Assembly (NCBI GenBank): GCA_004321905.1 | Contig: SCQF01000012.1 | Span: 5,411 to 69,410 of the forward strand | DNA: 64,000 bases | Source of the DNA: Verrucomicrobiota bacterium | GTDB lineage: Bacteria > Verrucomicrobiota > Kiritimatiellia > CAIQIC01 | Direction of reading: 5' to 3' | Shown here: piece after piece, positions 1 to 64,000 of the stretch | How positions within the stretch are numbered: the first letter of the stretch is position 1 | Layout of the letters: each line of letters begins with the position of its first letter | The notes under the pieces: model-generated | The model's input: only the letters and a program-made list of their open reading frames with translations | Told to the model about the DNA's origin: nothing | The model's database searches: none | Program-made: the position numbers and the translations under genes

Positions 1-172
1 GGGCTGTCGAGACACGCCCTTGCCCGCTGATAAAACCAACAATCAGTGGAATGCTCGCCAGATGACAGGGGCTAAGCACGATGCTCAAGATGCCCCATGC
101 CGAGGCAGCCGCCAGCGCGATGAGTGGCACGCCTTCGACGGCATGACTTAAGCTGGAAAAGAGGTGTTCCAT
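1..172 (-). CDS. Cytochrome c-type biogenesis protein CcdA/DsbD transmembrane family (N-terminal part, gene runs off window)
   Basis: The minus-strand translation from the ATG at 170-172 reads MEHLFSSLSHAVEGVPLIALAAASAWGILSIVLSPCHLASIPLIVGFISGQG. This is a hydrophobic segment with the conserved Cys typical of CcdA/DsbD thiol-disulfide transporters. It lies directly downstream of two thioredoxin genes. Confidence 0.5.
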   Translation of the reverse strand, partial: MEHLFSSLSHAVEGVPLIALAAASAWGILSIVLSPCHLASIPLIVGFISGQGRVSTA

Positions 173-173
173 G

Positions 174-572
174 TTACTTTGTTGTGCTGAGGTCTACCCC
201 GAGTTCTTTCCACTTGGCCAAGATGTCATCTTTCCCAAAGAACCCCTCGTGGCGGAACAGTTCCTTGCCGTTTGCCGCATAAAAAATCTGCGTCGGGATC
301 AAGTTGATCTTGTACGGCTTGCCCGCGTCGGGATTTTTCCAAACGTCAATGAACTCCACCCGGAATTTGTTCGCGTAGTTCTTCTTTAGGTCTTCCAGGA
401 TCGGCACCATCATTCGGCATGGGATGCATTTTCCCGCGCCAAGGTCTACGAGTTTCGGCAGTGCTGGCTTGGTGCCGGCAGCGGGGGGCGGGGCGTTTGT
501 TGCGTCCGTCGCTATCGCAGCCAAGAGCCATACGCTTGCCAGCGCCGCAACCAGCCATATATCTTTTTTCAT
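174..572 (-). CDS. Secreted/lipoprotein thioredoxin-fold thiol:disulfide oxidoreductase (TlpA/ResA-like)
   Basis: The ORF MKKDIWLVAALASVWLLAAIATDA... begins with a signal peptide and carries a CIPC (CxxC) motif in a thioredoxin-fold context (KCIPCRMMVPILEDL...IDVWKNPDAGKPYKINLIPTQIFYAANGKELFRHEGF). It is the internal Met of the 174..839 ORF on the track, used as start because the upstream part is a separate gene. Confidence 0.7.
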   Translation of the reverse strand: MKKDIWLVAALASVWLLAAIATDATNAPPPAAGTKPALPKLVDLGAGKCIPCRMMVPILEDLKKNYANKFRVEFIDVWKNPDAGKPYKINLIPTQIFYAANGKELFRHEGFFGKDDILAKWKELGVDLSTTK

Positions 573-604
573 GTTCCTGTTTCCTCGCCGGTTTCTGGCC
601 GGTT

Positions 605-839
605 TCACCTGATGAGCTTTGCGATCTCGCCGGCACTCAAGACCTTGCCGACGCACAACACCGTACCGTCCACCGCCAACGCGGGGGGTTAACATCACGC
701 CGAAACTCTGGATTTGGTTGATTTCGGTGACTTTCGCCAACTCATATTCAATGCCGAGCGCCTTGGCTGCAGTTTCGGCATTTGTGGCGAGCACTTTACA
801 TTTCGCACAGCTCATACCGAGCACTTGGATCTTTTTCAT
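605..839 (-). pseudogene. Small thioredoxin-family protein (redox-active disulfide protein 2 type, CxxC) with an apparent +1 frameshift in a C6/G6 homopolymer
   Basis: The N-terminus MKKIQVLGMSCAKCKVLATNAETAAKALGIEYELAKVTEINQIQSFGVMLTP matches the ~77-aa thioredoxin family. After the G6 run at 683-688 the annotated frame reads PRVGGGRYGVV... Removing one base restores the canonical C-terminus TPALAVDGTVLCVGKVLSAGEIAKLIR, with a stop at 605-607. Confidence 0.55.
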
Positions 840-931
840 TTAATCCCTCGCATGATCGCATGAAACAGAAAATCCACCGGCAGGCCTATCCAGCATTATC
901 GGACAGCGGCCCGACCAATCCCTAAACACGT

Positions 932-1261
932 TCATGCCTTTCGTGTGGCTACAGTAGCCAATCGCGATTTCCGCACCGCATCGGATTGCATCACACCTAG
1001 CGTGCAGTCGAGGGCTTGCAAGATGCAGGGACATTCGAGGTGGTGAATGACGCGCATACCCGCGCGGCGTTCAATGACGATACCCGCGGTTTTGAGCTGG
1101 GCCAAATGCCGGCTGATAACGGAAGGGTCCACGCGCGCCAGGAAGCGTAGATCGGACACACAGCGGTCTCCCCGGCTAAGCTCGTCCACCATCATCAGGC
1201 GGGTGGGATTGGCCAAGGCCTTCAGAATTTTGGCTCGCGCCACAGCGTCGTCACGTTTCAT
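932..1261 (-). CDS. ArsR/SmtB-family metalloregulatory transcriptional repressor
   Basis: A winged HTH is present (AKILKALANPTRLMMVDELSRGDRCVSDL...DPSVISRHLAQLKTAGIV). The start is taken at the internal Met at 1259-1261 (MKRDDAVARAKILKAL), because the longer ORF would run through its own promoter/operator. Confidence 0.8.
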   Translation of the reverse strand: MKRDDAVARAKILKALANPTRLMMVDELSRGDRCVSDLRFLARVDPSVISRHLAQLKTAGIVIERRAGMRVIHHLECPCILQALDCTLGVMQSDAVRKSRLATVATRKA

Positions 1262-1268
1262 AAGAAGG

Positions 1269-1297
1269 ACTATATGCAGATGTGTGCATATAGTCAA
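1269..1297 (-). promoter_or_regulatory. Near-consensus sigma70-like promoter (TTGACT-N17-TATAGT) with an embedded 22-bp operator palindrome, tatatgca-N6-tgcatata (1271-1292); the mRNA is nearly leaderless
   Basis: On the minus strand the sequence reads TTTGACT atatgcacacatctgca TATAGT ccttctta ATG. The dyad TATATGCA/TGCATATA lies in the spacer, the classic auto-repression layout for ArsR/SmtB regulators. Confidence 0.5.
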
Positions 1298-1439
1298 ATA
1301 CTCTCTTCGCGATATCCTTTTAATATGCACACCGTCTTCGATGTCGCGGAATATCAGGGCAGGGTTCGGATTACTAATTTGAAAGGGACGACGATGGCGC
1401 GAATTTGACGAGGCCGTTTCTAACTACAACGTGCGACGC

Positions 1440-2375
1440 TTAACCCAGCCGGTCGCCGACTCGCAGACGCGCGCCGTTGCTGAATGCTGTGGCGGACATG
1501 GGCTGCTTGCCTTCCGGCTGGACCTCCGCCAAGCACAACGCAGCTCGACCTGTCGCGACGATTAAACCGTGGGCGGCGGTTTTCAGGATCAGACCCGGCT
1601 CGCCGCTGCCGGTTTCAAGGGATGCTTTGAGCACTTTGACGCGCTTGGCGGAATCATGCGGCCAGACGAAATAACAACCCGGCCATGGGAAAAAACCGCG
1701 AATCCGGTTGTGCAGTGTGGCTGCCGATTGTGACCAGTCCAAGCGGCCGTTTTCTTTCCGGAGCATGGGCGCACGCGTAGCCAGCGCGTCGTTTTGTGGT
1801 GTACGTTTGACCACACCGGCGCGGATATCCTCGATTGCGGATAACAAAAGTTTTGCACCCAGCGCCGCCAGCCGTGGCGACAACGTGGCGGTGGTGTCGG
1901 CGGACGCAATCGGCATATGCGCTTGCGCGAGGATGTCGCCGGCATCCATTTTTTCGATTAAATAGATAATCGAAACGCCGGTTTCTGTCTCGCCATTGGT
2001 AATGGCCCACTGAATCGGCGCCGCACCGCGATATTTCGGTAGCAGCGAAGGATGCACGTTGATTACGCCGTGCGTTGGTAAGTCCAGCAAGGCGCGCGGC
2101 AAAAATTGGCCGTACGCAGCGACGGCGATCAAGTCGGGGCGTAGCGCAGCAAGCTGCGCGACGAATTCCGGCGCGGCGCATTTCTCCGGCGTCAGCACCG
2201 ATACGCCGCGACTTGTCGCCAGTTGCTTCACCGGACACGCCGTCAAACGCAGATGACGGCCCCGCGGCCGATCCGGTTGTGTGACCACCGCCACCAACTC
2301 ATCTTGTGGCGAGGCCAGCAGTCGCTCGACCGCGGGGCAACCCAACTCGCCTGATCCCATGAAAACAATGCGCAT
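1440..2375 (-). CDS. fmt: Methionyl-tRNA formyltransferase
   Basis: The 311-aa product has the Fmt N-terminal formyltransferase motifs (MRIVFMGSGELG..., HPSLLPKYRGAAPIQWAI) and the C-terminal domain. Confidence 0.9.
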   Translation of the reverse strand: MRIVFMGSGELGCPAVERLLASPQDELVAVVTQPDRPRGRHLRLTACPVKQLATSRGVSVLTPEKCAAPEFVAQLAALRPDLIAVAAYGQFLPRALLDLPTHGVINVHPSLLPKYRGAAPIQWAITNGETETGVSIIYLIEKMDAGDILAQAHMPIASADTTATLSPRLAALGAKLLLSAIEDIRAGVVKRTPQNDALATRAPMLRKENGRLDWSQSAATLHNRIRGFFPWPGCYFVWPHDSAKRVKVLKASLETGSGEPGLILKTAAHGLIVATGRAALCLAEVQPEGKQPMSATAFSNGARLRVGDRLG

Positions 2376-2414
2376 ACGTAGTTTTTAGCACGCCGGACGA
2401 TGCGGCGCACGGAG

Positions 2415-2433
2415 TTTTCCAAGGCTTGGAAAA
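2415..2433. repeat. 19-bp palindromic unit TTTTCCAAGGCTTGGAAAA (single copy)
   Basis: Perfect 19-bp palindrome, 8-bp arms with a 3-nt centre. It lies between the fmt start (2375) and the NUDIX stop (2449). Confidence 0.8.
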
Positions 2434-2448
2434 GTGTTCGGGGTGCCG

Positions 2449-2898
2449 TCAAAACGTACTCGCCCAGCGATTCGGTCCGGTGCCAGCACGCAACCAGCCG
2501 GGCAGGAGCCGTGCCACGATGCGCGGTTCGAGCCTGGATCGGGCGAGCGATGTGAGCGGCCACCAGATGAATTCCAACTTTTCCTCCGCGGATGCCGGTG
2601 GTTGCCGCAACGTGGCGCGGGGCAACCGGAAGGTGAAAACAAAATTAATTTCCGTTACGCGATGATCGGTTTCATCGAAAGCGTGCTGAACAACACCTAA
2701 CAACCGGCCGACGGCGCAGCGCAGGCCGAGTTCTTCGGCAAGTTCGCGGCGGAGTGCGTCGGGTGCGCGCTCCTCGCCTTCGAGGTGGCCGCCGGGTAGG
2801 TAAACGTTGCCTTTCTTCCGGTTGCGGCAGAGCAAAATATGGCCGCGGTACAGGCAGGCACCACGGGCAATAATTTCGGGAGCATTCTCGGGTTGCAT
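2449..2898 (-). CDS. NUDIX hydrolase
   Basis: The Nudix box is present: GGHLEGEERAPDALRRELAEELGL. Confidence 0.75.
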   Translation of the reverse strand: MQPENAPEIIARGACLYRGHILLCRNRKKGNVYLPGGHLEGEERAPDALRRELAEELGLRCAVGRLLGVVQHAFDETDHRVTEINFVFTFRLPRATLRQPPASAEEKLEFIWWPLTSLARSRLEPRIVARLLPGWLRAGTGPNRWASTF

Positions 2899-2921
2899 AT
2901 TTCACGCTTGCCATCACCGAC

Positions 2922-3005
2922 TGGTGGGCGAGGGGGGACTTGAACCCCCACGGCTTGCGCCACAAGATCCTAAGTCTTGCGTGTCTGCCATTCCACCACT
3001 CGCCC
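2922..3005 (-). tRNA. tRNA-Leu (anticodon TAG)
   Basis: The reverse complement folds as a class II tRNA: GGGCGAGTGGTGGAATGGCAGACACGCAAGACTTAGGATCTTGTGGCGCAAGCCGTGGGGGTTCAAGTCCCCCCTCGCCCACCA. It has a long variable arm, anticodon loop cTTAGga, a T-loop GGTTCAAGTCC and an encoded CCA. Confidence 0.8.
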
Positions 3006-3103
3006 GCTAAACGGTGGAGAAGTTTATCCGCTTTGCCGGCGACCGCAATACGAAACGGATTGTAGCGAAGGGAACACAACGACCCACATTTTGCGCCACT
3101 CGT

Positions 3104-4039
3104 TCAGCAGCAAACGGGTGTGGCGAGCGGATCACCGGGACGTGGTTGGGCTTTCCAGCGGCGGTGAATCCAAATCCACTGATCGGGATGCGCGCGGATT
3201 TCGCGTTCGAGAATGGACGTGTAAAGCTGCGTGTAACGCAAGACGGTTTCCGGCGTGCGGTCGGGCGGCGGCTCGATCACGGGCAGAATGCGGATGTGGT
3301 GGCCACCATCTGCGCGGCGTTGGATGAAGACAGGGATCACCGGCGCCTGCGCTTGCGAAGCGAGTACGGCCAACCCCGGCGAGGTGCTGGCGGGGCGTCC
3401 GAAAAATTGCACGAACACGCCTTTGTCGTGCGGCCGGTTTTGGTCGAGCATGAAGCCGACCAGCTTGTTTTCGCGTAGCGCCCGGATGCAGGTGCGGGCC
3501 GCGTTGTGGGCATAGACGACGGTGATGCCGTAACGCTGGCGCAGGCGATTCCAGAGTTCATCCACGGCGGTGTTTTTGAATTTCTTGGCGACGATCGAGA
3601 GTTGATATTTACGCTGGGCGGTGTACATCGCGAGCAATTCCCAACTGCCGTAGTGCGCCATGAGAATCAACGCGCCACGCCCGCGCGCAAGGGCCGCGGT
3701 GACGATTTCTTCGCCTTCGACGCTGAATAAGTCGCGGATATTTTCATCCGCGCCGCCGGCTTCGCGCAGAATTTCCACGAGATTGGTGGCCAAATTTCGA
3801 TACATGCCGTTGAGTGCGGCGACGGCGGCGGTGGGCGTGAGTTCCGGCAAGCTGCGGCGCAGTGCGGCGAGCGCCTCGGCGCGGCGCTGGCGGACGATAT
3901 GGCCATAGAACCAGCCGAGTCGCGCGCCGAGCCGCAATATCGTAGGGCGCGACACGCGCGCGAGGCCACGGGAAATGCCGTTGAGTATAAAGTGAAGCAT
4001 GCGCCGGAAAGAATAAGCTTTCGCGGATGAAAACGCCAA
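3104..4039 (-). CDS. Lipid A biosynthesis lauroyl/myristoyl acyltransferase family (LpxL/HtrB-like lysophospholipid acyltransferase)
   Basis: LPLAT_LABLAT-like motifs are present (LILMAHYGSWELL, GFMLDQN, QFFGRPASTSPGLAVLA). The true start may be the internal Met (MLHFILNG) near 4000. Confidence 0.7.
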   Translation of the reverse strand: MAFSSAKAYSFRRMLHFILNGISRGLARVSRPTILRLGARLGWFYGHIVRQRRAEALAALRRSLPELTPTAAVAALNGMYRNLATNLVEILREAGGADENIRDLFSVEGEEIVTAALARGRGALILMAHYGSWELLAMYTAQRKYQLSIVAKKFKNTAVDELWNRLRQRYGITVVYAHNAARTCIRALRENKLVGFMLDQNRPHDKGVFVQFFGRPASTSPGLAVLASQAQAPVIPVFIQRRADGGHHIRILPVIEPPPDRTPETVLRYTQLYTSILEREIRAHPDQWIWIHRRWKAQPRPGDPLATPVCC

Positions 4040-4084
4040 GCCGCAAAGCGGGATTCTTTGCGGCTTGGCATTTTCGCGTGCGGT

Positions 4085-5878
4085 CTATTTTTGCAAGGGC
4101 CGCGGTTTTTGCAGCATTTTGGCGCCGCCGAGATCGCCGAGCGTCGCACGCTCAAGATCGGTCCAGAGCGTGCCTTCGCCGGCGTGCAGGATGTTGATTC
4201 GCACGGCGGGGTTCAGGTTCTTGGCGAGTTCGGCGAGCGTATAGGCCTGCGGATCGCCGAGTGCGGTGGCCTTGAGTTGGAAGCCCTTGGCTTTTTCGCC
4301 TTCGACCATCTGGGTTTTTTCGGCCTGCGCCTTGCCCAGTTTTTTGACCTTTTCGGCGCGTTGCACCGCGGTTTGCTGTTCGACGAGCGCGGCCTGCTTG
4401 ATCGTCTCGGCCTGAATTTCTGCGACCATCTTCTCCTGCGTGGCGCGGATTTCCGCTTTGAGTTTGGCGGTTTCTTGTGCGACCTCGGCGCCGCGCTGCT
4501 CGATCAGCGACTGCTCGGTATTGAGTTGCGCCAACCGCCGCGCGGTGTTCTGCTTCTCGCGGTTGGTCAGGTCCTGCTCCACCGCGATGCTCGCCTGTTG
4601 GATGGGATCAAGAATCTGATCGGGCACATTGACGTGCCGAATCAGCGCGTTGTGGATGGAGATGTTTTTCTCCGCCAAACTTTTCTTGAGACTTTCGGTC
4701 AGGTCGGTCTGGAATTTTTCGCGGCCCTCGCCGACGATGAAATCCACTGCGCGATAGGCCGAGCCTTTGAGCCGCGAAATGGAGAGAATCTTCGGCATGA
4801 TGATTTTATCCACGACCGCGGGCAGATCGCCGTAGTCGCGGAAGATGGTCGGAATTTTGTCGGGCAGCAGCTCGAATTCCACCGTCATGTCGAGGCTGAT
4901 CTCGAAACCGTCGCGCGACGGGAATCCGACGAACTGGTTGAGCACAAACGTCGGCGTTTGGGCCTGTGCTTCGCCCGGTCGGCGCGGCTTGCCGCCCATC
5001 GCAGGTGCGGCGGCGGGCGCCAGATCGCGTCGAACGCTAGATTTTTTGTGAGAGTATAAAAGCGAGTCATAGGACGCGGGGGTCGCGGCCACGCCTTCTG
5101 CTTCATTGACGGCGATCTGCATTTTCCCGCCTTGAGCCTGGATTTCTTTGGCGCGCTGTTCGGCCTGACTTTCCAGCACTTTGAATTGCAGCGCGTTCAT
5201 TGCCTCGTTTTTGCTGGCGATCGCGCCTTTGGTGATGATGGCGCTACCCGCTTTGCCGAGCATCGAAACCTGGTTCAAGCCGACTTCGAGCACATCCACC
5301 TTGAATTCCTTCGGGTTGACGTAATAAAGCCCCGGCTGCAAAACGTCGGAGCGGATACCCTTTTGGTTCGCACCGGCAAATTGGCCCTCTGGCGCTTTTG
5401 CGCCGGCAAGCGAAGTGACCACGCCAACGTAGCCGATCGGAATCGAGATCGCGTCCAGTACGTCAATTTGATAACCGGATGGATTCAGGCGGTATTTGCC
5501 CGGGCCGAGCACCCCGCGCGAGATACCCTTTTGCCCCGGATTAGCGAGAAATTCGCCCTGCGGTAAGTCGTTGCCGACTTTGGAGGTCACAATGCCGACT
5601 TTGCCGGGCGGAATGCTGACCAGCGGTTCAATCTGGTGCTCGAAAAGATAGGGGTTCAGGAAATGCCGGCCCTCGCCGAGCACGTCTTCCTGCACGCCCT
5701 TCTGACCCTTGTGCGCCAAAATTTGGCCCGGCCCCAGCGGCTCGCCTTCCTTGGCGATGATCACCGCCATGTGATCTGCCGGCACATAGAAGCGGCAGAA
5801 GCCCCATTCCCAAAAGAGCCACAAACCGCCGACGGCCAGCACTATCAATACAATCAAAATGCCCAGTGATTTTTTCAT
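4085..5878 (-). CDS. SPFH/Band-7 domain membrane protein with an N-terminal triplicated ~50-aa repeat and a C-terminal coiled coil
   Basis: There is an N-terminal TM helix, then three repeats of the pattern P-G-x-x-L-A-x-x-G-x-K-G-I/V-x-x-D-V-L-x-P-G-x-Y-x-x-N-P. A SPFH core follows (FEISLDMTVEFELLPDKIPTIFRDYGD...), then a long Q/A/E-rich coiled coil. Confidence 0.65.
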   Translation of the reverse strand: MKKSLGILIVLIVLAVGGLWLFWEWGFCRFYVPADHMAVIIAKEGEPLGPGQILAHKGQKGVQEDVLGEGRHFLNPYLFEHQIEPLVSIPPGKVGIVTSKVGNDLPQGEFLANPGQKGISRGVLGPGKYRLNPSGYQIDVLDAISIPIGYVGVVTSLAGAKAPEGQFAGANQKGIRSDVLQPGLYYVNPKEFKVDVLEVGLNQVSMLGKAGSAIITKGAIASKNEAMNALQFKVLESQAEQRAKEIQAQGGKMQIAVNEAEGVAATPASYDSLLYSHKKSSVRRDLAPAAAPAMGGKPRRPGEAQAQTPTFVLNQFVGFPSRDGFEISLDMTVEFELLPDKIPTIFRDYGDLPAVVDKIIMPKILSISRLKGSAYRAVDFIVGEGREKFQTDLTESLKKSLAEKNISIHNALIRHVNVPDQILDPIQQASIAVEQDLTNREKQNTARRLAQLNTEQSLIEQRGAEVAQETAKLKAEIRATQEKMVAEIQAETIKQAALVEQQTAVQRAEKVKKLGKAQAEKTQMVEGEKAKGFQLKATALGDPQAYTLAELAKNLNPAVRINILHAGEGTLWTDLERATLGDLGGAKMLQKPRPLQK

Positions 5879-7428
5879 TTTCCAGCCTCCTTATGCGCTG
5901 CTGTCGGCAGGTAGGGCAGGAACAAACCGCCCAACCCATCCGCTTGATCGGTGGCGAGGATCGTCTCAATCCGCGGTCCGACTTTCTGATAGAAGAGATA
6001 GCGCGCGTAGTTCAAGCCGCTGCCGAACGCCAGCGCTTGATTTTGAAACACCTTGGCTTCGGCCTCGTTGTTGAGCCGGACAACCGTTTGATCGCCGCCG
6101 GCCTCGGCAATCACCGCCGCCGCTTGCGCCTCGGCGGCGTCGTTTTCCAGCTTGGCCACGGCGAGCCCCTGCTGCGCGGCGGTCAGCCGTACTTGCTGTT
6201 CCTGCTTGGCGAGAATCGTCGCCTGTAATTGCAAGGTCTCGGCCTGCACCTTTTCCTGATTCTGACGCGCGAGCATTTCCTGTCGCGTCAGTTCAGCCTT
6301 GGACTTGGCCTGCTCGATTTGCTGGTCATACATCTTCGCCGTCTGCTTGGCCAACTCGCGGTCGCGAATGATGCTGGCGATTTGATCCGGCACGGTGATG
6401 TTGCGAATCAGCACCGACCGAATCGCCACACCCGCCGCTTTGCACGTTTCGCGCAGATGCGCTTCGAGGTTGTTCTGAAACGCCTGCCGCATCTCGCCGA
6501 CGATATAGTTCAATGCCGGATTTTTGCTGCCTTCGATCCGGCTGAATCCACGGGCGCGCGGCAAAATGACTTTCTTGAGCACGTCGTCCATGTCGCCGAC
6601 TTGATGCGTCAGCAGCGCGGCCTTGTCGCGGAGCAGCGCGAATTCCAGCGTGCCTTCGACGTGAACGGTGAAGCCATCCATCGTCAGGAAATTGATCGAG
6701 TCATCGCCACTCATCTCGAAGCGCTGGCTCCGCAAATTCACTTCGTTCACGTTGAACAAATAGGGATTGAGGTAATGCGTGCCGGGGTCGAGCACCTCCG
6801 CCTGCACGCCTTTCAAATCGGCGCCGACGATGAACGTATTTCGCTGCTCCGCCGGAATGCTGTTCGAGAGCGGATCCTTGCCGACCAGCCGCGTCACCAC
6901 GCCGACGCAGCCCGGGCGGATGGCGATCGCATCGAAAATCTGCACCTGATAGGCGTAGGGATTGATGAAATGCTTACCCGGTCCGAGCACGTCCGGCAGC
7001 ATACCCTTGGTGTCTTTACCCGCAAGAATCTGGCCCGGCGGCAAATCTTGGCCATAGAGCCGCGTCAGCACGCCGAGCTTGCCCGCCGGGATATCGGTGA
7101 CCGGTACGATCTGCCGATCCCACGAATACGGATTTTTGAAATAGCGGCCCGGCGAGAGCACGTCGAGTTGAATGCCCTTCTGCTCCGGCTGCAACGCGAG
7201 GATTTCGCCCGACGGCAAATTCGCGCCGGTCTTGTGAATCATCACCGCGAGTTCGTCCGCGCCCGGTTCGATGCGCCAGAAAAACCAGACCCAGCCCGGC
7301 AGCACCACAACCAAGCCGATCGCGAGCAGCGCCAGCACCGTGGCGATGCCGATGCCGCGCCCGAGCGACGGCAACGTCGAGCGTGACGGAATGGGCGGCG
7401 GCGAACTCCAACCATGTTCTCGTTCCAT
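5875..7428 (-). CDS. SPFH/Band-7 domain membrane protein, paralogue of the upstream gene (HflK/HflC-like tandem pair)
   Basis: It has the same architecture: TM helix, repeats (GIQLDVLSPGRYFKNPY, GMLPDVLGPGKHFINPY, GVQAEVLDPGTHYLNPY), a SPFH core and a coiled coil. It overlaps the downstream gene by 4 bp (ATGA). Confidence 0.65.
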   Translation of the reverse strand: MEREHGWSSPPPIPSRSTLPSLGRGIGIATVLALLAIGLVVVLPGWVWFFWRIEPGADELAVMIHKTGANLPSGEILALQPEQKGIQLDVLSPGRYFKNPYSWDRQIVPVTDIPAGKLGVLTRLYGQDLPPGQILAGKDTKGMLPDVLGPGKHFINPYAYQVQIFDAIAIRPGCVGVVTRLVGKDPLSNSIPAEQRNTFIVGADLKGVQAEVLDPGTHYLNPYLFNVNEVNLRSQRFEMSGDDSINFLTMDGFTVHVEGTLEFALLRDKAALLTHQVGDMDDVLKKVILPRARGFSRIEGSKNPALNYIVGEMRQAFQNNLEAHLRETCKAAGVAIRSVLIRNITVPDQIASIIRDRELAKQTAKMYDQQIEQAKSKAELTRQEMLARQNQEKVQAETLQLQATILAKQEQQVRLTAAQQGLAVAKLENDAAEAQAAAVIAEAGGDQTVVRLNNEAEAKVFQNQALAFGSGLNYARYLFYQKVGPRIETILATDQADGLGGLFLPYLPTAAHKEAGK

Positions 7429-7470
7429 AGCATCCTCCGATTTGTGGCGACTCTAGCACGCGGGCTCCGG

Positions 7471-7521
7471 TTTTCCAAGGTTTGGAAAAGGGAACAGGCG
7501 TTTTTCCCAAACCTTGGAAAA
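7471..7521. repeat. Paired palindromic units (TTTTCCAAGGTTTGGAAAA, 12 bp, TTTTTCCCAAACCTTGGAAAA) forming a ~51-bp dyad
   Basis: Two units whose centres are mutually reverse-complementary (GGT vs ACC), so the whole pair is one larger palindrome. They lie between the SPFH operon start (7428) and the lipoprotein stop (7542). Confidence 0.8.
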
Positions 7522-7541
7522 CCGCCCATCCGCTATGCGCC

Positions 7542-9161
7542 TCAATTCTTTGTCTTCGCCGCGACCTTGCGGGCCTGTTCCACCAACTCGGCCAAGGCGG
7601 CGGCGGGTACGACATGGAGGCGCTGCTCCTGCTGCAAGGCGAGATCGAACGGCATGGATTTACGCGAAGGCCGGCGGTTCATGGCCATCGGCTGCAAGGC
7701 CGTCACGCCCAGCAGACGACCATCGGCTAGAAAAATGGGTACACCCAACGGATTCTCGCCACCGGGATGGCCGTCGGTCAAATAGAAGACGCGCGGCTGG
7801 GTGATGCAGGCCGTGATTTTGCCGGTATCGGCGGTGAGGGTATAATGGTGCGAGCGATCAAGGCGGCTGATCGCGAGCACGTCGTCGAAGAGCTCTGCTT
7901 TGGCGTTCGGCTGCAAGGCGAGCGCGGGCCAAGCGGGGATTTTTTCGCCGGACTTCGGCGCGGGCGCAAGCACGGTCAACATCAGGTCGTCGTCTTGCAA
8001 GACGATGCGGGCGGGCACTTCCGTCCCGTCATGCAGCACAAAGTTCAGATGCTGCTCTTCATATTTGAGCTCGGCGGTCTTGCCGCTGTTGCCGCAGATC
8101 GCGAAACCCGCGCGGTCCACCAGCGTGGCGACGCATTCGACGTTTTGTTCGTGCGGCTTCGCGTTGTGGCCGTCGTTATACTTGAGGGAGCCACGCAACG
8201 TGACGATCGCGTCCTGCCGGGCCGCGATGAACGCGCGCGCCTGTTCACCGGAAATTTCGCCGAGCGTCGTTGGTCCCGCCGCGCGAGTGAGCGCCGGTGG
8301 CGGTTGGGCCACCGTGATAACGCGCGCGGTGGCTTTTTGGGCGCGCGCCACCAAGTCGCGCACGTCTGCGACCGGTAAAATGATCGACAGAGGCCGCACT
8401 TGGTTTTCCGATATCTTTTCGAGTTGCTCCAAATCGGGTGGGCGGAAATCCACCGAGCCGATGCCGATCAAGCGGCCATCGGTGGCAAAAACAGGCAGGC
8501 CCAGCGGCACGATTTCCGTCATGAACATGTGGCACGCCCGCGGCTTGGTCAACGCATTCACCGGCAGGCCACGCACCACCAGCGGGGTGCGCTGACAAGC
8601 TTCACCGGTGCGACTGAGCACCAGACAGGGCGCGTGCAACGCCGGCGTTGCTTCACCCGTCAGCGCTAGCGCGGGGAACGCGGACGTTTTTGCGCCGGCT
8701 TGCGGCTCGATGGCGAGCACGGTGAGGCCGAGGTCGTCATCCTGGGTGACCACGCGTGCCGGTACTTCCGTTTTATCCGCAAGCAGAACGCGCAACTTTT
8801 CCAAGTGCGCCTTGAACTCGATTTCGAACGATTGGTCGCCACGCTGAATATGCAGCGGGCCGTGGAACATGCTGCTCACAGGGTCCAGCAACAAGTTGCC
8901 CGCCACGACCCAACCGGTGGCATCCACAATCGTCGCCGGGGCTTCCACCGGCGCTTCATTTTCCTGCTTCATGCCCAGACCTTTCACGGTCATGGTGGTC
9001 TTGAGCGTGCCCAACACCGTGACGATCGAATTTTGATGCGCGGCCACCAAGTGCCGGGCGAGCGCGGCGCTGCCGCCCATCGCATGCGATCCCGACCGGC
9101 TGGAGACGCAACCGGCGAGTGCGAGCAGCACCACTGCGGGAATCGCGTATAAAATTTTCAT
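7542..9161 (-). CDS. Lipoprotein with two tandem degenerate (catalytically inactive) trypsin/HtrA-like domains
   Basis: A lipobox is present (LLALAGC). Both duplicated halves share remnants of HtrA core motifs (VVTQDDDLGLTVLA / IVLQDDDLMLTVLA; LIGIGSV / LLGVTAL) but lack the His and the GNSGGP Ser. It is co-oriented with htrA. Confidence 0.45.
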   Translation of the reverse strand: MKILYAIPAVVLLALAGCVSSRSGSHAMGGSAALARHLVAAHQNSIVTVLGTLKTTMTVKGLGMKQENEAPVEAPATIVDATGWVVAGNLLLDPVSSMFHGPLHIQRGDQSFEIEFKAHLEKLRVLLADKTEVPARVVTQDDDLGLTVLAIEPQAGAKTSAFPALALTGEATPALHAPCLVLSRTGEACQRTPLVVRGLPVNALTKPRACHMFMTEIVPLGLPVFATDGRLIGIGSVDFRPPDLEQLEKISENQVRPLSIILPVADVRDLVARAQKATARVITVAQPPPALTRAAGPTTLGEISGEQARAFIAARQDAIVTLRGSLKYNDGHNAKPHEQNVECVATLVDRAGFAICGNSGKTAELKYEEQHLNFVLHDGTEVPARIVLQDDDLMLTVLAPAPKSGEKIPAWPALALQPNAKAELFDDVLAISRLDRSHHYTLTADTGKITACITQPRVFYLTDGHPGGENPLGVPIFLADGRLLGVTALQPMAMNRRPSRKSMPFDLALQQEQRLHVVPAAALAELVEQARKVAAKTKN

Positions 9162-9880
9162 GGCGCTTCCTTGGTTGTGGTCGCCGTGGCGGCGGCGTGG
9201 CGTGCTTGTTCGATAACGTCCTGCAATTCATCCGCCGCCACGATGGTCTGCCGGCCCAAACCGACGCCGACCAGTTGGCCCGTCGCGTTGAAGACCGCCT
9301 CGCCATCGCCGCTGACCAGATGGGCGCAGCCATAAACCGTGCGCGGCTTGGTTTCCACGGAATTGATTTTGGCCGGTGCCGTTTCTACCAACGCGTTGTG
9401 ATTTTTGTCCATGCGCCCGACGATCACAATATCATCCAACACGTGCGCCTTGGCGGTCGCGGCCCAGTTGACCGGCTTGAAGGTGCCCGCCGCTACCGCG
9501 GACGGTTTTTCCGGCGCGAGCAAGACCGCATCGAGATCGCGGTCGGTCAACACAACACGCACCGGCAGTTCCGTTCCGTTGGGCAACTTGACCTTGAGTG
9601 TGCTTTCGCGGATTTCGATCTTGCGCGTGAGCAGCGAGATTTGCACCACGCTGGACGAGGTGAGCAGCAGGCCGTTGGTGTCCACGACCGTGACCGGCCC
9701 TTCGACCGTCGTGTCGTGTACTTGGTTGCAGCGCCCGCACATAAACTTGAGCGCACCGCTCAGCATGAGCACGGAATTTTGGTTGGTCGCTTGGATGGCG
9801 CGGATGGTGCCGGGCGGCAATTCCGCGCGCGCCGTGCCGGCGGCGATCAGCGCGCCGCACAAAATCATTTTTATTTTCAT
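9158..9880 (-). CDS. Secreted single-domain degenerate trypsin/HtrA-like pseudoprotease
   Basis: A signal peptide (MKIKMILCGALIAAGTARA) is present at the internal Met 9880. Compared with HtrA, the His region reads TSSSVV, the Asp is kept (DRDLDAVLL), and the Ser motif GNSGGP is replaced by SGDGEA. Confidence 0.45.
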   Translation of the reverse strand: MKIKMILCGALIAAGTARAELPPGTIRAIQATNQNSVLMLSGALKFMCGRCNQVHDTTVEGPVTVVDTNGLLLTSSSVVQISLLTRKIEIRESTLKVKLPNGTELPVRVVLTDRDLDAVLLAPEKPSAVAAGTFKPVNWAATAKAHVLDDIVIVGRMDKNHNALVETAPAKINSVETKPRTVYGCAHLVSGDGEAVFNATGQLVGVGLGRQTIVAADELQDVIEQARHAAATATTTKEAP

Positions 9881-9891
9881 AAACCGTGTTC

Positions 9892-9942
9892 CTTTGCCAA
9901 GGCTTGGAAAACGGGAAGGCCGATTTTTCCAAACCTTGGAAA
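9892..9942. repeat. Paired palindromic units (tttGccaaggcttggaaaa, 13 bp, ttttccaaaccttggaaaa)
   Basis: Located between the htrA stop (9951) and the downstream lipoprotein start (9880). The second unit ends only 9 bp after the htrA stop, and the first ends 12 bp before the next ATG. Confidence 0.8.
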
Positions 9943-9950
9943 ACGCCTCA

Positions 9951-12029
9951 TCATGGGGCATTTTTCTTGCTCGCGCCGTTCCCGTTGGTCCAATCCGGCT
10001 CCAGTTCGGCAAACAGCGTATGCACGCCACGCTTCAAGAAAAATACGACGCGCCTGGCTTTGGCGTGCGCGGCTTGCTTGAGCCGTTTTTCGGCGGTCGC
10101 CACGTCGCCGGTCGTCGTGCCGTCAATCGCCAGCAAAATGTCGCCACTGGCCAAGCCGGCCAGTTGCGCCCAGCCGCCGGTTTCGACGACGGCGATCTTT
10201 ACGCCTTGGAGGTCCGCCGGAATATCGCGATGAATCCGTTCCAGTTCCGTGAGCTTCTCGATGGTCAGATCGAAAACATCGTCTTTATAGGGTAGATGCT
10301 CCTCGGCGGTGCTCAAATCTTCCTCTAGTTTTAGAGTGAGCGTTTGCGACTGGCCGCCGCGCAAAATTTCGCAGGGCACAGCGCGACCCACGCGGTAGCG
10401 CCGGATCTGCGCGTAGATATCGCTCACGTCTTCGGGCCGCTCGCACTTCACCGGGTCGCCATCGAACTTCAGCAGGATGTCGCCCTTTTGAAAACCGGCG
10501 CGTTCGGCGGAGTGGCTGCGATAGACCAGTGTGACCAACGCGCCGCTGCGGCCCTGCAAGCCCAGTGCTTCGGCCAGTTCCGGGCTGAGCGCCTGCAATT
10601 CGGCGGAGAGTCCCGGCTTGCGCGCCGGTTCGACGTCGGGCCGTTTCTGCTCCTTACCGATTTTCACGACCGTCAAATACTGTCGTTTGCCGTGATCGAA
10701 TTTCACGAGCACCGGCTTGGTACCTTCGATGCCCTTGAGTTGCGCGTCGGTCACGCGGCGTAAATCGGCCACGCTGTTCACCGCGGCCTGGGCCACTTCC
10801 AGAATGACGTCACCTTCGTTGACCGCCGGCTTGGCGTCGCTCACGGCGCTCGCCAAACCCACGGAAACGACCAGCACGCCATTGGTGTTCGGCCGTTGCC
10901 ATTCGATGGCCGCGATCAGCGTCAGGTTACGCGCCACCATGCCCCATTCCTTGAGTTCCACGTCGTTGCTTTGCGCCTTGCCGCGCACGCGGGTCGTCAG
11001 GGTCAGCTTGTGTTCCTTGCCGTCGCGCAACGTCACGAGTTCCACTTGTTTGCCGACCGGCGTGGAAAGGAGCAGCCGGTTGAAAGCCGGTAAATCTTCC
11101 GGGATGCGGGCATCCACCTCCACGCCGTCATATTTTTGCAACACATCGCCCGCCTTGAGTCCCGCCGCCGCCGCGGGCGAATCGGGCAAGACACCGCCGA
11201 CGAGTACGCCACGTTCGATGCCCAGATTTTTGGGCCGCGCCTGTCCTTCGATGCCCAGCCAGCTCCGCTGCACACGGCCTGTCGCGATCAGTTGCTGCGC
11301 CACGTCTTTGGCGATGTTGCTCGGAATCGCGCCGCCCAAACTGCCCAAGCCGATTTCGTTGATGCCGATGATTTCGCCCGCGGGGTTCACCAGCGGTCCG
11401 CCGCTGTTGCCCGGATAAATCACGGCGTCGTGGCCGATCCAACGCACGACTGAACCGATGGCCTCGCCCTCTTCGCGGAAAGCACCCGCGCCGCCGAACA
11501 TGGAAGGTAGCATGAGCTGCGTGTTGCTGATAATACCCTTGGTCACCGACTGCGAGACGCCCGCCGGACAACCCATCGCCAACGCCACGTCGCCCACCCT
11601 CAACTGGTCGGAATCGCCGAATTGCGCCACGTGCAGCGGCGCTTTATTTTTGCGTTTGCTCAAATCAAGTTGCACGATGGCGATGTCCGTCAGCGGATCG
11701 GTCGCCACCAGCCGCGACTCGACTTCTTCGCCGTCGTACATCCGGCAGATCAGCCGCTTGCCGCGCCCGGCCACATGGTGATTGGTGATGATATAGCCAT
11801 CCTCGGAAATGATCGCGCCGCTGCCGGAACCGAGATTTTTTTCCAGCCGTCCGCTACGCGGCGACTCCATCACCACCATGATCCGCACCAGCGACTGGTA
11901 CATCCGGCTCACCGCGCGATCCACTTCCGCCGCGCTGATGGCGGGCGTTTCTGCGTGCGCGGGCAGGCGGGCGAGCAGCGCCGCCGAAAAAACGAGCAGC
12001 CCCACAAAGCGCCGGCGGTTTGGTTGCAT
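9951..12029 (-). CDS. htrA: HtrA/DegP/DegQ-family periplasmic serine endopeptidase with multiple PDZ domains
   Basis: The S1C catalytic triad motifs are intact (TNHHVAG, DIAIVQLD, GNSGGPLVN) and there is a signal peptide. The long C-terminal region is PDZ-like. Confidence 0.9.
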   Translation of the reverse strand: MQPNRRRFVGLLVFSAALLARLPAHAETPAISAAEVDRAVSRMYQSLVRIMVVMESPRSGRLEKNLGSGSGAIISEDGYIITNHHVAGRGKRLICRMYDGEEVESRLVATDPLTDIAIVQLDLSKRKNKAPLHVAQFGDSDQLRVGDVALAMGCPAGVSQSVTKGIISNTQLMLPSMFGGAGAFREEGEAIGSVVRWIGHDAVIYPGNSGGPLVNPAGEIIGINEIGLGSLGGAIPSNIAKDVAQQLIATGRVQRSWLGIEGQARPKNLGIERGVLVGGVLPDSPAAAAGLKAGDVLQKYDGVEVDARIPEDLPAFNRLLLSTPVGKQVELVTLRDGKEHKLTLTTRVRGKAQSNDVELKEWGMVARNLTLIAAIEWQRPNTNGVLVVSVGLASAVSDAKPAVNEGDVILEVAQAAVNSVADLRRVTDAQLKGIEGTKPVLVKFDHGKRQYLTVVKIGKEQKRPDVEPARKPGLSAELQALSPELAEALGLQGRSGALVTLVYRSHSAERAGFQKGDILLKFDGDPVKCERPEDVSDIYAQIRRYRVGRAVPCEILRGGQSQTLTLKLEEDLSTAEEHLPYKDDVFDLTIEKLTELERIHRDIPADLQGVKIAVVETGGWAQLAGLASGDILLAIDGTTTGDVATAEKRLKQAAHAKARRVVFFLKRGVHTLFAELEPDWTNGNGASKKNAP

Positions 12030-12104
12030 GTGCGATTCCCTTCCTTACGTTGTTGCGTTTCAGACCGGGCGGATGACGCCGGCGTTCAAAACGGTTCGGC
12101 AGCT

Positions 12105-12155
12105 TTTTCCAAGGGTTGGAAAAAGTCAACCGTCCATTTTCCCGGCCTTGGAAAA
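12105..12155. repeat. Paired palindromic units (ttttccaagggttggaaaa, 13 bp, ttttcccggccttggaaaa)
   Basis: About 75 bp upstream of the htrA start and immediately downstream of the response-regulator stop (12168). Confidence 0.75.
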
Positions 12156-12167
12156 CCGCGCCGGGCC

Positions 12168-12842
12168 TCAGTCGGCGACGTGGTTTTGATGCCAAGCGCT
12201 GGCCACGTCTTTCGGCCCCAGCCCCCAACGCCGCGCGTAGGCCAGCAATTCGCGGTCTGAATGGACGTCCAGTTTGCGTCGCGTGTTTTTCCGATGGACG
12301 CTCACGGTGTGTTCGGAAATCCTGCACTGTGCCGCGATTTCCGGGTCGCTGAAGCCGCCCACGACCAGCCGCAGCACTTCCTGTTCCCGCGTGCTCAAAA
12401 TTTTGTGAAAGGCCTCGGCGGAGGCGAGGTATTGTTTCCGGACGGCGAGGAAGCCCGGCGAAAAAAAGACGCAGCCAGCCAACACACGTTGTACGGCTTC
12501 CGTAACCACGCTCAACGGGCTGGGTTTTTCCACATAGCCTTGCACGTCGCTCTGGATCACCCGGTAGATGGTGTGGGGATCCATGTAGGCCGAGAGCATG
12601 AGAATCTTGACCGTCGGCACGACCGCGCGCAATGGCGCGATCATTTCCAGGCCGCTGGTGCCGGGCAGTTGAATGTCCAACAAGATTAGCTCGGGCTGGG
12701 TTTGCGTCGCCAGCGGATAGGCTTCGGCGGCGCACCGCGCGCAGCCCACGATGCTCAGATTCAATTGGCTGGCCAAGCACGCCGATAGCAGGTCGGCGAG
12801 CAACTGCTCATCTTCTACGATCATGACCGACGGGCGTTTCAT
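12168..12842 (-). CDS. NarL/LuxR-family two-component response regulator (REC + LuxR HTH), orphan with no adjacent kinase
   Basis: A receiver domain is present (MIVEDEQLLADLL...ILLDIQLPGTSGLEM...KILMLSAY), followed by a LuxR HTH (LSTREQEVLRLVVGGFSDPEIAAQCRISEHTVSVHRKNTRRKL). Confidence 0.85.
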   Translation of the reverse strand: MKRPSVMIVEDEQLLADLLSACLASQLNLSIVGCARCAAEAYPLATQTQPELILLDIQLPGTSGLEMIAPLRAVVPTVKILMLSAYMDPHTIYRVIQSDVQGYVEKPSPLSVVTEAVQRVLAGCVFFSPGFLAVRKQYLASAEAFHKILSTREQEVLRLVVGGFSDPEIAAQCRISEHTVSVHRKNTRRKLDVHSDRELLAYARRWGLGPKDVASAWHQNHVAD

Positions 12843-12884
12843 GGGCCAACAGCATAACAACAGAGCCGGACGCAAGGCAAACAC

Positions 12885-14288
12885 TCACCGGCGCTTGAAA
12901 ATATGGGTGCAGTGGCCGCCGGCAACTTCGGCGGCTTCCATGATCGTTTCGGAGAGCGTCGGATGCGGGTGGATGGTCAGGGCGAGGTCTTCGGCGGTCG
13001 CGCCCATTTCGATGGCGAGCACGCCTTCGGCAATCATATCGCCCGCGCCGTGACCGGTGAGGCCGACGCCAAGGACACGGTCACTTTCGGGATCAATCAC
13101 GAGCTTCGTCACACCTTCCTGCCGGTCGAGCGTCAGCGCGCGACCGGAGGCGGTCCACGGGAACTTGGCGACCTTGACCGTGCGACCTTCCTGCTCGGCC
13201 TGCGCTTCGGTCAGCCCGCACCACGCGATTTCGGGGTCGGTAAAGACGACGCCGGGGATCGCGCGCGGTTCAAAGACGCTCTTTTTTCCAAGAACCGCCT
13301 CGACTGCGACGCGCGCCTCGTGCGTCGCTTTGTGCGCGAGCATCGGTTCGCCGGCAATGTCGCCGATCGCGAAAATCGTCGGTTCGCCGGTACGGCGTTG
13401 CCCATCCACCTTCACAAAACCACGCTGATCGAGTTCAATCTTGGTATTTTCCAAACCAAGATCGCGCGAGTTCGGCTTGCGACCGACCGAGACCAGTACA
13501 CGGTCAAAGGTCTGCTCCGGCTGGGTCACCTGCGCGCCCTCGAAGCGGACTTTCAGACCGTCGCCCGCTTCGGTGATCGAAGCGACCTTGGTCTCCAACA
13601 TGATCGCGGCGAATTTCTTCTGTAACCGTTTGGCCAGCGGCGCGACGAGGTCGCGGTCAGCACCGGGCAATAGTTGCGACGTCATTTCCACGACGCTGAC
13701 GCGCGTGCCGAGCGCGGCATAGACCGAGCCGAGCTCCAAGCCGATGTAGCCGCCGCCGACCACGAGCAGCGACTGCGGAATCGTCTCCAGCGCGAGCGCG
13801 CCGGTGCTATCCCAAAGGCGCGGCGACTGGTTTGGGAAACCGGGAATTTGTGCGGGCGAGGAACCGGCGGCAAGAATCGCGTGATCGAACGCGAGTGTTT
13901 CCTCGGTGCCGTCGGCTTTGCGGATGAGCAACGAGTGGCCGTCACGGAATTTGGCGCGGCCTTGGACGAAGCTGATCTTACGCGCCTTGCGGAGTTGGCC
14001 AAGGCCGCCGGTCAAACCCGTGACGACGCTTTCCTTCCACGCGCGGATTTTGGCGAGATCGAGCTGTGGCACGCCAAACGTCACGCCCCACTTCGCGGCG
14101 TCGTGCGCCTCTTCGACCAACTTGGCGATGTGCAATAACGCTTTCGAGGGAATGCAGCCGCGATAGAGGCAGACGCCGCCGGGATTTTGTTCCTGATCCA
14201 CCAACGCCACCTCCAAGCCGAGGTCTGCCGCCAGAAATGCCGCCGGATAACCACCCGGCCCGCCGCCGATCACTACGAGTTTGCTCAT
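12885..14288 (-). CDS. lpdA: Dihydrolipoyl dehydrogenase (E3 component)
   Basis: The 467-aa product has a FAD-binding GGGPGG, the redox-active CxxxxC (GGVCLYRGCIPSKALL), an NAD-binding GGGYIGLE and the HPHPTLSE dimerisation motif. The start is the internal Met 14286-14288; the 775-aa ORF-track extension is spurious antisense of the neighbouring transporter. Confidence 0.9.
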   Translation of the reverse strand: MSKLVVIGGGPGGYPAAFLAADLGLEVALVDQEQNPGGVCLYRGCIPSKALLHIAKLVEEAHDAAKWGVTFGVPQLDLAKIRAWKESVVTGLTGGLGQLRKARKISFVQGRAKFRDGHSLLIRKADGTEETLAFDHAILAAGSSPAQIPGFPNQSPRLWDSTGALALETIPQSLLVVGGGYIGLELGSVYAALGTRVSVVEMTSQLLPGADRDLVAPLAKRLQKKFAAIMLETKVASITEAGDGLKVRFEGAQVTQPEQTFDRVLVSVGRKPNSRDLGLENTKIELDQRGFVKVDGQRRTGEPTIFAIGDIAGEPMLAHKATHEARVAVEAVLGKKSVFEPRAIPGVVFTDPEIAWCGLTEAQAEQEGRTVKVAKFPWTASGRALTLDRQEGVTKLVIDPESDRVLGVGLTGHGAGDMIAEGVLAIEMGATAEDLALTIHPHPTLSETIMEAAEVAGGHCTHIFKRR

Positions 14289-14352
14289 AATCGCTCCCGA
14301 ATTGTGCCGCAAGGCTACCACACGGCGGCGGCATTGCAAAATTTCCCGTACA

Positions 14353-14371
14353 GTTTCCAAGCTTGGGAAAC
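14353..14371. repeat. Degenerate single palindromic unit gtttccaagcttgggaaac
   Basis: The half-sites tttccaa / tgggaaa are imperfect. It lies in the divergent region between the lpdA start (14288) and the AEC transporter start (14436). Confidence 0.55.
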
Positions 14372-14435
14372 CACCGCCGGTTTTGACATTGCCGCCGGCC
14401 CAGCCTATGGTTGCCGTCCCAACACGGAGCGTGTC

Positions 14436-15425
14436 ATGGCGGATGCCGGGATCGTACTCAACAAAATCGCGGTGATGTTTCTGGTGATGCTGGCCGGCTG
14501 GTTGATCTGCCGGCGCGGCCTGCTGGCGCCCCAGTTCCAGACCGCGCTCGGCAGACTCGTCGTGGATGGTGTCTTCCCCGCGTTGGTATTCACGCAGATG
14601 CTCGGCTCGGTCAGTCCCGCCACACTGCGCGCCAGTTTGTGGATTCCTGTATTGGGCTTGGTCGTGATGGGCGCGGCCGCCGCCATCGGCGTACTGGCCG
14701 CGCGCGGATTGCGCACGCCGACGGAGCGGCCGACTTTTGCGTTCGTGATCGGCACGCCCAACTGGGTTTATCTGCCGTTGCCGATTGTGCAGGGACTGTT
14801 TGGCGCGGAAGGTGTGCGGACGGTTTTGCTGCTCAACCTCGGCGCGCAGATTTTTCTTTGGACCGGTGGCGTGGCGATTCTGCGCGGCCAGTTTGAGCGC
14901 CGCGACCTGCAACAGCTCGTCACCAATCCCGGCCTGCTCGCCACAGTCGCCGGCATTGTTGTGGCGTTGCTGGTGCCGGGCGCTGGCGATTGGGGCACGC
15001 CGCAGGGCGATCACGGCTTCGGCTGGTTCGCCGGCATCGTCGTGCAGGCGCTGGCGATGCTCGGCAGCTTGACCATCCCGCTCTCGTTGTTGGTCACCGG
15101 CGCGCAGTTGAGCGGTCTGACGTGGGACGATCCCAGCCATCGCGGTCTGTTGGCGGGTGTGGTGAGCTTGCGCTTGCTGGTGGCACCGGTGGTAACGATT
15201 ATCCTGATCCATATGCTGGCGCTGGCCGGGTTACCGCTGACGGTGGTCGCGCGCCACACCATCTATCTCGTGGCCGCGATGCCGGTGGCGATCAGTTGCA
15301 GTCTGTTCGCCGAGCGATTCGGCGGCGATGCGCGCCTGAGCGCGTCCAGTATTTTCGTCAGCACGCTGTTGAGTCTCGGCAGTGTGCCGGTGCTCTACGC
15401 GCTCATTCGCGCGCTGGGGTGGTGA
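14436..15425 (+). CDS. AEC (auxin efflux carrier / malate permease-like) family membrane transporter
   Basis: There are about 10 TM helices and the N-terminus MADAGIVLNKIAVMFLVMLAGW is typical of the AEC family. The start is the internal Met of the longer ORF. Confidence 0.7.
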   Translation: MADAGIVLNKIAVMFLVMLAGWLICRRGLLAPQFQTALGRLVVDGVFPALVFTQMLGSVSPATLRASLWIPVLGLVVMGAAAAIGVLAARGLRTPTERPTFAFVIGTPNWVYLPLPIVQGLFGAEGVRTVLLLNLGAQIFLWTGGVAILRGQFERRDLQQLVTNPGLLATVAGIVVALLVPGAGDWGTPQGDHGFGWFAGIVVQALAMLGSLTIPLSLLVTGAQLSGLTWDDPSHRGLLAGVVSLRLLVAPVVTIILIHMLALAGLPLTVVARHTIYLVAAMPVAISCSLFAERFGGDARLSASSIFVSTLLSLGSVPVLYALIRALGW

Positions 15426-15432
15426 AGGGTTG

Positions 15433-17889
15433 TCAGGGCGCAACGATCTCGAAGGGGATCGCCGGTAGCGTGGTCGCCTGAAATCGTTGTTTGTTGTTGG
15501 GTGACTTATTTTTCGCGGAGCTGCCGGAACGTTTCAGGAAAACGGCGACGATCAAGTTGCCTTTTTGGCCGGGTTTGTTTTTCGTCGCATCACTGACCAC
15601 AATGAGATCACTGCCGCCGGAGACGGACACAACTTTTTGGAGGGTGATGCCGTCGGGGGGATCGCTCAGTTCCATCTCCAGTTTCCCGTATGAAATGCTG
15701 GACGGCACGTTCACCTGGATACGCGCCGTACCGCCGGACGGGATTTTGATCGGCAACGCACTGAGCACTTTGGCGGCGGCTTTTTGTTTGAAGTAGCCGC
15801 CCACCGCCACATCCAAGTCTTGGAAAGGAACCAGATGCCGGTAGAAAAAGGCCTGCATCATGTCTTCAGCCGGCACCGCGATATGGGTCACCACCTGGCT
15901 GTTGATCGTCGCCTGACCTTCAAAAACCGGATGAAATACTTCCACCGGCGAGGACGGGGCGACGGTCAGCGTAAGCTTCACTTGGTCTTGGCCGGCGGGT
16001 ATCCCGGTGCCGCTCAACTTGAAGTCTTTTGGCGCATTTTTGAGCGTAATCGCGATCGCGTTGGTGAAGCCGTCGTGACGCACCGCATAGACGGTGAGCG
16101 GCACCGTGCCGCCGATGCGGACATTGATGCTGGACGGAACCAGGCGGAGCGCAAAATCAGGACGCGGCGCGCTGAGGCGCAAGCGGTAGGCAAATTCCGG
16201 GCCACCTTGGTGCTGCGTATCCGCGATCTCCAGATAATACGCGCCATTCGTCGGCAGCGTGGCGCGGAGGTAGGAATCGGCGTGATGCGTTTCAAGACCC
16301 GAACCCTTGTCCTCAAAATCGTCATTGAACGCAATCTGTTTGCCGTTGGCATCGGTCAGCCGGAGTTCGGAATCGAGCGGCGAGTTGAGGCGGCGCGCGA
16401 TGACTTCGGCAATGATCTGGTCGCCGGTTTTGCCTTCGAATGTGAAAAAGTCCCGATCGCCGGGGTGATCAATACGGCCGTTCACGATGATCGGGAGCGT
16501 GACCGCTTGGGCGGTCCGGCGCTGGCCGTTGGATTTTTTCTCAAAGCACTCGGGCAAGGCGTCCACCACAAACGGCGCGAAATTGGATATCCAGTCGTCC
16601 TGGCGCACAGAAACAGGATAGATGCCCGGCGCTTTACTTTGATTGTCGAGCGTCAGCCGATGGCTCGGTAGATTCCAGCCTTTCAACTCGACGGTCGTTG
16701 AGGCGCCGGCAGGGCCGCCGAGGGGAAAGAGACTCGTGATGAAAGGCATTTCGCCGAGGGTGATGCGATAGACGAAATCTTCACGACCACGATAAATGGA
16801 ATCCTTGATTTCGAGCACATAATCGCCATCCGCCGGGATTTCATAATAGAGCACCGGATCAGGATTGAAACGGAAGTCATCGTCATAGGCCACTTCTTTG
16901 CCCGCCGCGTCGTAGAGCGTCAGCGTGGCTTGGAACCATCCGGGCACCGCATCGGCCAGGTAGGGAATCAGCTCGCGTGCGCTGGCGGCGATGACGAGGT
17001 GTGTGCCCTGCTGGGCCGCGAAACGGAAACGATCCACGGTGCCGGGCATGATCTGGCCGTTGACGACGGTGGGTAGCGTGATCTTTGTCTCCGTTTTTTC
17101 TTTGGCGATTTTCGTCTGATAACCAAGTTGGGCTTCCTTGAGCGTCCGTTGTCCCCGAATGGTCTTGATCGCCGGCTTGGTGAATTCCGGCATTTGGCCG
17201 ATCTTGAAGAGTAGTGGATTCGTCAACCCTTGCGGTGTTCCCAAGCGTACCTCGCGGTCGCCCGGCTTGGCGTCCGCGGCCACCGTAACGCGCAGCATGG
17301 CGAGTTCGGAGATCGCCGGGTTCTCCGGCCTTCTGACGCTCGAATACGCTTTCTTGCGTATCTCATAGAGCAGCTTGTCGTCGGCATCCGTCCAGGTGGC
17401 GTGGGCATATTTCTTTTTGATGGCTTCCAGTTCCTGGTCGTCTGTGGCGCTATCGCTCTTGATGGTCTTGGAATTTTTGAAGCTCCGGAACTTTTCCAAG
17501 GCCCGGAAATCGTTCCGTACCACGGCCCGGCGCGCCATCAACTCATCGAGTTGAATGCGCAGGTCATTAAGTTCCTTCTGCGTAATGGGCCGAACAAAGT
17601 CGGTGAGGGTGGCTTGCACGCCGCCGCCCGAGATGAACACATTGGTGATGCCGATCAAAAACTGTCCACCAATGACCACCTCGAACGTGGTGCCTTGGCG
17701 TCCGCCGGCGGGATAGACATAGCCGATGTGCGGCGCGCTTTGCTGCGCCCCCGCGCTGCCGGGAAACAGCAGCGCTGCCGCAAAAACCGTTAGCGCACAC
17801 CAGCGTGCGGCGCCGTTTTCCAAGGCTTGGAAAAAGGTGCGGTTGTGTTTTCCAAGCCTTGGGAACTGCTGTCGAAATAGGGTTCTCAC
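15433..17889 (-). CDS. Large secreted hypothetical protein with pre-peptidase C-terminal (PPC)-like beta-sandwich domains
   Basis: An 818-aa ORF with a hydrophobic signal-like segment (CALTVFAAALLFPGSAGAQQ) and repeated D-x-D-x-Y-x-L-E-I motifs (GDYVLEIKDSIYRGREDFVYRITL; GAYYLEIADTQHQGGPEFAYRLRL). The start is ambiguous because the first 25 codons run through a palindromic-repeat pair. Confidence 0.4.
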   Translation of the reverse strand: MRTLFRQQFPRLGKHNRTFFQALENGAARWCALTVFAAALLFPGSAGAQQSAPHIGYVYPAGGRQGTTFEVVIGGQFLIGITNVFISGGGVQATLTDFVRPITQKELNDLRIQLDELMARRAVVRNDFRALEKFRSFKNSKTIKSDSATDDQELEAIKKKYAHATWTDADDKLLYEIRKKAYSSVRRPENPAISELAMLRVTVAADAKPGDREVRLGTPQGLTNPLLFKIGQMPEFTKPAIKTIRGQRTLKEAQLGYQTKIAKEKTETKITLPTVVNGQIMPGTVDRFRFAAQQGTHLVIAASARELIPYLADAVPGWFQATLTLYDAAGKEVAYDDDFRFNPDPVLYYEIPADGDYVLEIKDSIYRGREDFVYRITLGEMPFITSLFPLGGPAGASTTVELKGWNLPSHRLTLDNQSKAPGIYPVSVRQDDWISNFAPFVVDALPECFEKKSNGQRRTAQAVTLPIIVNGRIDHPGDRDFFTFEGKTGDQIIAEVIARRLNSPLDSELRLTDANGKQIAFNDDFEDKGSGLETHHADSYLRATLPTNGAYYLEIADTQHQGGPEFAYRLRLSAPRPDFALRLVPSSINVRIGGTVPLTVYAVRHDGFTNAIAITLKNAPKDFKLSGTGIPAGQDQVKLTLTVAPSSPVEVFHPVFEGQATINSQVVTHIAVPAEDMMQAFFYRHLVPFQDLDVAVGGYFKQKAAAKVLSALPIKIPSGGTARIQVNVPSSISYGKLEMELSDPPDGITLQKVVSVSGGSDLIVVSDATKNKPGQKGNLIVAVFLKRSGSSAKNKSPNNKQRFQATTLPAIPFEIVAP
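17816..17866. repeat. Paired palindromic units (ttttccaaggcttggaaaa, 13 bp, ttttccaagccttgggaac)
   Basis: Located between the DUF1501 stop (17902) and the start region of the 818-aa ORF. Confidence 0.8.
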
Positions 17890-17901
17890 CGTTTCACCTC
17901 T

Positions 17902-19260
17902 TCACATGATTTCCGTCAGCCGGCCGGCCGAGGCCAGGTTTTCCCCTGTGGCGGGCATCACGCGGACATCCCAACCTTGCGGATGCGGCAGTTTCGCCTC
18001 GGTGTCGATGCCGAGCAGTTCGTACATGCTGCCGATGAGATCGGGCGGATAAATCTGGCGGCCCGTCACTTCTTCGCCGGTTGCGTTGGTGGAGCCCACC
18101 ACCCGTCCGCCCTTGAAGCCGCCGCCGGCGACCACGTGACAGAATGCTTTGCCAAAGTGGTTGCGGCCGCCGTTCCACGGCGGTTCCCACTGCACCCGCG
18201 GTGTCCGGCCGAATTCGCCGCCCCACCACACAATGGTGCTGCCGAGCAAGCCGCTATCCGACAAATCCTGCAACAGCGTTGCCATCGCTTTATCCATGAT
18301 CGGCAAGTTGCGACGCATGGCCTGGAAATTCTCCTTATGCGTGTCCCAGCCTTTGTAATTGATCGTGACATAGGGCACGCCGCGTTCGACCAGCCGCCGC
18401 GCCATCAGGCACGCTTGCCCGAACGTGTTGCGGCCATATTTCTCGCGCAACGCGTCCTTCTCCTGCGCAAGATCAAACACCTTGCCGGCATCGCCCAGAA
18501 TGAGGTCATAGGCTTGGTGTTCGCACTGCTCTGCGGCGGCCAAGCTGGGATCGTTCTTGATGACGACGCCCAACGTATTCAGATTGTGGAGGAGTTCGCG
18601 CCGGGCGCGTTGCCGCTTGTCGGAGATGCCGCGGGCCACGACGCCTTCGACGACAAAGGGCGTTTGGCCCGGATCGCCGCCCGTCGCAAACGGTTTGGCG
18701 CGTGAACCGAGGAAGCCCGATTCGGAAAAACGGCCCTGTAATTCGGTCAACACGATGTAGGGCGGGATCAATCCTTTGTAACCGGCTTCATAGCCTTTGA
18801 AGAGCGAAACCACCGCGCCGACACCCGGATAAACCTGTCCCGTGCCGGGCTTGCGTCCCGTTTGCACTTCGTAGGATGCGGTTTCGTGGCCATTCACGCC
18901 GTGGGTCATGCCGCGGAGAATGGAATACTTGTCGGCCTGCTTGGCCAATTCGGGCAGCAGCTCACAAATGCGGATACCGGGTACGTTGGTGGCAATCGGT
19001 TTGCTCAGCGGTCCGCAGAAATCATTGCCCGCTTCGGGTTTGGGATCGAAGGTGTCGAGATGACACGGGCCGCCCCACATCCAGATTTGGATGACGGCCT
19101 TGGCGGTCGCCGGTCGCACGGCGGCGCGCGCGGGGACGATCAAGCGGTCGGCCAGCAGCAAACCCGCCGTGCCAAGAAACGTGCGCCGCACGGCCTCGCG
19201 CCGTGTGATGGGCCCGCCGCGCAGACTGGCCAGTATTCGCTCGTTCTGATTTGAGTTCAT
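17902..19260 (-). CDS. DUF1501 domain protein (sulfatase-like fold, Tat signal)
   Basis: A Tat motif is present (RRTFLGTAGLLL), along with conserved DUF1501 blocks (WGGEFGRTP). Confidence 0.8.
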   Translation of the reverse strand: MNSNQNERILASLRGGPITRREAVRRTFLGTAGLLLADRLIVPARAAVRPATAKAVIQIWMWGGPCHLDTFDPKPEAGNDFCGPLSKPIATNVPGIRICELLPELAKQADKYSILRGMTHGVNGHETASYEVQTGRKPGTGQVYPGVGAVVSLFKGYEAGYKGLIPPYIVLTELQGRFSESGFLGSRAKPFATGGDPGQTPFVVEGVVARGISDKRQRARRELLHNLNTLGVVIKNDPSLAAAEQCEHQAYDLILGDAGKVFDLAQEKDALREKYGRNTFGQACLMARRLVERGVPYVTINYKGWDTHKENFQAMRRNLPIMDKAMATLLQDLSDSGLLGSTIVWWGGEFGRTPRVQWEPPWNGGRNHFGKAFCHVVAGGGFKGGRVVGSTNATGEEVTGRQIYPPDLIGSMYELLGIDTEAKLPHPQGWDVRVMPATGENLASAGRLTEIM

Positions 19261-19287
19261 GGTGACACCTGCTTTTCCTTCATTAAC

Positions 19288-20877
19288 TCAATGCCGATAG
19301 AGAAACTCCGTGCTGTTGATCAGCGCCCACGCAAGGTCCAGCGCGGTCTCGCGTCCTTTCATGCCACCAGCCATGGAATAGTCCGTGAAAGCCTGCACTT
19401 CCTGTTCGGTCGGATAGCGCGAAAGAATCATCAAATAGAGTCCACCCATCGCCTCGCGTGAGGTGGTCGTGTTACGCAGCAAATATTGAATCTTCGGGCT
19501 TTGCTCGAGCTTGCGTTGGATATGGCTTGAGTTCAGCAAGTGGAGTCGCTGATCGGCGGTAATGCGATTGTTGCGTTCCGACTCCAAGCCAGTATCGCGC
19601 GAGGGGCGCCCAAATTGTTCGAGGAAGGAACTGGAAATGCTGCCATCGGGCAGCTCAACCGAGCGCTGGTCTTCGGGGATGAACGTGAACGGCTCCGGGA
19701 TGGCGCTGCTATATTGCTCCGTCGTGCCGGTGATCTGGTTCAGCGCATCAATCAGCACCTCGGCCTCCAGCCGGCGCAGCGGATATCGCGCGAAGTTGGC
19801 TTCCGCCGCGGGCTTCGAGTCGTTGGGCACCGCGGAAAGTTGATAGGTGCGCGACGTCAGGATCAACCGGTAGATGTGCCGCAAATCCCAATGAGCGGCG
19901 ACCAATTCCTTTTCCAGATACGTCAGTAATTCGGGGTTACTTGGCGGATTATCTGCGCGGATGTCGTCCGGTTCATGAATGATGCCGCGGCCCAGCAGCC
20001 ACGACCAGATGCGGTTGACGATGTTGCGCGCGAACCACGGATTCTGTGGCGAGATCAGCCAGTCGGCGAAAATTTCGCGCGGATCGCGGTCGCCGGAGAA
20101 TTCCGCTGATTTGCCGTCGGGGAACACGGCGGCCTGCGTCACAACGCCTTGCGCATTGGTCTTGAGCGGATCATAAAAGACAATTTCCTCCTTCCACTCT
20201 TGCGTGGATTTGTAGTTGAGTTGCGCGAAAAATCCCGCCAGCCCGGCCAGTTTTTCCGCCGGCCATTTTTCGGCCCGCTCACCCATGAAGGTCAACGCCA
20301 CGGTTTTGGCCAAACCCGGTGGATCCTTGCTCGGCACCGCACGATAAAAATTGACCGGCCCCACGCGGAAATTACTGCCGTTGGCCGTGAGCAGCTCGCG
20401 CGCAAACCGATCGTACGGCCAGTGGTCGCGGATGGCCGCATGAATCCAGTGGTGATAGGCCTGCACGGCGTTTGGCCAAAGATTGATGGGGAACTCCGCC
20501 TTGACCCGTAACAGATCGCACCACTTCATCGTCCAATAATCTGTGAACTCGCTACGCTTCAGCAGGGCGTCAATCAGCGCCTCGCGCTTTTGGGGGTTCT
20601 GGTCTTGAATGAAGGCCTTCGCCTCCTTACCGGTAGGCAGCGTGCCGATCACATCCAGGAAAGCGCGTCGAATAAACACCGCATCCGAACAAACCTTGGC
20701 GGGTTGAATGTCCAACTTTTTCCATTGGGCGAAAACGAGGTGGTCAAGCTCGTTGAGCGGCGTCGGTGCCCGTTGGCTCTCGTACGGATTTGACGGTATG
20801 GCTGGTCGCGCGGGCGGCACCGGTGCCGCCGTTGCGGCGATCCCTGTGAGCACCCCCAGCATCCACACCACCTTCAT
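19288..20877 (-). CDS. DUF1549/DUF1553 domain protein (PSD1-like), partner of DUF1501
   Basis: It has a DUF1549 block (FIRRAFLDVIGTLPTGKEAKAFIQD...WCDLLRV) and a C-terminal DUF1553 block (NPELLTYLEKELVAAHWDLRHIYRLILTSRTY), with a signal peptide at the internal Met (MKVVWMLGVLTGIAATAAP). Confidence 0.8.
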   Translation of the reverse strand: MKVVWMLGVLTGIAATAAPVPPARPAIPSNPYESQRAPTPLNELDHLVFAQWKKLDIQPAKVCSDAVFIRRAFLDVIGTLPTGKEAKAFIQDQNPQKREALIDALLKRSEFTDYWTMKWCDLLRVKAEFPINLWPNAVQAYHHWIHAAIRDHWPYDRFARELLTANGSNFRVGPVNFYRAVPSKDPPGLAKTVALTFMGERAEKWPAEKLAGLAGFFAQLNYKSTQEWKEEIVFYDPLKTNAQGVVTQAAVFPDGKSAEFSGDRDPREIFADWLISPQNPWFARNIVNRIWSWLLGRGIIHEPDDIRADNPPSNPELLTYLEKELVAAHWDLRHIYRLILTSRTYQLSAVPNDSKPAAEANFARYPLRRLEAEVLIDALNQITGTTEQYSSAIPEPFTFIPEDQRSVELPDGSISSSFLEQFGRPSRDTGLESERNNRITADQRLHLLNSSHIQRKLEQSPKIQYLLRNTTTSREAMGGLYLMILSRYPTEQEVQAFTDYSMAGGMKGRETALDLAWALINSTEFLYRH

Positions 20878-21048
20878 GCTGCGCCGTGACGATTGCATAA
20901 AGCTCCCAATTTTTGGGCCAATAAATTTACCGCCATTCATACAACGTGTCATCCGGCCCAAAATTGTAATCCCGCCCATGGAAAAAGTCAGGCGTAGAGC
21001 CAGCCAAAGATCATCACACGCAGCCCCAACCCCAACAGCAGAAAGAAG

Positions 21049-21390
21049 ATGGCGGTGACGATCATGAGCGTGTTGGCACAGTGGATGTGCGCCGCCGGAG
21101 CTGGGGCGCGATCCGCAGATCGAGGTGCCCGGCAGCGCGCCCGAGGCCTGCATCGCACGCGACAAAATTCTCAAGCTGGTCCCCGACGTGGTGCTGCTCG
21201 ACCATCGAAATGCTGCGCATGGATGGCCTCATATTCCTACGCAAGCTGATGCACTATCATCCCGTACCCGTCATTATTGTCTCTTCGCTCACACCACCGG
21301 GCGGCCAGGTCGCACTGGACGTCATCGCTGCCGGTACCGTGGATGTGGTCTGCAAGCCCAGGCCGCAACTGCCATGGGCCAATAGGGCAG
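21049..21390 (+). pseudogene. Decayed CheB/CheY-like receiver-domain gene remnant (frameshifted, truncated)
   Basis: Two frames together read ...DPQIEVPGSAPEACIARDKILKLVPDVVLLD / IEMLRMDGLIFLRKLMHYHPVPVIIVSSLTPPGGQVALDVIAAGTVDVVCKP. This is the conserved REC domain of protein-glutamate methylesterase CheB, split by a frameshift, with no intact N-terminus or methylesterase domain. Confidence 0.4.
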
Positions 21391-21569
21391 AAATGCTGGC
21401 GAACAAAATCAAGGCCGCCGCGCTGGTGAAATTTAGTCGCAACGCCCCTGCGGTCGCCGGTGCGCCCGCCGAAGCGATCCGACTCGGTGCGGCCTGCGAG
21501 GTCGTGCCGCTTCAAAATATTTGCCGAGCGCCTGATCACGCACGCCTGCAACGGCGCAACATGACGCGG

Positions 21570-21620
21570 GTTTCCAAGGCCTGGAAAACATAACCGTCCC
21601 TTTTTCCCAAGGTTGGAAAC
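21570..21620. repeat. Paired degenerate palindromic units (gtttccaaggcctggaaaa, 12 bp, tttttcccaaggttggaaac)
   Basis: Located at the 3' end of the CheB-like remnant. Confidence 0.7.
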
Positions 21621-21637
21621 GGCATGCGCTATATGTC

Positions 21638-21658
21638 TATATGCACACATCTGCATAT
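21638..21658 (+). promoter_or_regulatory. Second copy (21/22 nt identical, opposite orientation) of the arsR operator/promoter: tatgtcT-atatgcacacatctgca-TATGGT
   Basis: tatatgcacacatctgcatat matches the reverse complement of 1271-1292. Its flanks resemble the -35/-10 of the arsR promoter, and it points toward the small ORF at 21774. Confidence 0.45.
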
Positions 21659-21773
21659 GGTTGGAAGGCATCGTGCCCGCCCGTATCCCCCATGGCCAGA
21701 AATTGCGGTTGCCTGCCGCCGTCGCTCCGTGTAGAGTCCGCGCCCGCAAACGACGCGAGTCAGGAGAATTATC

Positions 21774-21971
21774 ATGGGCGACATGTTACGACGAAATAAG
21801 AATCTACGCCGTCCGCGCAAGAGTGGCACCGACCGCCGCCGCCGCGAACAGACGCACCGCCGCCGCCTTTTGGCGCTGGGCGTGCCAGCCGAGCAGTTGC
21901 GGACGATGGATGCCGTACAACTGCGCGCACTGCTCAAAGAGAAGATCAAAGGACACCAGCAGGCCGCTTGA
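21774..21971 (+). CDS. Hypothetical small basic protein (65 aa)
   Basis: The N-terminus is Arg-rich (RRNKNLRRPRKSGTDRRRREQTHRRR), followed by a predicted helix. There is no recognisable family. It sits about 115 bp downstream of the duplicated ArsR-type operator. Confidence 0.3.
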   Translation: MGDMLRRNKNLRRPRKSGTDRRRREQTHRRRLLALGVPAEQLRTMDAVQLRALLKEKIKGHQQAA

Positions 21972-22086
21972 CGACGCGGGGCGGGGCGTATTTCCGGCCT
22001 TGCAAAAGGCGGCGATTGCGCTAGAGTGAGTCCGTTCGACGCGTTGCCCGCCAAGGTGGCGGCGAAAGTTTGATAACGAGGAAATT

Positions 22087-22440
22087 ATGAAGACGATCAT
22101 TCGCTCGGTATGTGTGGTGCTGGCAGTGGCGGCCTTGAGCGGTTGCGGCGTGCCCAAGGAAGAGCACCAGAAGCTCCAAGAAAAATGTGCCGGGCTTGAG
22201 CAACAACTCGGTCGCGCGCAGCAGGACATCCAGGCGCTCCAGAACGCATTGCAGCAGAAGGAAGCCGAAGCGGCGGGTCGCGTTCAGGAAGCCGATCAAC
22301 GTGTACAAGCGATGATGCTGGTGCTGAAGAAAAAGCAGCAGGAATTGGACGCGAAGGGCGGCAAGGCGACGAGCGCCAAAGTCGGCACGACGACCAAGAA
22401 GCCTGCGGCCAAGAGCACGAAGAAACCGGCTGGCCACTAA
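22087..22440 (+). CDS. Lipoprotein with coiled-coil and Lys-rich tail, hypothetical
   Basis: A lipobox is present (VLAVAALSGC) and the coiled coil is Q/E-rich (LQEKCAGLEQQLGRAQQDIQALQNALQQKEAEA). Confidence 0.5.
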   Translation: MKTIIRSVCVVLAVAALSGCGVPKEEHQKLQEKCAGLEQQLGRAQQDIQALQNALQQKEAEAAGRVQEADQRVQAMMLVLKKKQQELDAKGGKATSAKVGTTTKKPAAKSTKKPAGH

Positions 22441-22464
22441 AATAACAGCTAACAAATAGCGGAA

Positions 22465-22505
22465 GGGCGGGTTTTCCAAGGCTTGGAAAGTCCGCCCTTT
22501 CTGTT
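22465..22505 (+). terminator. Rho-independent terminator built around a palindromic unit (GGGCGGg-TTTTCCAAGGCTTGGAAAG-tCCGCCC-TTTCTGTTT)
   Basis: GC-rich outer stem (GGGCGG/CCGCCC) encloses the 19-bp unit and is followed by a T-rich tract, 25 bp after the lipoprotein stop. Confidence 0.5.
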
Positions 22506-22511
22506 TCCGTG

Positions 22512-23171
22512 TTATTCCGTATGTTCCGTGGACAAATCCGCAGGTGTCAATTCGGCAAAGGAACGGATGTAGCGCTCTGCACCAGCCAAGTCCTCCCTCG
22601 TGCGCATGGTCAACACGCCGATCACGCGTATGCCGCCGGCGAGTGCTGCGGCGACGCCGGCGGGCGCGTCCTCGAATACTACGCACTCTGCTGGCGCGCG
22701 ACCAAGCAAGGCCGCGCACTTCAAAAATACTTCCGGGTCCGGTTTGCCGTGCGACACGTCTTCGGCAGTGATCGCACCGGCGAACAAGCCGTGCAATTTC
22801 AAGGCCGCGATGCACGCCTTCACATTGGCGCGTGGCGCAGAAGAGCCAATCGCCGCGGGAATGCCTGCCGCTTGAAGTTGGCGTAGAAAATCAATCACGC
22901 CCGGTATGGCCTCAATGCCGCCGCTTGCGACGCGCTCGCGGAAAATCGTCTCCTTGCGGTGCATCAATCGTCGGATTTCGCCGGCGTCTTGCGTCCAGCG
23001 CAACAGTTCGGTAATGACTTTTTCGTTCTTGAGGCCGAGGCCGCCGAGGCCCGGCACGTTGGGCGGCGGGAAATTTTCTTCCGTCGCGAGTTGCGTCCAA
23101 CTGGCCACGTGCAGCCGCCCGGAATTGACCACGACGCCGTCCCAATCGAAAATGGCACCGATATTTTTCAT
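22512..23171 (-). CDS. HAD-superfamily hydrolase (beta-phosphoglucomutase-like subfamily IA)
   Basis: The HAD motifs are present: motif I (AIFDWDGVVV) and the others (AAIGSS...KPDPEVF...FEDAPAGVAAA). The start is the internal Met 23169-23171. Confidence 0.8.
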   Translation of the reverse strand: MKNIGAIFDWDGVVVNSGRLHVASWTQLATEENFPPPNVPGLGGLGLKNEKVITELLRWTQDAGEIRRLMHRKETIFRERVASGGIEAIPGVIDFLRQLQAAGIPAAIGSSAPRANVKACIAALKLHGLFAGAITAEDVSHGKPDPEVFLKCAALLGRAPAECVVFEDAPAGVAAALAGGIRVIGVLTMRTREDLAGAERYIRSFAELTPADLSTEHTE

Positions 23172-23174
23172 AAG

Positions 23175-23225
23175 TTTTCCAAGGGTTGGAAAAGCGACGG
23201 CGGCCGTTTTCCAAACCCTGGAAAA
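23175..23225. repeat. Paired palindromic units (ttttccaagggttggaaaa, 13 bp, ttttccaaaccctggaaaa)
   Basis: The first unit begins 4 bp upstream of the HAD start codon, and the pair lies 27 bp downstream of the tsf stop. Confidence 0.8.
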
Positions 23226-23251
23226 GGCCGCCGTACGCGTCGCACGGGCGG

Positions 23252-24088
23252 TTACTCCACGCCGACTTGGAAGCGGGTGAAGCGCCGGATCGCGAGCTGA
23301 TCGCCCAACTCCTTGCCTTTCGCAACGAGGAGTTCGGTGATCGTCTGTTCCGGGTCTTTCACGAAGCCCTGTTCGACGAGGCAAACCTGGCTGTAGAATT
23401 TCTCCAGCTTACCGACCACGATCTTCTCGACGATGTTGGCGGGCTTGCCGGTGACCTGCTTCGCATAGATCTCTTTTTCCGAGGCGAGCACCGGCTCCGG
23501 CACGTCTTGGCGCACGAGGTAGTGCGGGTTGCACGCGGCAATGTGCAGCGTGATGTCCTTGACCACTTCCTTGAACGCGGGGTTCGCGGCGGTCGCGGCC
23601 TGGCCGCAACCGACTTCGACGAGCACGCCCACTTTGCCGCCGAGGTGGATATAGCTGGCGACGATGCCTTCGCCCGGCACGTCGTAGCGCACGTTGCGGC
23701 GCACGATGATGTTCTCGCCGATCGAGGCAATCTTGGCGACGACCATGTCTTTCGCGGCTTCGGCCAACGAACCGTGAATGCCTTTGGCGGTCTCCAACAG
23801 TTGCTTGACCAGCTCCTTGAAGCTGTCGTTGCGCGTGACGAAGTCGGTCTCGCAGTTGACTTCGATCATCACGCCGGTCTTGCCGCCGCCTACGATCTCC
23901 GCCGCCACGACACCTTCTTTGGCCAAACGCGAGGCCTTCTTGCCGGCGATGGCCAGTCCGCGCTCACGCAGGATTTTGACGGCCTTTTCTTTGTCGCCAC
24001 TCGCCTCAATCAAGGCCTTCTTGCACTCCATCATGCCGACGTTGGTTTCGTCGCGCAGTTCCTTCACTAATGCTGCACTAATCTCCAT
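23252..24088 (-). CDS. tsf: Translation elongation factor Ts
   Basis: The UBA-like N-terminus (MEISAALVKELRDETNVGMMECKKALIEASGDKEKAVKILRERG) and the dimerisation domain are present. Confidence 0.95.
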   Translation of the reverse strand: MEISAALVKELRDETNVGMMECKKALIEASGDKEKAVKILRERGLAIAGKKASRLAKEGVVAAEIVGGGKTGVMIEVNCETDFVTRNDSFKELVKQLLETAKGIHGSLAEAAKDMVVAKIASIGENIIVRRNVRYDVPGEGIVASYIHLGGKVGVLVEVGCGQAATAANPAFKEVVKDITLHIAACNPHYLVRQDVPEPVLASEKEIYAKQVTGKPANIVEKIVVGKLEKFYSQVCLVEQGFVKDPEQTITELLVAKGKELGDQLAIRRFTRFQVGVE

Positions 24089-24120
24089 GACAACTCCTTC
24101 ACATGCTCCGATTTACTTGC

Positions 24121-25095
24121 TCAGCCCTGCGGTGCTGCGGGCTGTTCTTCCACCGCTTTTGCTTCCGCGGGTTTTTCTTCGGCCTTCACTTCGGCTTTGG
24201 CGGCTTTTTTGACGGGCTTCTTCTCGCCAACTTCTTTTTCCTTGGTGGCCTTGACGGCTTCCTTGGCGGCGTCGGCCTTGGCTTTACGCGCGGCCGCCTG
24301 CTTGGCCTTGCGCTCTTCGTCTTCGGCCTTCGCCTTGGCATCGGCCGCGGCACGCTTGCGGTGCTCTTCGGCGGCGATGCGGCTATACTCGGCTTGCGCC
24401 TGCTCGATCACTTGACCGACCACGTCGAGCGATAGTTGGATCGCGCGGATGCTGTCGTCGTTGCCGGGGATGGGATAGTCAATCGGATCCGGATCGCAGT
24501 TCGTGTCCACGACCGCCACCACCGGAATTTTCAGGCGATTGGCTTCGTTGACCGCATTGGATTCGCACCCCACGTCCATGATGAACACAGCGCCGGGCAG
24601 TTTTTCCATGTCGGCGATGCCGGTGAGGTTGTACTTCATTTTTTCCAACTCATGGCGAATCTTGGAAATTTCTTTTTTCGGCAGGTCGTTGATGGAGCCA
24701 TCGGCCTCCATCTTGAGCAGCATACGCATCCGTGCGACGCTCTTGCGGATGGTCTGGTTGTTCGTCAGCGTGCCGCCGAGCCAGCGTGTGGTGACATAGG
24801 GCATCTTGACGCGCTCGGCCAGCGTCTTGATCGGGTCTTGCGCCGGGCGTTTGGTGCCGACCAACAACACTTGCCGGCCACGCGCCACGGTTTCGTAGAT
24901 GAACTGCAGCGCCGTGCGCATGCATTCGAGGGTTTTTTCGAGGTCCACGATATAAATCCCATTGCGCGCGCCGAAAATATAGCGCTTCATCTTGGGATTC
25001 CACCGCTTGGTCTGGTGACCAAAATGCAGCCCCGCGTCGAGCAGATCCTGCACATTCACTGTCAGACGGGCTTGACCCGCCGGGCTACTGGCCAT
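24121..25095 (-). CDS. rpsB: 30S ribosomal protein S2 with a Lys/Ala/Glu-rich C-terminal extension
   Basis: The S2 signature is present ([19 protein letters not shown]). A GGAGGA Shine-Dalgarno lies 6 nt upstream of the ATG at 25095. The next two upstream Mets directly abut the SD or lie upstream of it, so 25095 is chosen as start. Confidence 0.9.
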
Positions 25096-25569
25096 GTTCA
25101 TTCCTCCGTTATTCGAGCTCCGCACCATGCGTGGCTCAATCCGCTTTGGCGATCCCGGGAGGCCGGGCCGCGCTCGCTTCCGCTCTTCATCTGAAGAACT
25201 GGGCGCGGACTATACCAGCGCATCTCCGCCGCGCAAGCTATTTTGCTTTCATAACTTTCTCGTGAACATCCGCCGACAAATCAACGAATTTCTCATCTCT
25301 TCGTAATCTGCGCTGAACATAGACGGCTTAAATTTGTGTCCAAATCTTTACCTGAAAATGAGGTAAAAGAAAAATGGGGTGGCTGATGGACTCAAAGGCC
25401 CCCGACCGATTGTGGTTGCGAGATTATAGAAGGCTTTGACGGCCGGCTGGATCAGGCGGCGGAAGCGTTGGCCGCGATGGGTGGAAAGCCAGCCGACGGT
25501 TGAAACGGAAAGCGAACTCACCGCGCATGAACATTCCAACCATGTATTCTTGAACCTGAAATGTGGTGA

Positions 25570-25764
25570 GTCTTATCCCCTTCAGCCTTTCGGCAACGGT
25601 TGACGCGCCTGTGCGAAAAAATTGGCATGAAGAAACCCAAGCCGCCTTATGGGTTACGTCATACCTTGGGGACAGATGAAGGCGCGAGCAATATCAATCA
25701 ATCTGTGCTCGCGCAACTCATGGGACATTCAAGGTTGCAGACCACAGACCGCTGCGAATGTTGA
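25570..25764 (+). pseudogene. C-terminal remnant of a tyrosine recombinase (phage-type integrase)
   Basis: The frame reads AFRQRLTRLCEKIGMKKPKPPYGLRHTLGTDEGASNINQSVLAQLMGHSRLQTTDRCEC*. Box II of tyrosine recombinases is present (LRHT...LMGHS...TT.R), with the catalytic Tyr codon changed to Cys (TGC). There is no upstream N-terminal domain. Confidence 0.45.
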
Positions 25765-25950
25765 CGAAGCCCATAAAAAAGCGATGGCGGCTACTGGAAA
25801 ACGAATTTCCGCGTTGTTGCCAAATCTGTTAAGGCCGAAGTTGTGGAGCCAAAATGAGTCCCAATTTGCCACCGATTTGCCACGGGGAAGTTTTCGTAAG
25901 AACGGGAGGAAATTGGAAGCTCATAAAACCATTGATTCTCTTGTGTTTTC

Positions 25951-26027
25951 TGGTGGGCGATACAGGACTTGAACCTGTGACCTCTTCCATGTCAAGGAAG
26001 CGCTCTAGCCAACTGAGCTAATCGCCC
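25951..26027 (-). tRNA. tRNA-Val (anticodon GAC)
   Basis: The reverse complement reads GGGCGATTAGCTCAGTTGGCTAGAGCGCTTCCTTGACATGGAAGAGGTCACAGGTTCAAGTCCTGTATCGCCCACCA. It has a standard cloverleaf, anticodon loop tTGACat and an encoded CCA. Confidence 0.8.
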
Positions 26028-26087
26028 TTGCGGTTACGACCGTGACGGCGCAAACTCTTGCCACATTGACTTGGAGATGTCAATCGC

Positions 26088-28529
26088 ATGTCCACGACAC
26101 CCGATACCATCGTTCTGTTGCCGGAGGATGAACTGCCCTTGTTGCCGCCGCGCACGCCACTCCGCCGTCCCGTGGCCGGACTGGCATTGGCGTTCTGTCT
26201 GGGCATCGGCTTGGGTTTGGAAATCCCTGGTACGCCACTGATTGTGCTGGCCACAGGTGGAGCTTTTGCGTTACTGGCGCTGCTATGGCGGCAACGTGGC
26301 ATAGCCGATTTTCTACTGGCGGCCAGCCTCGCCTGCGCCGGCTGGGCACAGGCCACGCTGGTGGCACACAATCCTTCGGCGCGCGAAATCACGGCGTTAT
26401 TAGCGCGGCCCGCGGAATATGTTGCCGTGCTCGGCGAAATACGCGACGCACCGACCGGGCAGCGCGACGACCGCACCGGCGAAATGATCTGGACGTTTCC
26501 CGTACGGCTCGAAGGACTGCGCCGCATCACTCATTGGCAACGGGCGGCAGGCGAGATTGAAGGCCGGATACGCGTGGCCGGCAGCGTCACGCCGCCACAA
26601 TTCGGCGAGCGGTGGCTCCTCACCGGCCTGCTGGGTCCCTATCAGCGATGGCGCGCGGGCGGCGAGACACCGGCGGGCTATCGGTTGGCGGCGGATTTTG
26701 TCGCATCACGGCGGCTGGCAGAAGCACACGCTTCGCTTTATGGCTTGTGTTTGGAGACACGCGCGGCCTGCGCCGATCTTTTGGGACGCGGTTTGGAAAA
26801 ATTCCCCGAACAAACCGGGCTGCTCCGCGCCATGATGCTGGGCACACGCGAGGACATAGGCGACGCGCTCTTCCGCGATTTCTCTGTAACGGGCACACTG
26901 CACATCATTGCCGTCAGCGGCACGCATGTGGCCGTGATCGCGCTACTGTTGCTGGCCATACTCCGCACAGCGGGATTAACACAGCCGTATTGGTTCTTTG
27001 GCCTCGCACCACTGCTGACATTCTACACACTGATGACGGGGCTGGCACCCAGCGCGATCCGCGCCTGCATCATGGCGCTGCTGTTTTGGATTGGACCCTT
27101 GCTCCAGCGGCGGCCGGATGGCCTGCTGGCGCTGGCATGGTCGGCGATCTTGATCCTTGCGTGGGATCCGACGCAATGGCTGGATATGGGTTTCATCTTG
27201 TCCTACACGGCCGTGTTGGGGCTGTTACTATTTTATCCACCGCTGGCTGCTTGCGTGCGGCGCGGGCTAAGCGCCGATCCGTGGCAATTACAGGCTGAAG
27301 CGCGGTCGCGTCGTTGGGCGCGGGCCACCGCGCGCTACGTGATTTTGCTGGCGGCTACTTCGTTGGCTGCGTGCCTGGCCACCACACCCATCACCGCACG
27401 CTATTTCAATCTGATCTCGCCGGTCGCACTGCTCGCCAACTTGGCGGTGGTGCCGGCGGCAGGTCTAATGATGGTGCTTGGTTGCCTGACGCTGGTCGGT
27501 GGTGCGCTATGGCTCCCGCTCGCCGGGATATTCAACAGCGCCAACCTGCTCGTCATCACCTTCATCACGCGTTGCACCGAGTGGAGCGCGGTATTGCCCG
27601 GCGGACATTTTTTCGTGCGGTCCCCTGGCTGGCCGGTGATTGCCGTCTATTACGCGCTGCTGGCAGCGGCCCTGCTTGGTGGGCCACGAACACGACGCGG
27701 CCTGGTCGTGGGACTGGTCTTCCTGTTTGGCAGCTTCGTGTGGCACGCCGCCACCGACCGCAATTTGGCCATCCACCTCTGGCGTCTGGGCGACGCCACC
27801 GTGGCGCTGGTGGATGCCCCCGGCGGCGACAAGTTGTTGGTGAACACCGGACCGCGCATTCTCGCGCGTGACTTGCTGCGGCGCATTCATGCGGAAGGCG
27901 TCGGCCAACTGCGCGCATTGGTACTGACCCGCGGCACCACGGCCCAAGCCGGCGGAGCCTGCGAACTGCTACGCCAAGTTCCCACCCGCGAACTTTGGTT
28001 GACGTCTGGTTCCGCGCCACCCGAGACGCAATTATGCGCGCAGCGACAAAACGTTACCGAACGTCATTTGGAAGCCGGCCAACTTTTTCCACTGGCGGGT
28101 GGCGCAGAGTTGGAAGTGTTCCATCCGGCCCATGGGTTGCGGACGCGGCGGGTCGAAGATCGGGCGCTTATTTTCCGCATCGCGCGCGGGCCGCTGGCCG
28201 TGTTATTTCTGAATGATGCCGGCGGGGGAGCGCTGGCGCAACTTGGGGCGCGGCCCGCGGAACCCGCGGCATCGTTTGTGCTGGCGGAAAAGATCGAAGC
28301 ACTGCCACCCGCGTCGTGGGCGCGTTTAGCCACGCGTGCAGTCATCACACCCGCTTCCGAACATCGGGAAACCCAGGAAGCCCAAGCCACCCTGGAGCAC
28401 AGCGGTCTACGTCTCTGGCGCATGGCCGAGGGCACCGCGCTGCATATCCGCTGGCCGGATGACCGGTATCGGGCACGCAAAACACCGATCACTCTTGACC
28501 CTTCGCCAACGACTCCGACAACGTTTTGA
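26088..28529 (+). CDS. comEC: DNA internalization-related competence protein ComEC/Rec2
   Basis: The N-terminal DUF4131-like TM region, the competence domain (GTLHIIAVSGTHVAVIALLL...) and a C-terminal metallo-beta-lactamase-like region are present. Confidence 0.8.
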   Translation: MSTTPDTIVLLPEDELPLLPPRTPLRRPVAGLALAFCLGIGLGLEIPGTPLIVLATGGAFALLALLWRQRGIADFLLAASLACAGWAQATLVAHNPSAREITALLARPAEYVAVLGEIRDAPTGQRDDRTGEMIWTFPVRLEGLRRITHWQRAAGEIEGRIRVAGSVTPPQFGERWLLTGLLGPYQRWRAGGETPAGYRLAADFVASRRLAEAHASLYGLCLETRAACADLLGRGLEKFPEQTGLLRAMMLGTREDIGDALFRDFSVTGTLHIIAVSGTHVAVIALLLLAILRTAGLTQPYWFFGLAPLLTFYTLMTGLAPSAIRACIMALLFWIGPLLQRRPDGLLALAWSAILILAWDPTQWLDMGFILSYTAVLGLLLFYPPLAACVRRGLSADPWQLQAEARSRRWARATARYVILLAATSLAACLATTPITARYFNLISPVALLANLAVVPAAGLMMVLGCLTLVGGALWLPLAGIFNSANLLVITFITRCTEWSAVLPGGHFFVRSPGWPVIAVYYALLAAALLGGPRTRRGLVVGLVFLFGSFVWHAATDRNLAIHLWRLGDATVALVDAPGGDKLLVNTGPRILARDLLRRIHAEGVGQLRALVLTRGTTAQAGGACELLRQVPTRELWLTSGSAPPETQLCAQRQNVTERHLEAGQLFPLAGGAELEVFHPAHGLRTRRVEDRALIFRIARGPLAVLFLNDAGGGALAQLGARPAEPAASFVLAEKIEALPPASWARLATRAVITPASEHRETQEAQATLEHSGLRLWRMAEGTALHIRWPDDRYRARKTPITLDPSPTTPTTF

Positions 28530-29583
28530 AGCGCGGCTCTTTGCGCAATAGATCGAATTCTGGACGCGCCAGCCAACCCAACGCCTTGCGTGAATCCACC
28601 AACTTGATCGCGTGCTCCAACACATCGAGCGCTTGCGAACGTTTTTCCTCGATATGCGACAGCACTTGCGACAGCCGGAATTGAATCACCGAGGATTGCG
28701 GTGTGGCCTCGCCCAGCTCGCTCAACACGACCGCCGCTTTTTCCCAATTTGCCAGCTTGATGAGCATCATCGCGTAACTCTCCGTCGCCGAGACATCTTC
28801 GGGGCGCATACGCGTATAGTTGCCGAGATATTCCGCCGCCTTGGGCAAATCGCCGTTCCGCTGCCGGATCATCGCCAGATTGAAATAGGCCAACGCGTAG
28901 TTGGTGTCCATCCCGACGGCGGCCAGCAGACACGCCTCGGCCTTGGCCATGTTGGTCAAACCAAGATAAGCGATACCGAGGTTGTTGACCACGCCGAAGG
29001 ACGGCGGCTCCGCCTGCAACGACTGCTCGAACGCCTGCGCCGCGGCGGCATAATTCTGTTGCTGGAGATAGATCAAGCCTTGCAGCCGCGTAACACCTTT
29101 CATGCCTGGAAAAATTCGCTGGGCTTTGTCGAGTTCCTCCAACGCGACCGCATAACCGCCACTCTGCGCGGCCTTTTCGCCTTCGAGCAAGTGATAGACC
29201 GCCTGTTTCACCCAATCCACCGTCAACTCCGCCGGCTTGTCCGGCAGTGGTGTAGGCCGGATGTACTTCAAAGGATCAATCAGGTAGAGCGGTAAGGTCT
29301 CCTCGACCGGCGTATTGGCGGTGCGCGCGGTTTCCGTCACAACCCGTTCCTCTGGATGATAGAGGCCCTTTTTGTTGCGGCTCGTCCAATAATAAATCAT
29401 GCCGATCACGAGCACCACCGCCAGAACGGTCACCAGCAAGAGCGCGATGGCTTGCCGCCGCTGACGCAGCAACAATTCCCGCACAAAGAGATCCATTTGC
29501 GAAGGACCACCTGGGGCCGCCGCCGGCTCGACGGGCTTGGCCGGAACTCCGCTACCATAAATGTTGCCGCGCTGCTCATTCAT
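28489..29583 (-). CDS. TPR-repeat membrane-anchored protein
   Basis: A single TM helix (AIALLLVTVLAVVLVIGMIYYW) is followed by 6 or more TPR motifs (AYLGLTNMAKAEACLLAAVGMDTNYALAYFNLAMI...). The start is taken at the internal Met 29583. Confidence 0.7.
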   Translation of the reverse strand: MNEQRGNIYGSGVPAKPVEPAAAPGGPSQMDLFVRELLLRQRRQAIALLLVTVLAVVLVIGMIYYWTSRNKKGLYHPEERVVTETARTANTPVEETLPLYLIDPLKYIRPTPLPDKPAELTVDWVKQAVYHLLEGEKAAQSGGYAVALEELDKAQRIFPGMKGVTRLQGLIYLQQQNYAAAAQAFEQSLQAEPPSFGVVNNLGIAYLGLTNMAKAEACLLAAVGMDTNYALAYFNLAMIRQRNGDLPKAAEYLGNYTRMRPEDVSATESYAMMLIKLANWEKAAVVLSELGEATPQSSVIQFRLSQVLSHIEEKRSQALDVLEHAIKLVDSRKALGWLARPEFDLLRKEPRFKTLSESLAKGQE

Positions 29584-29633
29584 GCTTGGAAAATAGCAGG
29601 ATTGGAGATTTGCAGTCAACGCCGGGGTATACC

Positions 29634-29684
29634 TTTTCCAAACCTTGGAAAAGCGCCGCCGCTATTTTTCCAGGGCTTGGAAAA
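29634..29684. repeat. Paired palindromic units (ttttccaaaccttggaaaa, 12 bp, tttttccagggcttggaaaa), centres in the reverse order (ACC then GGC)
   Basis: Located between the TPR gene start (29583) and the aminotransferase stop (29685). An extra half-site gcttggaaaa sits at 29584-29593, abutting the TPR ATG. Confidence 0.8.
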
Positions 29685-30881
29685 TCAGGCGCGCAGCGCC
29701 GCGGCCAGCGCCGCGCACAAATAGTCGAAGTTCGCCGGCGTGATGCCCGCGACGTTGATGCGCCCACCGGCAACGATGTAAATGCTCCGCTCGACGCGCA
29801 GCCACGCAACTTGCGCGTCGCTTAGCCCGCTGAACGAGAACATCCCCTTCTGGCGGGCGATGAAATCGAAGTTGCCGGGCGCGCCGTGCGCCTGCAAACC
29901 CGCAACGAACTTGTGCCGCACACCGCTGATGTGGTGCCGCATGGCATCCAGCTCGCCGAGCCACTGCCGCTTTAGTTCCGGCGTCGTCAAAATATGGCTG
30001 ACGATCAGACTGCCGTGCGCCGGTGGATTCGAGTAATTGACACGGATCACGCTTTCGATGTTGCTGAAGGTCGCACCGGCGGCGTGGGCATCGGCAGCCA
30101 GCAAGGTCAGCGCGCCGGTGCGGTCTTGATAGAGGCCGAAATTTTTGGAGAAGCTGCTGGCGATGAGCAATTCCGGGCATTGCGCCGCCAACGCGAGCAC
30201 ACTGGCGCGGTCGGGTTCAAGACCATCGCCATAACCTTGATAGGCGAAATCCACGAACGGCAGCCAGCGGCGCGCGGCGGCAATGGCGGCGACCTCTGCC
30301 CACTGCGCCGGCGTCAAATCCACGCCGGTCGGATTGTGGCAGCAGGCGTGCAGCAAAACCACGTCGCCGGCCGGAATTTGTCGCAGCGCGGCGAGAAACG
30401 CGGCGTGATCGAGTTCCTTGGTCGCCGGGTTGTAGTAGGGATATTCCTTGACCGTGAAGCCGGCGGCAGTAAACACGCCGCGGTGGTTGGTCCACGTCGG
30501 TTTGCTCAACCAGACGGACGCCTGCGGAAAAAATTTGCGCAGAAAATCCGCGCCGACGCGCAACGCCGCGGTGCCGCCGGGCGTGTGCGCCGTCCGCGCG
30601 CGCTGATCGCGGAGCGCGGGATGCTCTGCGCCAAAAACCAGCTCCTGCACCAACCTGCGGTAGGTCGGATCGCCGGCAATCGGCATATAGGATTTGGTTT
30701 GGGCGGCGGCCAGAATCGCGGCTTCGGCGGCTTTGACGCTGGCCAAAATCGGCGTCCGGCCGGTCTCATCCACGAAAACACCGGCACCAAGATTGACCTT
30801 CCGCGGATTGGCGTCGAGCTTGAAGGCCTCGGTCAGACCGAGAATGGCATCCGGTGGCGCAGCGGTAATGGCTTCGAACAT
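29685..30881 (-). CDS. Aspartate/aromatic amino acid aminotransferase (class I, AspC/TyrB family)
   Basis: The PLP-lysine region (SFSKNFGLYQDRTGAL), the N-terminus MFEAITAAPPDAILGLTEAFKLDANPRKVNLGAGV and the conserved Arg near the C-terminus are present. Confidence 0.85.
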   Translation of the reverse strand: MFEAITAAPPDAILGLTEAFKLDANPRKVNLGAGVFVDETGRTPILASVKAAEAAILAAAQTKSYMPIAGDPTYRRLVQELVFGAEHPALRDQRARTAHTPGGTAALRVGADFLRKFFPQASVWLSKPTWTNHRGVFTAAGFTVKEYPYYNPATKELDHAAFLAALRQIPAGDVVLLHACCHNPTGVDLTPAQWAEVAAIAAARRWLPFVDFAYQGYGDGLEPDRASVLALAAQCPELLIASSFSKNFGLYQDRTGALTLLAADAHAAGATFSNIESVIRVNYSNPPAHGSLIVSHILTTPELKRQWLGELDAMRHHISGVRHKFVAGLQAHGAPGNFDFIARQKGMFSFSGLSDAQVAWLRVERSIYIVAGGRINVAGITPANFDYLCAALAAALRA

Positions 30882-30918
30882 AGGGCCCTCGTGAATGTGG
30901 CGATGACCGCGCAGCGGC

Positions 30919-32082
30919 TCAACCAAAGTATTTTTTGACCCACGGCGTAATCAGGTCTTCCTCGACTTTGACGATCTTCAATTCGCGCGCGGCATTTTCC
31001 GGCGAATCGGAGGCGTGCGCGGCGTTGACCATCACGTCGCGTCCGAATTCGCGGCGCACGCTGCCGGGTTGCGCCTTGCTGGGATCGGTGGGGCCTAGAA
31101 TACTGCGAATTTTTTCGACGGCCTGGGGGCCGGCATAAATCAGCGCGAGGCAACGCTCGTTACCGGGCTTCTGCTTCTCCGCCGCCGTACAATGGTTCGG
31201 CATCTGGCCGGTCATAAACTGGATAATTTGGAAAAATTGGTTGTCACCGTAGAGCGGGCCGAACATCTCGCCCAAGGTTGCTTTGGTTTCCGCCGAAATT
31301 TCAAACCCGAGCTCGGCGGCCAGCGCCTTGGCGGCTTTTTCCGCCACGACGCCTTTGAGCTTCTCGCGCAACACCTGCTGCACCGGCCCATAAAACTGCT
31401 CGGCCTCGGCCACGCTCATGCGATGCACTTTCGCGGCCACGATGCGCAGGCCGGACCCGGAGAACAGGTCAATGATGTTGCCGGGCCGCGAACTGGGGAA
31501 ACGAAAGTTGTCGGGCTTGATCAACACGAGCGTCTTTTGAATATGATTTTCGCGCGGCACGTCCGCCGCTTCTTCGACCACACCGCCATCGGTGGGCGAG
31601 AACTCGGCCCACAGTTTCAGCGCCGCCTTGACCGACGCCACGCTGGCGCCGATCAACACCGCCGGCTCGAAATAACGCACCTTGCCATGTTCATCGAGGA
31701 CATAGTCGCCGTAGGTGTCGCGCACGGTTTCCGCCGCATCCAAACCGGTGCCGATATGCCCGGTGGCCTTGATGATTTTCTGCACGGCGTCCTCGCCCTC
31801 GAAAAGCAGCATCAACACGCGACGCCGGCGGCCCGAGCGCGCGTCCGGCAGGTAAGCGCCGAGCACGTAATCGCTCAAGAGTTGCCGCTCGACGGCATCG
31901 AGGTCCGCATCGTTGCGGATACACGCGGCATATTTTTCCACCAGCTCGCGGCTCGGCCCAAACATCCGCGCCGCCACGAGGTCCAGCCCCGTGCGACTCA
32001 TCAAACGGCCAATCGCCCCGCCCGTACGCGATTTGGCAATCGTGTACGGATTGATCAACGCAAAAGCTAACTCTTTGGACAT
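30919..32082 (-). CDS. Tandem nucleoside-diphosphate-kinase-like domain protein
   Basis: There are two NDK-fold units. The second carries the NDK catalytic His motif (NAAHASDSPENAARELKIV) and KTLVLIKPDN; the first is degenerate. The start is the internal Met 32082 (MSKELAFALINPY). Confidence 0.55.
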   Translation of the reverse strand: MSKELAFALINPYTIAKSRTGGAIGRLMSRTGLDLVAARMFGPSRELVEKYAACIRNDADLDAVERQLLSDYVLGAYLPDARSGRRRRVLMLLFEGEDAVQKIIKATGHIGTGLDAAETVRDTYGDYVLDEHGKVRYFEPAVLIGASVASVKAALKLWAEFSPTDGGVVEEAADVPRENHIQKTLVLIKPDNFRFPSSRPGNIIDLFSGSGLRIVAAKVHRMSVAEAEQFYGPVQQVLREKLKGVVAEKAAKALAAELGFEISAETKATLGEMFGPLYGDNQFFQIIQFMTGQMPNHCTAAEKQKPGNERCLALIYAGPQAVEKIRSILGPTDPSKAQPGSVRREFGRDVMVNAAHASDSPENAARELKIVKVEEDLITPWVKKYFG

Positions 32083-32155
32083 GGTTGCTCCTAAATGAAC
32101 CGCAGGGAAAATAGGGTTTGTGCCCACGGGAATCAAGTGGGGAGTTGCGGCGCGA

Positions 32156-32205
32156 TTTCCCAGCCTTGGAAAAAGCGCCTATTCCGTTTTCCAAGGCTTG
32201 AAAAA
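32156..32205. repeat. Paired palindromic units (tttcccagccttggaaaa, 12 bp, ttttccaaggcttgaaaaa)
   Basis: Located between the NDK-like start (32082) and the NUDIX stop (32208). Confidence 0.75.
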
Positions 32206-32207
32206 GT

Positions 32208-32735
32208 TCAGTCCCGCGCGGCGAGATGCAACGCCACGTAGAGCCGCGGATCCACATAGCAACCGCGGACACGCTGCGCCGCCAGCCAGGCATCGGCCTC
32301 CGCGAGCGGCACTTCGTGCACCACGATGTCCTCGCTTTCATCGCCACCACCGGCGTGGATTTTTTTCAAGCCGTAGGCGCGAAAGAAGGTGATGAGCGAT
32401 GACGATAGGCCCGACGACAACGGACTGTGAAAGAGGAATTCCAGCCGCGTGGCGGCGTAGCCGGTTTCTTCGAGCAGTTCACGGCGGGCGGCCACGGCGA
32501 GGTCTTCGTGCTCCGCCCCGGCGAGATCACCCACCAAACCGGCGGGCAACTCGATCACGCGCGCGTCCAACGCACGGCGCAGTTGCTCGACCAACACGAG
32601 CTGGCGGTCGGCGGTGATCGCGATGATGGCCACGATGCCACGAATGCTGTGACGCTCAACATATTCCCAGCCGTCGCGATCCAGCAGGCGCAGATATTTG
32701 CCCTCGCCCAACACACGCCCTTTGGATTTCTTCAT
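32208..32735 (-). CDS. NUDIX hydrolase (ADP-ribose pyrophosphatase-like)
   Basis: The Nudix box is present: GLVGDLAGAEHEDLAVAARRELLEETG. Confidence 0.8.
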   Translation of the reverse strand: MKKSKGRVLGEGKYLRLLDRDGWEYVERHSIRGIVAIIAITADRQLVLVEQLRRALDARVIELPAGLVGDLAGAEHEDLAVAARRELLEETGYAATRLEFLFHSPLSSGLSSSLITFFRAYGLKKIHAGGGDESEDIVVHEVPLAEADAWLAAQRVRGCYVDPRLYVALHLAARD

Positions 32736-32837
32736 GCCGGTGTGATAACCCGCCTGCCGCGCCGTGGCAAGCGTTCTCCGCAGGCTTGCCGGACGCAGAC
32801 CAAAAGACTACAAACACGGCGCGGAAAGGAATGATCC

Positions 32838-33773
32838 ATGAACGTGCCACCCATCGCCTATTTCAAGCCGCTGGAAACGGCGTGGAACAAGATGAAGAAT
32901 TTGCTGTTCCGCCCGTTCGACCTGACGCGTTGGCTCGCGATCGGCTTCACCGCTTGGTTGGCCACGCTGGGCGAGCAAGGCGGTTCTTTCAATTTCCACG
33001 ACGTACATCACCGCCCGGACGTCGGTGCGTTTGTTCACGAACACATGGTGCTCATCATCACCTTGGGCAGCATTGCGGCGGCACTGATTCTGGTCTTGGC
33101 GTTGGTGCTGGTGTGGCTGAGCGCGCGCGGCGAATTTATGTTCCTCGATAATTGCTTGACGGGTGTGGCGCGTGTTGCCGAACCTTGGCAACGCTGGCGG
33201 CGACAGGGTAATTCGCTGTTCATATGGCGGATGGTTTATGGTTGCGTCATCCTAGCCGTGTGCGTCGTGCTGGCGGGACTGTGCGTCGCTCTGGCTTGGC
33301 CGGATATCCGCGCCCGGGTTTGGGGCGGACGGGCCATCGCTGCCGTTGTGGCGGGCGGTCTTTTGTTACTGCTGCTGTCACTGGTGATCGGCTATGTCAG
33401 GATATTTCTGAGTGACTTTGTGGTGGTGTTGATGCGGCGACACGAACTCAAGACCAGCGCGGCCTGGCAAATTTTTCTGCGGTTGTTCCGCACACAACCC
33501 GGTCCGTTTTTGCTCTACGGCCTGCTGCGATTTGCCGTCGGTCTGCTCATTTTCACGGCGGTTTTCCTCGCCGGTTGCTTGACCTGCTGTTGCGGCTTCT
33601 TGATGCTGGCCATTCCGTATGTTGGCACGGTGCTGCTGTTACCACTGCCGGTCTGGCAGCGTTACTGGGGCGTGGAATTTCTGCGCCAGTTCGGTCCGGA
33701 TTACGACGCATGGCGGCTTGATCCACCGGCATTGCCGCCAACCTCCGCAAGACCCACCAGCATCGCGCCATGA
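32838..33773 (+). CDS. Hypothetical polytopic membrane protein
   Basis: About 7 predicted TM helices. The stop overlaps the start of the downstream GT2 gene (ATGA), so the two are probably co-transcribed. Confidence 0.45.
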   Translation: MNVPPIAYFKPLETAWNKMKNLLFRPFDLTRWLAIGFTAWLATLGEQGGSFNFHDVHHRPDVGAFVHEHMVLIITLGSIAAALILVLALVLVWLSARGEFMFLDNCLTGVARVAEPWQRWRRQGNSLFIWRMVYGCVILAVCVVLAGLCVALAWPDIRARVWGGRAIAAVVAGGLLLLLLSLVIGYVRIFLSDFVVVLMRRHELKTSAAWQIFLRLFRTQPGPFLLYGLLRFAVGLLIFTAVFLAGCLTCCCGFLMLAIPYVGTVLLLPLPVWQRYWGVEFLRQFGPDYDAWRLDPPALPPTSARPTSIAP

Positions 33774-34573
33774 AGTTTTCCATCATCACTCCCAACTTCA
33801 ACGGCGCGCGATTTTTGGAAACCGCGCTGACTAGCGTGGCCGCGCAGCGCGGGCCGGACGTCGAGGTGGAGCATTGGATCATGGATGGCAGCAGCACGGA
33901 TGGCTCGCAAGAGATTATTCAGCGCTTTCTCGGACCAGAAACATTTCTTGTGACCGAACCCGACCGCGGGCCGGCCGATGCGATCAACAAGGGGTTGCGG
34001 CGCGCCACCGGCGACATCGTAGCGTGGCTGAACGCCGATGACCGCTATCATGCTCAAGCCCTGCGCCGTGCCGCCGAAATATTTACCGCACAACCCTGCG
34101 CAGCTTTTGTTTTTGGCCACTGCCGGATCGTCAATGAGGGCGATGCGGAAATCCGGCGCGGCATCACCCGTTTCAAGGAGATGTTTTTCCCGTGTTCTTC
34201 TCGTTTCACGTTCCAGTGCATCAACTATGTTTCTCAACCGGCCATGTTTTTCCGTCGTACGGCCATGGCGCGTGCCGGTTTTCTGCGCACCGACCTCAAA
34301 GCCGCTTGGGATTATGAATTCATGTTGCGCTTGTGGCATCACGGTGGCGCGGCCTGCGCACCCGGCGCACCGTTGGCGGATTTCCGCTGGCACCCCGGCT
34401 CTATCAGCGGCCAGACGTTCCGCCGCCAATTCCGCGAGGAATGGGAGGCCGCTGTTGCCGACGCCGGTCGCTACTCGCTGCAAGCGCTTATTCATCTCGG
34501 CGTACGCTTCGGCATCGTCGGCAGTTATAAGCTCATGGCCGCTATTCGGAGCAAAGGAACTGCATGCGCATAG
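33770..34573 (+). CDS. Glycosyltransferase family 2
   Basis: GT-A motifs are present (FSIITPNFNGARFL, WIMDGSSTDGS, WLNADD). It is paralogous to the genes at 46098 and 47430. Confidence 0.8.
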   Translation: MKFSIITPNFNGARFLETALTSVAAQRGPDVEVEHWIMDGSSTDGSQEIIQRFLGPETFLVTEPDRGPADAINKGLRRATGDIVAWLNADDRYHAQALRRAAEIFTAQPCAAFVFGHCRIVNEGDAEIRRGITRFKEMFFPCSSRFTFQCINYVSQPAMFFRRTAMARAGFLRTDLKAAWDYEFMLRLWHHGGAACAPGAPLADFRWHPGSISGQTFRRQFREEWEAAVADAGRYSLQALIHLGVRFGIVGSYKLMAAIRSKGTACA

Positions 34574-35703
34574 GCGTCAACACTCTATTTCTGATTCCCG
34601 GCGAAGTTGGCGGTTCGGAGACCTATCTGCTCGAAACCCTCCACGCCTTGGCCGGCACGCAGCCAGACGTGGAGTTCTTACTCTTCACCAACCTGGAGAA
34701 TGACGCCTTTCTGTGCGAACGATTCAGCCCTTTTCCCAATGTAGATTTTCATTTGCTACCTTTCCGGGCGCGTAATCGTGTTGTGCGTATTTTGCGTGAG
34801 CAATTCGAACTGCCACGCGTTGCCGAGGCGGCCGCCGTGGACGTGCTCTGGTCGCCCGGCTATGTCGCGCCGCTGCGCGCTCCGTGTCCGCAAGTGGTCT
34901 CGATTTTGGACATGCAATACCTGAGTCATCCGTCCGATCTTGCCTGGTCGGCGTGGCTGGCAACCCATGCGTTGGTGATGCAAACCGCCAGGCGTTGCGA
35001 TCACATCCTGACGCTCTCGGAATTTTCCAAGCGCGAGATCGTGCGCCATACCGGTGTTGACCCCGCGAAAGTGACCCCCACCCTGTTGGCCGCCGGTGAT
35101 ATCTTCTTTACGCCACAGCCGCCAGACATGTTGGCGCACGTCCGGCGCGAGTTGGTCGGTGATGACACGCCCTATATCTTCTGCGTCGCCAACACCTATC
35201 CACATAAAAACGTTCACCGATTGATTGAAGCGTTCGGCGTATTGCAAACGGAGTTCCCCCATCGTTTGGTTTTGGAAGGTTTGCCGCGCCGCGGCGAACG
35301 GCGTGTCCAAGCGGCGCTGGCGCGACTGCCCGACACCCACCGCGTGACGCGGCTGGGCCGCACGCCGCGCGCCGAACTGGCCGCACTCTATCAAGCCGCC
35401 GATTTGTTTGTTTTTCCCTCGCTCTACGAAGGCTTCGGCCTGCCGGTGCTCGAGGCGATGGCCGCGGGAACGCCGGTCGTGGCGATGCGTCAAGCTTCGG
35501 TGCCGGAAGTTGGCGGCGACGCCATCACCTATTGCGAACACGATGACACGCCAGAACTAGTCGCCTGCATCCGCGAGATGTTGCGGCTTGATCCCGCCGC
35601 CCGCGCTGCGCGAATCGCCGCCGCCCGCACGCGCGCCGCCACCTTCAACTGGAACCACACCGCCGGCGCTATTGCCGATGTGCTGCGCGCGACCGCCGCT
35701 TAG
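34564..35703 (+). CDS. Glycosyltransferase family 4 (GT-B)
   Basis: The C-terminal GT4 signature is present (FVFPSLYEGFGLPVLEAMAAGTPVV). Confidence 0.8.
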   Translation: MRIGVNTLFLIPGEVGGSETYLLETLHALAGTQPDVEFLLFTNLENDAFLCERFSPFPNVDFHLLPFRARNRVVRILREQFELPRVAEAAAVDVLWSPGYVAPLRAPCPQVVSILDMQYLSHPSDLAWSAWLATHALVMQTARRCDHILTLSEFSKREIVRHTGVDPAKVTPTLLAAGDIFFTPQPPDMLAHVRRELVGDDTPYIFCVANTYPHKNVHRLIEAFGVLQTEFPHRLVLEGLPRRGERRVQAALARLPDTHRVTRLGRTPRAELAALYQAADLFVFPSLYEGFGLPVLEAMAAGTPVVAMRQASVPEVGGDAITYCEHDDTPELVACIREMLRLDPAARAARIAAARTRAATFNWNHTAGAIADVLRATAA

Positions 35704-35707
35704 CTGG

Positions 35708-35758
35708 TTTTCCAAGGCTTGGAAAACCAAAACCTTTCTTTTTCCAAACCTTGGAACA
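35708..35758. repeat. Paired palindromic units (ttttccaaggcttggaaaa, 13 bp, ttttccaaaccttggaaca)
   Basis: Starts 5 bp after the GT4 stop. Confidence 0.8.
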
Positions 35759-36033
35759 CAATTCATCAACTGCGGCATAGAAGACATACACTATGTGATC
35801 GGCCGCAACAAAATGGTACCGGAGAACTGAACCGTACGCGTCTTAAAGGCCGAGCGCATCGGGGGCACTCGAAGCTCGAGTCTTGCGGCCTGTTGGGGCG
35901 GAGCCGGCGGGGATCAAGCAACCACGGTGCCGCGGGTTTAGAATTAACTGGACAGGCTCACGTGGTGGCGTTACAAGTTTTACGGATTTTTAAAACATCA
36001 AAATCCAGGGTCCGCTCCGGAGCGGACGGCGTG

Positions 36034-36642
36034 ATGATGAGGCGGGTTCGCAATAAGGGGTTGGCCGGTCTCGTGAACGACGACCAAGGGCGGCAGCTTG
36101 GCCGAAAAGGGCCGTTGGGTGTTTCAGGGACACCCCCGAGCGATCTGACGCAACAAGCACGACGGCAACTAGTGGAAGTGGGCGGGCGAACGTCGAAAGA
36201 TTTGGGTTTAGGGCGGATCGTCGGGCAGCTATTGGTTTACCTATATCTCTGGGACGGCGATTGCTCGTTGGATCAGATCTGCGAAGAACTACGGTTGAGC
36301 AAGGCCGCGGTGAGCATAGCGGCCCGGCAACTTGAGGGATTGGGACTGATTCGGCGGACATGGCGACCGGGAGATCGGAAGAAATACTATCGAACCGCAG
36401 ACACCATCGGTGTGGCGCTGCGGCAGGGATTGTTGCATTTGGTACGCAGCAAGGTTGAATCCTTGGCATCCGAACTCGATGCAACTCATGCGGCCCTGAA
36501 AAACGGTGCCCGCACAGCTCCGCTTAACAAAGAATTGCAGTTCCTCGCCACACGCGTTGGCCGGGCCAAGGTGCTGCGCGATCACGCCGCCACCATATTG
36601 GGCAATCCGCTGCTCCGGCTTTTGGTGCCGGCGAAGACTTGA
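36034..36642 (+). CDS. MarR/GbsR-like winged-helix transcriptional regulator
   Basis: A wHTH is present (DLGLGRIVGQLLVYLYLWDGDCSLDQICEELRLSKAAVSIAARQLEGLGLIRRTWRPGDRKKYYR). ATG-ATG start at 36034; an AT-rich promoter-like stretch and a hairpin lie upstream. Confidence 0.5.
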   Translation: MMRRVRNKGLAGLVNDDQGRQLGRKGPLGVSGTPPSDLTQQARRQLVEVGGRTSKDLGLGRIVGQLLVYLYLWDGDCSLDQICEELRLSKAAVSIAARQLEGLGLIRRTWRPGDRKKYYRTADTIGVALRQGLLHLVRSKVESLASELDATHAALKNGARTAPLNKELQFLATRVGRAKVLRDHAATILGNPLLRLLVPAKT

Positions 36643-36655
36643 ACAGGAAAAGTTT

Positions 36656-37495
36656 ATGACAGAAGTGACCGTCATTCGCGCCAGCCAGCCGTGGTGGCGC
36701 ATCAATTTCCGGGAGCTATGGGAGTACCGGGACCTGATGGGAATCATGGCGCGGAGGGACCTGACCTCGGCCTACAAGCAGAGCGTGCTGGGACCGGCTT
36801 GGTTTGTGCTCCAGCCGCTGCTGACGACGCTGGTGTTTACGGTGGTCTTCAGCAACATCGCGGGAATCGGGACGAACGGGATTCCGCCGCTCCTGTTCTA
36901 CATGAGCGGGATGCTGATCTGGAACTTTTTCGCGACGTGTATGAACTCCATAGCGGGAACCTTGACAGACAACGTGGGGCTGTTCGGGAAGGTATATTTT
37001 CCACGGTTGAGTGTGCCGGTGGTGAAGGTGATGGTCACGACAACGACGGCGGGCTTGAACTTCCTGATGTTTCTTGGATTCTGGGCCTACTACCTGTTTT
37101 TCACGGATACGGCGCTGCCGGCGGCTTGGCACATGCTGCTTCTCCTGCCCATTCTGGCCTACGCGGCGATGCTGGGGATAGGGATGGGGCTACTGCTGTC
37201 CTCCATGACGATCAAGTACCGGGATCTCAACTTTTTCCTGCCCTTCTTCTCGATGCTGTGGATGTACGCCTCGCCAATCATCTATCCGGCGAGCATGGTG
37301 CCGGAGCGGTGGCAGTGGGTGATCCTGTACAATCCGATGTCGTGGGCGGTGGAGGCGACGCGCCGCAGCTTGGCCGGCCAGGGGACCTTCAGTCTCGAAC
37401 AGGTGGCTATCGGGGTAGTTTCCGCCGTGCTGTTGCTGGTGGTGGGCCTGTTTGTATTCAACCGGGTGCAGCGGACTTTCGTGGATATTGTGTGA
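36656..37495 (+). CDS. wzm: ABC-2 type polysaccharide (O-antigen/teichoic-acid type) export permease
   Basis: Six TM helices and ABC-2 motifs (AYKQSVLGPAWFVLQPLL, FYMSGMLIWNFF) are present. Confidence 0.85.
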   Translation: MTEVTVIRASQPWWRINFRELWEYRDLMGIMARRDLTSAYKQSVLGPAWFVLQPLLTTLVFTVVFSNIAGIGTNGIPPLLFYMSGMLIWNFFATCMNSIAGTLTDNVGLFGKVYFPRLSVPVVKVMVTTTTAGLNFLMFLGFWAYYLFFTDTALPAAWHMLLLLPILAYAAMLGIGMGLLLSSMTIKYRDLNFFLPFFSMLWMYASPIIYPASMVPERWQWVILYNPMSWAVEATRRSLAGQGTFSLEQVAIGVVSAVLLLVVGLFVFNRVQRTFVDIV

Positions 37496-37508
37496 GCGGA
37501 GGGGAGCC

Positions 37509-38804
37509 ATGGACGCGCCGGCCATTTCAGTGCAGAACATCTCGAAGAGGTATCACCTCGGGTCCATCAACCGCCGGACGCTGGCGGATGAGATCCGCTA
37601 CGGCTGGCTGAAGCTGTGCGGGCAGGATCCGGTCGTGCACATGGGGACAGTGGGGGCGAAGCCGAGCAAACGGAATCCGGAATTCTGGGCTTTGCGGGAT
37701 GTGTCCTTCGATGTACAGCCGGGCGAAATTGTCGGCATCATCGGCCGCAATGGCGCCGGCAAATCCACGTTGTTGAAAATCCTCACGCGCATCACGGAAC
37801 CCACCGCTGGCAAAGCCTTCATTAATGGCCGCGTGGGATCTCTGCTGGAAGTGGGCACCGGTTTCCACCCGGAATTGACTGGCCGCGAGAACATCTACAT
37901 GAACGGCACCATTTTGGGCCTGAAGAAACGGGAAATCGCCGCCAAGTTCGATCAAATCGTAACCTTTGCCGAGGTGGAGAAATTTCTGGACACGCCGGTG
38001 AAACGTTATTCCTCCGGCATGTATGTCCGCTTGGCGTTTGCCGTGGCGGCCCACCTAGATCCGGAAATCTTGATCGTGGATGAGGTCCTCGCGGTGGGGG
38101 ATACCGCCTTTCAAAAGAAATGTTTGGGGAAGATGGGCGCAGTCGCCCGGGAGGGGCGCACGATTCTCTTTGTCAGTCATAATATGGCGGCCATAGAAAA
38201 CCTGTGCAGTCACTGCATTCTACTACAGGACGGAACAATCGCGGGGGATGGACCGACCGACGAAATAATCTCCCGCTATCTGCGCAAGGCGATGGATTCG
38301 ACCGGCGAAGCGAAAGGACTAAGCGAACGCACCGACAGATCAGGGTCGGGCGCAGTGGTTTTGTCCGACTTCCATCTCGAAGATACCAAGGGACGCCAAG
38401 TGTCTGCACTTCAAAGTGGTGCAGATGCAATATTTGCATTTACCATCTCGAACCGGACAGGAAAAAGCATCCAGCGACTGGATGCCGGTTTCTCGATTCA
38501 CGACGCCACTGGCAGTCAGGTGTTCACCATCCTTTACAGTTCCTATCAAAACCATGAATTCGAAATGACTTCCGCAAGGGGTTGTATCCGCTGCAAGGTT
38601 CCGGAGCTTCCCTTGGCGGCAGGGCGGTATCGGATCGGTGCACGCCTGACCCTCCAGGGCGTGGAAACTGATTGGCCCCAAGATGGGGTGGGATGGCTGG
38701 ATGTCATTGAAGGTGATTTTTATGGGTCAGGTCACAAGGGCTTTGGCAGTCATGCGCCGTTTTTATTGAAAGGCGACTGGAACCTCGCGGAGCAAGGAAG
38801 CTGA
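37509..38804 (+). CDS. wzt: Polysaccharide ABC exporter ATP-binding protein with a C-terminal (~180 aa) substrate-binding extension
   Basis: Walker A (GRNGAGKST), the signature (YSSGMYVRLAFAVA), Walker B (ILIVDEVLAVGD) and an extra C-terminal beta-rich domain are present, as in the Wzt transporters of E. coli O8/O9a. Confidence 0.85.
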   Translation: MDAPAISVQNISKRYHLGSINRRTLADEIRYGWLKLCGQDPVVHMGTVGAKPSKRNPEFWALRDVSFDVQPGEIVGIIGRNGAGKSTLLKILTRITEPTAGKAFINGRVGSLLEVGTGFHPELTGRENIYMNGTILGLKKREIAAKFDQIVTFAEVEKFLDTPVKRYSSGMYVRLAFAVAAHLDPEILIVDEVLAVGDTAFQKKCLGKMGAVAREGRTILFVSHNMAAIENLCSHCILLQDGTIAGDGPTDEIISRYLRKAMDSTGEAKGLSERTDRSGSGAVVLSDFHLEDTKGRQVSALQSGADAIFAFTISNRTGKSIQRLDAGFSIHDATGSQVFTILYSSYQNHEFEMTSARGCIRCKVPELPLAAGRYRIGARLTLQGVETDWPQDGVGWLDVIEGDFYGSGHKGFGSHAPFLLKGDWNLAEQGS

Positions 38805-38807
38805 TCT

Positions 38808-39500
38808 ATGCTGCAAGCGTTATTGACGCACATCAAAGACCGCCGTTGTCCGCGAGAGCAAAGGGACTCGTTCGCACTCGAAAAGTTGGACATCAAGCTG
38901 GAGCCTTATTTGCGGCGGCGCGGCGGTTTCTTTATAGAGGCTGGAGCCAATAACGGCATCAGCTATAGCAACACGCTTTACTTTGAGAAATATCTAGGCT
39001 GGCACGGTTTGCTGATCGAGGCGGTTCCTTCGTTGTCCGAAGACTGTCAGAAAAATCGCCCGCGCTGCCTTGTTGAGCATTGCGCTTTGGTTGCGGCGGA
39101 ATATCCACAGCACACCATAGAGATACAGTATTGCAACCTGATGAGTATCGTCCCAGGGGCCTTGGGTGATGCCGAGGAGGAAAGGAAACACATCCAAGAC
39201 GGCCTTCAATTCCTGAAAAGTCATGAAAAGGTCTATACAACAAGGGTGCCCGCCCAGACGTTAAGCGCGATAATAGATAAGCATCAGATCGAACACATTG
39301 ATCTGCTGTCACTTGATGTTGAAGGCTATGAGGCCCAAGCCCTCAAAGGCATTGATTTTGACCGCCACCGGCCAGAGTTTATGCTCATCGAAGTGCGCCG
39401 TAAGCCGGAAATCGAAGCGGTCATTGGAAAATATTACACCGTTGTCGCCGTGTTGCAGGCCAACGAAGCCTATGCTGACATTCTCTACCGAAGGCTATAA
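38808..39500 (+). CDS. FkbM-family methyltransferase
   Basis: The FkbM domain is present (FIEAGANNGISYSNTLYFEKYLGWHGLLIEA...HIDLLSLDVEGYE). Confidence 0.75.
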   Translation: MLQALLTHIKDRRCPREQRDSFALEKLDIKLEPYLRRRGGFFIEAGANNGISYSNTLYFEKYLGWHGLLIEAVPSLSEDCQKNRPRCLVEHCALVAAEYPQHTIEIQYCNLMSIVPGALGDAEEERKHIQDGLQFLKSHEKVYTTRVPAQTLSAIIDKHQIEHIDLLSLDVEGYEAQALKGIDFDRHRPEFMLIEVRRKPEIEAVIGKYYTVVAVLQANEAYADILYRRL

Positions 39501-39546
39501 AACCCGAAAAATAATGGCACCATTCGAAGCGCGTTGGCGATAACCC

Positions 39547-40218
39547 ATGCTGGACGTAATAAAAAGACTTAGGCACATCCTTGGCAGCAGCCTGCGGTTC
39601 GCCGGGGGGATGAAAAGCTCGAAAAACGACGCTTCATCAACCCCGCGCGACGCAAGCTTGGATTTAATCGGGTCGCTGATTGCTTCGGGCGAGCCTATCA
39701 AATTGGAGATCGGGGCGGGAACCAAGAAGGGCGCGCAGGGTTGGTTGACCTCAGACCAGTGTCCCGGGGCCGACTTAATGATGGATTTGCTGAAGCCTTT
39801 CCCTTTCCCTGATAATACCGTCAGCAAAATCTATTCATCCCATGTGCTTGAGCATTTCTACACTGACCAACTGAAGTTTGTCTTAGGCGAATGTCGGCGT
39901 GTCTTGAAGCCGGGCGGCATGATGAGCGCCTGTGTGCCGGATGCCGGACTATACGTAGCGGCGTACTTGCATCCTGAAGCTTTTGATGCAGAAAAATACT
40001 GCAAGTATAAGCCAGGCTATAATTTCTACTCCAGCATCGATTATTTGAATTACATCGCTTACATGGGCGGGCATCACCGCCATATGTTTGACATGGAGAA
40101 TCTGCTGACGATCCTGTCGGAGAGTGGTTTTCGGAATGGCAGAGCGCGGAAGTTTGACCCTGAATTGGATCTGGCCAACCGGGACGACGAATCAATCTAT
40201 GCGGAATGCGAAAAATAA
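39547..40218 (+). CDS. Class I SAM-dependent methyltransferase (Methyltransf_11-like)
   Basis: Motif I (LEIGAGTKKG) and the post-I motif (VLKPGGMM) are present. Confidence 0.65.
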   Translation: MLDVIKRLRHILGSSLRFAGGMKSSKNDASSTPRDASLDLIGSLIASGEPIKLEIGAGTKKGAQGWLTSDQCPGADLMMDLLKPFPFPDNTVSKIYSSHVLEHFYTDQLKFVLGECRRVLKPGGMMSACVPDAGLYVAAYLHPEAFDAEKYCKYKPGYNFYSSIDYLNYIAYMGGHHRHMFDMENLLTILSESGFRNGRARKFDPELDLANRDDESIYAECEK

Positions 40219-41138
40219 TGCGCCCAATCATCTCCTTAAGGAAGCTGGCAGGTTTATTTAACAGACAAACCACCCAAAAAACATATGAGCAATGGGCCGG
40301 CAGAAAATACACCTCCGATCCTCAGATAACATTTGTCATTCAATGTCACAACAAAAGCGAATCCGTGTGTAAATTAGTCAGCAAGCTTAGGCACGCTGAA
40401 CATTCAGAAATTATTGTCATTGACGATGGTTCACTGCTGAATCATACGAAATTGCTATCATCCTATTTAAACAGACCCAATGAGTTCTTACTTCGGGCGA
40501 ATGATCTATATGAAGTGATAATGTATGATAGGGCGATTTGGATGGCCCGGGGGGAATACATTGTTCTGATGCAGGATGATGATGACTTTTCGGACCTCAA
40601 CTGGGTTGCCGAGGGGCTGCGGTATTTAAAAGCCGACCCCAAGCTTACTATACTCGGAGGTAGAGATGGGGGGAAGTTACTCCCGTTTGAGACGACCATT
40701 GATGGAGCGAGAGGGCCTTATGAATTCGACGGGAAAACCGGAGGCAGGGTAAACTCATTTAGATTTGAATTGTCAGGAATACCTGCCAGCAAACATAGTT
40801 TTGAATATGTAATGTATACGGATAGAGCCCCCATGTGGCTGAACAGGAAAATTTTCATAAAGACATTGAGTCATATAGATATTTCTTTCGCTCCATTCCA
40901 ATGGGATGACGCAGAAGTTTGCCTGCGCACATGGCGTAGTGGCTATCATGTAGCTTGGTATAAAGCAAACTTCCAACTGGAAAAGCTTGGCGTCGGAGGC
41001 ATGCGTTTATGGAACACCGTTCTTCAACAGCGACAGGATGAAGTTAATGCAAAGAAGCTTTACCAGTTACACGGTGCATATTTAAGTCAAATATGCTTAT
41101 GGGTAGAAGCAGCGAATAAGCAAATATTGGCTTCGTAA
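40206..41138 (+). CDS. Putative GT-A fold glycosyltransferase (low-GC gene)
   Basis: IVIDDGS and a QDDDD (DXD) motif are present. GC is about 42%, against about 62% for the core genome. Confidence 0.5.
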   Translation: MRKIMRPIISLRKLAGLFNRQTTQKTYEQWAGRKYTSDPQITFVIQCHNKSESVCKLVSKLRHAEHSEIIVIDDGSLLNHTKLLSSYLNRPNEFLLRANDLYEVIMYDRAIWMARGEYIVLMQDDDDFSDLNWVAEGLRYLKADPKLTILGGRDGGKLLPFETTIDGARGPYEFDGKTGGRVNSFRFELSGIPASKHSFEYVMYTDRAPMWLNRKIFIKTLSHIDISFAPFQWDDAEVCLRTWRSGYHVAWYKANFQLEKLGVGGMRLWNTVLQQRQDEVNAKKLYQLHGAYLSQICLWVEAANKQILAS

Positions 41139-41166
41139 TCCCTCGCCTCTATGACCTGAGCATGAA

Positions 41167-42903
41167 GTGACTACCGCGCAAGACATCCCTATCCTGCTCA
41201 TGGTCTTTAACCGTCCGGATTTAGCGCACCGGGTCCTGGAACAGATCCAAACGGCGCGACCCACCCGTCTGTTTATTGCGGCAGATGGCCCCCGTCCGGA
41301 TCATCCGGATGATGACCGGAACTGTCAGGAAACACGACGTCTAGCCACACAGATTGACTGGCCGTGCGAGGTGAAAACCCTTTTTCGGGATCATAATCTG
41401 GGGTGCGATGCCGCCGTCGGCTCGGCCATCCCTTGGTTTTTTGAGCATGTCGAGGCGGGCATTGTTCTTGAGGACGACTGTCTTCCGGATCCGTCTTTTT
41501 TTCCCTTTTGCGCCGAATTGCTCGAGCGACACCGCGACGACGAGCAGATCATGGCAATCACCGGGTGTTGTTTTCAGCCAAACGGGTTTGATTCCGACTC
41601 ATCCTATTTCTTTTCGCAGTATCCATACACCTGGGGTTGGGCAACCTGGCGCCGCGCGTGGAAGCACTACAAGCAGACCCCGGCGGAATACCCCTGTCTA
41701 TTCGATTTTGAATGGTTGACCAATCTTCTGGGCAGCGAGATGGCAGCCCGCTATTGGAGCAACATCATTACCCGTTGCCATGAGAACCAAACCAGTGCAT
41801 GGGATTACCGGTGGATTTTCTCGGTCTGGGCCAATCAGGGTCTGGGGATCCAGCCGTCACGAAATCTTGTGAGCAATATAGGCTGCGACGCGCGAGCCAC
41901 CCATACCAAGTCAGACTGTGCCGAAATGTTTAATCGTTCCACGCAAGCCATGGCCTTTCCCCTTAAGCATCCTCCCGCAGTTGTCCGCCATGTTGCGGCT
42001 GATCGTGTTTACGAAATGCGTTATTTATGTCCCGAACCAGGCAGCAAACCTGCACCCGTAATCCAGCGTGACCGGCCCTTGCTCCAACGAGTATCACCCC
42101 GACCGCTGATCGGAAAAATACTACGCTGTATACGCGGCATGCACGACATCCCCCGCGCCGCGCCCCTCAGCCGCGAGCGGGAAGAGGCGGAGCGGTTCTT
42201 GCAACATGAATTCAACTTTTACCGGGTTCAAGTGCAGGCGAATACGATGGCTCCCGTAGAACGCCAGTTGTCGCTTTATCGCCAAGCGGTTGCTTGCGAA
42301 CAGAACGGAATCCCCGGAGCCTTCGTGGAGTGCGGCACGTGGAAGGGCGGCCTGGTCGGAGTGATGGCGTTAGCGAACCTCCGTCACGGTCTGACGCGGC
42401 GTTCAGTGCACCTGTTTGATTCCTTTGAGGGCATCCCCGAGCCTGATCCCGCCATGGACGGAGCCAAAGCCGTGGCGGAGGCCGAATCCGTGGGTTGTCA
42501 TCCGACCGGCAAGCTACAGGCCGTGCGAGGATTCTACGAGAATTTCGCGTCGGGAACCGGCACGCTGGAGGACAACAGACATTTGCTGGAACGGGTCATC
42601 GGGTACCCAGTTGAATATCTGCATTACCATGTCGGCTGGTTTCAGGATACTGTACCGGCCGCTGCCGAAACCATGGGGCCAATCGCCATCCTTCGGCTCG
42701 ATGGCGATTGGTACGCCTCGACCCGAGTTTGTTTGGAAGGTCTGTTTTCCCGGCTGGTCCCCGGCGGATATTTGATCATTGACGACTATGGTTGCTACGA
42801 AGGTTGCCGCCGCGCGACGGACGAGTTTTTCACCTCCTGCGGCGTTCAACTACCGTTGACCGCAATTGACGCTCAAGCCGTCTACGGAGTTCTCCCGGCA
42901 TGA
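41167..42903 (+). CDS. Bifunctional protein: N-terminal GT-A-like glycosyltransferase domain fused to a C-terminal TylF/MycF-family SAM-dependent O-methyltransferase
   Basis: The N-terminus ILLMVFNRPDLAHRVLEQI...LFIAADGPR is conserved in a family usually annotated as glycosyltransferase. The C-terminus (GAFVECGTWKGGLVGVMA...LFDSFEGIP...ILRLDGDWYASTRVCLEGLFSRLVPGGYLIIDDYG) is a macrocin-O-methyltransferase (TylF)-type class I methyltransferase. Confidence 0.6.
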   Translation: MTTAQDIPILLMVFNRPDLAHRVLEQIQTARPTRLFIAADGPRPDHPDDDRNCQETRRLATQIDWPCEVKTLFRDHNLGCDAAVGSAIPWFFEHVEAGIVLEDDCLPDPSFFPFCAELLERHRDDEQIMAITGCCFQPNGFDSDSSYFFSQYPYTWGWATWRRAWKHYKQTPAEYPCLFDFEWLTNLLGSEMAARYWSNIITRCHENQTSAWDYRWIFSVWANQGLGIQPSRNLVSNIGCDARATHTKSDCAEMFNRSTQAMAFPLKHPPAVVRHVAADRVYEMRYLCPEPGSKPAPVIQRDRPLLQRVSPRPLIGKILRCIRGMHDIPRAAPLSREREEAERFLQHEFNFYRVQVQANTMAPVERQLSLYRQAVACEQNGIPGAFVECGTWKGGLVGVMALANLRHGLTRRSVHLFDSFEGIPEPDPAMDGAKAVAEAESVGCHPTGKLQAVRGFYENFASGTGTLEDNRHLLERVIGYPVEYLHYHVGWFQDTVPAAAETMGPIAILRLDGDWYASTRVCLEGLFSRLVPGGYLIIDDYGCYEGCRRATDEFFTSCGVQLPLTAIDAQAVYGVLPA

Positions 42904-44201
42904 ATCTGCTGCATTTCTCCAACGCCGATATCGCCGGCGGCGCGGCGCAGGCCACCTATCAGCTCCACGCTTTGCTGCGGGAAGCCGGCCACCACTCCGT
43001 CTTGGCGGTCCGGCAGAAGTTCTCCTCCGATCCCGATGTGGTGCCGGTAGGCGTGCGCTCATTGCGGACCGGCCACTGGTCGGAACTGGTCGAACGCGCC
43101 CGCGCCCGTATGTCGGGGGGCTATCGCGTAACGCCCCTGCCCTTCCACTACTTCAATCGAAATCTTGCGCCGATTCCCGATCTGGATGCCGCCTTGCAGG
43201 CGATGCCGCAGCCGGACGTTCTTTTCCTGCACTGGATTACCCATCTGCTGACTGTGGCCGATATTCGCAGGCTCGCTGAACGGGTGGCCTGCCCCATTAT
43301 CTGGGTACTGCTGGACATGGAACCCATGACCGGCGGATGCCATTATCCCGGGAGCTGCACCCGATTCCAGACCGGATGCAAAAACTGTCCTCAATTGCAG
43401 GCCGATGAAAGCCGTAATTGGGCGGAGCGCACCTGGCTTGAGAAACAACAACTGACGGATTTGCCGATCACCTTCCTGGCCCCTACAAAATGGCTTGGGG
43501 ATCGGCTGGCCGAAAGCGAAATCTTCCGCAAACATCCCGTCGCCCGGATTCCGCTCCCCATGAGTGGACGACTGCGGCCCTTGAATAAAGTCATGGCCCG
43601 CGAAATTTTAGGAATGCCCCTCGACAAGAAAATTATTCTCATCGGGAGCCATGACCTGAACGATCCCCGGAAGGGAATGGATCACCTGCTCACAGCCGCG
43701 AAAATTCTAGCGACACGGAGGCCGCCCGACTCTGCGCCGTCGTTCCAAAACAAGGATCTTCTTTTTTGGCTGATGGGATCCAATGGGCGCAGCTTGGCTG
43801 ACGCACTCCCGTTTCCTTCCCATGAGGCGGGCTATATTCAGCATAACATTGAGTTGGCCCTGACGTATCAATCGGCCGACGTGTTTGCCTGCCCGTCCCT
43901 CGAAGATGCGGGGCCGATGATGGTCTCGCAAGCCATGCTTTGCGGCACCCCGGTGGTCGCTTTTAACACAGGCATCGCCCCCGAATTGATCACCTCAGGG
44001 GACAACGGCTACCTTGCAAGACTAGGCGATGCCGTCGATTTCGCGCACGGACTGGAGCAGCTACTCGCCGACGACGGCTCAGCGGGGTTGCGTGCAGCGG
44101 CGGCGGCCGCCCGGCACCATGACCCACACCAAATTGAGCGCAGGTACGAGGCACTGCTCGCCCACCTGACCCAGCGCCCGACGGAGCCAACCAAGACGTG
44201 A
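42900..44201 (+). CDS. Glycosyltransferase family 4
   Basis: The GT-B C-terminal motif is present (ADVFACPSLEDAGPMMVSQAMLCGTPVV). The start overlaps the previous stop (ATGA). Confidence 0.75.
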   Translation: MNLLHFSNADIAGGAAQATYQLHALLREAGHHSVLAVRQKFSSDPDVVPVGVRSLRTGHWSELVERARARMSGGYRVTPLPFHYFNRNLAPIPDLDAALQAMPQPDVLFLHWITHLLTVADIRRLAERVACPIIWVLLDMEPMTGGCHYPGSCTRFQTGCKNCPQLQADESRNWAERTWLEKQQLTDLPITFLAPTKWLGDRLAESEIFRKHPVARIPLPMSGRLRPLNKVMAREILGMPLDKKIILIGSHDLNDPRKGMDHLLTAAKILATRRPPDSAPSFQNKDLLFWLMGSNGRSLADALPFPSHEAGYIQHNIELALTYQSADVFACPSLEDAGPMMVSQAMLCGTPVVAFNTGIAPELITSGDNGYLARLGDAVDFAHGLEQLLADDGSAGLRAAAAAARHHDPHQIERRYEALLAHLTQRPTEPTKT

Positions 44202-44959
44202 GTGATCTACGATATCGGGTATTGGACTGGGACAGCCAATGGTTCGGCATCCCGATCGGGCGCGCCGACCTCCCGAAGATCACGGCCGCCTCTGCCGCAG
44301 CGGTGGATGCGTGGGCCCGAAGGCAGGGGCTCAAGTGTGTTTACGTTTTTGAGGAGAACGGCATCCAAGCAAATGAATCCTTCGCGGGGTTCAAACCCAT
44401 GGATATTCGGGTGGAGTATGAACTCGACCCGGCTGTGCTGGCGAAAGGCCCCTCGGATGCATCGTTTTCCATGCGCCCTGATGAACAGGAAGCGGTGTGT
44501 TCCCTCGCCCGCCAACTGTTCACCGCAACGCGCTTTTCACGCGATGCGGGGTTCCCCCCGGCGCGTGTACGTGAACTTTATGCGGAATGGGTGCGCCGGG
44601 ATAGCGCGGGGTGCGTCCCTGGCTGCCGGGTGATCCGGGCCGATAATGAAATTATTGGATTTGTCACTGGACGCACAGATTCGACTGATGCCACGCGAGG
44701 CTCGATCGGGCTGCTCGGCGTGGCGGAAGCCTATCGCGGTCGCGGTCTTGGGGCGAAGCTGCTGGATTATGTGTGCCGGGCTTTCGTGAAAACCGGGGTA
44801 AAACGAGTGACGGTGGTCACCCAAGAAATAAATACAGCCGCTTGCCATCTCTATGAACACGGCGGTCATGTCATTGCACGAGGTTGCTGGTATCATCGTT
44901 GGTATGATGACGCCGGATCCGGCAGCAGGAACACGCATGGCTTTTCAAATCCCATTTAA
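44198..44959 (+). CDS. GNAT-family N-acetyltransferase, WecD (dTDP-fucosamine acetyltransferase)-like
   Basis: The GNAT acetyl-CoA motif is present (LLGVAEAYRGRGLGAKLLDYV). The gene lies immediately upstream of, and overlaps, a WecE-type sugar aminotransferase. Confidence 0.55.
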   Translation: MSDLRYRVLDWDSQWFGIPIGRADLPKITAASAAAVDAWARRQGLKCVYVFEENGIQANESFAGFKPMDIRVEYELDPAVLAKGPSDASFSMRPDEQEAVCSLARQLFTATRFSRDAGFPPARVRELYAEWVRRDSAGCVPGCRVIRADNEIIGFVTGRTDSTDATRGSIGLLGVAEAYRGRGLGAKLLDYVCRAFVKTGVKRVTVVTQEINTAACHLYEHGGHVIARGCWYHRWYDDAGSGSRNTHGFSNPI

Positions 44960-46082
44960 CAAACCCTTCATCGCGGGCAAGGAACTGACCTACATCGCCC
45001 AAGCGGTGGCGGGCGGTCAGTTGTCCGGTGACGGCTCGTTTACGCACCGATGCCACGCTTGGCTCGAGCAAAATCTGGCATGTCGCATGGTGCGGCTCAC
45101 GCACTCCGGCACAGCGGCCTTGGAGATGGCCGCCATTTTGGCGGACATCCAGCCCGGCGATGAAATCATCATGCCTTCGTTCACCTTCGTCTCAACTGCA
45201 AACGCCTTTGTATTGCGCGGGGGAGTGCCCGTTTTTGTTGATATTCGACCAGACACGCTAAATCTGGATGAAACATTGATTGAAACCGCCATGACCCCAA
45301 AAACCAAGGCAATCGTGCCCGTGCACTACGCCGGGGTGCCCTGCGAAATGAATACCATTCTCGACGTGGCAAAGCGCCACAATACGTGGGTCATTGAAGA
45401 CGCCGCGCAGGCGCTGCTTTCGACTTATCACGGGCGGCCCTTGGGAACGATTGCTGATCTCGGGTGCATCAGCTTCCATGAAACCAAGAATATCATCAGT
45501 GGCGAGGGCGGAGCCCTGCTGGTGAATCGTCCGAGCTGCATGGAAAGGGCAGAGATCATTCGGGAAAAAGGCACCAACCGCAAACGCTTTCTCCGGGGCG
45601 ACGTGGACAAATACACTTGGGTGGATATCGGTTCCTCCTACCTGCCGAGCGAACTCACGGCGGCGTTTCTGCTCGCGCAGTTTGAGCGCGCCAATGAGAT
45701 CATCCGCCGACGCTGCCGGATTTGCGATCGGTACGGCACCGGGCTTCAGGAGCTTGCTCGTCGCGGGCTGGTGATGTTGCCCTTCCGTTCGCGTGAGACA
45801 GGATCCAACGGACATATGTATTATCTTGTCACCCGTTCGCCCGAGGAACGCCAAAGACTGCTGGGCCACCTTCGCGCACAAGGGATCCTGGCGGTCTTTC
45901 ATTATGTGCCATTGCATACGTCCCCGGCGGGACAGCAGTATGGTCGTGTCGGCGGCGACATGACCGTCACCGACCGGGTCAGCGCCTGCCTGCTGCGGCT
46001 GCCCGTCTATTACGGGATGACGGACGCCGAAACCGACCAAGTGATCGAACAAATACTCAAGTTCTACGCCCAACGGTCATAA
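44937..46082 (+). CDS. DegT/DnrJ/EryC1/StrS-family PLP-dependent nucleotide-sugar aminotransferase (WecE/RffA-like dTDP-4-amino-4,6-dideoxygalactose transaminase)
   Basis: The N-terminus MAFQIPFNKPFIAGKELTYIAQAV and the PLP-lysine region (ISFHETKNIISGEGGALL) are conserved. Confidence 0.85.
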   Translation: MAFQIPFNKPFIAGKELTYIAQAVAGGQLSGDGSFTHRCHAWLEQNLACRMVRLTHSGTAALEMAAILADIQPGDEIIMPSFTFVSTANAFVLRGGVPVFVDIRPDTLNLDETLIETAMTPKTKAIVPVHYAGVPCEMNTILDVAKRHNTWVIEDAAQALLSTYHGRPLGTIADLGCISFHETKNIISGEGGALLVNRPSCMERAEIIREKGTNRKRFLRGDVDKYTWVDIGSSYLPSELTAAFLLAQFERANEIIRRRCRICDRYGTGLQELARRGLVMLPFRSRETGSNGHMYYLVTRSPEERQRLLGHLRAQGILAVFHYVPLHTSPAGQQYGRVGGDMTVTDRVSACLLRLPVYYGMTDAETDQVIEQILKFYAQRS

Positions 46083-46097
46083 GGTCCCTACAAACTC

Positions 46098-47015
46098 ATG
46101 ATGACTTCCCGTTCTCCTGCTCCCGCCATCCCGGCAATATCGCCGCGGATCAGCATTGTCACACCGTCCTTCAACCAAGCCCCTTTTCTGGAACAAACCA
46201 TCCGGTCTGTCTTGGGGCAGGATTATCCCAACCTTGAGTACATCATCATCGACGGCGGCAGCACCGACGGTTCGGTAGACATTATCCGAAAATACGCCGA
46301 CCGGCTGACCTATTGGTGTAGCGAATCCGACCACGGACAATACGATGCCATCAACAAGGGCTTTGCTCATTCTACTGGCGAAATTATGGCGTGGGTAAAC
46401 GCAGATGATATGATCTTTCCATGGACGCTCGGCGTTGTGGCGCAAATTTTCTCGGAATTTCGGGAGGTCACATGGATCTCAAGCCTTTTGCCTGCATGTT
46501 GGAATAGCGCAGGCCTTTTTGTCGGTGTTTTCCCGAGAACGGGATTTAATCGCACCCTTTTCTATCGCGGACAGTACTTTAAGCACCCTCGCCATTATGG
46601 AGGTGAGTTCATCCAGCAGGAGTCCACCTTCTGGCGACGGGTGCTTTGGGAAGGGGTTGGCGCACGCCTGTCAAACCAATATAAGCTAGCGGGAGATTTT
46701 GAATTATGGGCGCGGTTTTTTCAGCACGCAGAGTTATTCGGCGTTAGGACCCTCCTGGGTGGATTTAGAGTTCACGGGAACCAGCGATCGATTACAAATA
46801 TGAACGAGTACATAGCAGAGGCCGATGCCGTGCTTTATCAATACGGCGGAAGACATTATGGCGCGATAGAATCATGGATAAAGCGTACAAAACTCGGCGC
46901 AAAATGGCCATTTTGCAGGTTTCCATTTATGGGTTTTGTCCATCCTGTATCTAATATTGGATGGTCGTTAGACAAAAGCGAATGGGTTAAAAAAACCGAA
47001 TGGGTCAGCAGTTAA
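46098..47015 (+). CDS. Glycosyltransferase family 2
   Basis: GT-A motifs are present ([38 protein letters not shown]). Confidence 0.8.
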
Positions 47016-47429
47016 AGCTATGGTCGGTAAGAAAGCTTGTGCCTTAGTGAAAGAAGCAATCATTATAATCGAGTTAATGCCCGCGACAGGGTGTTTATCT
47101 GCCAAAATACTCAAGCGATTCGCACTGCACCGATTTTTGAGAGACGCAACCCATCGGTTACCCTGCCTCGCCTTTCTACCCGATGGACGCGACAGAGACC
47201 AAGCCGATACGCGGTGGCAACTTCCCCCGGATATGATTATAGCGTTTCTCAAAATTTTTGGATTTTCTACGACCCACGTTTGTCATCACCGACAGACCAG
47301 TGTACTCAGAGGTACCAGTTTGGATTTATACACGGTCGCAGGACGGCGTTAATGAATAGGTATGCGGTGTATATAATCGTTTCAATAATGCCCCTGATCT
47401 TTTCGTGAAAAATCTGATCCACACAGCCC

Positions 47430-48302
47430 GTGAAAATCTCTGTTATAATACCTAGTTATAACCAAGGAAGATTCCTTGTGGATTGTGTAGAAAGTTTGGT
47501 TTCGCAGCAATTAAATTTAGGAACAACTGTTGAAATACTGATTTTTGACGGGGGGTCAAAAGATACAACACAAGAAACGATTAAACCTTACCTCGAGAAG
47601 TATTCTAATGTCTGTTTTTTTTCCGAACAAGACCGGGGACAATCAAACGCGATTAATAAAGGGTTTCGCAAGGCTACGGGCAATATTATTTGTTGGCTAA
47701 ACTGCGATGACTACTTTTTGCCGGGGGCCCTAGCCTGTGTAGCACGGCACTTCCACGCGTATCCCCATCTGCAATGGCTGTATGGTGATGGAGTTTTAGT
47801 TGCAGAAGACAAGAAAACATTAGGAGTGTTTCCGGCTTCAAGGGAATACGATCAATGGGTGCTGGTTTCTTTACTCGACTACATATTTCAACCCTCAACA
47901 TTTTGGCGTCGGACGATGATAGAAAAAGTGGGCGATCTTGATGAAACTCTAAACTGGGGGATGGATTGGGATTATTTTATTCGCCTCGGAAAGGTGTCTA
48001 CGCCGCACTATGTGCGTCAACAGCTTTCTGCTCAACGAATTTATGGAAGTACTAAAACCGCAACCGGTGGAACCAAACGGCTCAAAGAACTTTATCGTAT
48101 TATGAGACGCCACGGTGCACCTTTTTTCCCTCCGGGATTACTTCATTACAGCTACCTAGAATTCTGGCCGCTAGCCGAAAAAAATCTTTCACAGAAGACC
48201 TATGCACGCGTGATGCCTTGGTTGGACCGGATTTATAAGCGTATCCTGTTTCCGGCGCTCTTGCGTTGGACCCATCAAACTTGTCCATATAAAGGAGACT
48301 AG
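47430..48302 (+). CDS. Glycosyltransferase family 2 (low-GC paralogue, GTG start)
   Basis: The N-terminus (V/M)KISVIIPSYNQGRFL, FDGGSKDTT and WLNCDD are present. GC is about 45%. Confidence 0.75.
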   Translation: MKISVIIPSYNQGRFLVDCVESLVSQQLNLGTTVEILIFDGGSKDTTQETIKPYLEKYSNVCFFSEQDRGQSNAINKGFRKATGNIICWLNCDDYFLPGALACVARHFHAYPHLQWLYGDGVLVAEDKKTLGVFPASREYDQWVLVSLLDYIFQPSTFWRRTMIEKVGDLDETLNWGMDWDYFIRLGKVSTPHYVRQQLSAQRIYGSTKTATGGTKRLKELYRIMRRHGAPFFPPGLLHYSYLEFWPLAEKNLSQKTYARVMPWLDRIYKRILFPALLRWTHQTCPYKGD

Positions 48303-48680
48303 GGTTAAGAATTGCCCGCTTCTGTGAAATTCAAATCGCGTTTGGTTTTGGGATTGATTCGGTGTCGGCCTACTATGCTTATCGGATGGGATGAAGAGTG
48401 TTAGTGGACGGCAGGGTTATAATCTACCACCCCGCCGCAGTTACGCCCATTGATCTAGCTGTAGAAGATCAAGTAAAATGCCTTGGTCAAAAGGGGTAGT
48501 ATTACTAGGCGGCGGCTTCAACGGGAAGGGCGGTTGGACGAAAGCCTGCGACGATGGGGCCGAACTTGTTATCAGCCCTTCTTGCGGGCAGAAGGTTCGT
48601 GATTTCTTAACAGAAAAAATGCCGTTATGCCTGAAAAATAGGGGTGGCGCTCTGTGGTTGCGAAAAGTGAAAGATTGAGC

Positions 48681-49721
48681 ATGCCGCCGAAGGTCTCCAT
48701 CTGCTTGCCGGTACGGAACGCCGCGCCGTTTCTCGCGGAACGCATTGCATCCATCAAGGCACAGACCTTGACCGATTGGGAGGTGGTGGCACTAGATGGT
48801 TTTTCGGATGATGGATCATGGGAGCAAATTTTGGCGTGGGCTTCTTGCGACCCCCGCGTGCGCGCGCTCCAAGAACCGCCCGCGGGCATCTATCCGGCCT
48901 TCAATCGCTGCATCGAGATGGCGACCGGTCCGTTCATTTACATCGCCACCGCCGACGACACGATGGCACCAGACTGTTTGGATAAAATGGTCGCAGCCTT
49001 GGAAGCGCATCCTGACTGTGGCCTCTGTCAGTGCCGTCTGCAAATCATTGATGAGCAGAGCACCCCATATCCCGGTCAACACCAATGGAACCATTACACC
49101 TTGGGCATTTATGACCAAGCATTGGTGCAACGGCGCAACCTGCGCCGGGCACCCCACGATGGACTGCTCCACCCGGCTTTGTTCACGGTCTACACATCCG
49201 TCACGCAGTTGCTGATCAGACGCGCTGTGTTTACCCGGGTTGGACTGTTCGATGGACGATGGGGATCCATCAGCGATTTCGAGTGGGGGATGCGGACAGG
49301 GCTCATGGAGAATTGTATTTATATTCCCGATATGCTCGCCACGTGGAGACAGCATGGCCGCCAAGCGACGCAGGATGTGCATTCTCCCGCGGCAAGAGTG
49401 AAGATGATCGAAATGTCCCAAAATGCCTTTAACCGGACAAGAGACATCGGCCCTCCGCTGTTGGCGAAGATAGACGCGAAGGCCTTCACCGCCTTTCTGG
49501 AGAAGGATCTCTTAGAACTCACATGTCAAAGCGCCTCTAGTCAGCGTACATGTCTAGTATACTTGTTGGGCCAACTTCTTTTCCATCCGCGTTGGGTGAT
49601 TACCTGCGTCATCACCCGGTTAAGGCGTCACTCATGGGGGTACTGGGCCAACGAGATCCGCTATAAAGACCTTCGTCGGTTGCTCGTCAAAGTTCATGCG
49701 CCACAACCTGAGTTTCTATGA
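48681..49721 (+). CDS. Glycosyltransferase family 2
   Basis: The N-terminus MPPKVSICLPVRNAAPFLAERIASI and ALDGFSDDGS are present. The start is taken at the internal Met. Confidence 0.75.
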   Translation: MPPKVSICLPVRNAAPFLAERIASIKAQTLTDWEVVALDGFSDDGSWEQILAWASCDPRVRALQEPPAGIYPAFNRCIEMATGPFIYIATADDTMAPDCLDKMVAALEAHPDCGLCQCRLQIIDEQSTPYPGQHQWNHYTLGIYDQALVQRRNLRRAPHDGLLHPALFTVYTSVTQLLIRRAVFTRVGLFDGRWGSISDFEWGMRTGLMENCIYIPDMLATWRQHGRQATQDVHSPAARVKMIEMSQNAFNRTRDIGPPLLAKIDAKAFTAFLEKDLLELTCQSASSQRTCLVYLLGQLLFHPRWVITCVITRLRRHSWGYWANEIRYKDLRRLLVKVHAPQPEFL

Positions 49722-49832
49722 AAAAATATTCCCATGGTGAGTTAATTTCGCAAGCTATGGCCCGCCGCTATCGCTGGTCGTCACCACTCATCTTGGGCAA
49801 AGATGACAATGCCCCGTGAACAGGAATCAACC

Positions 49833-51095
49833 ATGCGTATTTTAATTGCCTCACACTATCTGCCGTGGCCGCTTAACTCGGGCGGCAATGCGGCGCAGTT
49901 CTCCACATTAAAGTGCTTGGCGGAAGACCACCAGTTCACACTGGTTTGTCCGGTGTATACCGAGGCCGAATTCTTGCACGTGAATGAACTTCAACGCCAA
50001 CTTCCGCAAGTTTATATTCGTCCGGTATGTTATAATAAAGCAACACGAACGAGATTTTTAGCGCGCATCGTACGGTTTATACGGGGGGGGCGGCTTCTAG
50101 ACTTATCGGCCCACCAGCATCCGGAACCGCCAGGCATGGGCAGACCTTACTATCCGTTCTTGCCATTACCGGAGAACTTGATCCTTGTATTGCAGGAAGA
50201 ATTGTCGAAGGGTACGGATTTATTCCAAGCGGAATTTGTAGAGATGCTACCACTTGGTGCTTGGATCCCAGAAAATATACCAAAGTTATTCATTCATTAC
50301 CAAATTCACTTTGTTTATTCGGATAGATTTCTGACAACCCGTGGCAGGGATGGTTATTCTGATTACCTAAATGCCGCCATGCGTGTACAGGAGGTGGCTT
50401 ATCTTCAGAACTTTGAGGGTGTGATTACATTAAGCGAAGAGGATCGGCAATGCCTCGTGCCATATGTTGCACCAGAGAAACTGTTTGTTAGCCCCTTCCC
50501 TATACCGGCTGATATCGGCATTGCTACTGATCTTCCGCAACGGTTTGATGGTAGATTCCTATTAGTAGCGTCAGAAGGACATGCGCCCAACCGAGATGCT
50601 CTCGCGTGGTTACTCGCTGACGTTTGGCCGAAGATCAAGAGCAAGTTGCCATTGGCCCGGCTGCTTGTCGTCGGAGAATGGAGTGAATCGGCCAAGATTA
50701 GACACTCAACAGCTGGGTTAAGCTTCTTGGGTTTTATCCCCGAGCTTGCCACGACGTTACGAGGCGGCATTCTGCTGGTGCCATTGCGGATTGGTAGTGG
50801 TATTCGAGTCAAGATCATGGTCGCGTTGGCGCAGGGGGTGCCCGTTATCAGCACAACGGTAGGCTGCGAGGGGTTGCAGGTCAAGGATGGGCAGGAGATC
50901 TTGGTTCGGGATGATCCCCAGGAATTCAGCAAGGCCGCCATCCAACTGGCTCAAGACCCGGAGTTGTGGCGGCGCTTAGCTGTGAAGGGCCGGACTGCCG
51001 CTACCGATTACTATTCCCCCGAGGTCGTGCGCCGACGCCGAAATGAGATTTACGCCGAACTCGCAGAGAATCATCGGCGCGCCCGCGCGCCCTGA
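49833..51095 (+). CDS. Glycosyltransferase family 4
   Basis: The N-terminus MRILIASHYLPWPLNSGG and the C-terminal GT-B motif (IMVALAQGVPVIST) are present. Confidence 0.75.
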   Translation: MRILIASHYLPWPLNSGGNAAQFSTLKCLAEDHQFTLVCPVYTEAEFLHVNELQRQLPQVYIRPVCYNKATRTRFLARIVRFIRGGRLLDLSAHQHPEPPGMGRPYYPFLPLPENLILVLQEELSKGTDLFQAEFVEMLPLGAWIPENIPKLFIHYQIHFVYSDRFLTTRGRDGYSDYLNAAMRVQEVAYLQNFEGVITLSEEDRQCLVPYVAPEKLFVSPFPIPADIGIATDLPQRFDGRFLLVASEGHAPNRDALAWLLADVWPKIKSKLPLARLLVVGEWSESAKIRHSTAGLSFLGFIPELATTLRGGILLVPLRIGSGIRVKIMVALAQGVPVISTTVGCEGLQVKDGQEILVRDDPQEFSKAAIQLAQDPELWRRLAVKGRTAATDYYSPEVVRRRRNEIYAELAENHRRARAP

Positions 51096-51250
51096 TAACA
51101 ACTTCAGCCCCTCCCCCTCCCAAGAGGCATGGCCCATATTCTCTCAATGAATCGGGGGGCGATAAAAGAACGCTTCTTTTCGCGAAGCCGAAACATTTTG
51201 TTTCGACATAAACTTTGTGAGCAGCCCGCCGAAACGGTAACCAATCTCAT

Positions 51251-52288
51251 ATGAAACAAGCGCCTTGCGTTAGCATTTGTATCCCCACCTACAACAGCAG
51301 GGACTATCTTGCTGAATGCATTGCCAGTATCCGCGCCCAGACCTTCACAGACTACGAGGTCGTAATTTGTGATGATGAGAGTTCGGATGGAACGCTCGAC
51401 TTGGCCCGACAACTGGCCAAGGGCGACACCCGCTTTCGTTTCATTTCAAATCCGTGTCGCTTGGGGCTTGTTCAGAACTGGAATAATTGCGTTAAGCAGG
51501 CGCGCGGAGAATGGATCAAGTTTGTATTTCAAGATGATGTTATCAAGTCGTCATGCCTTGAAAAGCTCCTCCTCGCGTGCGAGCGGGGGCACAAGTTGGT
51601 TGGATTTTGCGAGCGGGATTTTATCTATGAAGACAGGACACCCCCGGCACTACGGAGTTCGTTTGAACGCCATAAACAAAAGCTGCGTACAGACTACCAG
51701 GGCACATCGGTAATTGATGCAGCGCGCGCCGTGCAAATCGCAATTCAGCATCCATGGCACAATCTTGTCGGCGAACCCACGGTGACCCTGATTAACAAAT
51801 CTGTATTTCACGCGTGGGGGGAATTTGATCCGGCATTTGTTCAATTGTGCGATACAGAATTTTGGTGCCGCATAATGATTAACGAAGGGGCGGCATTTGT
51901 GCCGCAGAGCTTGGCCGCGTTTCGTGTTCATTCCAAAGCAACAACGGCACAAAACCTCGCCCAAAGGACGTTCCGCATGGATGTCTTGGACAAATTAACG
52001 TTGCGTTATCAGCAGGCCTTTGGTCGCCACTTCAAGCCCGTCCGAAATCCCCGCCTGACGGGAAAAACTACGTATGCGCTACGCAAGGACTGTGCCGTTA
52101 CGGCGGCCCAAGCTTGGCAACAGGCGAGAATGGTTTGCCGAGCCGGTGACGAGTCGTTTATCTCCGAGTGGCGGGAAGTCAGATCACATCATCCCGGGCT
52201 TCACGCCCTTGCCGGCCTGGGTTGTTGGTGGCTTTTCCTTAGCTGGATGAAGCGCATGATTGTTCACAGACTTGACTCGCAAGCCTAA
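51251..52288 (+). CDS. Glycosyltransferase family 2
   Basis: VSICIPTYNSRDYLAECIASI, VICDDESSDGT and FQDDV are present. Confidence 0.8.
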   Translation: MKQAPCVSICIPTYNSRDYLAECIASIRAQTFTDYEVVICDDESSDGTLDLARQLAKGDTRFRFISNPCRLGLVQNWNNCVKQARGEWIKFVFQDDVIKSSCLEKLLLACERGHKLVGFCERDFIYEDRTPPALRSSFERHKQKLRTDYQGTSVIDAARAVQIAIQHPWHNLVGEPTVTLINKSVFHAWGEFDPAFVQLCDTEFWCRIMINEGAAFVPQSLAAFRVHSKATTAQNLAQRTFRMDVLDKLTLRYQQAFGRHFKPVRNPRLTGKTTYALRKDCAVTAAQAWQQARMVCRAGDESFISEWREVRSHHPGLHALAGLGCWWLFLSWMKRMIVHRLDSQA

Positions 52289-52315
52289 GTTTCGACCGAA
52301 ATACAACCGATAAAT

Positions 52316-53671
52316 ATGATGCCAAAAGTCAGTGTTGTGACGGTCAATTATAATGGGGAACGATTTCTCAAGGGACTCCTGGAGAGCATTGCTAAACAGA
52401 CCTACTCTGCTTTCGAAACGATTGTGGTCGATAATGCTTCGACCGACACTTCGGTTGTGGAACTTCAACGCCGTTTCCCCAGTGTACGTATCGTAACAAG
52501 CGGCACAAATCTTGGATTTGCCGGCGGGAATAATCTTGGCGCCCAACAGGCACGCGGCGACCTGATCGCCTTCATCAATAATGACGCGGTAGTTGACGAA
52601 TATTGGCTCGAAAGGCTTGTTAACAGATATGTCCGCTTAGAAACGCAGGATCACCGGGTTGGCGCAATCGCACCGAAGGTGCGGTTGTTTAGGCGTTTCG
52701 TTGAAATCACCGTTACTGTGCCCACGTCTTATTCTGCCGATCATGATAACCGAGCGCTTGGTATTGCCGTTGATATTCAAAATACCGGCATTATGGGCGC
52801 GGACTATGACAAGAAACTTTTCCGGGCTGGTTTTTACAAGGAGGAATGCGGGTTTGATGGGCGGATCGTGCGGTGGTCCAAGGGTAATTGCTCGTTCTCG
52901 CTGCCCATTCCAGACCCGCCCCCTGCAAATCCTGCTCAACCGGCTATGCTGCGCCTCACCGTTTCAGGTGGAAGCGCCACAGACAAACGCGTCGCAGAAA
53001 TCTATTGTGGGACCACCCGCCTTTCAACAATCGCGGTGAATAAATCCTTCACCACCCACGAGATTTCGCTCGCACCCGGCATGCTGAATCAAGCAACGTG
53101 GCTAATTAACAATGCCGGTACCCATCTCAATTTCCGGAATGGAGCAACCGCCGACCGCGGTATTTTTGAGCAAGATATGGGGCAGTATGATTTTTCAAGT
53201 CCGGTGGACGCCTTTTGCGGATGTTCATTTTTGATGAACCGGGCTTTGTTTCTTCGCTTCGGAGGATTTGACGAATCATTTTTCATGTACTTTGAGGACA
53301 CCGATCTATCTTGGCGACTAACCAAAGCCGGATATCGCATTTTTTTTGAACCGACCAGTGTTGTCCACCACATACACGCAGGCTCCAGCATCGAATGGTC
53401 GCCTTCGTTCCGATATCATGTGACGCGAAATCAACAGTTGATGAAAATAAAAAATATTCCCTCGCTCATCTTGCCTGCGACATTGCTTTTACTTGTTGTT
53501 AAATGGCTGTTTTATGGGGTGAGTCTTGTCCGTAGTGATGGGCTGCCGCGCGATCTTTCGTTGTCACAACTCACACCAGACCAGATAAGTTTCAAGGCGT
53601 TGGGGACTGCGCTGCGTATGGCATCAGCCATGCTTGCCAAACGGGCCCACAATCCCCCCGTTAATGCATGA
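52316..53671 (+). CDS. Glycosyltransferase family 2 (rhamnosyltransferase-like) with a ~150-aa insertion and a C-terminal TM segment
   Basis: VSVVTVNYNGERFL, VVDNASTD and FINNDAVV are present, plus a C-terminal FMYFEDTDLSWRL motif. Confidence 0.8.
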   Translation: MMPKVSVVTVNYNGERFLKGLLESIAKQTYSAFETIVVDNASTDTSVVELQRRFPSVRIVTSGTNLGFAGGNNLGAQQARGDLIAFINNDAVVDEYWLERLVNRYVRLETQDHRVGAIAPKVRLFRRFVEITVTVPTSYSADHDNRALGIAVDIQNTGIMGADYDKKLFRAGFYKEECGFDGRIVRWSKGNCSFSLPIPDPPPANPAQPAMLRLTVSGGSATDKRVAEIYCGTTRLSTIAVNKSFTTHEISLAPGMLNQATWLINNAGTHLNFRNGATADRGIFEQDMGQYDFSSPVDAFCGCSFLMNRALFLRFGGFDESFFMYFEDTDLSWRLTKAGYRIFFEPTSVVHHIHAGSSIEWSPSFRYHVTRNQQLMKIKNIPSLILPATLLLLVVKWLFYGVSLVRSDGLPRDLSLSQLTPDQISFKALGTALRMASAMLAKRAHNPPVNA

Positions 53672-55263
53672 GAATAGGTATTTACAACCGCTATTGGAAC
53701 ACCCTAGGTGGTGGCGAAAAGTATGCCGGGACATTGGCCGAGACCTTTTCAGAAAAACATGATGTTGATTTGATCACCACGGCTCCCAACAATACGATTG
53801 AGGAACTTCAGCGTAGACTCCGCCTTGATTTGCATAGATGCCGTCCCGTGTGTTGGCCCAACAAGCCGTGTCGGGACCTGTACCCGCTTAGTTCGGCCTA
53901 CGATTTGTTCATCAATGCAACATACTGTTCATCCATGCCGTCTGCCGCACCGCTTTCGTTATATGTGTGTTTCTTTCCGCACCCTGTTGTTGGAGCAACC
54001 ACATGGCAGCAGCTCGCCACGCTCGCAGGGCAGCGTGTCCGCGCCATATCCGAGCAAGCCCGCGATCGCATGGAATCGTGCTGGTCTTTGTTGCGTCGCC
54101 CCCGGGCGATTCTTCTGGCGGGGTATCACGATCGCGGAGCGAGTGGACAGGGCTGTTTTGCCGGTCACGGGCTGATGGCCATTCATGCCAGTGCGCTAAG
54201 CGCGGGCCGGCTTCACATTCCCCTGCATGAGTCATCCACCAGCAACGTGCGGAGCGTGCGGGTTGATGGGGTTCCCGCCTCGTGGACAATACACGACCAC
54301 ACGCTCGTGGTTGAATGGCCAATCGCACCAATAAAGGACTGGATGGTTCTTGCATTTGAAACAGACACCTCCGATCAGCCGAAGAGCAAGCTTTCGTCGA
54401 AATATCGCGCCACAGGACTATGTATCAACACCACTACACTTGGTGCCGTCATAGACCGTGGCTTCAGAAACCGGCTCTTTCCACCCGCATCGGCATCCAT
54501 AGCGATTAATTCTTACACCCGCATTCTCGCCATATCGGAGTTTACTTCGCGCTGGGTACAGACCCGATGGAATCGGACTTCCGAACTTCTCCCCCCTTCT
54601 ATTGATACCGACATGTTCACCTTCGACCCCGCAGTTCCCCGGCAACCTGTGATTCTAAGTGTCGGGCGTTTTTTTCATGGCAGCCACAACAAGAAGCACC
54701 ACGAAATGGCCAGGGCTTTTATCCGCCTGCGTTCGGAAGGTGTAATCCCCGAAGGATGGCGACTCCGTTTCATTGGTTCCCGACATACTGACCGATGGCA
54801 ACATCGGCTTTTCTTCAAAAAATTGGAAAGAATATGCGCCGGGCATCCCATTGATATTTTGACCGACTTGCCCTTTCCTGCGCTTTTAAAAGAATATCAA
54901 CAGGCCCACGCCTACTGGCACGCGGCGGGCTGGGGTGAAAAAGAGGATAGCACCCCCGAACTGCACGAACACTTCGGTATTACGACTTGCGAGGCCATGG
55001 CTTGCGGATGCCTCCCCATTGTGATTGATAGCGCAGGCCAACGGGAAATTGTGCGAGGCGTTCAACAAGCAGGGTTTCTTTTTGAAGACTACGCATCATT
55101 GAAGAAGCAAATGACCGAGTGTGTATCTGTATTTGGCACAGAACGAGTGACAACCATGCGAGGGATTGCGCACGACTCAATCATGAAATACTCAAAGGCC
55201 TCGTTTGTGTCAAAAGCAGAAGCAATCCTGCGCGACCTTAAATATGATAGACTGCGGGACTAG
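53668..55263 (+). CDS. Glycosyltransferase family 4 with an extended N-terminal domain
   Basis: The C-terminal GT-B motif is present (HEHFGITTCEAMACGCLPIV). It overlaps the previous stop (ATGA). Confidence 0.7.
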   Translation: MRIGIYNRYWNTLGGGEKYAGTLAETFSEKHDVDLITTAPNNTIEELQRRLRLDLHRCRPVCWPNKPCRDLYPLSSAYDLFINATYCSSMPSAAPLSLYVCFFPHPVVGATTWQQLATLAGQRVRAISEQARDRMESCWSLLRRPRAILLAGYHDRGASGQGCFAGHGLMAIHASALSAGRLHIPLHESSTSNVRSVRVDGVPASWTIHDHTLVVEWPIAPIKDWMVLAFETDTSDQPKSKLSSKYRATGLCINTTTLGAVIDRGFRNRLFPPASASIAINSYTRILAISEFTSRWVQTRWNRTSELLPPSIDTDMFTFDPAVPRQPVILSVGRFFHGSHNKKHHEMARAFIRLRSEGVIPEGWRLRFIGSRHTDRWQHRLFFKKLERICAGHPIDILTDLPFPALLKEYQQAHAYWHAAGWGEKEDSTPELHEHFGITTCEAMACGCLPIVIDSAGQREIVRGVQQAGFLFEDYASLKKQMTECVSVFGTERVTTMRGIAHDSIMKYSKASFVSKAEAILRDLKYDRLRD

Positions 55264-55269
55264 CATACG

Positions 55270-56991
55270 ATGCTGAAAATAGCCGAAGGGGCAAATTTCA
55301 TGACAGTCAACGTCAATAATAGGGCATGCAAGATAAGGCGCCGCACATTTGCATACGTATTTCTCACCATCGGCGTCTTGGCACTTCTAAAGCCCTTACT
55401 TGCGCATCCGGCTGGCGTCCTTTCAGCATCCCGGCCAGATGCCCCACTTTGTGTCTTCATTTTAGAACAGGTTTTTCAGAACATCGTACACGGAAGGGAC
55501 TGGTACTATACTCAAACGTTTTTTCCGTTTAACCAGGCCATCGCGCTCAGCAGCAATCTATTCCTTTACCAGGTGATATACACCCCGCTGCGTCTCTTGG
55601 GCTTCAATCCGCAAATTTCATTCAACATGCTCTATGGCTTCGCCTTCCTTCTACTGGGCATCATGGTGTTCGAATGGGCCTATCGGCAACTTCATCACAT
55701 GGTTCCGGCCACCTGTGTGGCTTTGCTGAGTATCTTGCTGTGTGTGCCGGTCTACTATATTATGGCCCATTTCCAATTGCTGTCCGCCTACTATTACCTT
55801 CTTCTCCTAATGATCTGTGACGATTATGCGCTACACCCCAAGGGCCGGCATATTCTCGCCGGGCTGGTCGTGGTATTGCTTATGTTTGCCTGTGAACCAA
55901 ACGTGGCGGTAACCGGCGTCTTTATCACTCTAATCTATGTGTTGATACGATCGCGAACCTTTCTGACCGCAACCGTGAACATCCGGTGGAGTCGGCGCAA
56001 GTTTTTTGCCGTCGGACTCGGCAGTATTGTTGTGATCACAGCACTAGCTTGGATCGCTATGCCTTATCTTCATGCGGTGAAAATAATGGGAAACCGGCCA
56101 TTACAAGAGGCGGCCGTGTATAGCAGTTGGGTTGGATCCATCTTGTCTCCTCCAGGTAACTCCGTATTCCTGAAACCGGACACTCTTCCATGGGGCCGTC
56201 ACGAAGCATTGCACCTCAGCGGCTTTCTATACTTAGGCTTGGGCCTTGCCGGATGCATCTACGCGGGGCAGCAGCGAGAAAAGCGTTTAATCCCGCTATT
56301 TATCCTGCTGGGTATCGTCTATTGCGCATCATTTGGGCCTGTTTTTATTCATGGATTCCCCACGAACCCGTTCTATTTAATTCCCTACACGATTATGCCG
56401 GGATTCGCTGCTAACCGGACACCCGGTCGCTTGGTCATGTGTGTGTTACCATTGATGAGTTTGTTTGCCGTGTATTTTGTCTTCGCCTTGGGTGCGAGGG
56501 TCTTTAATGGCCTCTGGCGAAAAGTTGTGCCTGTCGGACTTGTTGCCTTAATGATGCTGGAGGGTATGCCTTGGCTTCCTGTGGTCGCTTATAATTACGA
56601 AGCGGCAACGGCACATTACACCGAGTTAAACAAGGTCACCCAAGAGGGCGACAGCATAATTCGTCTGCCATACGAACCGTGGCCCTCATCACCCAGCGGA
56701 ATTACAGAGGAAATGCTTGGCATCCTGCGCACTCATTGTCGAACGGTCAACGGTTATAGTAGCTTTGACCCACCCCTGCGCAGCAAATACCAGAACTGCA
56801 ACATATGGAATCAGCTCTGCACTGAAACGGCCGCGCCACTAGCCTGTGCGCAACTCGCCAGCGATAGGATAGCATGGATCGTCATTGACAAGCAGAACAC
56901 CAGTGCGGCCGAACGTGAAGCGATCTTGCGCTGTAGGTCACCCCGGCAGATTACTTCTGAGACAGCCCATTTCCTGTTGATTCGGCCCTAA
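55270..56991 (+). CDS. Polytopic membrane protein, putative GT-C-fold glycosyltransferase / polysaccharide polymerase-like (low GC)
   Basis: About 12 predicted TM helices, followed by a ~130-aa soluble C-terminal domain. GC is about 48%. No defined family motif was recognised. Confidence 0.4.
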   Translation: MLKIAEGANFMTVNVNNRACKIRRRTFAYVFLTIGVLALLKPLLAHPAGVLSASRPDAPLCVFILEQVFQNIVHGRDWYYTQTFFPFNQAIALSSNLFLYQVIYTPLRLLGFNPQISFNMLYGFAFLLLGIMVFEWAYRQLHHMVPATCVALLSILLCVPVYYIMAHFQLLSAYYYLLLLMICDDYALHPKGRHILAGLVVVLLMFACEPNVAVTGVFITLIYVLIRSRTFLTATVNIRWSRRKFFAVGLGSIVVITALAWIAMPYLHAVKIMGNRPLQEAAVYSSWVGSILSPPGNSVFLKPDTLPWGRHEALHLSGFLYLGLGLAGCIYAGQQREKRLIPLFILLGIVYCASFGPVFIHGFPTNPFYLIPYTIMPGFAANRTPGRLVMCVLPLMSLFAVYFVFALGARVFNGLWRKVVPVGLVALMMLEGMPWLPVVAYNYEAATAHYTELNKVTQEGDSIIRLPYEPWPSSPSGITEEMLGILRTHCRTVNGYSSFDPPLRSKYQNCNIWNQLCTETAAPLACAQLASDRIAWIVIDKQNTSAAEREAILRCRSPRQITSETAHFLLIRP

Positions 56992-57037
56992 TAATGACGA
57001 GGGGGACCCAATAAAACCACTGCCCGTCACGGTCTGC

Positions 57038-57964
57038 ATGGTAACGTATAATGCGGTAGCATTACTGCCTGATGTTCTGACCCGCCTCCTCGTTGTCACC
57101 AATTACCCTGCTGTGCGTTGGTTGGTGGTGGATAACGCCAGCACCGATGGCACGGCGGACATGGTCGCCCAACAGTTCCCGCAAATTCGCGTGGAACGCA
57201 TGGCTGCCAACCTCGGTTATCCCGCCGCCTTGAACCGCGCGATCGCGCTGGCGGAGACAGACTTGGTGGCGCAGGTCAATCCCGACGTGCTCGTGGAGTC
57301 TGATTGGTTGGCTCCGTTGGTAGAAGCGCTGTTGCGCGCGCCTAACATCGGCATGACTGGCGGACGCATTTTGAACTCCGACGGCACTACGCAATTCTGC
57401 GGCACGCGCTTGCATCCCTTATACGGCCTGCTTGGCAACCGCTTCCCGTTTGATCCCGGAAATCATGAGGCGGAGGTGGATTTCCATAGCCCACTTTTCC
57501 TGGTGCGGAAAACGGCGTGGCAGGTAGCCAACGGTATGAACGAGCTTTATTCGCCTGGTTATTATGAAGATGCCGAATTGGGCTGGAATCTTCGCCGAAC
57601 GGGCTGGCGAGTATTATTCGTGCCGGCCAGCCGGGCGGTGCACCTCGGTTCCGCCAGTTTTGGGCGCTTGGCGCGTCACGATTTTATGCGCATCTATGAA
57701 CGTAATCGCCTGCTTTTCGTTTTCCGCAATTTCCCGACAACCTGGCTGACACTACACGTGCTCCTGGAGGGTATAAAAGCTGTGGAATGTTTACTCCGTG
57801 GCTATTTCCGGGAATATCTTGCGGCATGGCGCGAAATATTTCACCGCCGTGCCGAAATCCGATTATTTCGCGCAACTTGGCAACACACCGATTCCATCCG
57901 CAACCGGCGTTGCCGCCAGAGCGCGGGCCAAGGTGAAAAAACACACGTGGCGCACAGGAACTGA
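57038..57964 (+). CDS. Glycosyltransferase family 2
   Basis: MVTYNAVALL, VVDNASTDGT, VNPDVLV and a C-terminal YYEDAELGWNL motif are present. Confidence 0.75.
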   Translation: MVTYNAVALLPDVLTRLLVVTNYPAVRWLVVDNASTDGTADMVAQQFPQIRVERMAANLGYPAALNRAIALAETDLVAQVNPDVLVESDWLAPLVEALLRAPNIGMTGGRILNSDGTTQFCGTRLHPLYGLLGNRFPFDPGNHEAEVDFHSPLFLVRKTAWQVANGMNELYSPGYYEDAELGWNLRRTGWRVLFVPASRAVHLGSASFGRLARHDFMRIYERNRLLFVFRNFPTTWLTLHVLLEGIKAVECLLRGYFREYLAAWREIFHRRAEIRLFRATWQHTDSIRNRRCRQSAGQGEKTHVAHRN

Positions 57965-57970
57965 CCGCTG

Positions 57971-58020
57971 TTCCAAAGCTTGGAAAAGCCCACGTGCGAG
58001 TTTTCCAAGCCTTGGAAAAA
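57971..58020. repeat. Paired palindromic units (ttccaaagcttggaaaa, 13 bp, ttttccaagccttggaaaa)
   Basis: Starts 6 bp after the GT2 stop and lies about 130 bp upstream of the PPIase start. Confidence 0.75.
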
Positions 58021-58148
58021 CCCGCACGCACATCGCGATTTGCCTTGCTTTGCCGCACGCGCCTGAGCATGATGCGCGCCTTTCCGCCATCCGACCGACG
58101 CGCATGGGGCCCGTAGGCGATGGAGCGGATAGCCAGAAAGGACCATAC

Positions 58149-59210
58149 ATGCACGCCTGTTCGATCCTGTCACTTTGCGCCATCGTCGCCGTAGTCACGT
58201 CGTGTAGCGCCGAAACGAAAAAAATTGAGACCCAAGCGCCGTCCGCGCCCGTCGCTTCGGCGGCATCCACGATGCCGGCACGGCCACCCACCGCCGCGCC
58301 CATGCTGAAAACCATCGCGCCGACGAGCGTCGTCGCGGTCGTCGAAGGTGTCGAGTTGCACCAGTCGGAGGTCAACACGCGGATGGAACGCGTGCTGGCG
58401 ATGAGCGGCGGACATATCCCGCCGGAGCGGATCGCCGAGTTTCGCGCGCAATTTGGCAAGCGTGTTTTGGATGAAATGGTGATGCAGACATTGCTGCTCA
58501 AAACCGCCGAGCAGGCCAAAATTGCAATCACCACGAACGATATTGCGGAAGCGCTGAAGGGGATGCCCCTCCCGCCGGGCCAAACACTGGAGAGCGCGCT
58601 CGCGGCACAGGGCATGAACCGGGCGGATTTCGACAAAGAGATGCGCGACGGCCTGAAGATTCAAAAGCTGCTGGAAAAAGAGATCGGCAACAAGGCGGTG
58701 GTCTCGGATCAACAGATCAAAGAATTCTATGAATCCAACAAGACGCATATGGCGACGCCGGAAACCGTTACCGCACGTCATTTGCTGGTGAAATTCCCCG
58801 ACAATGCCGACGACAAGGCGAAGGCGACCGCCAAAGCCAAGGCCGAAGGCTTGCGCAAGCAGTTGGTGGCAGGCGCTGATTTTGCGAAGTTGGTGAAGGA
58901 AAACTCCGACGATCCCGGCAGCAAGGAAACGGGTGGCGAATACACCTTCCCGCGTGGGCAGATGGTGCCGGCCTTCGAGTCCGCCGCGTTCAACCAGAAT
59001 CTCAAAGAAATCGGCCCGCTGGTCGAGACGCAATTTGGTTATCACATCATCCAAACACTGGCCAAAAAGCCGGGTAAGACCATGGCGCTGGACGAGGTGA
59101 AAGACGACATTCGCAAGCACCTCGAAAACAAAATCAAGGGCGAGGCCGTGCAGAAATATATTGAAGCACTCCGCGCTAAAGCGACCATCAAGTATCCAAG
59201 CCAGACGTAA
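58149..59210 (+). CDS. Peptidyl-prolyl cis-trans isomerase, parvulin type (SurA/PrsA-like lipoprotein chaperone)
   Basis: A lipobox is present (AVVTSC), and the rotamase domain is recognisable (HLLVKF...LVKENSDDPGSKETGGEYTFPRGQMVPAFESAAF...FGYHIIQ). Confidence 0.8.
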   Translation: MHACSILSLCAIVAVVTSCSAETKKIETQAPSAPVASAASTMPARPPTAAPMLKTIAPTSVVAVVEGVELHQSEVNTRMERVLAMSGGHIPPERIAEFRAQFGKRVLDEMVMQTLLLKTAEQAKIAITTNDIAEALKGMPLPPGQTLESALAAQGMNRADFDKEMRDGLKIQKLLEKEIGNKAVVSDQQIKEFYESNKTHMATPETVTARHLLVKFPDNADDKAKATAKAKAEGLRKQLVAGADFAKLVKENSDDPGSKETGGEYTFPRGQMVPAFESAAFNQNLKEIGPLVETQFGYHIIQTLAKKPGKTMALDEVKDDIRKHLENKIKGEAVQKYIEALRAKATIKYPSQT

Positions 59211-59236
59211 GCCCGGCTAATCCTGTTGGCCGTACG

Positions 59237-59285
59237 TAAAAACGCCAAGTTGCAGAACCTTCTGCGACTTGGCGTTTTGATTTTG
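59237..59285 (+). terminator. Rho-independent (bidirectional) terminator
   Basis: The sequence AAAAACGCCAAGTtgcagaaccttctgcgACTTGGCGTTTTGATTTTG has a 10-bp stem and a T-tract, and is flanked by an A-tract on the other side. It sits between the convergent PPIase and anti-sigma genes. Confidence 0.65.
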
Positions 59286-59299
59286 TGGGAACCGCGAAA

Positions 59300-59833
59300 T
59301 CAATACTCGAAGTTCACCGGCACGGTGGCGCCGGGGCCGTAGTCCATCCGTAGCGAACCGCTATTCGAGGCCGCCATTAACAACGGCAGGTTGTCGGTGG
59401 CCACGACCAGCGGCGCAGACGCAGACGCCGATTCCGTTCGGATTTGCGCCCAACTGGCAGGCGCACCGACCGGCGCGGCCAGCTCGGTGGCGGGACGCAA
59501 TCCATAGAAGCCGAGACCGATCAACAACACTGCGGCGGCGGCAAGGCGTAGCGGCTGAAAGGCTCGGCCAAAATGTTCGCTCCACAAGCGCCAACCTGCG
59601 CCCTCCGTAGCTGCTTGCTGCTCCAATTCGCGCCGGATATTCGCCGCGCAACGCTCAGAAAAACCGGACGGTGGCTGTTCATAGCGCTTGAGCGCCAACA
59701 GCGCACGGATATTATTCTGATGATCCACATCCGCGCGACACGCGGCACACGCACGCAAGTGATCCCGCATCGCTACGGCGCGGGGATCAGCATCCGGCAG
59801 ACCGATCAGCATCTTGGCATCTTCGCACTTCAT
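59300..59833 (-). CDS. Anti-sigma factor (zf-HC2 putative zinc-finger type)
   Basis: The N-terminal HxxxCxxC motif is present (HLRACAACRADVDH), with a central TM helix. It overlaps the upstream ECF sigma stop by 4 bp. Confidence 0.7.
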   Translation of the reverse strand: MKCEDAKMLIGLPDADPRAVAMRDHLRACAACRADVDHQNNIRALLALKRYEQPPSGFSERCAANIRRELEQQAATEGAGWRLWSEHFGRAFQPLRLAAAAVLLIGLGFYGLRPATELAAPVGAPASWAQIRTESASASAPLVVATDNLPLLMAASNSGSLRMDYGPGATVPVNFEY

Positions 59834-60429
59834 GGCGCAAACTCCGCGAGTTCCTTTTGCAACTGCTGGCGCGCGTAGAAAAGCCGGGAGCGCACGGTGC
59901 CCTCCGACGTTTTCGTGATGCGCGCAATTTCGTGATGCTGCAAGCCCTGTATATCATGCAGCACCACCGCCGCTCTGTGATTCTCCGACAGCTTCTGGAG
60001 CGCAACGTTCAATTTTTTTTGTAACTCACCAATCGTCACATCGCGGAACGGCGATTCGCGGGAACGCAACTCGACGAACGTCGGATCGCGCTCCACGCCT
60101 TGATCCATGTCGTCCAAGCGCAACGCGGCCTGATCGTGCCGCCGTTTTTCGCGGAAATTCAACGCGTGGTTTACCGCGATCCGATAAATCCACGTATAAA
60201 ACGAACTGTGCCCGTGGAACCGCCGCAGCGCCGCATGGGCTTTGAGAAACACGTCCTGCGCGAGATCCTGCGCATCCTCGCGATGCGAGGTCATGTGATA
60301 CAGCAGATTATAGATGCGCGGATGATGCCGTTGCACGAGCTCTTCGTACGCGGACAAGTCGCCGCGTTGCGCGCGCCGGATCAGGTCGCGTTCGTCGTCG
60401 GGCGTTTTTTGAGGTGCAACGGCTTCCAT
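59830..60429 (-). CDS. ECF-subfamily RNA polymerase sigma-70 factor
   Basis: Sigma70 region 2 (RIYNLLYHMTSHREDAQDLAQDVFLKAH) and region 4 (ELQKKL...AVVLHDIQGLQHHEIARITKTSEGTVRSRLFYARQQL) are present. Confidence 0.85.
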   Translation of the reverse strand: MEAVAPQKTPDDERDLIRRAQRGDLSAYEELVQRHHPRIYNLLYHMTSHREDAQDLAQDVFLKAHAALRRFHGHSSFYTWIYRIAVNHALNFREKRRHDQAALRLDDMDQGVERDPTFVELRSRESPFRDVTIGELQKKLNVALQKLSENHRAAVVLHDIQGLQHHEIARITKTSEGTVRSRLFYARQQLQKELAEFAP

Positions 60430-60480
60430 GATGGCGCGGCGCGAGGATAGGCGAACGGCGGGCGCTGTCAATAGTTCCGG

Positions 60481-60533
60481 TTTTCCAAGGTTTGGAAAAG
60501 TACGCGCGCTGTTTTTCCACGCCTTGGAAAAAA
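60481..60533. repeat. Paired palindromic units (ttttccaaggtttggaaaa, 13 bp, tttttccacgccttggaaaaaa)
   Basis: Located between the ECF sigma start and the peptidase stop (60541). Confidence 0.8.
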
Positions 60534-60540
60534 CGCCATT

Positions 60541-63351
60541 TTATGGCTGATCGAGGCCGCGCAGAATCCAGCCCGGCAGCGGATCGCTGACGGGATGCCA
60601 GAAGCGCGGCGCACCCTGGGCATCCAACTCCCACAGGCCGGCCATACCGCCATCACGCGCTTGGAGCAGAATGTAGTTCTTGGTCAGCGCGCGCAGAATC
60701 CAGCCCGGCGGCAGGGTGACGTTGAGCGGCGTCCACGTGGTAATATGGTTCGAGCCGTCGAGCGTCCAATAACCAATCGGTGAACTTTCGCCGAATTGCA
60801 CCAATATCTGGTTCCCGCAAAGCGCGCGCGCGATCAAGCCAGCGACGGGACCATTCAAGGTCGTCCACGTGACCGGATGATTATTGCCATCAAGGGTCCA
60901 GACACCCACCATGCCGCCATCGCCGGCTTGCAACAGAATGCGGTTGCCATCCAAATCGCGCGCAATCCAGCCCGGCATGGCACCGGAGACCAGCCACCAG
61001 CGCACCGGCACGCCGTTCGCCAAATCCCACAGACCGATCATGCCGCCATCGCCCTGCTGCAATAGAATGCGGTTTTGATTGCTGGCCCGAAGAATCCAGC
61101 CGGCGCCCAATGGCCCGGTGATGGACTGCCACGCGGCCGGCCGATAATCGGCCCCCAGTGTCCACATTCCCGCCATGCCGCCATTGCCGGCTTGCAATAA
61201 CACTTTGAGCGTCACGTTGGTCGTGAAGGCGAAGTTGGCGGTGTTCGTGACATCGTTGGCCGGTACGGTGATGCTACGTACGGCGGAAGTGTTGCCATCA
61301 TTCCAACCGGTGAACATCCAACCCAAGGCGGCATCGGCAGAGATTTGCGCCGGCGTGCCCGCCGCATAGGTGCCGCCGCCGCTCACGGTGCCCCCGTTCG
61401 CCGGATTTGCCAGCACGGTGATGGTAACACTTGGCGGCTGACTGAGCGGATAAGCCGTGAGATCGCTCTTCTGATAGTCGGCAGGCATACCCGCGCCGCG
61501 CGAGAGACCGGCCAAACCGCGGACGGTATCCAAGCTTAGATAGTTGAGCCGGATGACGCCATTGGTGAAAAGCTCGATCTGAAAACTGTTTGTGGTGATG
61601 GTGTTATATTCCGGCACATTTTGGAACGTGACGGCCGCGTGATCGGCCAACTGTTTCCAAGAAACGGTTCCGCCGGCCGCCGGGTTCAAATCTTCGAACA
61701 ACGCCGAGATGCGCGGCTTGCTGAAATGGTTGGTCAGTGATGTGCTATAAGTTCTGTCGCCGGCATTGAAGGTGATGTAGCCGTTCGCGCCCACGTAAAA
61801 GGTGGAGTAGCGGGTGCCGTAGAGCGCCACTTGCATCCCGTTCGTCAGGCTGATGGCCGCATAGCCGTCGTCCGTGAGCACCAGCCGCGTGCCACCAGTC
61901 GGATCGGTCGGAAACGTCGTGATGTCGAAATGTGATGCGGTGTAGCCGTTGGAGGAACTGTTCGGCGTGAAGATGATGGACTTCCCCTTCAAATCGTTAG
62001 GCGTGGTATCGAACAACTCGGTGAAATAGTCCACTTGACCGACGCGCAACGCCACGGGGCGGGTTTGATAGTCACGGTCGGTCAGATTGGTGATTGTGAG
62101 GGTGTCGGCATAATTCCCCACGGCCAGCGTATTGGCGGTGCTGTTGATGCTGACGGTCACCGTGACTTGCGCGCCGCCGTTCAGCGTACCGGAAGCCGGC
62201 GCGATGCTGATCCACGGCTGCGTATGGCTTGACGACCAATTCACGGCATGTGTGGCCGCGTTGCGCACGGTGTAGGCCTTGGCGCTGGGCGAGAACGCGC
62301 CCCCTTGCGGCCCGGTGACGCCGAGACCATCGCCCGGACTGACCTGCACGCCTGTGGCCGTACGATAATCCACAAAATTGGCGGCATAGCCCACGCGACT
62401 GCAACCATACTGAATGCGCATGTAGCCGCCCTCGCCCCACCCTGCGCTCCACGAGTTACGGAGAATCCACACACCATTCGAGCCTTGCGTATCGTCCCAG
62501 CCCACCAACACCACGGCATGATTGATGGTCTTGTCGTCGTTGTTGTTGAAGATGCCACCCACGTACGCCTGAAACGCACTGCTTGCATAAACGCCCACCG
62601 ACACCGGGCCATAGGTCATGATGGCACGCTTGATTTCGTCAGGCGTCGGCACATTGGAACCGGTGCCCAGATAGGCCCAGTTGTCCAGCCAGTAGCTATG
62701 CGGATAGGGCCCGTGCGGCGCGATATCTTGCGCCACATAGGGGAACGCCGTTTCCGGCACCGCGCCGTTGTCGCCATAGGGATCGTGCTTGGCCGAACCG
62801 CGCAAATGATAATCGTGAGCGAACCAGCCGCCGCCGCAACCCCAACCATCTTGATTGTCGCTGATCAGCCACTGCTCCGACAAATCGGCGATCACACCGT
62901 CTTTGATTTTGATGGCGCACTCCAGCGCGCCGACGGTGGAAAACGCCCAGCAGCTCCCGCACGCGGCCTGGTCGCGGATCGGCGGCAAGCCGGTTTGCGC
63001 GCGCCAGTCGAACGCGGTCGGCAAAGTACCGGCCGTCACACCACTGCTCCCCGCCGTGGCCGTCGTACCACCGCTGGTCAAGGTAGTGCTCGTGGCCAGC
63101 ACGCCGCTATTCCCCTCATGCAACGCAACGAACCGCGCTTTCTGTTGCCAACCACTCGGTTCCGCCAAGCTACACAGATGCGCGATATGGTGTTTGGAGG
63201 CGGGGTTATGCCCGACGGCAAAAGTCCAGCCCTCACGTCGGCCACGCTCGTGGAGCGCTTGAATATCCGCGTCCTGCAACTGCGCCACCGCCGGCAACAA
63301 CCCCAGCACGGACAACAAGCCCACGCCCAGACTCCAAACTTTGTACGGCAT
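60541..63351 (-). CDS. Secreted papain-family (C1A) cysteine peptidase with central beta-rich domains and five C-terminal ~45-aa repeats
   Basis: A signal peptide (MPYKVWSLGVGLLSVLGLLPAVAQL) is followed by catalytic motifs: the Gln/Cys motif QAACGSCWAFS, the His in NHAVVLVGW and the Asn/Trp in NSWSAGWGEGGYMRI. The C-terminal repeats follow the pattern ILLQ.GDGGM.G.W.L......W....GPL.GWI.R.L. Confidence 0.8.
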   Translation of the reverse strand: MPYKVWSLGVGLLSVLGLLPAVAQLQDADIQALHERGRREGWTFAVGHNPASKHHIAHLCSLAEPSGWQQKARFVALHEGNSGVLATSTTLTSGGTTATAGSSGVTAGTLPTAFDWRAQTGLPPIRDQAACGSCWAFSTVGALECAIKIKDGVIADLSEQWLISDNQDGWGCGGGWFAHDYHLRGSAKHDPYGDNGAVPETAFPYVAQDIAPHGPYPHSYWLDNWAYLGTGSNVPTPDEIKRAIMTYGPVSVGVYASSAFQAYVGGIFNNNDDKTINHAVVLVGWDDTQGSNGVWILRNSWSAGWGEGGYMRIQYGCSRVGYAANFVDYRTATGVQVSPGDGLGVTGPQGGAFSPSAKAYTVRNAATHAVNWSSSHTQPWISIAPASGTLNGGAQVTVTVSINSTANTLAVGNYADTLTITNLTDRDYQTRPVALRVGQVDYFTELFDTTPNDLKGKSIIFTPNSSSNGYTASHFDITTFPTDPTGGTRLVLTDDGYAAISLTNGMQVALYGTRYSTFYVGANGYITFNAGDRTYSTSLTNHFSKPRISALFEDLNPAAGGTVSWKQLADHAAVTFQNVPEYNTITTNSFQIELFTNGVIRLNYLSLDTVRGLAGLSRGAGMPADYQKSDLTAYPLSQPPSVTITVLANPANGGTVSGGGTYAAGTPAQISADAALGWMFTGWNDGNTSAVRSITVPANDVTNTANFAFTTNVTLKVLLQAGNGGMAGMWTLGADYRPAAWQSITGPLGAGWILRASNQNRILLQQGDGGMIGLWDLANGVPVRWWLVSGAMPGWIARDLDGNRILLQAGDGGMVGVWTLDGNNHPVTWTTLNGPVAGLIARALCGNQILVQFGESSPIGYWTLDGSNHITTWTPLNVTLPPGWILRALTKNYILLQARDGGMAGLWELDAQGAPRFWHPVSDPLPGWILRGLDQP

Positions 63352-63433
63352 ATTCACAAGCCGCCTCAACTGAGACAACGTAAGGCAAGAAATGGAAAGA
63401 GCAAGACCTGTGCCAGCGCGGGAAGATTCGACC

Positions 63434-63452
63434 TTTTCCAAGGCTTGGAAAA
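63434..63452. repeat. Single palindromic unit TTTTCCAAGGCTTGGAAAA
   Basis: About 80 bp upstream of the peptidase start and 8 bp downstream of the stop of the repeat-fragment ORF. Confidence 0.8.
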
Positions 63453-63459
63453 CGAGTGA

Positions 63460-63690
63460 TTATTGCTCGGCGATGCCGCGCAGAATCCAGCCGGGCATGG
63501 GCGTGCCAGTATAGGCTCCGTTCGAGTTTTTCCAGAAAGTCATTACCGGGCCGGCGGGCAGCAGGCTATCGAGCAAGCCCAGCCGGGGATTCAGGGTCGT
63601 TTTCAGGCCCCCGTTATACCAACCGCACCAACCCGGTTCAAAAAAGTTGTGCAGCGGTCTCGGTTTGGAAATGATGGCGCAAGCGGGTGA
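63460..63690 (-). pseudogene. Orphan fragment resembling one C-terminal repeat unit of the adjacent peptidase
   Basis: The minus-frame ends ...LPAGPVMTFWKNSNGAYTGTPMPGWILRGIAEQ*, which matches the peptidase C-terminus PLPGWILRGLDQP*. It is bounded by an upstream in-frame stop about 75 codons away, and a long uninterrupted frame from that stop to TAA 63460 (the shorter ATG-to-stop segment is under 60 aa). Confidence 0.3.
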
Positions 63691-64000
63691 ACGCGGAACT
63701 CAAAATATAGCAGTCTTCGCCACGTGAGCGGTGGGTGGCGCCTGTCTACCTGATTTGCGGCTCCGCGCGACGCGTCACCCAACCCCGGCAACCGCAAACC
63801 GTGCTTGGTGACGAGGGCAGGGCGAGTCATCCTCGGCGAGCCGTTCGGGTGTAGCGCACGTGCGTATGACCGCTCTTGACTTCGCGCAGCCGTCTTCCTA
63901 CTTTGCCACCAGCTTAACGGGGCAGGCAGATCGGGCAGGTGAGGGATCGGCCCCGGGTGGTAATTCAAAAAGGAGTGGAACATGGACCATAACGGCTGGA

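Follow-up and report, generated by a model that had tools for sequence, protein, structure and literature searches.

What does it mean that two nearly identical copies of an apparent ArsR-type operator lie 20 kb apart in the same bacterial DNA? The window (the whole 64-kb stretch analysed here; measured at 57.8% G+C, and not the 62% first stated) carries one copy, site 1, directly upstream of arsR, and another, site 2, upstream of a small basic ORF at 21774. The preliminary description took this duplication to imply a small regulon that includes the 21774 ORF. Our analysis leads to a different reading, which we hold with moderate confidence: site 1 would be an autoregulatory operator-promoter of arsR, and site 2 an orphan copy that has lost its promoter and exerts little or no control over the 65-aa gene beside it.

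The arsR gene (932-1261, minus strand) encodes a 109-aa protein of the ArsR/SmtB family. It matches Pfam PF01022 (HTH_5; 2e-13, 50.4 bits, cut-off 22) and NCBIfam NF033788 (67.3 bits, cut-off 55), has the winged helix-turn-helix of HTH_5/ArsR type by which membership in the family is recognised, and counts NmtR, SmtB, SrnR and NolR among its relatives in the PDB. No second ArsR-like ORF that might own site 2 is present in the window, where 932-1261 is the only one. The protein carries the motifs C34-V-S and C77-P-C79...C86, both kept in all close orthologs, instead of the C-V-C-D-L motif of R773. The characterised site types are those of R773 (C32-V-C34...C37), AfArsR (C-terminal), CgArsR (N-terminal), alpha3N and alpha5; to our knowledge, the C34 / C77-P-C79 / C86 pattern matches none of the characterised As(III)/metal site types. 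These cysteines may form an uncharacterised ligand site.

An operon is headed by arsR and continues with Thioredoxin_3, a periplasmic thioredoxin and CcdA/DsbD_TM, then GcvH, two DGC genes and OsmC. The two thioredoxins appear as one fused ORF (174-839, minus strand) owing to a frameshift in a C6 run (688-683), and in orthologs they are two separate genes of 77 aa and 137-141 aa. The same fusion is present in an independent Logan assembly of the same run; it may be a true frameshift or an error of reads or assembly common to both. Only the 5′ part of the DsbD_TM/CcdA gene lies in the window (1-172, minus strand), the rest being beyond its edge; gcvH, DGC, DGC and OsmC were read from locus L001. 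Orthologous operons in metagenomes carry arsP, LMWP arsC, an ArsM-like methyltransferase gene, acr3 (SBF), arsD and arsA, and it is through these relatives that the family is associated with arsenic and metal resistance genes. We therefore class the ArsR encoded at 932-1261 as arsenic-type.

A pattern scan of the 64-kb window located the dyad TATATGCA-N6-TGCATATA at 1271-1292 with 0 mismatches. With its flanks, site 1 reads ACTATATGCAGA-TG-TGTGCATATAGT, and the arms at 1269-1280 and 1283-1294 are complementary at 11/12 positions. It is thus better described as a 12-2-12 imperfect inverted repeat (1269-1294, without strand) containing the 22-bp dyad than as an 8-6-8 repeat. The promoter scan recovered the near-consensus arsR promoter in which the preliminary description had placed the dyad, with a -35 TTGACT (1292-1297, minus strand) and a -10 TATAGT (1269-1274, minus strand) separated by 17 nt and scoring 10/12 over the two hexamers. 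The repeat fills the promoter spacer from the edge of the -35 to the -10, which overlaps the outer end of the operator; an operator repeat overlapping the promoter of the gene to be regulated is found at site 1 only.

Downstream of the -10, 7 nt (1262-1268, CCTTCTT) without a Shine-Dalgarno sequence precede the arsR ATG (1261-1259). The dyad had been placed 8 nt before this ATG, and the close spacing holds, although the figure does not, as the 22-bp dyad ends 9 nt and the -10 ends 7 nt before it. A -10 some 6-8 nt from the start codon and a missing Shine-Dalgarno sequence are the marks of a leaderless gene, and the arsR transcript is predicted to be leaderless, as had been proposed. An additional half-site, ATATGCACAC, lies at 1323-1332 on the plus strand, about 30 nt beyond the arsR -35. 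The related string ATATGCAC has four occurrences in the window, and sites 1 and 2 together with 1323-1332 account for three. Comparison of the arsR upstream regions showed that the position of this extra half-site is not kept in orthologs.

Comparison supports site 1. Seven other arsR-linked sequence types retain the box, a spacer of 17 nt and a gap of 6-7 nt to the ATG while the flanks diverge. The arsR genes of L003-L006, L019, L021 and L023, whose ArsR proteins are 84-89% identical (a group of five ArsR variants, loci L003, L019, L021 and L023), all have an unchanged 20-nt core, ATATGCACACATCTGCATAT, in front of them, although the sequence varies among these loci both beyond the -35 and in the 6-7 nt leading up to the ATG. 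The core changes by 1 nt in L050 (ArsR 81% identical) and by 2 nt in L007 (80%). In L009 (79%), both half-sites are altered symmetrically, giving ATATGA-N8-TCATAT, and the recognition helix reads NQSAISRHL instead of DPSVISRHL; this is the only ArsR compared with a different helix. Box and recognition helix change together, which fits a DNA operator and lends indirect support to the predicted binding of the box by its cognate repressor.

All eight arsR-linked copies have TTGACT or TTGACA, a 17-nt spacer, a TATA-type -10 (A2/T6-compatible or near-consensus across the 8 copies) and 6-7 nt to the ATG, and since this last distance is kept in 8/8, the predicted leaderless layout is conserved as well. 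In locus L018, the same 20-mer is flipped and sits inside TTGACA-18-TATAAT, 6 nt before the ATG of an ArsR that is 33% identical, keeps SVISRHL and adjoins an arsM-like gene. Taken as a prediction from these comparisons, site 1 is a well-supported ArsR operator. An ArsR dimer, or a pair of dimers, bound to the 12-2-12 repeat would exclude RNA polymerase; ligand binding would release the protein from site 1, and release would yield a leaderless arsR-thioredoxin-thioredoxin-CcdA-GcvH-DGC-DGC-OsmC transcript.

Beyond the close orthologs, a degenerate scan of GTDB genomes with ATRTGCACACATNNGCATAT returned 50 loci, where simple arithmetic assuming uniform composition predicts about 35 by chance. 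Sites adjoining ArsR genes were found in nine Streptomyces-type loci (eight Streptomyces and one actinomycete MAG), a spirochaete, a Gemmatimonadales MAG and a Desulfobacterales MAG, and in most of them the start codon lies within the box. The Streptomyces-type box, GTTGTC-ATATGCACACATTAGCATAT-GACAAC, adjoins a 105-aa ArsR-family gene whose start codon is inside the box (L034, L038, L039, L042, L045, L053, L055, L057 and L063). A related box, ATATGCACACATTCGCATAT, is kept in six Rhodococcus/Prescottella loci (L028, L054, L056, L072, L076 and L077), and a quick test detected no adjacent ArsR gene at these six. The box may represent a very widespread ArsR-subfamily operator. Separately, the more distant orthologs share a block of about 40 nt, AGTGAACGCCG..CC..CTGCAAG.C.GAAAA, between arsR and a divergent small ORF. 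It lies 40-85 nt upstream of the arsR -35 (L007 at 9915-9955, L009, L019, L021 and L023) and is absent from the window and from L003.

Site 2 is the only other occurrence of the dyad in the window: with up to 2 mismatches allowed, TATATGCA-N6-TGCATATA has exactly two matches in the 64 kb, the second at 21638-21659, inverted relative to site 1 and differing in its last base (21/22). The pattern was matched 0.00 times in 100 dinucleotide-preserving shuffles, which rules out a chance origin of the pair, as had been argued before. The repeat finder (repeat I9) extends the inverted copy to 32 nt, with 1269-1300 matching 21630-21661 at 91% (29/32), and the longest exact run common to the two sites is the 22-nt CTATATGCACACATCTGCATAT. 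The inverted copy described earlier is therefore present and somewhat longer than first given. Because the asymmetric centre is identical, we regard sites 1 and 2 as related by descent.

The 32-nt copy (21630-21661, plus strand) also has the promoter-like flanks ascribed to it and faces the 21774 ORF: a -35-like ATGTCT (21633-21638) is followed after 17 nt by a -10-like TATGGT (21656-21661), both on the plus strand. All three differences from site 1 fall within these hexamers (TTGACT to ATGTCT, TATAGT to TATGGT), which score 3/6 and 4/6, and the consensus promoter scan called no promoter-like site at site 2. Its 12-2-12 arms match at 9/12 positions.

The surroundings of site 2 appear rearranged. 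Directly upstream lies a REP-like D1 element (21569-21629, without strand), two palindromic units of the TTTCCAAGG/CCTGGAAAA type, where the repeat finder identified families D1 and D2. Before it, and overlapping its edge, is a remnant of a cheB-like receiver domain (21081-21593, plus strand), whose frame shifts by +1 near 21200 and which lacks a methylesterase domain; its Response_reg match of 17.9 bits is below the cut-off and covers only profile positions 49-100. In a three-frame reading, an extra C near 21200 splits PDVVLLD from IEMLRMDGL, and the N-terminus is unreadable. The remnant is probably a pseudogene marking a rearranged region beside site 2. A suggested cheB paralog at about 59.1 kb (repeat D15) proved to be a PpiC/SurA-like gene with chance-level similarity. 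Searches with tblastn for an arsR remnant beside site 2, or beside the orphan box of locus L022 discussed below, gave nothing above noise.

A direct repeat, GGTTGGAAACGGCAT / GGTTGGAA-GGCAT, brackets site 2 (13/15, p ~0.003 by shuffling), and its left copy belongs to a D1 arm, which is a common motif in the window. We considered and rejected these flanks as a target-site duplication: they are significant for site 2 only, confounded by the D1 arm and absent at the other orphan boxes. A clean insertion was likewise abandoned, as the segment from D1 to the promoter is unalignable in the closest relative, L024, and an empty site is undefinable there. The REP-like palindromic family to which such units belong, TTTTCCAAGGCTTGGAAAA, has at least 15 intergenic units in the window, often paired 32 nt apart, with unit starts at 2414, 7470, 9892, 12100, 17815, 21569, 22471, 23174, 29634, 32150, 35707, 57968, 60480 and 63433. 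It also occurs in metagenome loci L003, L007, L010, L022 and L024, and was not found in the loci of genome LJ_bin-4696 with up to 3 mismatches.

The gene next to site 2 (21774-21971, plus strand) encodes a 65-aa basic protein and has a Shine-Dalgarno sequence, AGGAG, at 21762-21766. The protein has 20 homologs at 52-100% identity and belongs to no Pfam or NCBIfam family; we take the 21774 ORF to be a real gene on these comparative grounds. It is followed by a gene for a 117-aa coiled-coil lipoprotein-like protein (22087-22440, plus strand), and all ortholog contigs long enough to show it have a gene of 107-123 aa next after the 65-aa one. The genes upstream of the pair vary by locus. The pair lies near HAD-tsf-rpsB in the window and in L010. 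In L017 (1772-4998), a 65-aa/114-aa pair is followed directly by an ArsR-family gene and RND efflux genes (OEP, CzcB, ACR_tran), the only such link seen and probably a coincidence.

The pair has a promoter of its own. We aligned the window with the upstream regions of orthologs whose proteins are 85-92% identical (six sequence types on 12 contigs), and conservation sets in no more than about 10 nt ahead of the -35 of the 65-aa gene. Across these 7 loci, TTGCCT-N17-T(A/G)TA(A/G/C)AGT is invariant and is followed by CCGCGCCCGC, and a conserved CCGCGCCCGC(A/G)A block marks the predicted 5′ end of the 65-aa/~115-aa gene pair. In the window, this native promoter reads TTGCCT-N17-TAGAGT (21709-21737, plus strand), then the conserved CCGCGCCCGCAAAC. 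The dyad of site 2 ends at 21659, about 50 nt before the conserved -35 at 21709, and the two do not overlap; a protein bound at site 2 would therefore not occlude the conserved promoter, and the site is not placed to interfere with it. In L010-L017 and L024-L027, the regions in front of the orthologs hold neither the dyad nor any ATATG-N10-CATAT, even when 1 mismatch is allowed, and nothing in the alignment corresponds to site 2.

These observations bear most directly on the two-promoter regulon, in which ArsR would repress a weak promoter, ATGTCT-17-TATGGT, at site 2, and induction would add a transcript with a leader of about 105 nt to the expression of the 65-aa/117-aa pair. Several features are consistent with it and count against our own reading. 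Site 2 is oriented like the 65-aa gene, keeps the 17-nt spacing, the A2 and T6 of the -10 and 21/22 positions of the dyad, and no terminator-like site separates it from the 21774 ORF on the plus strand. Distal targets of ArsR proteins are moreover documented (PMC7965956, PMC5658604; AzuR-nmtA in PMC8790569). Yet the box is absent upstream of 6/6 ortholog sequence types, including those at 91-92% protein identity, it does not overlap the separate conserved promoter of the 65-aa gene, and its hexamers are weakened. In LJ_bin-4696, the orphan boxes occupy gaps between convergent genes or positions right after a stop codon, with no promoter to target, and profile searches found no detectable arsenic or redox link of the 65-aa/117-aa pair. 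We consequently think the regulon proposed in the preliminary description unlikely, although a weak arsenic-responsive upstream promoter at site 2 is still conceivable.

The reading we prefer instead, an autoregulatory site 1 and an orphaned site 2, holds that site 2 would be a copy by descent of a 32-bp cassette that lost its promoter consensus in a decayed or tolerant intergenic stretch. With its dyad almost intact at 21/22, site 2 may still bind ArsR, but its influence on the 65-aa gene is most likely slight or absent. On this reading, it is an operator that was dispersed or left behind, and not evidence of a designed regulon.

Similar orphans occur elsewhere. A scan of JGI metagenomes for the exact 20-mer gave six loci, namely three arsR-linked sites, the L018 paralog, L020 and L022. 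The L020 match lies in low-complexity CA/TG-rich DNA and was discarded as chance. The L022 orphan, TTGACG-...-TATAGC, follows genes for malic enzyme and a VOC protein and has no arsR downstream. The exact 20-mer had 0 matches in the GTDB species representatives, and searches of a plasmid collection and of full-text literature for the half-site motif returned nothing relevant. The degenerate GTDB scan recovered four boxes on four contigs of the uncultured Lentisphaerae bacterium LJ_bin-4696 (ArsR 81% identical): L050 is arsR-linked, and L033, L035 and L071 are orphans. L033 lies between the convergent recN and an uncharacterised gene, L071 between convergent genes for a TonB-dependent receptor and an MFS protein, and L035 40 nt beyond the end of a gene for a secreted protein, counted from its stop codon. 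Promoter-impaired copies of the box of about 30 nt are thus found at unrelated, mostly 3′-end intergenic positions in this genome. A search for further copies, as suggested earlier, hence yields none beyond the two in the 64-kb window but finds orphans in LJ_bin-4696 and L022. The thought that the motif might belong to a repeated element at many loci stands as to several orphan loci and falls as to many, with 2 and 4 copies.

The flanks of the LJ_bin-4696 orphans are closer to site 2 than to their own arsR promoter at L050. L071 matches site 2 at 30/33 positions (TATATGTC[A/T]ATATGCACACAT[A/C]TGCATATGG), compared with only 4/9 to L050 over the nine bases left of the core, and in its flank (TATATGTCT...GG) site 2 resembles L071 more than the arsR promoter of either genome. 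Among the five orphans (site 2, L022, L033, L035 and L071), the -35 is lost in 4/5, and in L022 the -10 lacks its final T. The orphans were found by exact-core searches, and their intact core is an ascertainment effect that carries no evidence on selection. The unexplained recurrence of boxes of the site 2 type in a second genome was unexpected, and the likeness of the site 2 and L071 flanks is a hint that such boxes are retained or propagated as a class, rather than being random relics.

On such an account, promoter-less ArsR sites would form a maintained class, or a tiny dispersing cassette, and act as repressor-titrating decoys or as roadblocks at gene ends that a ligand can release. LJ_bin-4696 has one arsR-linked and three orphan boxes, and the orphans of both genomes share TATGT in place of TTGAC and a G after CATAT, which no arsR-linked copy has. 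Three of four orphans lie 45-135 nt downstream of the stop of a co-oriented ORF, the fourth is found 40 nt beyond the stop codon of an opposite-strand gene, and site 2 is bracketed by its 13/15 direct repeat. Against this, copies are very few, and the three LJ_bin-4696 orphans may be copies of one another, which would leave only two independent lineages. There is no flanking repeat at the other orphans, the repeat at site 2 overlaps the common D1 arm, the exact-core search biases the sample, and no transposase or IS lies nearby. We find this alternative rather improbable, and its sharper form, in which boxes of the type TATATGT[C/A][T/A]-ATATGCACACAT[C/A]TGCATAT-G would constitute a maintained class of roadblocks, decoys or a spreading minimal cassette in this PVC clade, placed near the 3′ ends of genes or between convergent ones, is a speculative and doubtful extension of it. 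Lastly, the palindromes could act in RNA instead of binding a protein, as hairpins or intrinsic terminators serving, for example, fmt (upstream of site 1) and the genes that precede the orphans; we hold this to be highly improbable. In its favour, the terminator scan flags the minus strand of site 1, where a stem of 11 bp is followed by CTTCTTATGA, the RNA fold of site 1 reaches -14.7 kcal/mol (z = -6.2) and the orphans lie near the 3′ ends of genes. We disfavour this reading because the T-rich tail of site 1 is not kept in orthologs (for example, TATAGTcgccgccATG in L003) and the orphan hairpins fold no better than shuffles (z = -1.4, -1.2, -0.5) and have no U tract. A DNA operator agrees with the invariant placement between -35 and -10 and with the way the box varies along with the recognition helix, and no Rfam family matches near either site.

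Site 1 provides a clean, comparatively defined operator/promoter for an uncharacterised ArsR subfamily of uncultured Verrucomicrobia-related bacteria, and is possibly useful for biosensor design and for annotation of ars operons in this clade. Site 2 carries a warning: finding an operator again, even in an exact copy, is not enough to establish a regulon. Here the orthologous loci reveal a separate promoter for the neighbouring gene and no box. If orphan boxes work as decoys or roadblocks, they would be a modest but real addition to the wiring of ArsR circuits.

Set beside known systems, site 1 is familiar. A 12-2-12 imperfect inverted repeat is the operator architecture of ArsR/SmtB regulators, as in smtA/SmtB, ziaA/ZiaR and nmtA/AzuR, and site 1 shares with these a winged-helix repressor gene and a 12-2-12 repeat overlapping the adjacent core promoter (PMC8790569). 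A metalloid-resistance operon context, here in relatives, is shared as well. The arsR gene described here differs in its predicted leaderless start, in a site 1 half-site of ACTATATGCA-A as against the TGAACA type of the alpha3N/alpha5 metal sensors, and in its C34 / C77-P-C79 / C86 pattern in place of the R773 CVC motif.

Site 2 has several partial parallels. ArsR regulators with targets beyond the ars operon are known from the arsenic stimulon of Agrobacterium tumefaciens 5A (PMC7965956) and from Thermus thermophilus, where TtSmtB has dispersed ars genes (PMC5658604); in these, as here, a second regulator box lies far from the regulator gene. Distal control was shown there by expression or binding, whereas site 2 lies outside the conserved promoter of its neighbour, a gene without an arsenic link, and has no counterpart at orthologous loci. 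Like REP and REPIN elements, the orphan boxes are short imperfect intergenic palindromes, often near gene 3′ ends or between convergent genes. Unlike those elements, which have many copies per genome, they number 2 in 64 kb and 4 in the LJ_bin-4696 assembly, are identical to the operator of a regulator and have no RAYT in sight; the abundant REP-like family of the window (TTTTCCAAGGCTTGGAAAA) differs in sequence from the ArsR box. Another parallel is promoter reuse by putative mobile promoters, as described by Nijveen, Matus-Garcia and van Passel (PMC3575422). Site 2 departs from it in having lost its hexamers and kept only the operator, over a length of about 32 nt. It resembles it in being a promoter-sized near-copy upstream of non-homologous genes with no obvious carrier, the sequences upstream of arsR and of the 65-aa gene being identical at 29/32 positions, with a further copy at L022 and others in a genome of the same clade.

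Follow-up and report, generated by a model that had tools for sequence, protein, structure and literature searches.

A 19-bp palindrome iterated in helically spaced pairs at gene 3' ends in a Verrucomicrobiota bacterium, possibly a site for a DNA-binding protein

Short words iterated through bacterial genomes are known in several forms. The REP/BIME elements of Enterobacteria and Pseudomonas, including REPIN doublets, are short, essentially extragenic, lineage-specific and very high in copy number; they follow stop codons, lie between co-directional or convergent genes, form doublets and mosaic arrays, and have been proposed to bind gyrase, IHF and Pol I and to stabilize mRNA 3' ends. The uptake signals of Neisseria (DUS) and Pasteurellaceae (USS) are asymmetric, non-palindromic 9–12-mers, iterated about once per 1–3 kb, mainly as perfect copies of in-place origin. 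A third or more of these copies lie in genes, in preferred frames, and the intergenic ones stand just past genes, often paired, with lineage dialects and an absence from recently acquired DNA. HIP1 (GCGATCGC) of cyanobacteria is a GC-rich palindromic word of 8 bp, mostly genic and without phased doublets, that has multiplied across the genome through substitutions in genes and spacers alike; some authors connect it with methyltransferases and short-patch repair. Sites of the parS, NBS, SBS and matS type are 13–16-bp palindromes, some in genes, bound by dimeric HTH proteins and regionally confined at about 10–100 per genome. In iterons and phased operator arrays of the Lrp/NtrC type, which are local to one origin or promoter, units of 19–22 bp recur every 22 bp or about every 32 bp; at these intervals of two or three helical turns, proteins can bind cooperatively along one face of the helix.

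The palindrome described here resembles REP/BIME elements in size, copy number, lineage specificity and all of the above traits of placement and arrangement. Like HIP1, it is a palindromic word multiplied across the genome by substitution, with a presumed trans-acting cause. Its outer TTTCC...GGAAA recalls the Noc site ATTTCCCGGGAAAT, and its units repeat at the intervals seen in iterons and operator arrays. Unlike parS-type sites, it occurs about once per 2–3 kb, on at least 70 unrelated contigs, with half-sites 11 bp apart; unlike iterons and operator arrays, it is genome-wide.

Within the 64-kb stretch of DNA analyzed (hereafter the window), which comes from an uncultured Kiritimatiellia-type (PVC) bacterium, the palindrome, TTTTCCAA-N3-TTGGAAAA, is a repeat present far above chance, with 11 exact matches against 0.00 expected and 25 matches with at most two arm mismatches against 0.01 expected. 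For zero to four mismatches, 11, 9, 5, 4 and 3 copies were observed where about 0, 0, 0.05, 0.3 and 3 are expected; the commonest class is thus the perfect copy, and the density is about one unit per 1.7–2.6 kb. The initial annotation had counted 29 perfect copies, a number reached only by including two copies with three mismatches (14353 and 17492) and a half-site (29586); 11 copies have perfect arms. Its coordinates were correct to within 1–2 bases, the refined unit positions being 7503, 9893/9925, 21602, 29666, 32155 and 57969. It had also not recognized the sequence as a described element, and the palindrome is indeed so far undescribed, the word not being found in the literature searched.

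Pairing is the dominant arrangement, as 22 of the 25 window units form 11 pairs, every one exactly 32 bp from centre to centre, or three turns of DNA. The doublets had been listed before, but their constant spacing had been missed. The 13-bp spacers differ in all 11 pairs and are mutually unrelated, and the centre bases are opposite between the two units in each of the 11.

The clusters part unrelated genes, and 12 of the 13 good ones lie 0–35 nt from a stop codon or overlap one. A single unit with perfect arms and centre GGC (2415–2433) stands between a NUDIX gene (2449–2898, −), with its stop 15 nt upstream, and fmt (1440–2375, −), with its start 39 nt downstream. The pair at 7471–7521 (0 and 1 mismatches, centres GGT/ACC) is 20 nt past the stop of a 539-aa trypsin-like gene (7542–9161, −) and 42 nt ahead of the SPFH gene start (7428). 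HtrA (9951–12029, −) is bracketed by two pairs: that at 9893–9943 (1 and 0, GGC/ACC) lies 7 nt past its stop and 12 nt ahead of the start of a 240-aa trypsin-like gene, and that at 12105–12155 (0 and 2, GGG/GCC) lies 75 nt ahead of its start and 12 nt past the stop of a LuxR-type response regulator gene (12168–12842, −). Further pairs are found 35 nt past the stop of a DUF1501 gene (17902–19260, −) at 17816–17866 (0 and 2, GGC/GCC); at the end of a CheY-like receiver ORF (21081–21593, +) at 21570–21620 (2 and 2), where the first unit covers the last 8 codons and the stop (21591–21593); and 26 nt past the tsf stop, where the rpsB–tsf operon ends, at 23175–23225 (0 and 1, GGG/ACC). The pair at 29634–29684 (0 and 1, ACC/GGC) abuts the stop codon of an aminotransferase gene (29685–30926, −), and that at 32155–32205 (2 and 1, GCC/GGC) is 2 nt past the stop of a second NUDIX gene (32208–32735, −). 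The final element ahead of a low-GC island (36–58 kb, zero units) is the pair at 35708–35758 (0 and 1, GGC/ACC), 4 nt past a GT4 glycosyltransferase stop (34564–35703, +), and the first beyond it is the pair at 57969–58019 (1 and 0, AGC/GCC), 4 nt past the stop of a GT2 gene (57038–57964, +) and upstream of a SurA-like gene. The last pair, at 60481–60531 (0 and 1, GGT/GCC), is 9 nt past the stop of a papain-family protease gene (60541–63357, −) and 9 nt ahead of an ECF sigma start (60471); upstream of the protease gene start, near the window end, stands a single unit with perfect arms and centre GGC (63434–63452). Another single unit, with one mismatch (22472–22490), occupies the convergent spacer between an OmpH-like gene (+) and a HAD gene (−). 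The genes lpdA (−) and an AEC-type transporter gene (+) diverge from the spacer that holds the doubtful degenerate copy at 14353–14371 (GTTTCCAAGCTTGGGAAAC, three mismatches), the sole copy away from a stop codon.

Deep gene interiors are free of the 25 window units with at most two mismatches. The description of the element as intergenic only therefore holds for these units, with the 21570 pair overlapping the end of an ORF, but fails for the genic three-mismatch copy at 17492 and for other lineages. In the window, clusters are absent from the overlapping or operonic pairs SPFH–SPFH, the two trypsin-like genes and rpsB–tsf, and no good unit occurs in the clear divergent promoter spacer 32736–32837 or upstream of rpsB. 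Pfam confirmed the gene neighbours named initially (fmt, SPFH, HtrA, lpdA, tsf, the aminotransferase, the glycosyltransferases and the ECF sigma factor). In other lineages, 99 ORFs beside units match 149 Pfam families, none more than three times; given such diverse flanking families the distribution is genome-wide, and the earlier judgement that the element is too dense for a single-regulon site stands. The wider set gives median distances of 18 nt to a facing stop and 71 nt to a facing start, with crude gene calls outside the window, and several doublets lie 3–12 nt ahead of the next start codon.

Some units adjoin terminator-like sequence. The 22472 unit caps a GC-rich stem (GGGCGGG...TCCGCCC) with TTTCTGTTT behind it (−29.3 kcal/mol, z = −4.9), and by this arrangement it looks like an intrinsic terminator. 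At the tsf site, the first transcribed unit lies within a GC stem (GGCGGCC/GGCCGCC), and the T run of the second unit comes after; at the 29634 pair, the T run of the unit comes behind a 13-bp GC hairpin in the aminotransferase gene end (29689–29718). The window shows no enrichment of canonical terminators, and the doublet has no U tract after it.

Related MAGs and metagenome contigs of GC 0.49–0.70 bear the same word. Among 194 distinct units from 70 loci in this GC range, arm positions are 90–100% invariant, a figure inflated by preselection, since the set was restricted to at most one arm mismatch and the metagenome loci were chosen for an exact match; in the unbiased sets, the window and the relative L004, the mismatch spectra peak at zero. 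The consensus is T4CCAA-K-S-M-TTGGA4, both 8-bp half-sites being nearly invariant. Position 10 is C in 0.47, G in 0.51 and A or T in 0.02 of the 194 units: the centre requires a G:C pair, either way round, and is strand-symmetric. Position 9 is mainly T or G and position 11 mainly A or C, with no covariation between the two (Watson–Crick combinations 35% observed, 31% expected). Among imperfect window units, transversions are as frequent as wobble-preserving transitions; the flanks do not lengthen the stem, and flank/spacer complementarity is a weak trend only. What is conserved is the sequence, not merely pairing. A lone unit makes only a weak hairpin (−6.8 kcal/mol, z = −1), and any pair can form one of 19 bp (−21 to −35 kcal/mol, z = −2 to −5).

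Neighbour spacings in relatives and metagenome contigs fall near whole helical turns. Over all lineages they are 21–22 (15 cases), 30–32 (94), 41–42 (8) and 50–52 bp (3), followed by 62, 73, 83–84, 94–95 and 105 bp; the larger classes may be sums of 22-bp and 31-bp steps. Arrays of 3–6 units occur, and orientation at 31–32 bp is the same in 40 cases and opposite in 33. In one lineage, a four-unit composite of about 115 bp, with conserved linkers and about 90% identity, is dispersed at unrelated loci, which is copy-and-paste behaviour.

Comparison with relatives, as proposed in the initial annotation, revealed a patchy motif that is lost between close relatives. L004 keeps the pair orthologous to that at 9893, with an unrelated spacer; in L001 and L002 this pair has decayed. 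The 12105 site aligns in the window and all three relatives, and is degenerate in L001 and L002. HtrA identities place these two relatives, which lack the motif, among genomes that bear it. The 26-nt offset of the tsf site is constant in five genomes, where its states range from a perfect pair (L249 has a pair) through four units (L251) to a decayed remnant (L247 and L250, a decayed unit and T8 run in which a GC stem is followed by T8). At lower-GC loci, 25 of 136 units (~18%) lie inside genes, 18 of them in one reading frame. One encodes IFQSLEK in a TopB-like gene and another IFPIFGK in NadE; alignment to solved homologues reveals no insertion at either place, and such units, in real genes and free of indels, therefore arose by substitution. 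These alignments indicate that copies arise and persist in place through point substitution, being kept in relatives and decaying in sister lineages. The centre triplet differs between lineages, and viral contigs contain only scattered matches, nearly all single.

We tentatively interpret the word, with slightly less than even confidence, as the recognition site of a sequence-specific, probably dimeric, putative dsDNA-binding protein, with the sites phased in arrays where transcription units end. Only some Kiritimatiellia-like PVC lineages would encode the protein. Spacings of 22, 31–32 or 42 bp would set successive dimers on one helix face, and could thereby allow cooperative binding as a tetramer or longer filament. 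A site for a nucleoid or other DNA-binding protein, one of two options raised initially, fits better than REP on account of the helical-turn spacing, the strand-symmetric centre and the absence of covariation and stem extension. Some observations speak against such a site: the pair hairpins may also allow a role in RNA or single-stranded DNA, the opposite centres of all window pairs would suit pairing between units, and the ~115-bp composite is copied and pasted in one lineage.

An unlikely alternative, though one that several observations would suit, is a DNA-uptake-signal-like word of the USS/DUS kind, in which a competence receptor prefers palindrome-bearing DNA, and biased uptake with recombination raises copy number wherever tolerated, past stop codons or in permissive in-gene frames. 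The density, the spectrum peaking at perfect copies, the in-gene copies made by substitution with a strong frame preference, the dialect-like centre triplet, the word-free island, the scattered and nearly always single viral matches, and the patchy distribution with decay where the system appears lost all agree with it, and the palindrome shares the DUS/USS traits listed above for intergenic copies. ComEC is encoded in the window (26088–28529) and DprA in relatives, but both are widespread and prove nothing. A 19-bp palindrome with an in-gene fraction of 0 of 25 in the window and ~18% elsewhere differs from the known signals, as does its strict 22/31–32-bp phasing, which has no USS/DUS counterpart; moreover, unlike this motif, USS and DUS are stable over whole families.

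We consider it improbable that the palindrome is a mobile element of the REP/REPIN or MITE kind, in which the doublet would replicate as a unit and a transposase gene elsewhere in the genome, RAYT-like or otherwise, would supply the enzyme that spreads its hairpin form. The REP-like family suggested initially is borne out in distribution (an extragenic high-copy palindrome, doublets and arrays at gene 3' ends) but not in REP-defining features. The opposite centres of window pairs would make them inverted doublets, doublets fold stably, the composite lies at unrelated loci, and sister-lineage decay resembles that of REPINs after RAYT loss. However, the element lacks the GTAG or CGTC tag that defines REP (PMC3733652). 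The arms are AT-rich and perfectly symmetric, whereas the REP/BIME stem is GC-rich and imperfect, and a single unit folds weakly. Spacers are unrelated in the 11 window doublets and most others, orientation is mixed, in-gene copies lack indels, and orthologous sites are inherited rather than re-inserted, with helical-turn spacing. Neighbours are not transposase-enriched, and no RAYT, Y1 transposase or IS200-like match was seen in the ~0.5 Mb examined, a weak test.

We also doubt that the element acts at the RNA level, the doublet folding, once transcribed at the end of the upstream gene, into a long hairpin with a role in transcription termination, in 3'-end protection or as an RNase III substrate. 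Units just past stop codons at operon ends, the lack of terminator enrichment, the fold energies of the doublets, the apical 22472 unit, and the conserved tsf stem with its T run and its decay to stem and T8 are consistent with this. Yet the sequence is conserved rather than pairing, single units are weak hairpins, the doublet lacks a U tract, and several doublets stand close before the next start codon; hairpin loops do not explain a spacing limited to 3 or 11–13 nt, and terminating copies in genes would be harmful. A promoter or operator for one regulator, such as an ECF-type promoter GGAAAA-N15-TCCAA across the doublet, is very improbable: the geometry loosely resembles sigma-E type −35/−10 spacing and many genes have a doublet upstream, but the 22472 unit sits between convergent genes, the divergent spacer and the rpsB upstream region have no good unit, 3–6-unit arrays, in-gene copies and the symmetric design fit poorly, and the density far exceeds any regulon.

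Returning to the phased protein-binding site, we suggest that the word behaves as an analogue of REP/BIME with an origin like that of the iterated words USS/DUS or HIP1, probably belonging to neither REP/BIME nor USS/DUS. In-gene copies are not obviously explained by a boundary role. In short post-stop spacers, at the boundaries of functionally unrelated transcription units and next to or within terminator hairpins, the arrays would serve as a protein-bound boundary, acting as a roadblock or termination aid, or alternatively as a supercoil or nucleoid anchor, or, in the transcript, as protection for the mRNA 3' end.

The word TTTTCCAANNNTTGGAAAA has 11 exact sites in the 64-kb window, against 0.00 in shuffled sequences, and 25 units of the 19-bp palindrome (two 8-bp arms around a 3-nt centre) are found at up to two arm mismatches, against 0.01 expected. 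The mismatch spectrum runs 11, 9, 5, 4 and 3 for zero to four mismatches and reaches chance level only at four. The initial annotation, whose coordinates were correct to 1–2 bases, had reported 29 copies with perfect arms; the repeat is indeed far above expectation, but only 11 units have perfect arms, and the figure of 29 includes two three-mismatch copies and a half-site. It had also listed doublets while missing their constant spacing. We found that 22 of the 25 units form 11 pairs, all with exactly 32 bp between unit starts and a different 13-bp spacer in each; the units at 2415, 22472 and 63434 are single. Exactly one unit is perfect in nine pairs, neither in two and both in none, a split with p ~0.06 under random assortment. 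Unlike any window pair, the pair at 1511/1543 of L004, a locus from a relative, has two perfect units. The centre bases are opposite in all 11 window pairs (nine G...C, two C...G), a regularity specific to this lineage, as the same and opposite orientations are about equally frequent over all lineages. Half-sites (TTTTCCAA or TTGGAAAA) occur 36 times within units and nine times in isolation, the latter mostly inside genes and against about one expected from composition; examples lie at 8797, 13284, 13447, 26793, 29586, 31228 and 35023. Because half-sites are mostly confined to units, we take the full palindrome as the unit and reject the half-site as a functional element. A CRISPR-like array was likewise rejected, given spacers of 3–13 bp and no more than three units per locus in the window and L004, or six in any locus.

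Gene context in the window, read from Pfam annotation and ORF geometry, places the clusters (pairs or single units at one locus) at the ends of genes. Twelve of the 13 good clusters lie within 35 nt of a stop codon or overlap one, and 11 clusters start 0–35 nt after a stop: that of a NUDIX gene (15 nt), a trypsin-like gene (20), HtrA (7), a LuxR-type regulator (12), DUF1501 (35), tsf (26), an aminotransferase (0), a second NUDIX gene (2), GT4 (4), GT2 (4) and a protease (9). The unit at 22472 sits between two convergent stops, and the pair at 21570 overlaps the last eight codons of a CheY-like ORF. Distances from a cluster to the next start codon vary far more widely (3 to more than 400 nt), and the genes on either side are functionally unrelated. 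None of the 25 window units is inside a gene. No cluster separates the overlapping or operonic neighbours SPFH–SPFH, the two trypsin-like genes, rpsB–tsf or NDK–aminotransferase, and no unit occurs in the clear divergent spacer at 32736–32837 or upstream of rpsB; the sole copy in a divergent spacer is the doubtful three-mismatch one at 14353.

The window also contains a stretch from 35.8 to 57.9 kb that is devoid of units despite several spacers of 80–350 bp. It coincides with a low-GC block (36000–57900, + strand throughout; GC 0.47–0.55 versus ~0.60 elsewhere in the window) of glycosyltransferase and polysaccharide genes, with a MarR-like gene first, which was probably acquired recently. The density of 25 units per 64 kb thus corresponds to 25 per ~42 kb outside this block. 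A second, unrelated 22-bp palindrome, TATATGCACACATCTGCATATA, has two copies in the window, with none expected. One (1271–1292, −) sits at the 5′ end of a gene for an ArsR-family HTH protein (932–1330, −), and the other (21638–21659, +) lies 18 bp past the 21570 pair, upstream of a small basic ORF of 65 residues (21775–21972, +) that follows an AGGAG and lacks a Pfam match. This palindrome looks like an ordinary local operator, unlike the 25-copy motif. Between the CheY-like ORF and an OmpH-like gene, the segments 21594–21774 and 21973–22086 hold no convincing long ORF.

A scan of metagenome contigs returned at least 120 stretches with a match. The metagenome loci were chosen for holding a perfect unit, and at least 70 loci, the window and L004 counted in, hold two or more units (426 kb; GC 0.49–0.70); low-GC contigs with a single match look like chance matches. 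One contig that carries the motif encodes an Fmt only 55% identical to that of the window, so the word spans a deep divergence. Among 194 distinct units, preselected for at most one arm mismatch, the arms are 90–100% invariant. A or T is very rare as the centre base (position 10), which is C at a frequency of 0.47 and G at 0.51; T or G occupies position 9, and A or C occupies position 11. The two positions beside the centre, 9 and 11, vary independently, with Watson–Crick combinations in 35% of units versus 31% expected. Distances between neighbouring units fall at 21–22 bp (n = 15), 30–32 bp (94), 41–42 bp (8) and 50–52 bp (3), then at 62, 73, 83–84, 94–95 and 105 bp, with only three out-of-phase values. 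Over all lineages, neighbours at 31–32 bp have the same orientation in 40 cases and the opposite one in 33, while those at 22 bp always have the same. Many unrelated contigs carry several units each, and the genes beside them vary widely: 99 flanking ORFs hit 149 Pfam families, with no recurrent transposase family. A parS-like local cluster was therefore rejected, as was a phage origin: the viral collection gave only 46 matches, scattered, almost all single and chance-like. Extrapolation from genome fragments gives perhaps 1,500–3,000 copies per genome.

Copies of the unit appear to have arisen in more than one way. Of the 136 units in lower-GC lineages, 25 are in convincing genes, and a single frame, which reads F-Q-x-L-E-K, accounts for 18 of these 25. 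Gene calls outside the window are approximate, and because the caller extends ORFs too far across units in metagenome contigs, assignments of units to genes in the high-GC contigs L131, L179 and L085 are unreliable and were left out. Alignment to solved homologues shows no insertion at the unit in either a TopB-like gene or NadE, which indicates that in-gene copies were made by point substitution in existing codons, a mode distinct from REP or MITE spread. The uptake words USS and DUS occur about once per kb and mostly as perfect copies, and this word resembles them in density and in a mismatch spectrum that peaks at zero. Many USS and DUS copies also lie in genes, made by substitution in preferred frames, a pattern present in the lower-GC loci and absent from the window. 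A drive of the uptake-signal type would account for the in-gene copies, the peak at perfect copies and the absence of the word from foreign DNA, but it leaves the phasing unexplained, along with the near-absence of in-gene copies from the window; we regard it as a possible though improbable explanation. Uptake signals act through a specific receptor by which competent cells preferentially take up DNA that bears the word. DNA-uptake machinery is present, with a ComEC gene in the window (26088–28529, +) and a DprA gene near tsf in relatives, including L247 (16201–17334), and is not specific for an uptake signal.

Copying is also evident. A composite of ~115 bp with four units recurs at unrelated loci with ~90% identity in JAEEG* and LXOW contigs (L085, L090, L097, L122, L138, L147, L151, L154 and L195). 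Its layout is U-12-U-11-U-3-U, with spacings of 31, 30 and 22 bp and conserved linkers such as CCGCCGAAAAAT, and its dispersal is copy-and-paste or conversion-like behaviour. Several copies sit at contig ends, so these arrays may contribute to assembly breaks. The family shows both modes, substitution and copying, and the window shows substitution only. Separately, L175 carries two identical three-unit arrays with identical spacers 1.85 kb apart (1202–1282 and 3051–3131), which looks like a local duplication. A REPIN-like mobile doublet would fit the dispersed composite and the inverted pairs of the window. Spread of REPs, REPINs or MITEs by insertion, however, leaves similar internal sequence and filled versus empty indels, and outside the composite we observed unrelated spacers, in-place origin, no in-gene insertion and inherited sites. 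A further defining feature of REPs is a tetranucleotide, GTAG or CGTC, conserved at one stem-loop end, and the repeats that a REP survey covering PVC genomes describes in them, such as those of Opitutus terrae, all carry the GTAG tag (PMC3733652). No conserved tetranucleotide is found within 12 nt on either side of the 194 units, only a T at position 0 (0.44) and an A at position 20 (0.47). A mobile doublet is decidedly unlikely. Tagged REPs also go with a cognate RAYT gene (a Y1/HUH transposase) that units flank; a tblastn search with an approximate IS200 TnpA query gave no match in the window or the other loci (~0.5 Mb from many genomes).

Comparison with relatives indicates that individual sites are inherited. 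Relatives of the window EF-Ts are labelled Kiritimatiellia or Kiritimatiellaeota. Among 80 genomes with an HtrA relative, only L004 carries the motif, with 12 units in 18 kb that include triplets at 31-bp steps. HtrA identities group L001 with L002 (93%), then L004 (86–89%) and then the window (78–82%), which nests the motif-less L001 and L002 among motif-bearing genomes. L001 retains four decayed copies versus 0.2 expected, L002 has no copy at up to four mismatches, and no other repeated palindrome takes the place of the motif in L001, L002, L003 or L011. The sites in both spacers flanking HtrA can be aligned between all four genomes. The window has intact units; L004 has an intact pair downstream and, upstream, a single one-mismatch unit beside a degenerate partner; substitutions and an insertion have eroded the units of L001 and L002. 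In the tsf–HAD spacer, the site begins 26 nt after the tsf stop in each of five site-bearing genomes. It is a pair in the window and in L249 (EF-Ts 91%), four imperfect units at 32, 31 and 31 bp in L251 (87%), and a decayed unit in a conserved GC stem followed by T8 in L247 and L250 (85%); L248 (78%) has nothing there. Where the motif has decayed, the tsf site is a plain GC stem and T8 terminator. Sites are therefore inherited, able to gain in-phase neighbours, and subject to decay once constraint is gone, with loss read from single-gene trees (HtrA and EF-Ts) that gene transfer could affect. DDE_Tnp_1 transposase genes lie near the rpsB–tsf–HAD block in L247 (11845–13161) and L251 (370–2178), with no motif units associated.

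The position of the clusters and the stable fold of the window doublets (−21 to −35 kcal/mol) would suit an element that acts purely at the RNA level, as a terminator or stabiliser. However, the constraints lie on sequence. Consensus intrinsic terminators are not enriched in the window (30 versus 27 expected; 38 versus 25.5), and the scan does not single out the motif. Intrinsic terminators have a GC-rich stem with a U tract directly after it; the elements lack this arrangement except at 22472 and the tsf site, where additional GC stems flank a unit, and the position matrix of the flanks of the 194 units contains no T run after doublets. A 13-bp GC hairpin at 29689–29718 (−), in the last aminotransferase codons, is followed by the stop TGA and then by the T run of the first unit, a terminator-like arrangement. 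For one unit plus its flanks, the folding energy is −6.8 kcal/mol (z = −1.05), a stability matched by 31 of 200 shuffles. Rfam models at gathering thresholds matched nothing in the window except two tRNAs, and the 194 units show no covariation between positions 9 and 11, so the signature of a structured RNA family is missing. The palindrome is not extended by its flanks. Complementarity between flanks and spacers, or an enclosing GC stem, shows a weak trend at most (z = −1.6 to −2.1) and was rejected as a general feature. The 13-nt spacers, conserved only at the first (A) and last (T) positions around a GC-rich middle, are not self-complementary, and a bidirectional terminator of the form AAAA-hairpin-TTTT was rejected. 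We consider a purely RNA-level element quite improbable.

These properties instead point to recognition of double-stranded DNA by a putative symmetric dimer, with adjacent dimers on one face of the helix. Sequence rather than pairing is conserved, the centre is strand-symmetric, the edges of the half-sites vary independently, the stem is not extended, and neighbouring units are only ever two, three or four helical turns apart. In addition, the mismatch listing shows that transversions are as common as wobble-preserving transitions in the imperfect window units. In such a scheme, each unit would be bound as duplex DNA, neighbouring dimers would share a face, and the arrays would act as a boundary, either in DNA or, after transcription, at the 3′ end of the RNA. 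Position suggests the boundary function: arrays lie directly 3′ of stop codons at operon ends, and some are integrated into terminator hairpins (22472, tsf, and the 29689–29718 hairpin running into the T tract of a unit).

Among known kinds, REP/BIME comes closest in distribution and architecture, USS/DUS and HIP1 in mode of origin, and iterons and phased operators of the Lrp/NtrC type in spacing logic, yet the motif fails tested defining features of each. REPs are imperfect palindromes of 20–40 bp that are stable alone, whereas this unit, with perfect 8+3+8 symmetry and AT-rich ends, is weak alone. The alternating orientation and few conserved linkers of BIMEs are not seen overall; the window alone has consistently opposite orientation, and its linkers are not conserved. 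parS and NBS sites number tens per genome and cluster regionally, unlike a word on many unrelated contigs. Our literature search found no paper with the motif sequence, nor any that describes a word of the REP or uptake type in Kiritimatiellia or Lentisphaerae. Iterated extragenic palindromes as such have been described, but this one unites properties that have not been reported in combination: a long AT-rich word of perfect symmetry conserved across lineages ~20% apart in GC, neighbours separated by whole turns of the helix, an origin in point substitution instead of transposition, and repeated loss with visible decay in sisters.

We tentatively hypothesize, with low confidence, that the word is either a genome-wide, protein-based punctuation of transcription-unit ends in some Kiritimatiellia or the first self-recognition word of the uptake-signal type outside Proteobacteria; either way, thousands of phased sites would be kept by one dispensable trans-acting factor. 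Under punctuation, a putative dedicated protein would serve as a terminator, insulator or supercoil barrier in place of intrinsic terminators. We consider the motif of moderate to high interest, mainly because its loss and decay among sister MAGs make the trans-acting factor discoverable: MAGs that keep or have lost the word constitute a natural experiment that should reveal the protein. For binning, the word serves as a lineage marker, and its sites provide a way to study how a largely uncultured PVC class delimits its transcription units or recognizes DNA as self.

Follow-up and report, generated by a model that had tools for sequence, protein, structure and literature searches.

Paired 19-bp palindromes past gene ends form an untagged, REP-like repeat family in Kiritimatiellota-like PVC bacteria

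The 64-kb stretch of DNA analyzed here (the window) carries genes typical of the PVC lineage—DUF1501, PSD1/PSCyt2, rpsB-tsf, and ComEC—and is PVC chromosome from a "Verrucomicrobia"/Kiritimatiellota-like MAG; its aminotransferase matches a protein from an NCBI "Verrucomicrobia bacterium" MAG at 100% identity. Genes were called with a simple and rather crude codon-usage caller of our own making, and an Rfam scan of the window returned two tRNAs and nothing else. At positions 7471 to 7521, 20 bp past the stop codon of a minus-strand gene (7542 to 9080), lie two 19-bp palindromes: TTTTCCAAGGTTTGGAAAA (7471 to 7489; central triplet GGT), followed by a 13-bp spacer, gggaacaggcgtt (7490 to 7502), and TTTCCCAAACCTTGGAAAA (7503 to 7521; central triplet ACC). 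These paired palindromes are confirmed as real. As RNA, the pair is predicted to fold into one long hairpin (−47 kcal/mol; z = −5.5).

The unit can be written TTTTCCAA-NNN-TTGGAAAA. Its pattern, TTTTCCAANNNTTGGAAAA, matched 29 places in the window when up to three mismatches were allowed, against 0.33 ± 0.64 expected from dinucleotide shuffles; the highest count in any single shuffle was 3. An independent, unsupervised repeat finder found the same loci in register, with the pairs as its family D1. The 29 matches comprise 11 pairs (starting at 7471, 9893, 12105, 17816, 21570, 23175, 29634, 32155, 35708, 57969, and 60481), three clean single units (2415, 22472, and 63434), two weak sites with three mismatches (14353 and 17492), and two probable chance matches (24641 and 54812). 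The degenerate unit at 17492 to 17510, TTTTCCAAGGCCCGGAAAT, belongs to repeat family D5. A preliminary description had counted 12 of 17 loci as paired, with spacers of 12 to 14 bp; the pairing is real, but the recount gives 11 pairs and a spacer of exactly 13 bp in all of them. The unit is better written as a 9+1+9 dyad, TTTTCCAAG-S-CTTGGAAAA, whose central G or C gives it an orientation via the CCAAGG core. With at most two mismatches there are 25 units in the 64 kb, every one intergenic by our own gene calls. The half-site 10-mer TTTTCCAAGG is confined to the units in the window, with 18 of 18 occurrences inside them and none outside; in CAISWQ01, the best-sampled relative, 122 occurrences fall inside units and 10 outside.

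Several elements follow minus-strand genes. A single perfect unit with a GGC center (2415 to 2433) lies 15 bp past the stop codon of a NUDIX gene (2449 to 2898). The pairs at 9893 to 9943 (GGC/ACC), 12105 to 12155 (GGG/GCC), and 17816 to 17866 (GGC/GCC), each with the 13-bp spacer, lie 7, 12, and 35 bp past the stop codons of an HtrA-like gene (9951 to 12005), a response-regulator gene (12168 to 12824), and a DUF1501 gene (17902 to 19260), respectively. The pair at 60481 to 60531 (GGT/GCC) lies 9 bp past the stop codon of a gene at 60541 to 63357, and 9 bp beyond it stands TTGACA-N16-TATCCT, upstream of an ECF sigma-factor gene. Between tsf (23252 to 24067, minus strand) and a HAD hydrolase gene (start codon at 23171), the pair at 23175 to 23225 has its tsf-side unit within a conserved GC clamp, ACGGCGGCC/GGCCGCCGT, while its other unit stops 3 nt short of the hydrolase ATG. 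Two pairs have the centers in C..G order: one (29634 to 29684; ACC/GGC) abuts the TGA of an aminotransferase gene, with a promoter-like TTGACT-N17-TATTTT 14 bp beyond, and the other (32155 to 32205; GCC/GGC) lies 2 bp past the stop codon of a NUDIX gene (32208 to 32714) and 18 bp upstream of the conserved promoter-like hexamers of the NDK gene.

Two plus-strand glycosyltransferase genes (34564 to 35703 and 57038 to 57964) are each followed at 4 bp by a pair, GGC/ACC at 35708 to 35758 and AGC/GCC at 57969 to 58019. These two pairs lie at the left and right edges of a 21-kb low-GC Wzm/Wzt polysaccharide cluster (36.6 to 57 kb), which they bracket and in which there are no units. The pair at 21570 to 21620 (GGC/AGG), with two mismatches per unit, is the sole pair with noncomplementary centers. 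In the convergent intergenic region, the single unit at 22472 to 22490 forms the tip of a GC-rich stem (GGGCGGG...TCCGCCC), beyond which comes TTTCTGTTTCC, and in the predicted fold this region looks like an intrinsic terminator (−30.5 kcal/mol; z = −4.3). A further single perfect unit, with a GGC center, lies at 63434 to 63452.

Of the 13 unit-bearing intergenic regions in the window, 12 are codirectional and 1 is convergent; none of the three divergent regions carries a unit. The elements start 0 to 35 bp past the upstream stop codon (median, 8 bp), and the next start lies at 96 bp (range, 50 to 900 bp). Sigma-70-like hexamers stand 9 to 18 bp past the elements at 29634, 32155, and 60481, and two of these promoters are conserved in relatives. 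Short gaps, such as that between rpsB and tsf, which are presumed to be operon internal, contain no units. Across all loci, units occupy 89 of 256 tandem, 20 of 65 divergent, and 19 of 51 convergent intergenic regions. Since the three region types are occupied about equally, the 3′-end bias is one of position within the region, and it is strongest in the genome of the window. Genes flanking the divergent unit-bearing regions score well with the gene caller. One apparently intragenic unit, in the ferrochelatase gene of locus L177 (position 11024), encodes the peptide FFQTLET, which is conserved in the clade and shows no indel, so this unit is uninformative.

The distance between paired units is nearly fixed. 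Start-to-start spacing is 32 bp in 11 of 11 pairs in the window; over all fetched loci it is 31 bp in 110 cases, 32 bp in 87, 30 bp in 3, and 33 bp in 2, so that 197 of 202 fall at 31 or 32 bp. CAISWQ01 favors 31 bp, and the window uses 32 bp alone. Other distances between units (22, 52, 52, 84, 84, 104, 115, and 163 bp) lie near multiples of 10.5 bp (Rayleigh P of ~0.02; n = 8). Within arrays, successive spacings are positively correlated (31,31 in 26 cases; 32,32 in 14; mixed in 22), and no compensation of successive spacings to a total of 63 bp was seen. This positive correlation does not support strict helical phasing. The spacers themselves have little in common. The 11 in the window hold no common motif, and the 12-nt spacers of relatives include just a loose TTTCGCGGAAA-like subset. 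Among 196 spacers compared over ~12 positions, adjacent ones share 3.97 identities and random pairs 3.96. Tandem duplication as the origin of the arrays was rejected on these values, since neighbors in an array resemble each other no more than random pairs do.

The centers of a pair are less regular. Center order in the 11 window pairs is G..C in eight, C..G in two, and G..G in one, giving complementary centers in 10 of 11 (binomial P = 0.006, by our own arithmetic). The preliminary description took complementary centers to make each pair one larger dyad, and this holds for the window (10/11) but is a mere tendency in CAISWQ01, where 98 neighboring units are ordered G..C in 39 cases, C..G in 15, and in the same orientation in 44 (chi-square of ~12.8, by our own arithmetic). 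These counts make the "super-palindrome" a real preference and not a rule. The inverted order at 29634 and 32155 had also been read as the same element on the other strand, which is wrong: a G..C dimer reads G..C on both strands and equals its own reverse complement, so that C..G pairs must be arranged differently, tail to tail.

The family extends well beyond the window. A scan for the exact 19-mer, with one genome per species, gave at least 96 loci. Among the matches listed, all but one come from MAGs labeled Lentisphaerae, Kiritimatiellota, Verrucomicrobiota, or uncultured bacterium; the exact 19-mer occurs in at least 12 related MAGs and, again among the matches listed, essentially nowhere else. 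Relatives carry intergenic clusters of one to five units, the arrays among them having two to five, at a density of 0.2 to 0.5 units per kb; a whole genome would hold roughly a thousand copies or more. At the 16 specified positions, 34% of units have no mismatch. On a rough EF-Ts tree, unit-bearing lineages fall in at least two subclades. One variant pair was found in 21 kb of locus L179 (aminotransferase identity, 73%), and no units were found in L180 (70%) or in ~11 kb each of L101 (EF-Ts identity, 78%), L103, L105, and L108. The family is thus patchy across lineages as well as across orthologous sites. Work on interspersed palindromic repeats is extensive in Proteobacteria and scant in the PVC superphylum. 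A full-text literature search with the unit sequence and for REP elements in PVC phyla returned nothing relevant, and no description of the sequence was found. This is a new, untagged, REP-like family, lineage-wide in Kiritimatiellota-like PVC bacteria, and its pairs are head-to-head dimers.

Orthologous sites were compared in a sample of 80 metagenomic tsf loci and four aminotransferase-gene loci with DNA, one of which (L181) is the window's own sequence. Downstream of tsf, distant relatives (55 to 62% identity) have a classic GC hairpin with a T-run. At the same site, a conserved GC clamp, ACGGCGGCCG...CGGCCGCCGT, encloses one unit in the window and in loci L097 (86%) and L100 (82%), with more units beyond, so that the array is two units long in the window and four in each of the other two. 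In L098 (85%), the GC clamp and a T7 run are kept and both units have decayed, which makes constraint on the unit sequence separable from terminator function. In the more distant L104 (73% EF-Ts identity) and L114 (68%), the tsf stop codon is followed directly by a G..C pair, with variants in common with the window (..CCAGGG.. and ..CCAACCC..) and TTTTCT immediately past the pair. The spacers at this site are unrelated—cggccgccgtcgc in the window, ttgcgcgcgccg in L104, and atccattcagga in L114—and measure 12 bp in L104 and L114 versus 13 bp in the window.

Of 38 unit positions past the aminotransferase stop codon, 37 are identical between the window and L177 (84%), the GCC/GGT centers among them, but of 12 spacer positions only 2 are, and the spacer is 13 bp in the window and 12 bp in L177. 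At this place L178 (82%) carries three units. Spacer length thus holds at 12 to 13 bp even though the spacer sequence is saturated with change. At the conserved NDK promoter, the pair lying upstream is C..G in the window and G..C in L177; centers therefore flip over time. L178 has no units at this promoter, and its neighboring gene is divergent, which means that no gene ends there. The element tracks the place where an upstream gene ends, as comparison of the window and L177 with L178 at the NDK site shows. In L067, checked as an ortholog, there was no unit downstream of the NUDIX gene. Judged from these sites, the units and their 12- to 13-bp separation are under long-term constraint, with the spacer sequence free to vary.

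The pattern of substitution bears on the kind of constraint. Compensated changes in the two arms equal the expectation under independence at every position. TTCC (positions 3 to 6) and GGAA (positions 14 to 17) are near invariant, and the center is free. Read on the sense strand of the upstream gene, mismatched arms give 43 G·T and 53 A·C pairs (P = 0.36), and unit orientation with respect to that gene is unbiased, both for singles (13 G and 10 C) and for same-orientation pairs (9 CC and 7 GG). Independent arms, the lack of a G·T or orientation bias, and the confinement of the half-site to dyads together suggest that a symmetric DNA site is recognized, not an RNA helix or a one-sided word. The constraint falls on half-site DNA (TTCCAA/TTGGAA) and on the dyad-to-dyad distance of 31 to 32 bp, and not on RNA pairing. 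Given constraint on DNA sequence and spacing, sequence-specific protein recognition is the best-supported mechanism. The preliminary description had offered, as an alternative, two adjacent dimer sites for a tetrameric protein. Evolutionary signals support this at least as well—half-sites independently conserved, a spacer held at 12 to 13 bp with its sequence randomized, and no transcribed-strand bias—but no candidate protein emerged: no unit-flanked small ORFs were found as sources of a trans-acting factor, and the genes beside the largest arrays are ordinary large genes.

Folding the RNA of the pairs had been suggested as a way to find a double hairpin; in 7 of 11, the minimum-free-energy fold is instead one ~19-bp hairpin in which unit 1 pairs with unit 2 and the spacer forms the loop. 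Predicted hairpins range from −25 to −47 kcal/mol. The 5′ arm of the stem carries U4 and the 3′ arm A4, the reverse of terminator polarity, and there is in general no T enrichment directly past the last unit. A GC clamp around every unit was considered and found not to be general (in-register complementarity, 3.53 versus 3.35 in controls). A GC stem with a T-run and a unit at its apex occurs in two places, at 22472 and at the tsf-proximal unit at 23207. The GC-rich stem with a U-tract immediately after it on the sense strand, which defines an intrinsic (Rho-independent) terminator, is found at these two units alone. Ordinary unit-free terminators are present, for example, a bidirectional one at 59238 to 59285, and canonical terminator-like sites between 1 and 20 kb show no excess (30 versus 27 in shuffles).

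REP elements, short palindromes of 20 to 40 bp, are among the nearest known systems. REP super-families are recognized by a tag, GTAG or CGTC, that lies unpaired beside the palindrome, at one of its ends, and both REP dimers with spacers of variable sequence and similar length and CGTC families without a known transposase are documented (Di Nocera et al. 2013, PMC3733652). In REPINs, compensatory changes are common (Bertels & Rainey 2011, PMC3116915). The elements described here resemble REP dimers and REPINs as short, high-copy extragenic palindromes in inverted head-to-head or tail-to-tail dimers that can fold into one larger hairpin; they also lie downstream of coding regions, have spacers that vary in sequence at similar length, and persist vertically. 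They differ in the unit, which at only 19 bp is a near-perfect dyad whose central base is free, whereas a REP is an imperfect stem-loop; in a spacer of 12 to 13 bp, compared with 20 to 100 bp in most REP dimers; in the lack of a tag and of compensatory changes; in the frequency of same-orientation neighbors in relatives; and in the conservation of the sequence across lineages with ~68 to 73% EF-Ts identity. No GTAG or CGTC tag was detected in 325 oriented units with 12-nt flanks, where no outside position exceeds ~50% for any base.

A RAYT was sought with a RAYT query sequence, and the match was then confirmed with Pfam. In a unit-rich related MAG, a Y1 transposase (RAYT) ORF lies at positions 1245 to 1775 of locus L072 (PF01797; E = 5e−6). 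It is the only RAYT found in ~0.4 Mb of that genome, and six copies of a canonical GTAG REP, GTAGGCCNNGTGACCTCACNNGGC, flank it, not the 19-bp unit. Neither this GTAG REP nor a Y1_Tnp ORF was found in the 64-kb window, and no small ORFs flanked by TTTTCC units were detected.

E. coli BIMEs are mosaics of Y and Z REPs with the linker motifs L, S, l, r, and s and are bound by IHF, gyrase, and Pol I. The present elements share with them the unit-spacer-unit plan, multiunit clusters, an extragenic position at gene 3′ ends, and a possible role as a protein-binding boundary; unlike in BIMEs, the spacers are unrelated, and relatives do not keep to a strict alternation of orientation. The parallel with REPs and BIMEs drawn in the preliminary description therefore stands in part: the elements are high-copy extragenic palindromes, mostly inverted dimers, past gene ends and in arrays in relatives, but they have no GTAG/CGTC tag, linker motif, or compensatory change, and the RAYT of a relative has another REP.

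In Neisseria, dRS3/NIME elements consist of ATTCCC-N8-GGGAAT, with eight free central bases, and 50- to 150-bp segments of repeat families lie between copies. Here too a ~20-bp TTCC...GGAA inverted repeat, in hundreds of copies, bounds short variable intergenic segments; however, the center of the present unit is largely fixed (AAGGNTT), its spacers are unique 12- to 13-mers, and the two are unrelated in sequence. Paired sites for NtrC, spaced by 32 bp, and for the Lrp family, spaced by ~30 to 32 bp, number tens per genome and lie at promoters. Such phased operator pairs are similar in their dyads, independent half-sites, distance of about three helical turns, and free spacer, and they are unlike the present elements, which occur at ~0.4 units per kb, at gene ends, with 34% perfect copies. 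The features of an operator pair found here are dyad symmetry, independent half-sites, an integral-turn distance, and a free spacer, with the caveat that adjacent spacings are not compensatory.

Integron attC sites and CRISPR arrays were also considered and rejected. The unit ends in TTTTCC/GGAAAA and not in RYYYAAC...GTTRRRY, no integrase is among 40 annotated proteins, and the flanked genes, which include tsf, the aminotransferase gene, and the NDK gene, each have their own promoter-like hexamers, unlike promoterless cassettes. CRISPR loci have repeats of 23 to 47 bp and spacers of ~26 to 72 bp in one long array beside cas genes; here, 19-bp repeats with 12- to 13-bp spacers occur as one to five units at hundreds of loci, and the annotated genes contain no cas domains. 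Membership in the REP/RAYT, BIME, attC, CRISPR, or DUS class is not established, because features that define these classes were tested for and are lacking.

Our leading, still tentative reading, to which we assign a probability of roughly 0.4, is that the elements are phased dyads bound by a sequence-specific, oligomerizing protein and that they mark or insulate gene ends. A dimeric DNA-binding protein would recognize each dyad; dyads about three turns apart on one helix face would be bound together, two or more at a time, by a dimer of dimers or a higher oligomer; and the bound dyads would mark or insulate the gene end, where one transcription unit's stop codon gives way to the promoter of the following unit. 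We infer each of these three steps—binding, cooperativity, and the boundary or insulation role—from sequence patterns. The putative binder may belong to the host or be the very enzyme by which the units spread. Counting against protein binding, the 34% of perfect copies and the expected thousand or more copies per genome are more typical of copy-generated repeats than of selected operators, and the units at the apex of two terminator stems sit as insertions would. The positive correlation of adjacent spacings, the preference for 31 bp in CAISWQ01 as opposed to 32 bp in the window, the patchy presence, and the change in array length between close relatives (two versus four units downstream of tsf) also weigh against it. 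A bolder version, in which the protein acts as a roadblock or topological insulator at transcription-unit ends and partly replaces intrinsic terminators in the PVC lineage, seems to us quite improbable. To our knowledge, a protein-defined gene-boundary system is not known as a general mechanism in bacteria.

Several of those observations favor the main rival, a REPIN-like nonautonomous mobile element, a possibility that we take seriously and nonetheless consider unlikely. Such an element would form a dimer hairpin in single-stranded DNA and be copied, or have new units inserted at a fixed distance from an existing hairpin, by an HUH/RAYT-like or other enzyme, so that conservation would reflect enzyme specificity and continued turnover and not host function. 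IS200/IS605-type enzymes cut at fixed distances from hairpins. High copy number, confinement to intergenic DNA, and absence from the low-GC cluster at 36.6 to 57 kb are as expected of a mobile repeat, as are the share of perfect copies (34%), the long hairpin as the minimum-free-energy fold of 7 of 11 pairs, and the overrepresentation of G..C dimers. The patchy phylogeny, array lengths that vary at orthologous sites, units nested at the apex of terminator stems (22472 and 23207), and the positive correlation of successive array spacings point the same way, and REP dimers with variable spacers and REP families without a known transposase have precedent (PMC3733652). Set against this, the units have no GTAG/CGTC tag, the sole RAYT found in a unit-rich relative (0.4 Mb) has a different REP, of the canonical GTAG type, on its flanks, and small ORFs flanked by units were not found. 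Spacers are not related by descent, arms lack the compensatory changes common in REPINs (PMC3116915), and 44 of 98 adjacent units in CAISWQ01 share an orientation. Orthologous pairs are moreover kept down to 68% EF-Ts identity with their spacers fully randomized. Protein binding and mobility are not mutually exclusive, as the biology of REPs and BIMEs illustrates.

An RNA 3′-end element, whose stem-loop would terminate or pause transcription, shield the mRNA from 3′ exonucleases, or be processed (for example, by RNase III), is improbable in our estimation. It would fit the position of the window elements 0 to 35 bp past stop codons, with none in three divergent regions, and the stability of the predicted hairpins (−25 to −47 kcal/mol); downstream of tsf, the units of close relatives replace the canonical terminator of distant ones in position, TTTTCT follows the pair in L104 and L114, and 22472 and 23207 are the apices of GC-clamp and T-run terminators. 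Most pairs, however, lack a T-run, stem polarity is reversed (5′ U4...A4 3′), GC clamps are not general, and the genome has ordinary terminators without units (59238 to 59285). Neither covariation nor a sense-strand G·U preference nor an orientation bias was detected, and a conserved stem with a free loop is the opposite of typical RNA-protein recognition. Divergent regions of relatives are occupied as often as others (20/65, versus 89/256 tandem and 19/51 convergent), and a hairpin role leaves the fixed loop of 12 to 13 nt unexplained. A DNA uptake sequence (DUS/USS-like), accumulated by biased uptake in natural transformation, is barely credible. The motif is conserved among related species and missing from the low-GC cluster, which is putatively foreign; inverted copies stand at gene ends, and a ComEC gene is present at 26088 to 28529, but ComEC is near universal and so is not diagnostic of uptake. 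Known uptake sequences are nonpalindromic words of 9 to 12 nt that are also common inside genes; the 10-mer half-site here never occurs outside the full palindrome in the window and rarely does so in CAISWQ01, and uptake offers no account of the 31/32-bp periodicity.

Whichever reading holds, the family is unusual in its very small unit, its strict 12- to 13-bp spacing, its lack of a tag, and its separateness from the canonical RAYT and REP that a related genome carries. Conservation of orthologous units across deep divergence, amid randomized surroundings, provides a natural experiment on how repeats are kept up, by host function or by selfish copying. If a binding protein exists, a 51-bp probe would be a direct handle on it, and if that protein is a boundary or insulator factor, the annotation of transcription-unit ends in these uncultured organisms would change. 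The motif is also a good marker of operon boundaries, and of native versus acquired DNA, in these MAGs.

At window positions 23169-23193, only 3 nt separate the end of a 19-bp unit (23175-23193) from the ATG of the HAD-hydrolase gene, which leaves no space for a separate Shine-Dalgarno sequence. From this arrangement, the GGAA of the unit may itself serve as the Shine-Dalgarno sequence of the gene, or translation may proceed without such a sequence. In the related locus L177, a unit with one mismatch (11024-11042) lies within a ferrochelatase gene, where it encodes the peptide FFQTLET, conserved across the clade; all six reading frames of the unit are free of stop codons. The weak unit-like site at position 14353 lies in a stretch of the window (14187-15432) for which our gene caller and the ORF list conflict: a minus-strand ORF of 775 aa (12885-15212) overlaps a plus-strand ORF of 412 aa that ends at 15425.

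The window region from 36600 to 57000 is a polysaccharide biosynthesis cluster of the Wzm/Wzt ABC-transporter type with low GC content (47 to 53%), carrying ABC-2, Wzt_C, FkbM/TylF methyltransferase, DegT, and several glycosyltransferase genes. No 19-bp units were found within this cluster, and unit pairs at 35708 and 57969 flank it on either side. The cluster is probably a single long operon, acquired DNA, or both. Farther along, convergent genes are separated by an intrinsic terminator of canonical, bidirectional form (59238-59285; AAAAACGCCAAGT...ACTTGGCGTTTTGATTTT), which shows that ordinary terminators are in use in this organism. The stem of this terminator happens to include CCAAG/CTTGG.

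Other repeats were also present in the window. A second palindromic repeat, TATATGCACACATCTGCATATA, is unrelated to the unit and occurs as two inverted copies (1269-1300 and 21630-21661; arms of 32 nt, 91% complementarity), one of which immediately adjoins the unit pair at 21570. In the region 60541-63510, DNA repeats recur every 130 to 270 bp or so (repeat families D4, D6, and D7) inside the gene for a 938-aa papain-family/BACON protein. The 3' end of this gene resembles the sequence adjoining the single unit at 63434, a likeness that suggests paralogous C-termini.

In the related MAG contig CAISWQ010000113.1 (L072; 1150-1900), six copies of a canonical GTAG REP (GTAGGCCGCGTGACCTCACGCGGC) flank a RAYT-type Y1 transposase ORF (1245-1775). 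A Kiritimatiellota-like MAG thus carries a classic REP/RAYT system. The same GTAG REP was found in four other fetched loci (L007, L014, L043, and L052) and is absent from the window.

Dyads of other sequence were found as well. Downstream of tsf in metagenome contig Ga0209201_1000394 (L168, 5834-5875), from a more distant relative (60% EF-Ts identity), two copies of a different, similarly styled dyad, TTTTCCACAGTGTGGAAAA and TTTTCCACACCGTGGAAAA, start 22 bp apart and are followed by an ordinary terminator. Another fetched locus, L112, carries shorter units, TTCCAAGGCTTGGAA, 16 bp apart. The L168 dyad may represent a sister "dialect" of the 19-bp unit family.
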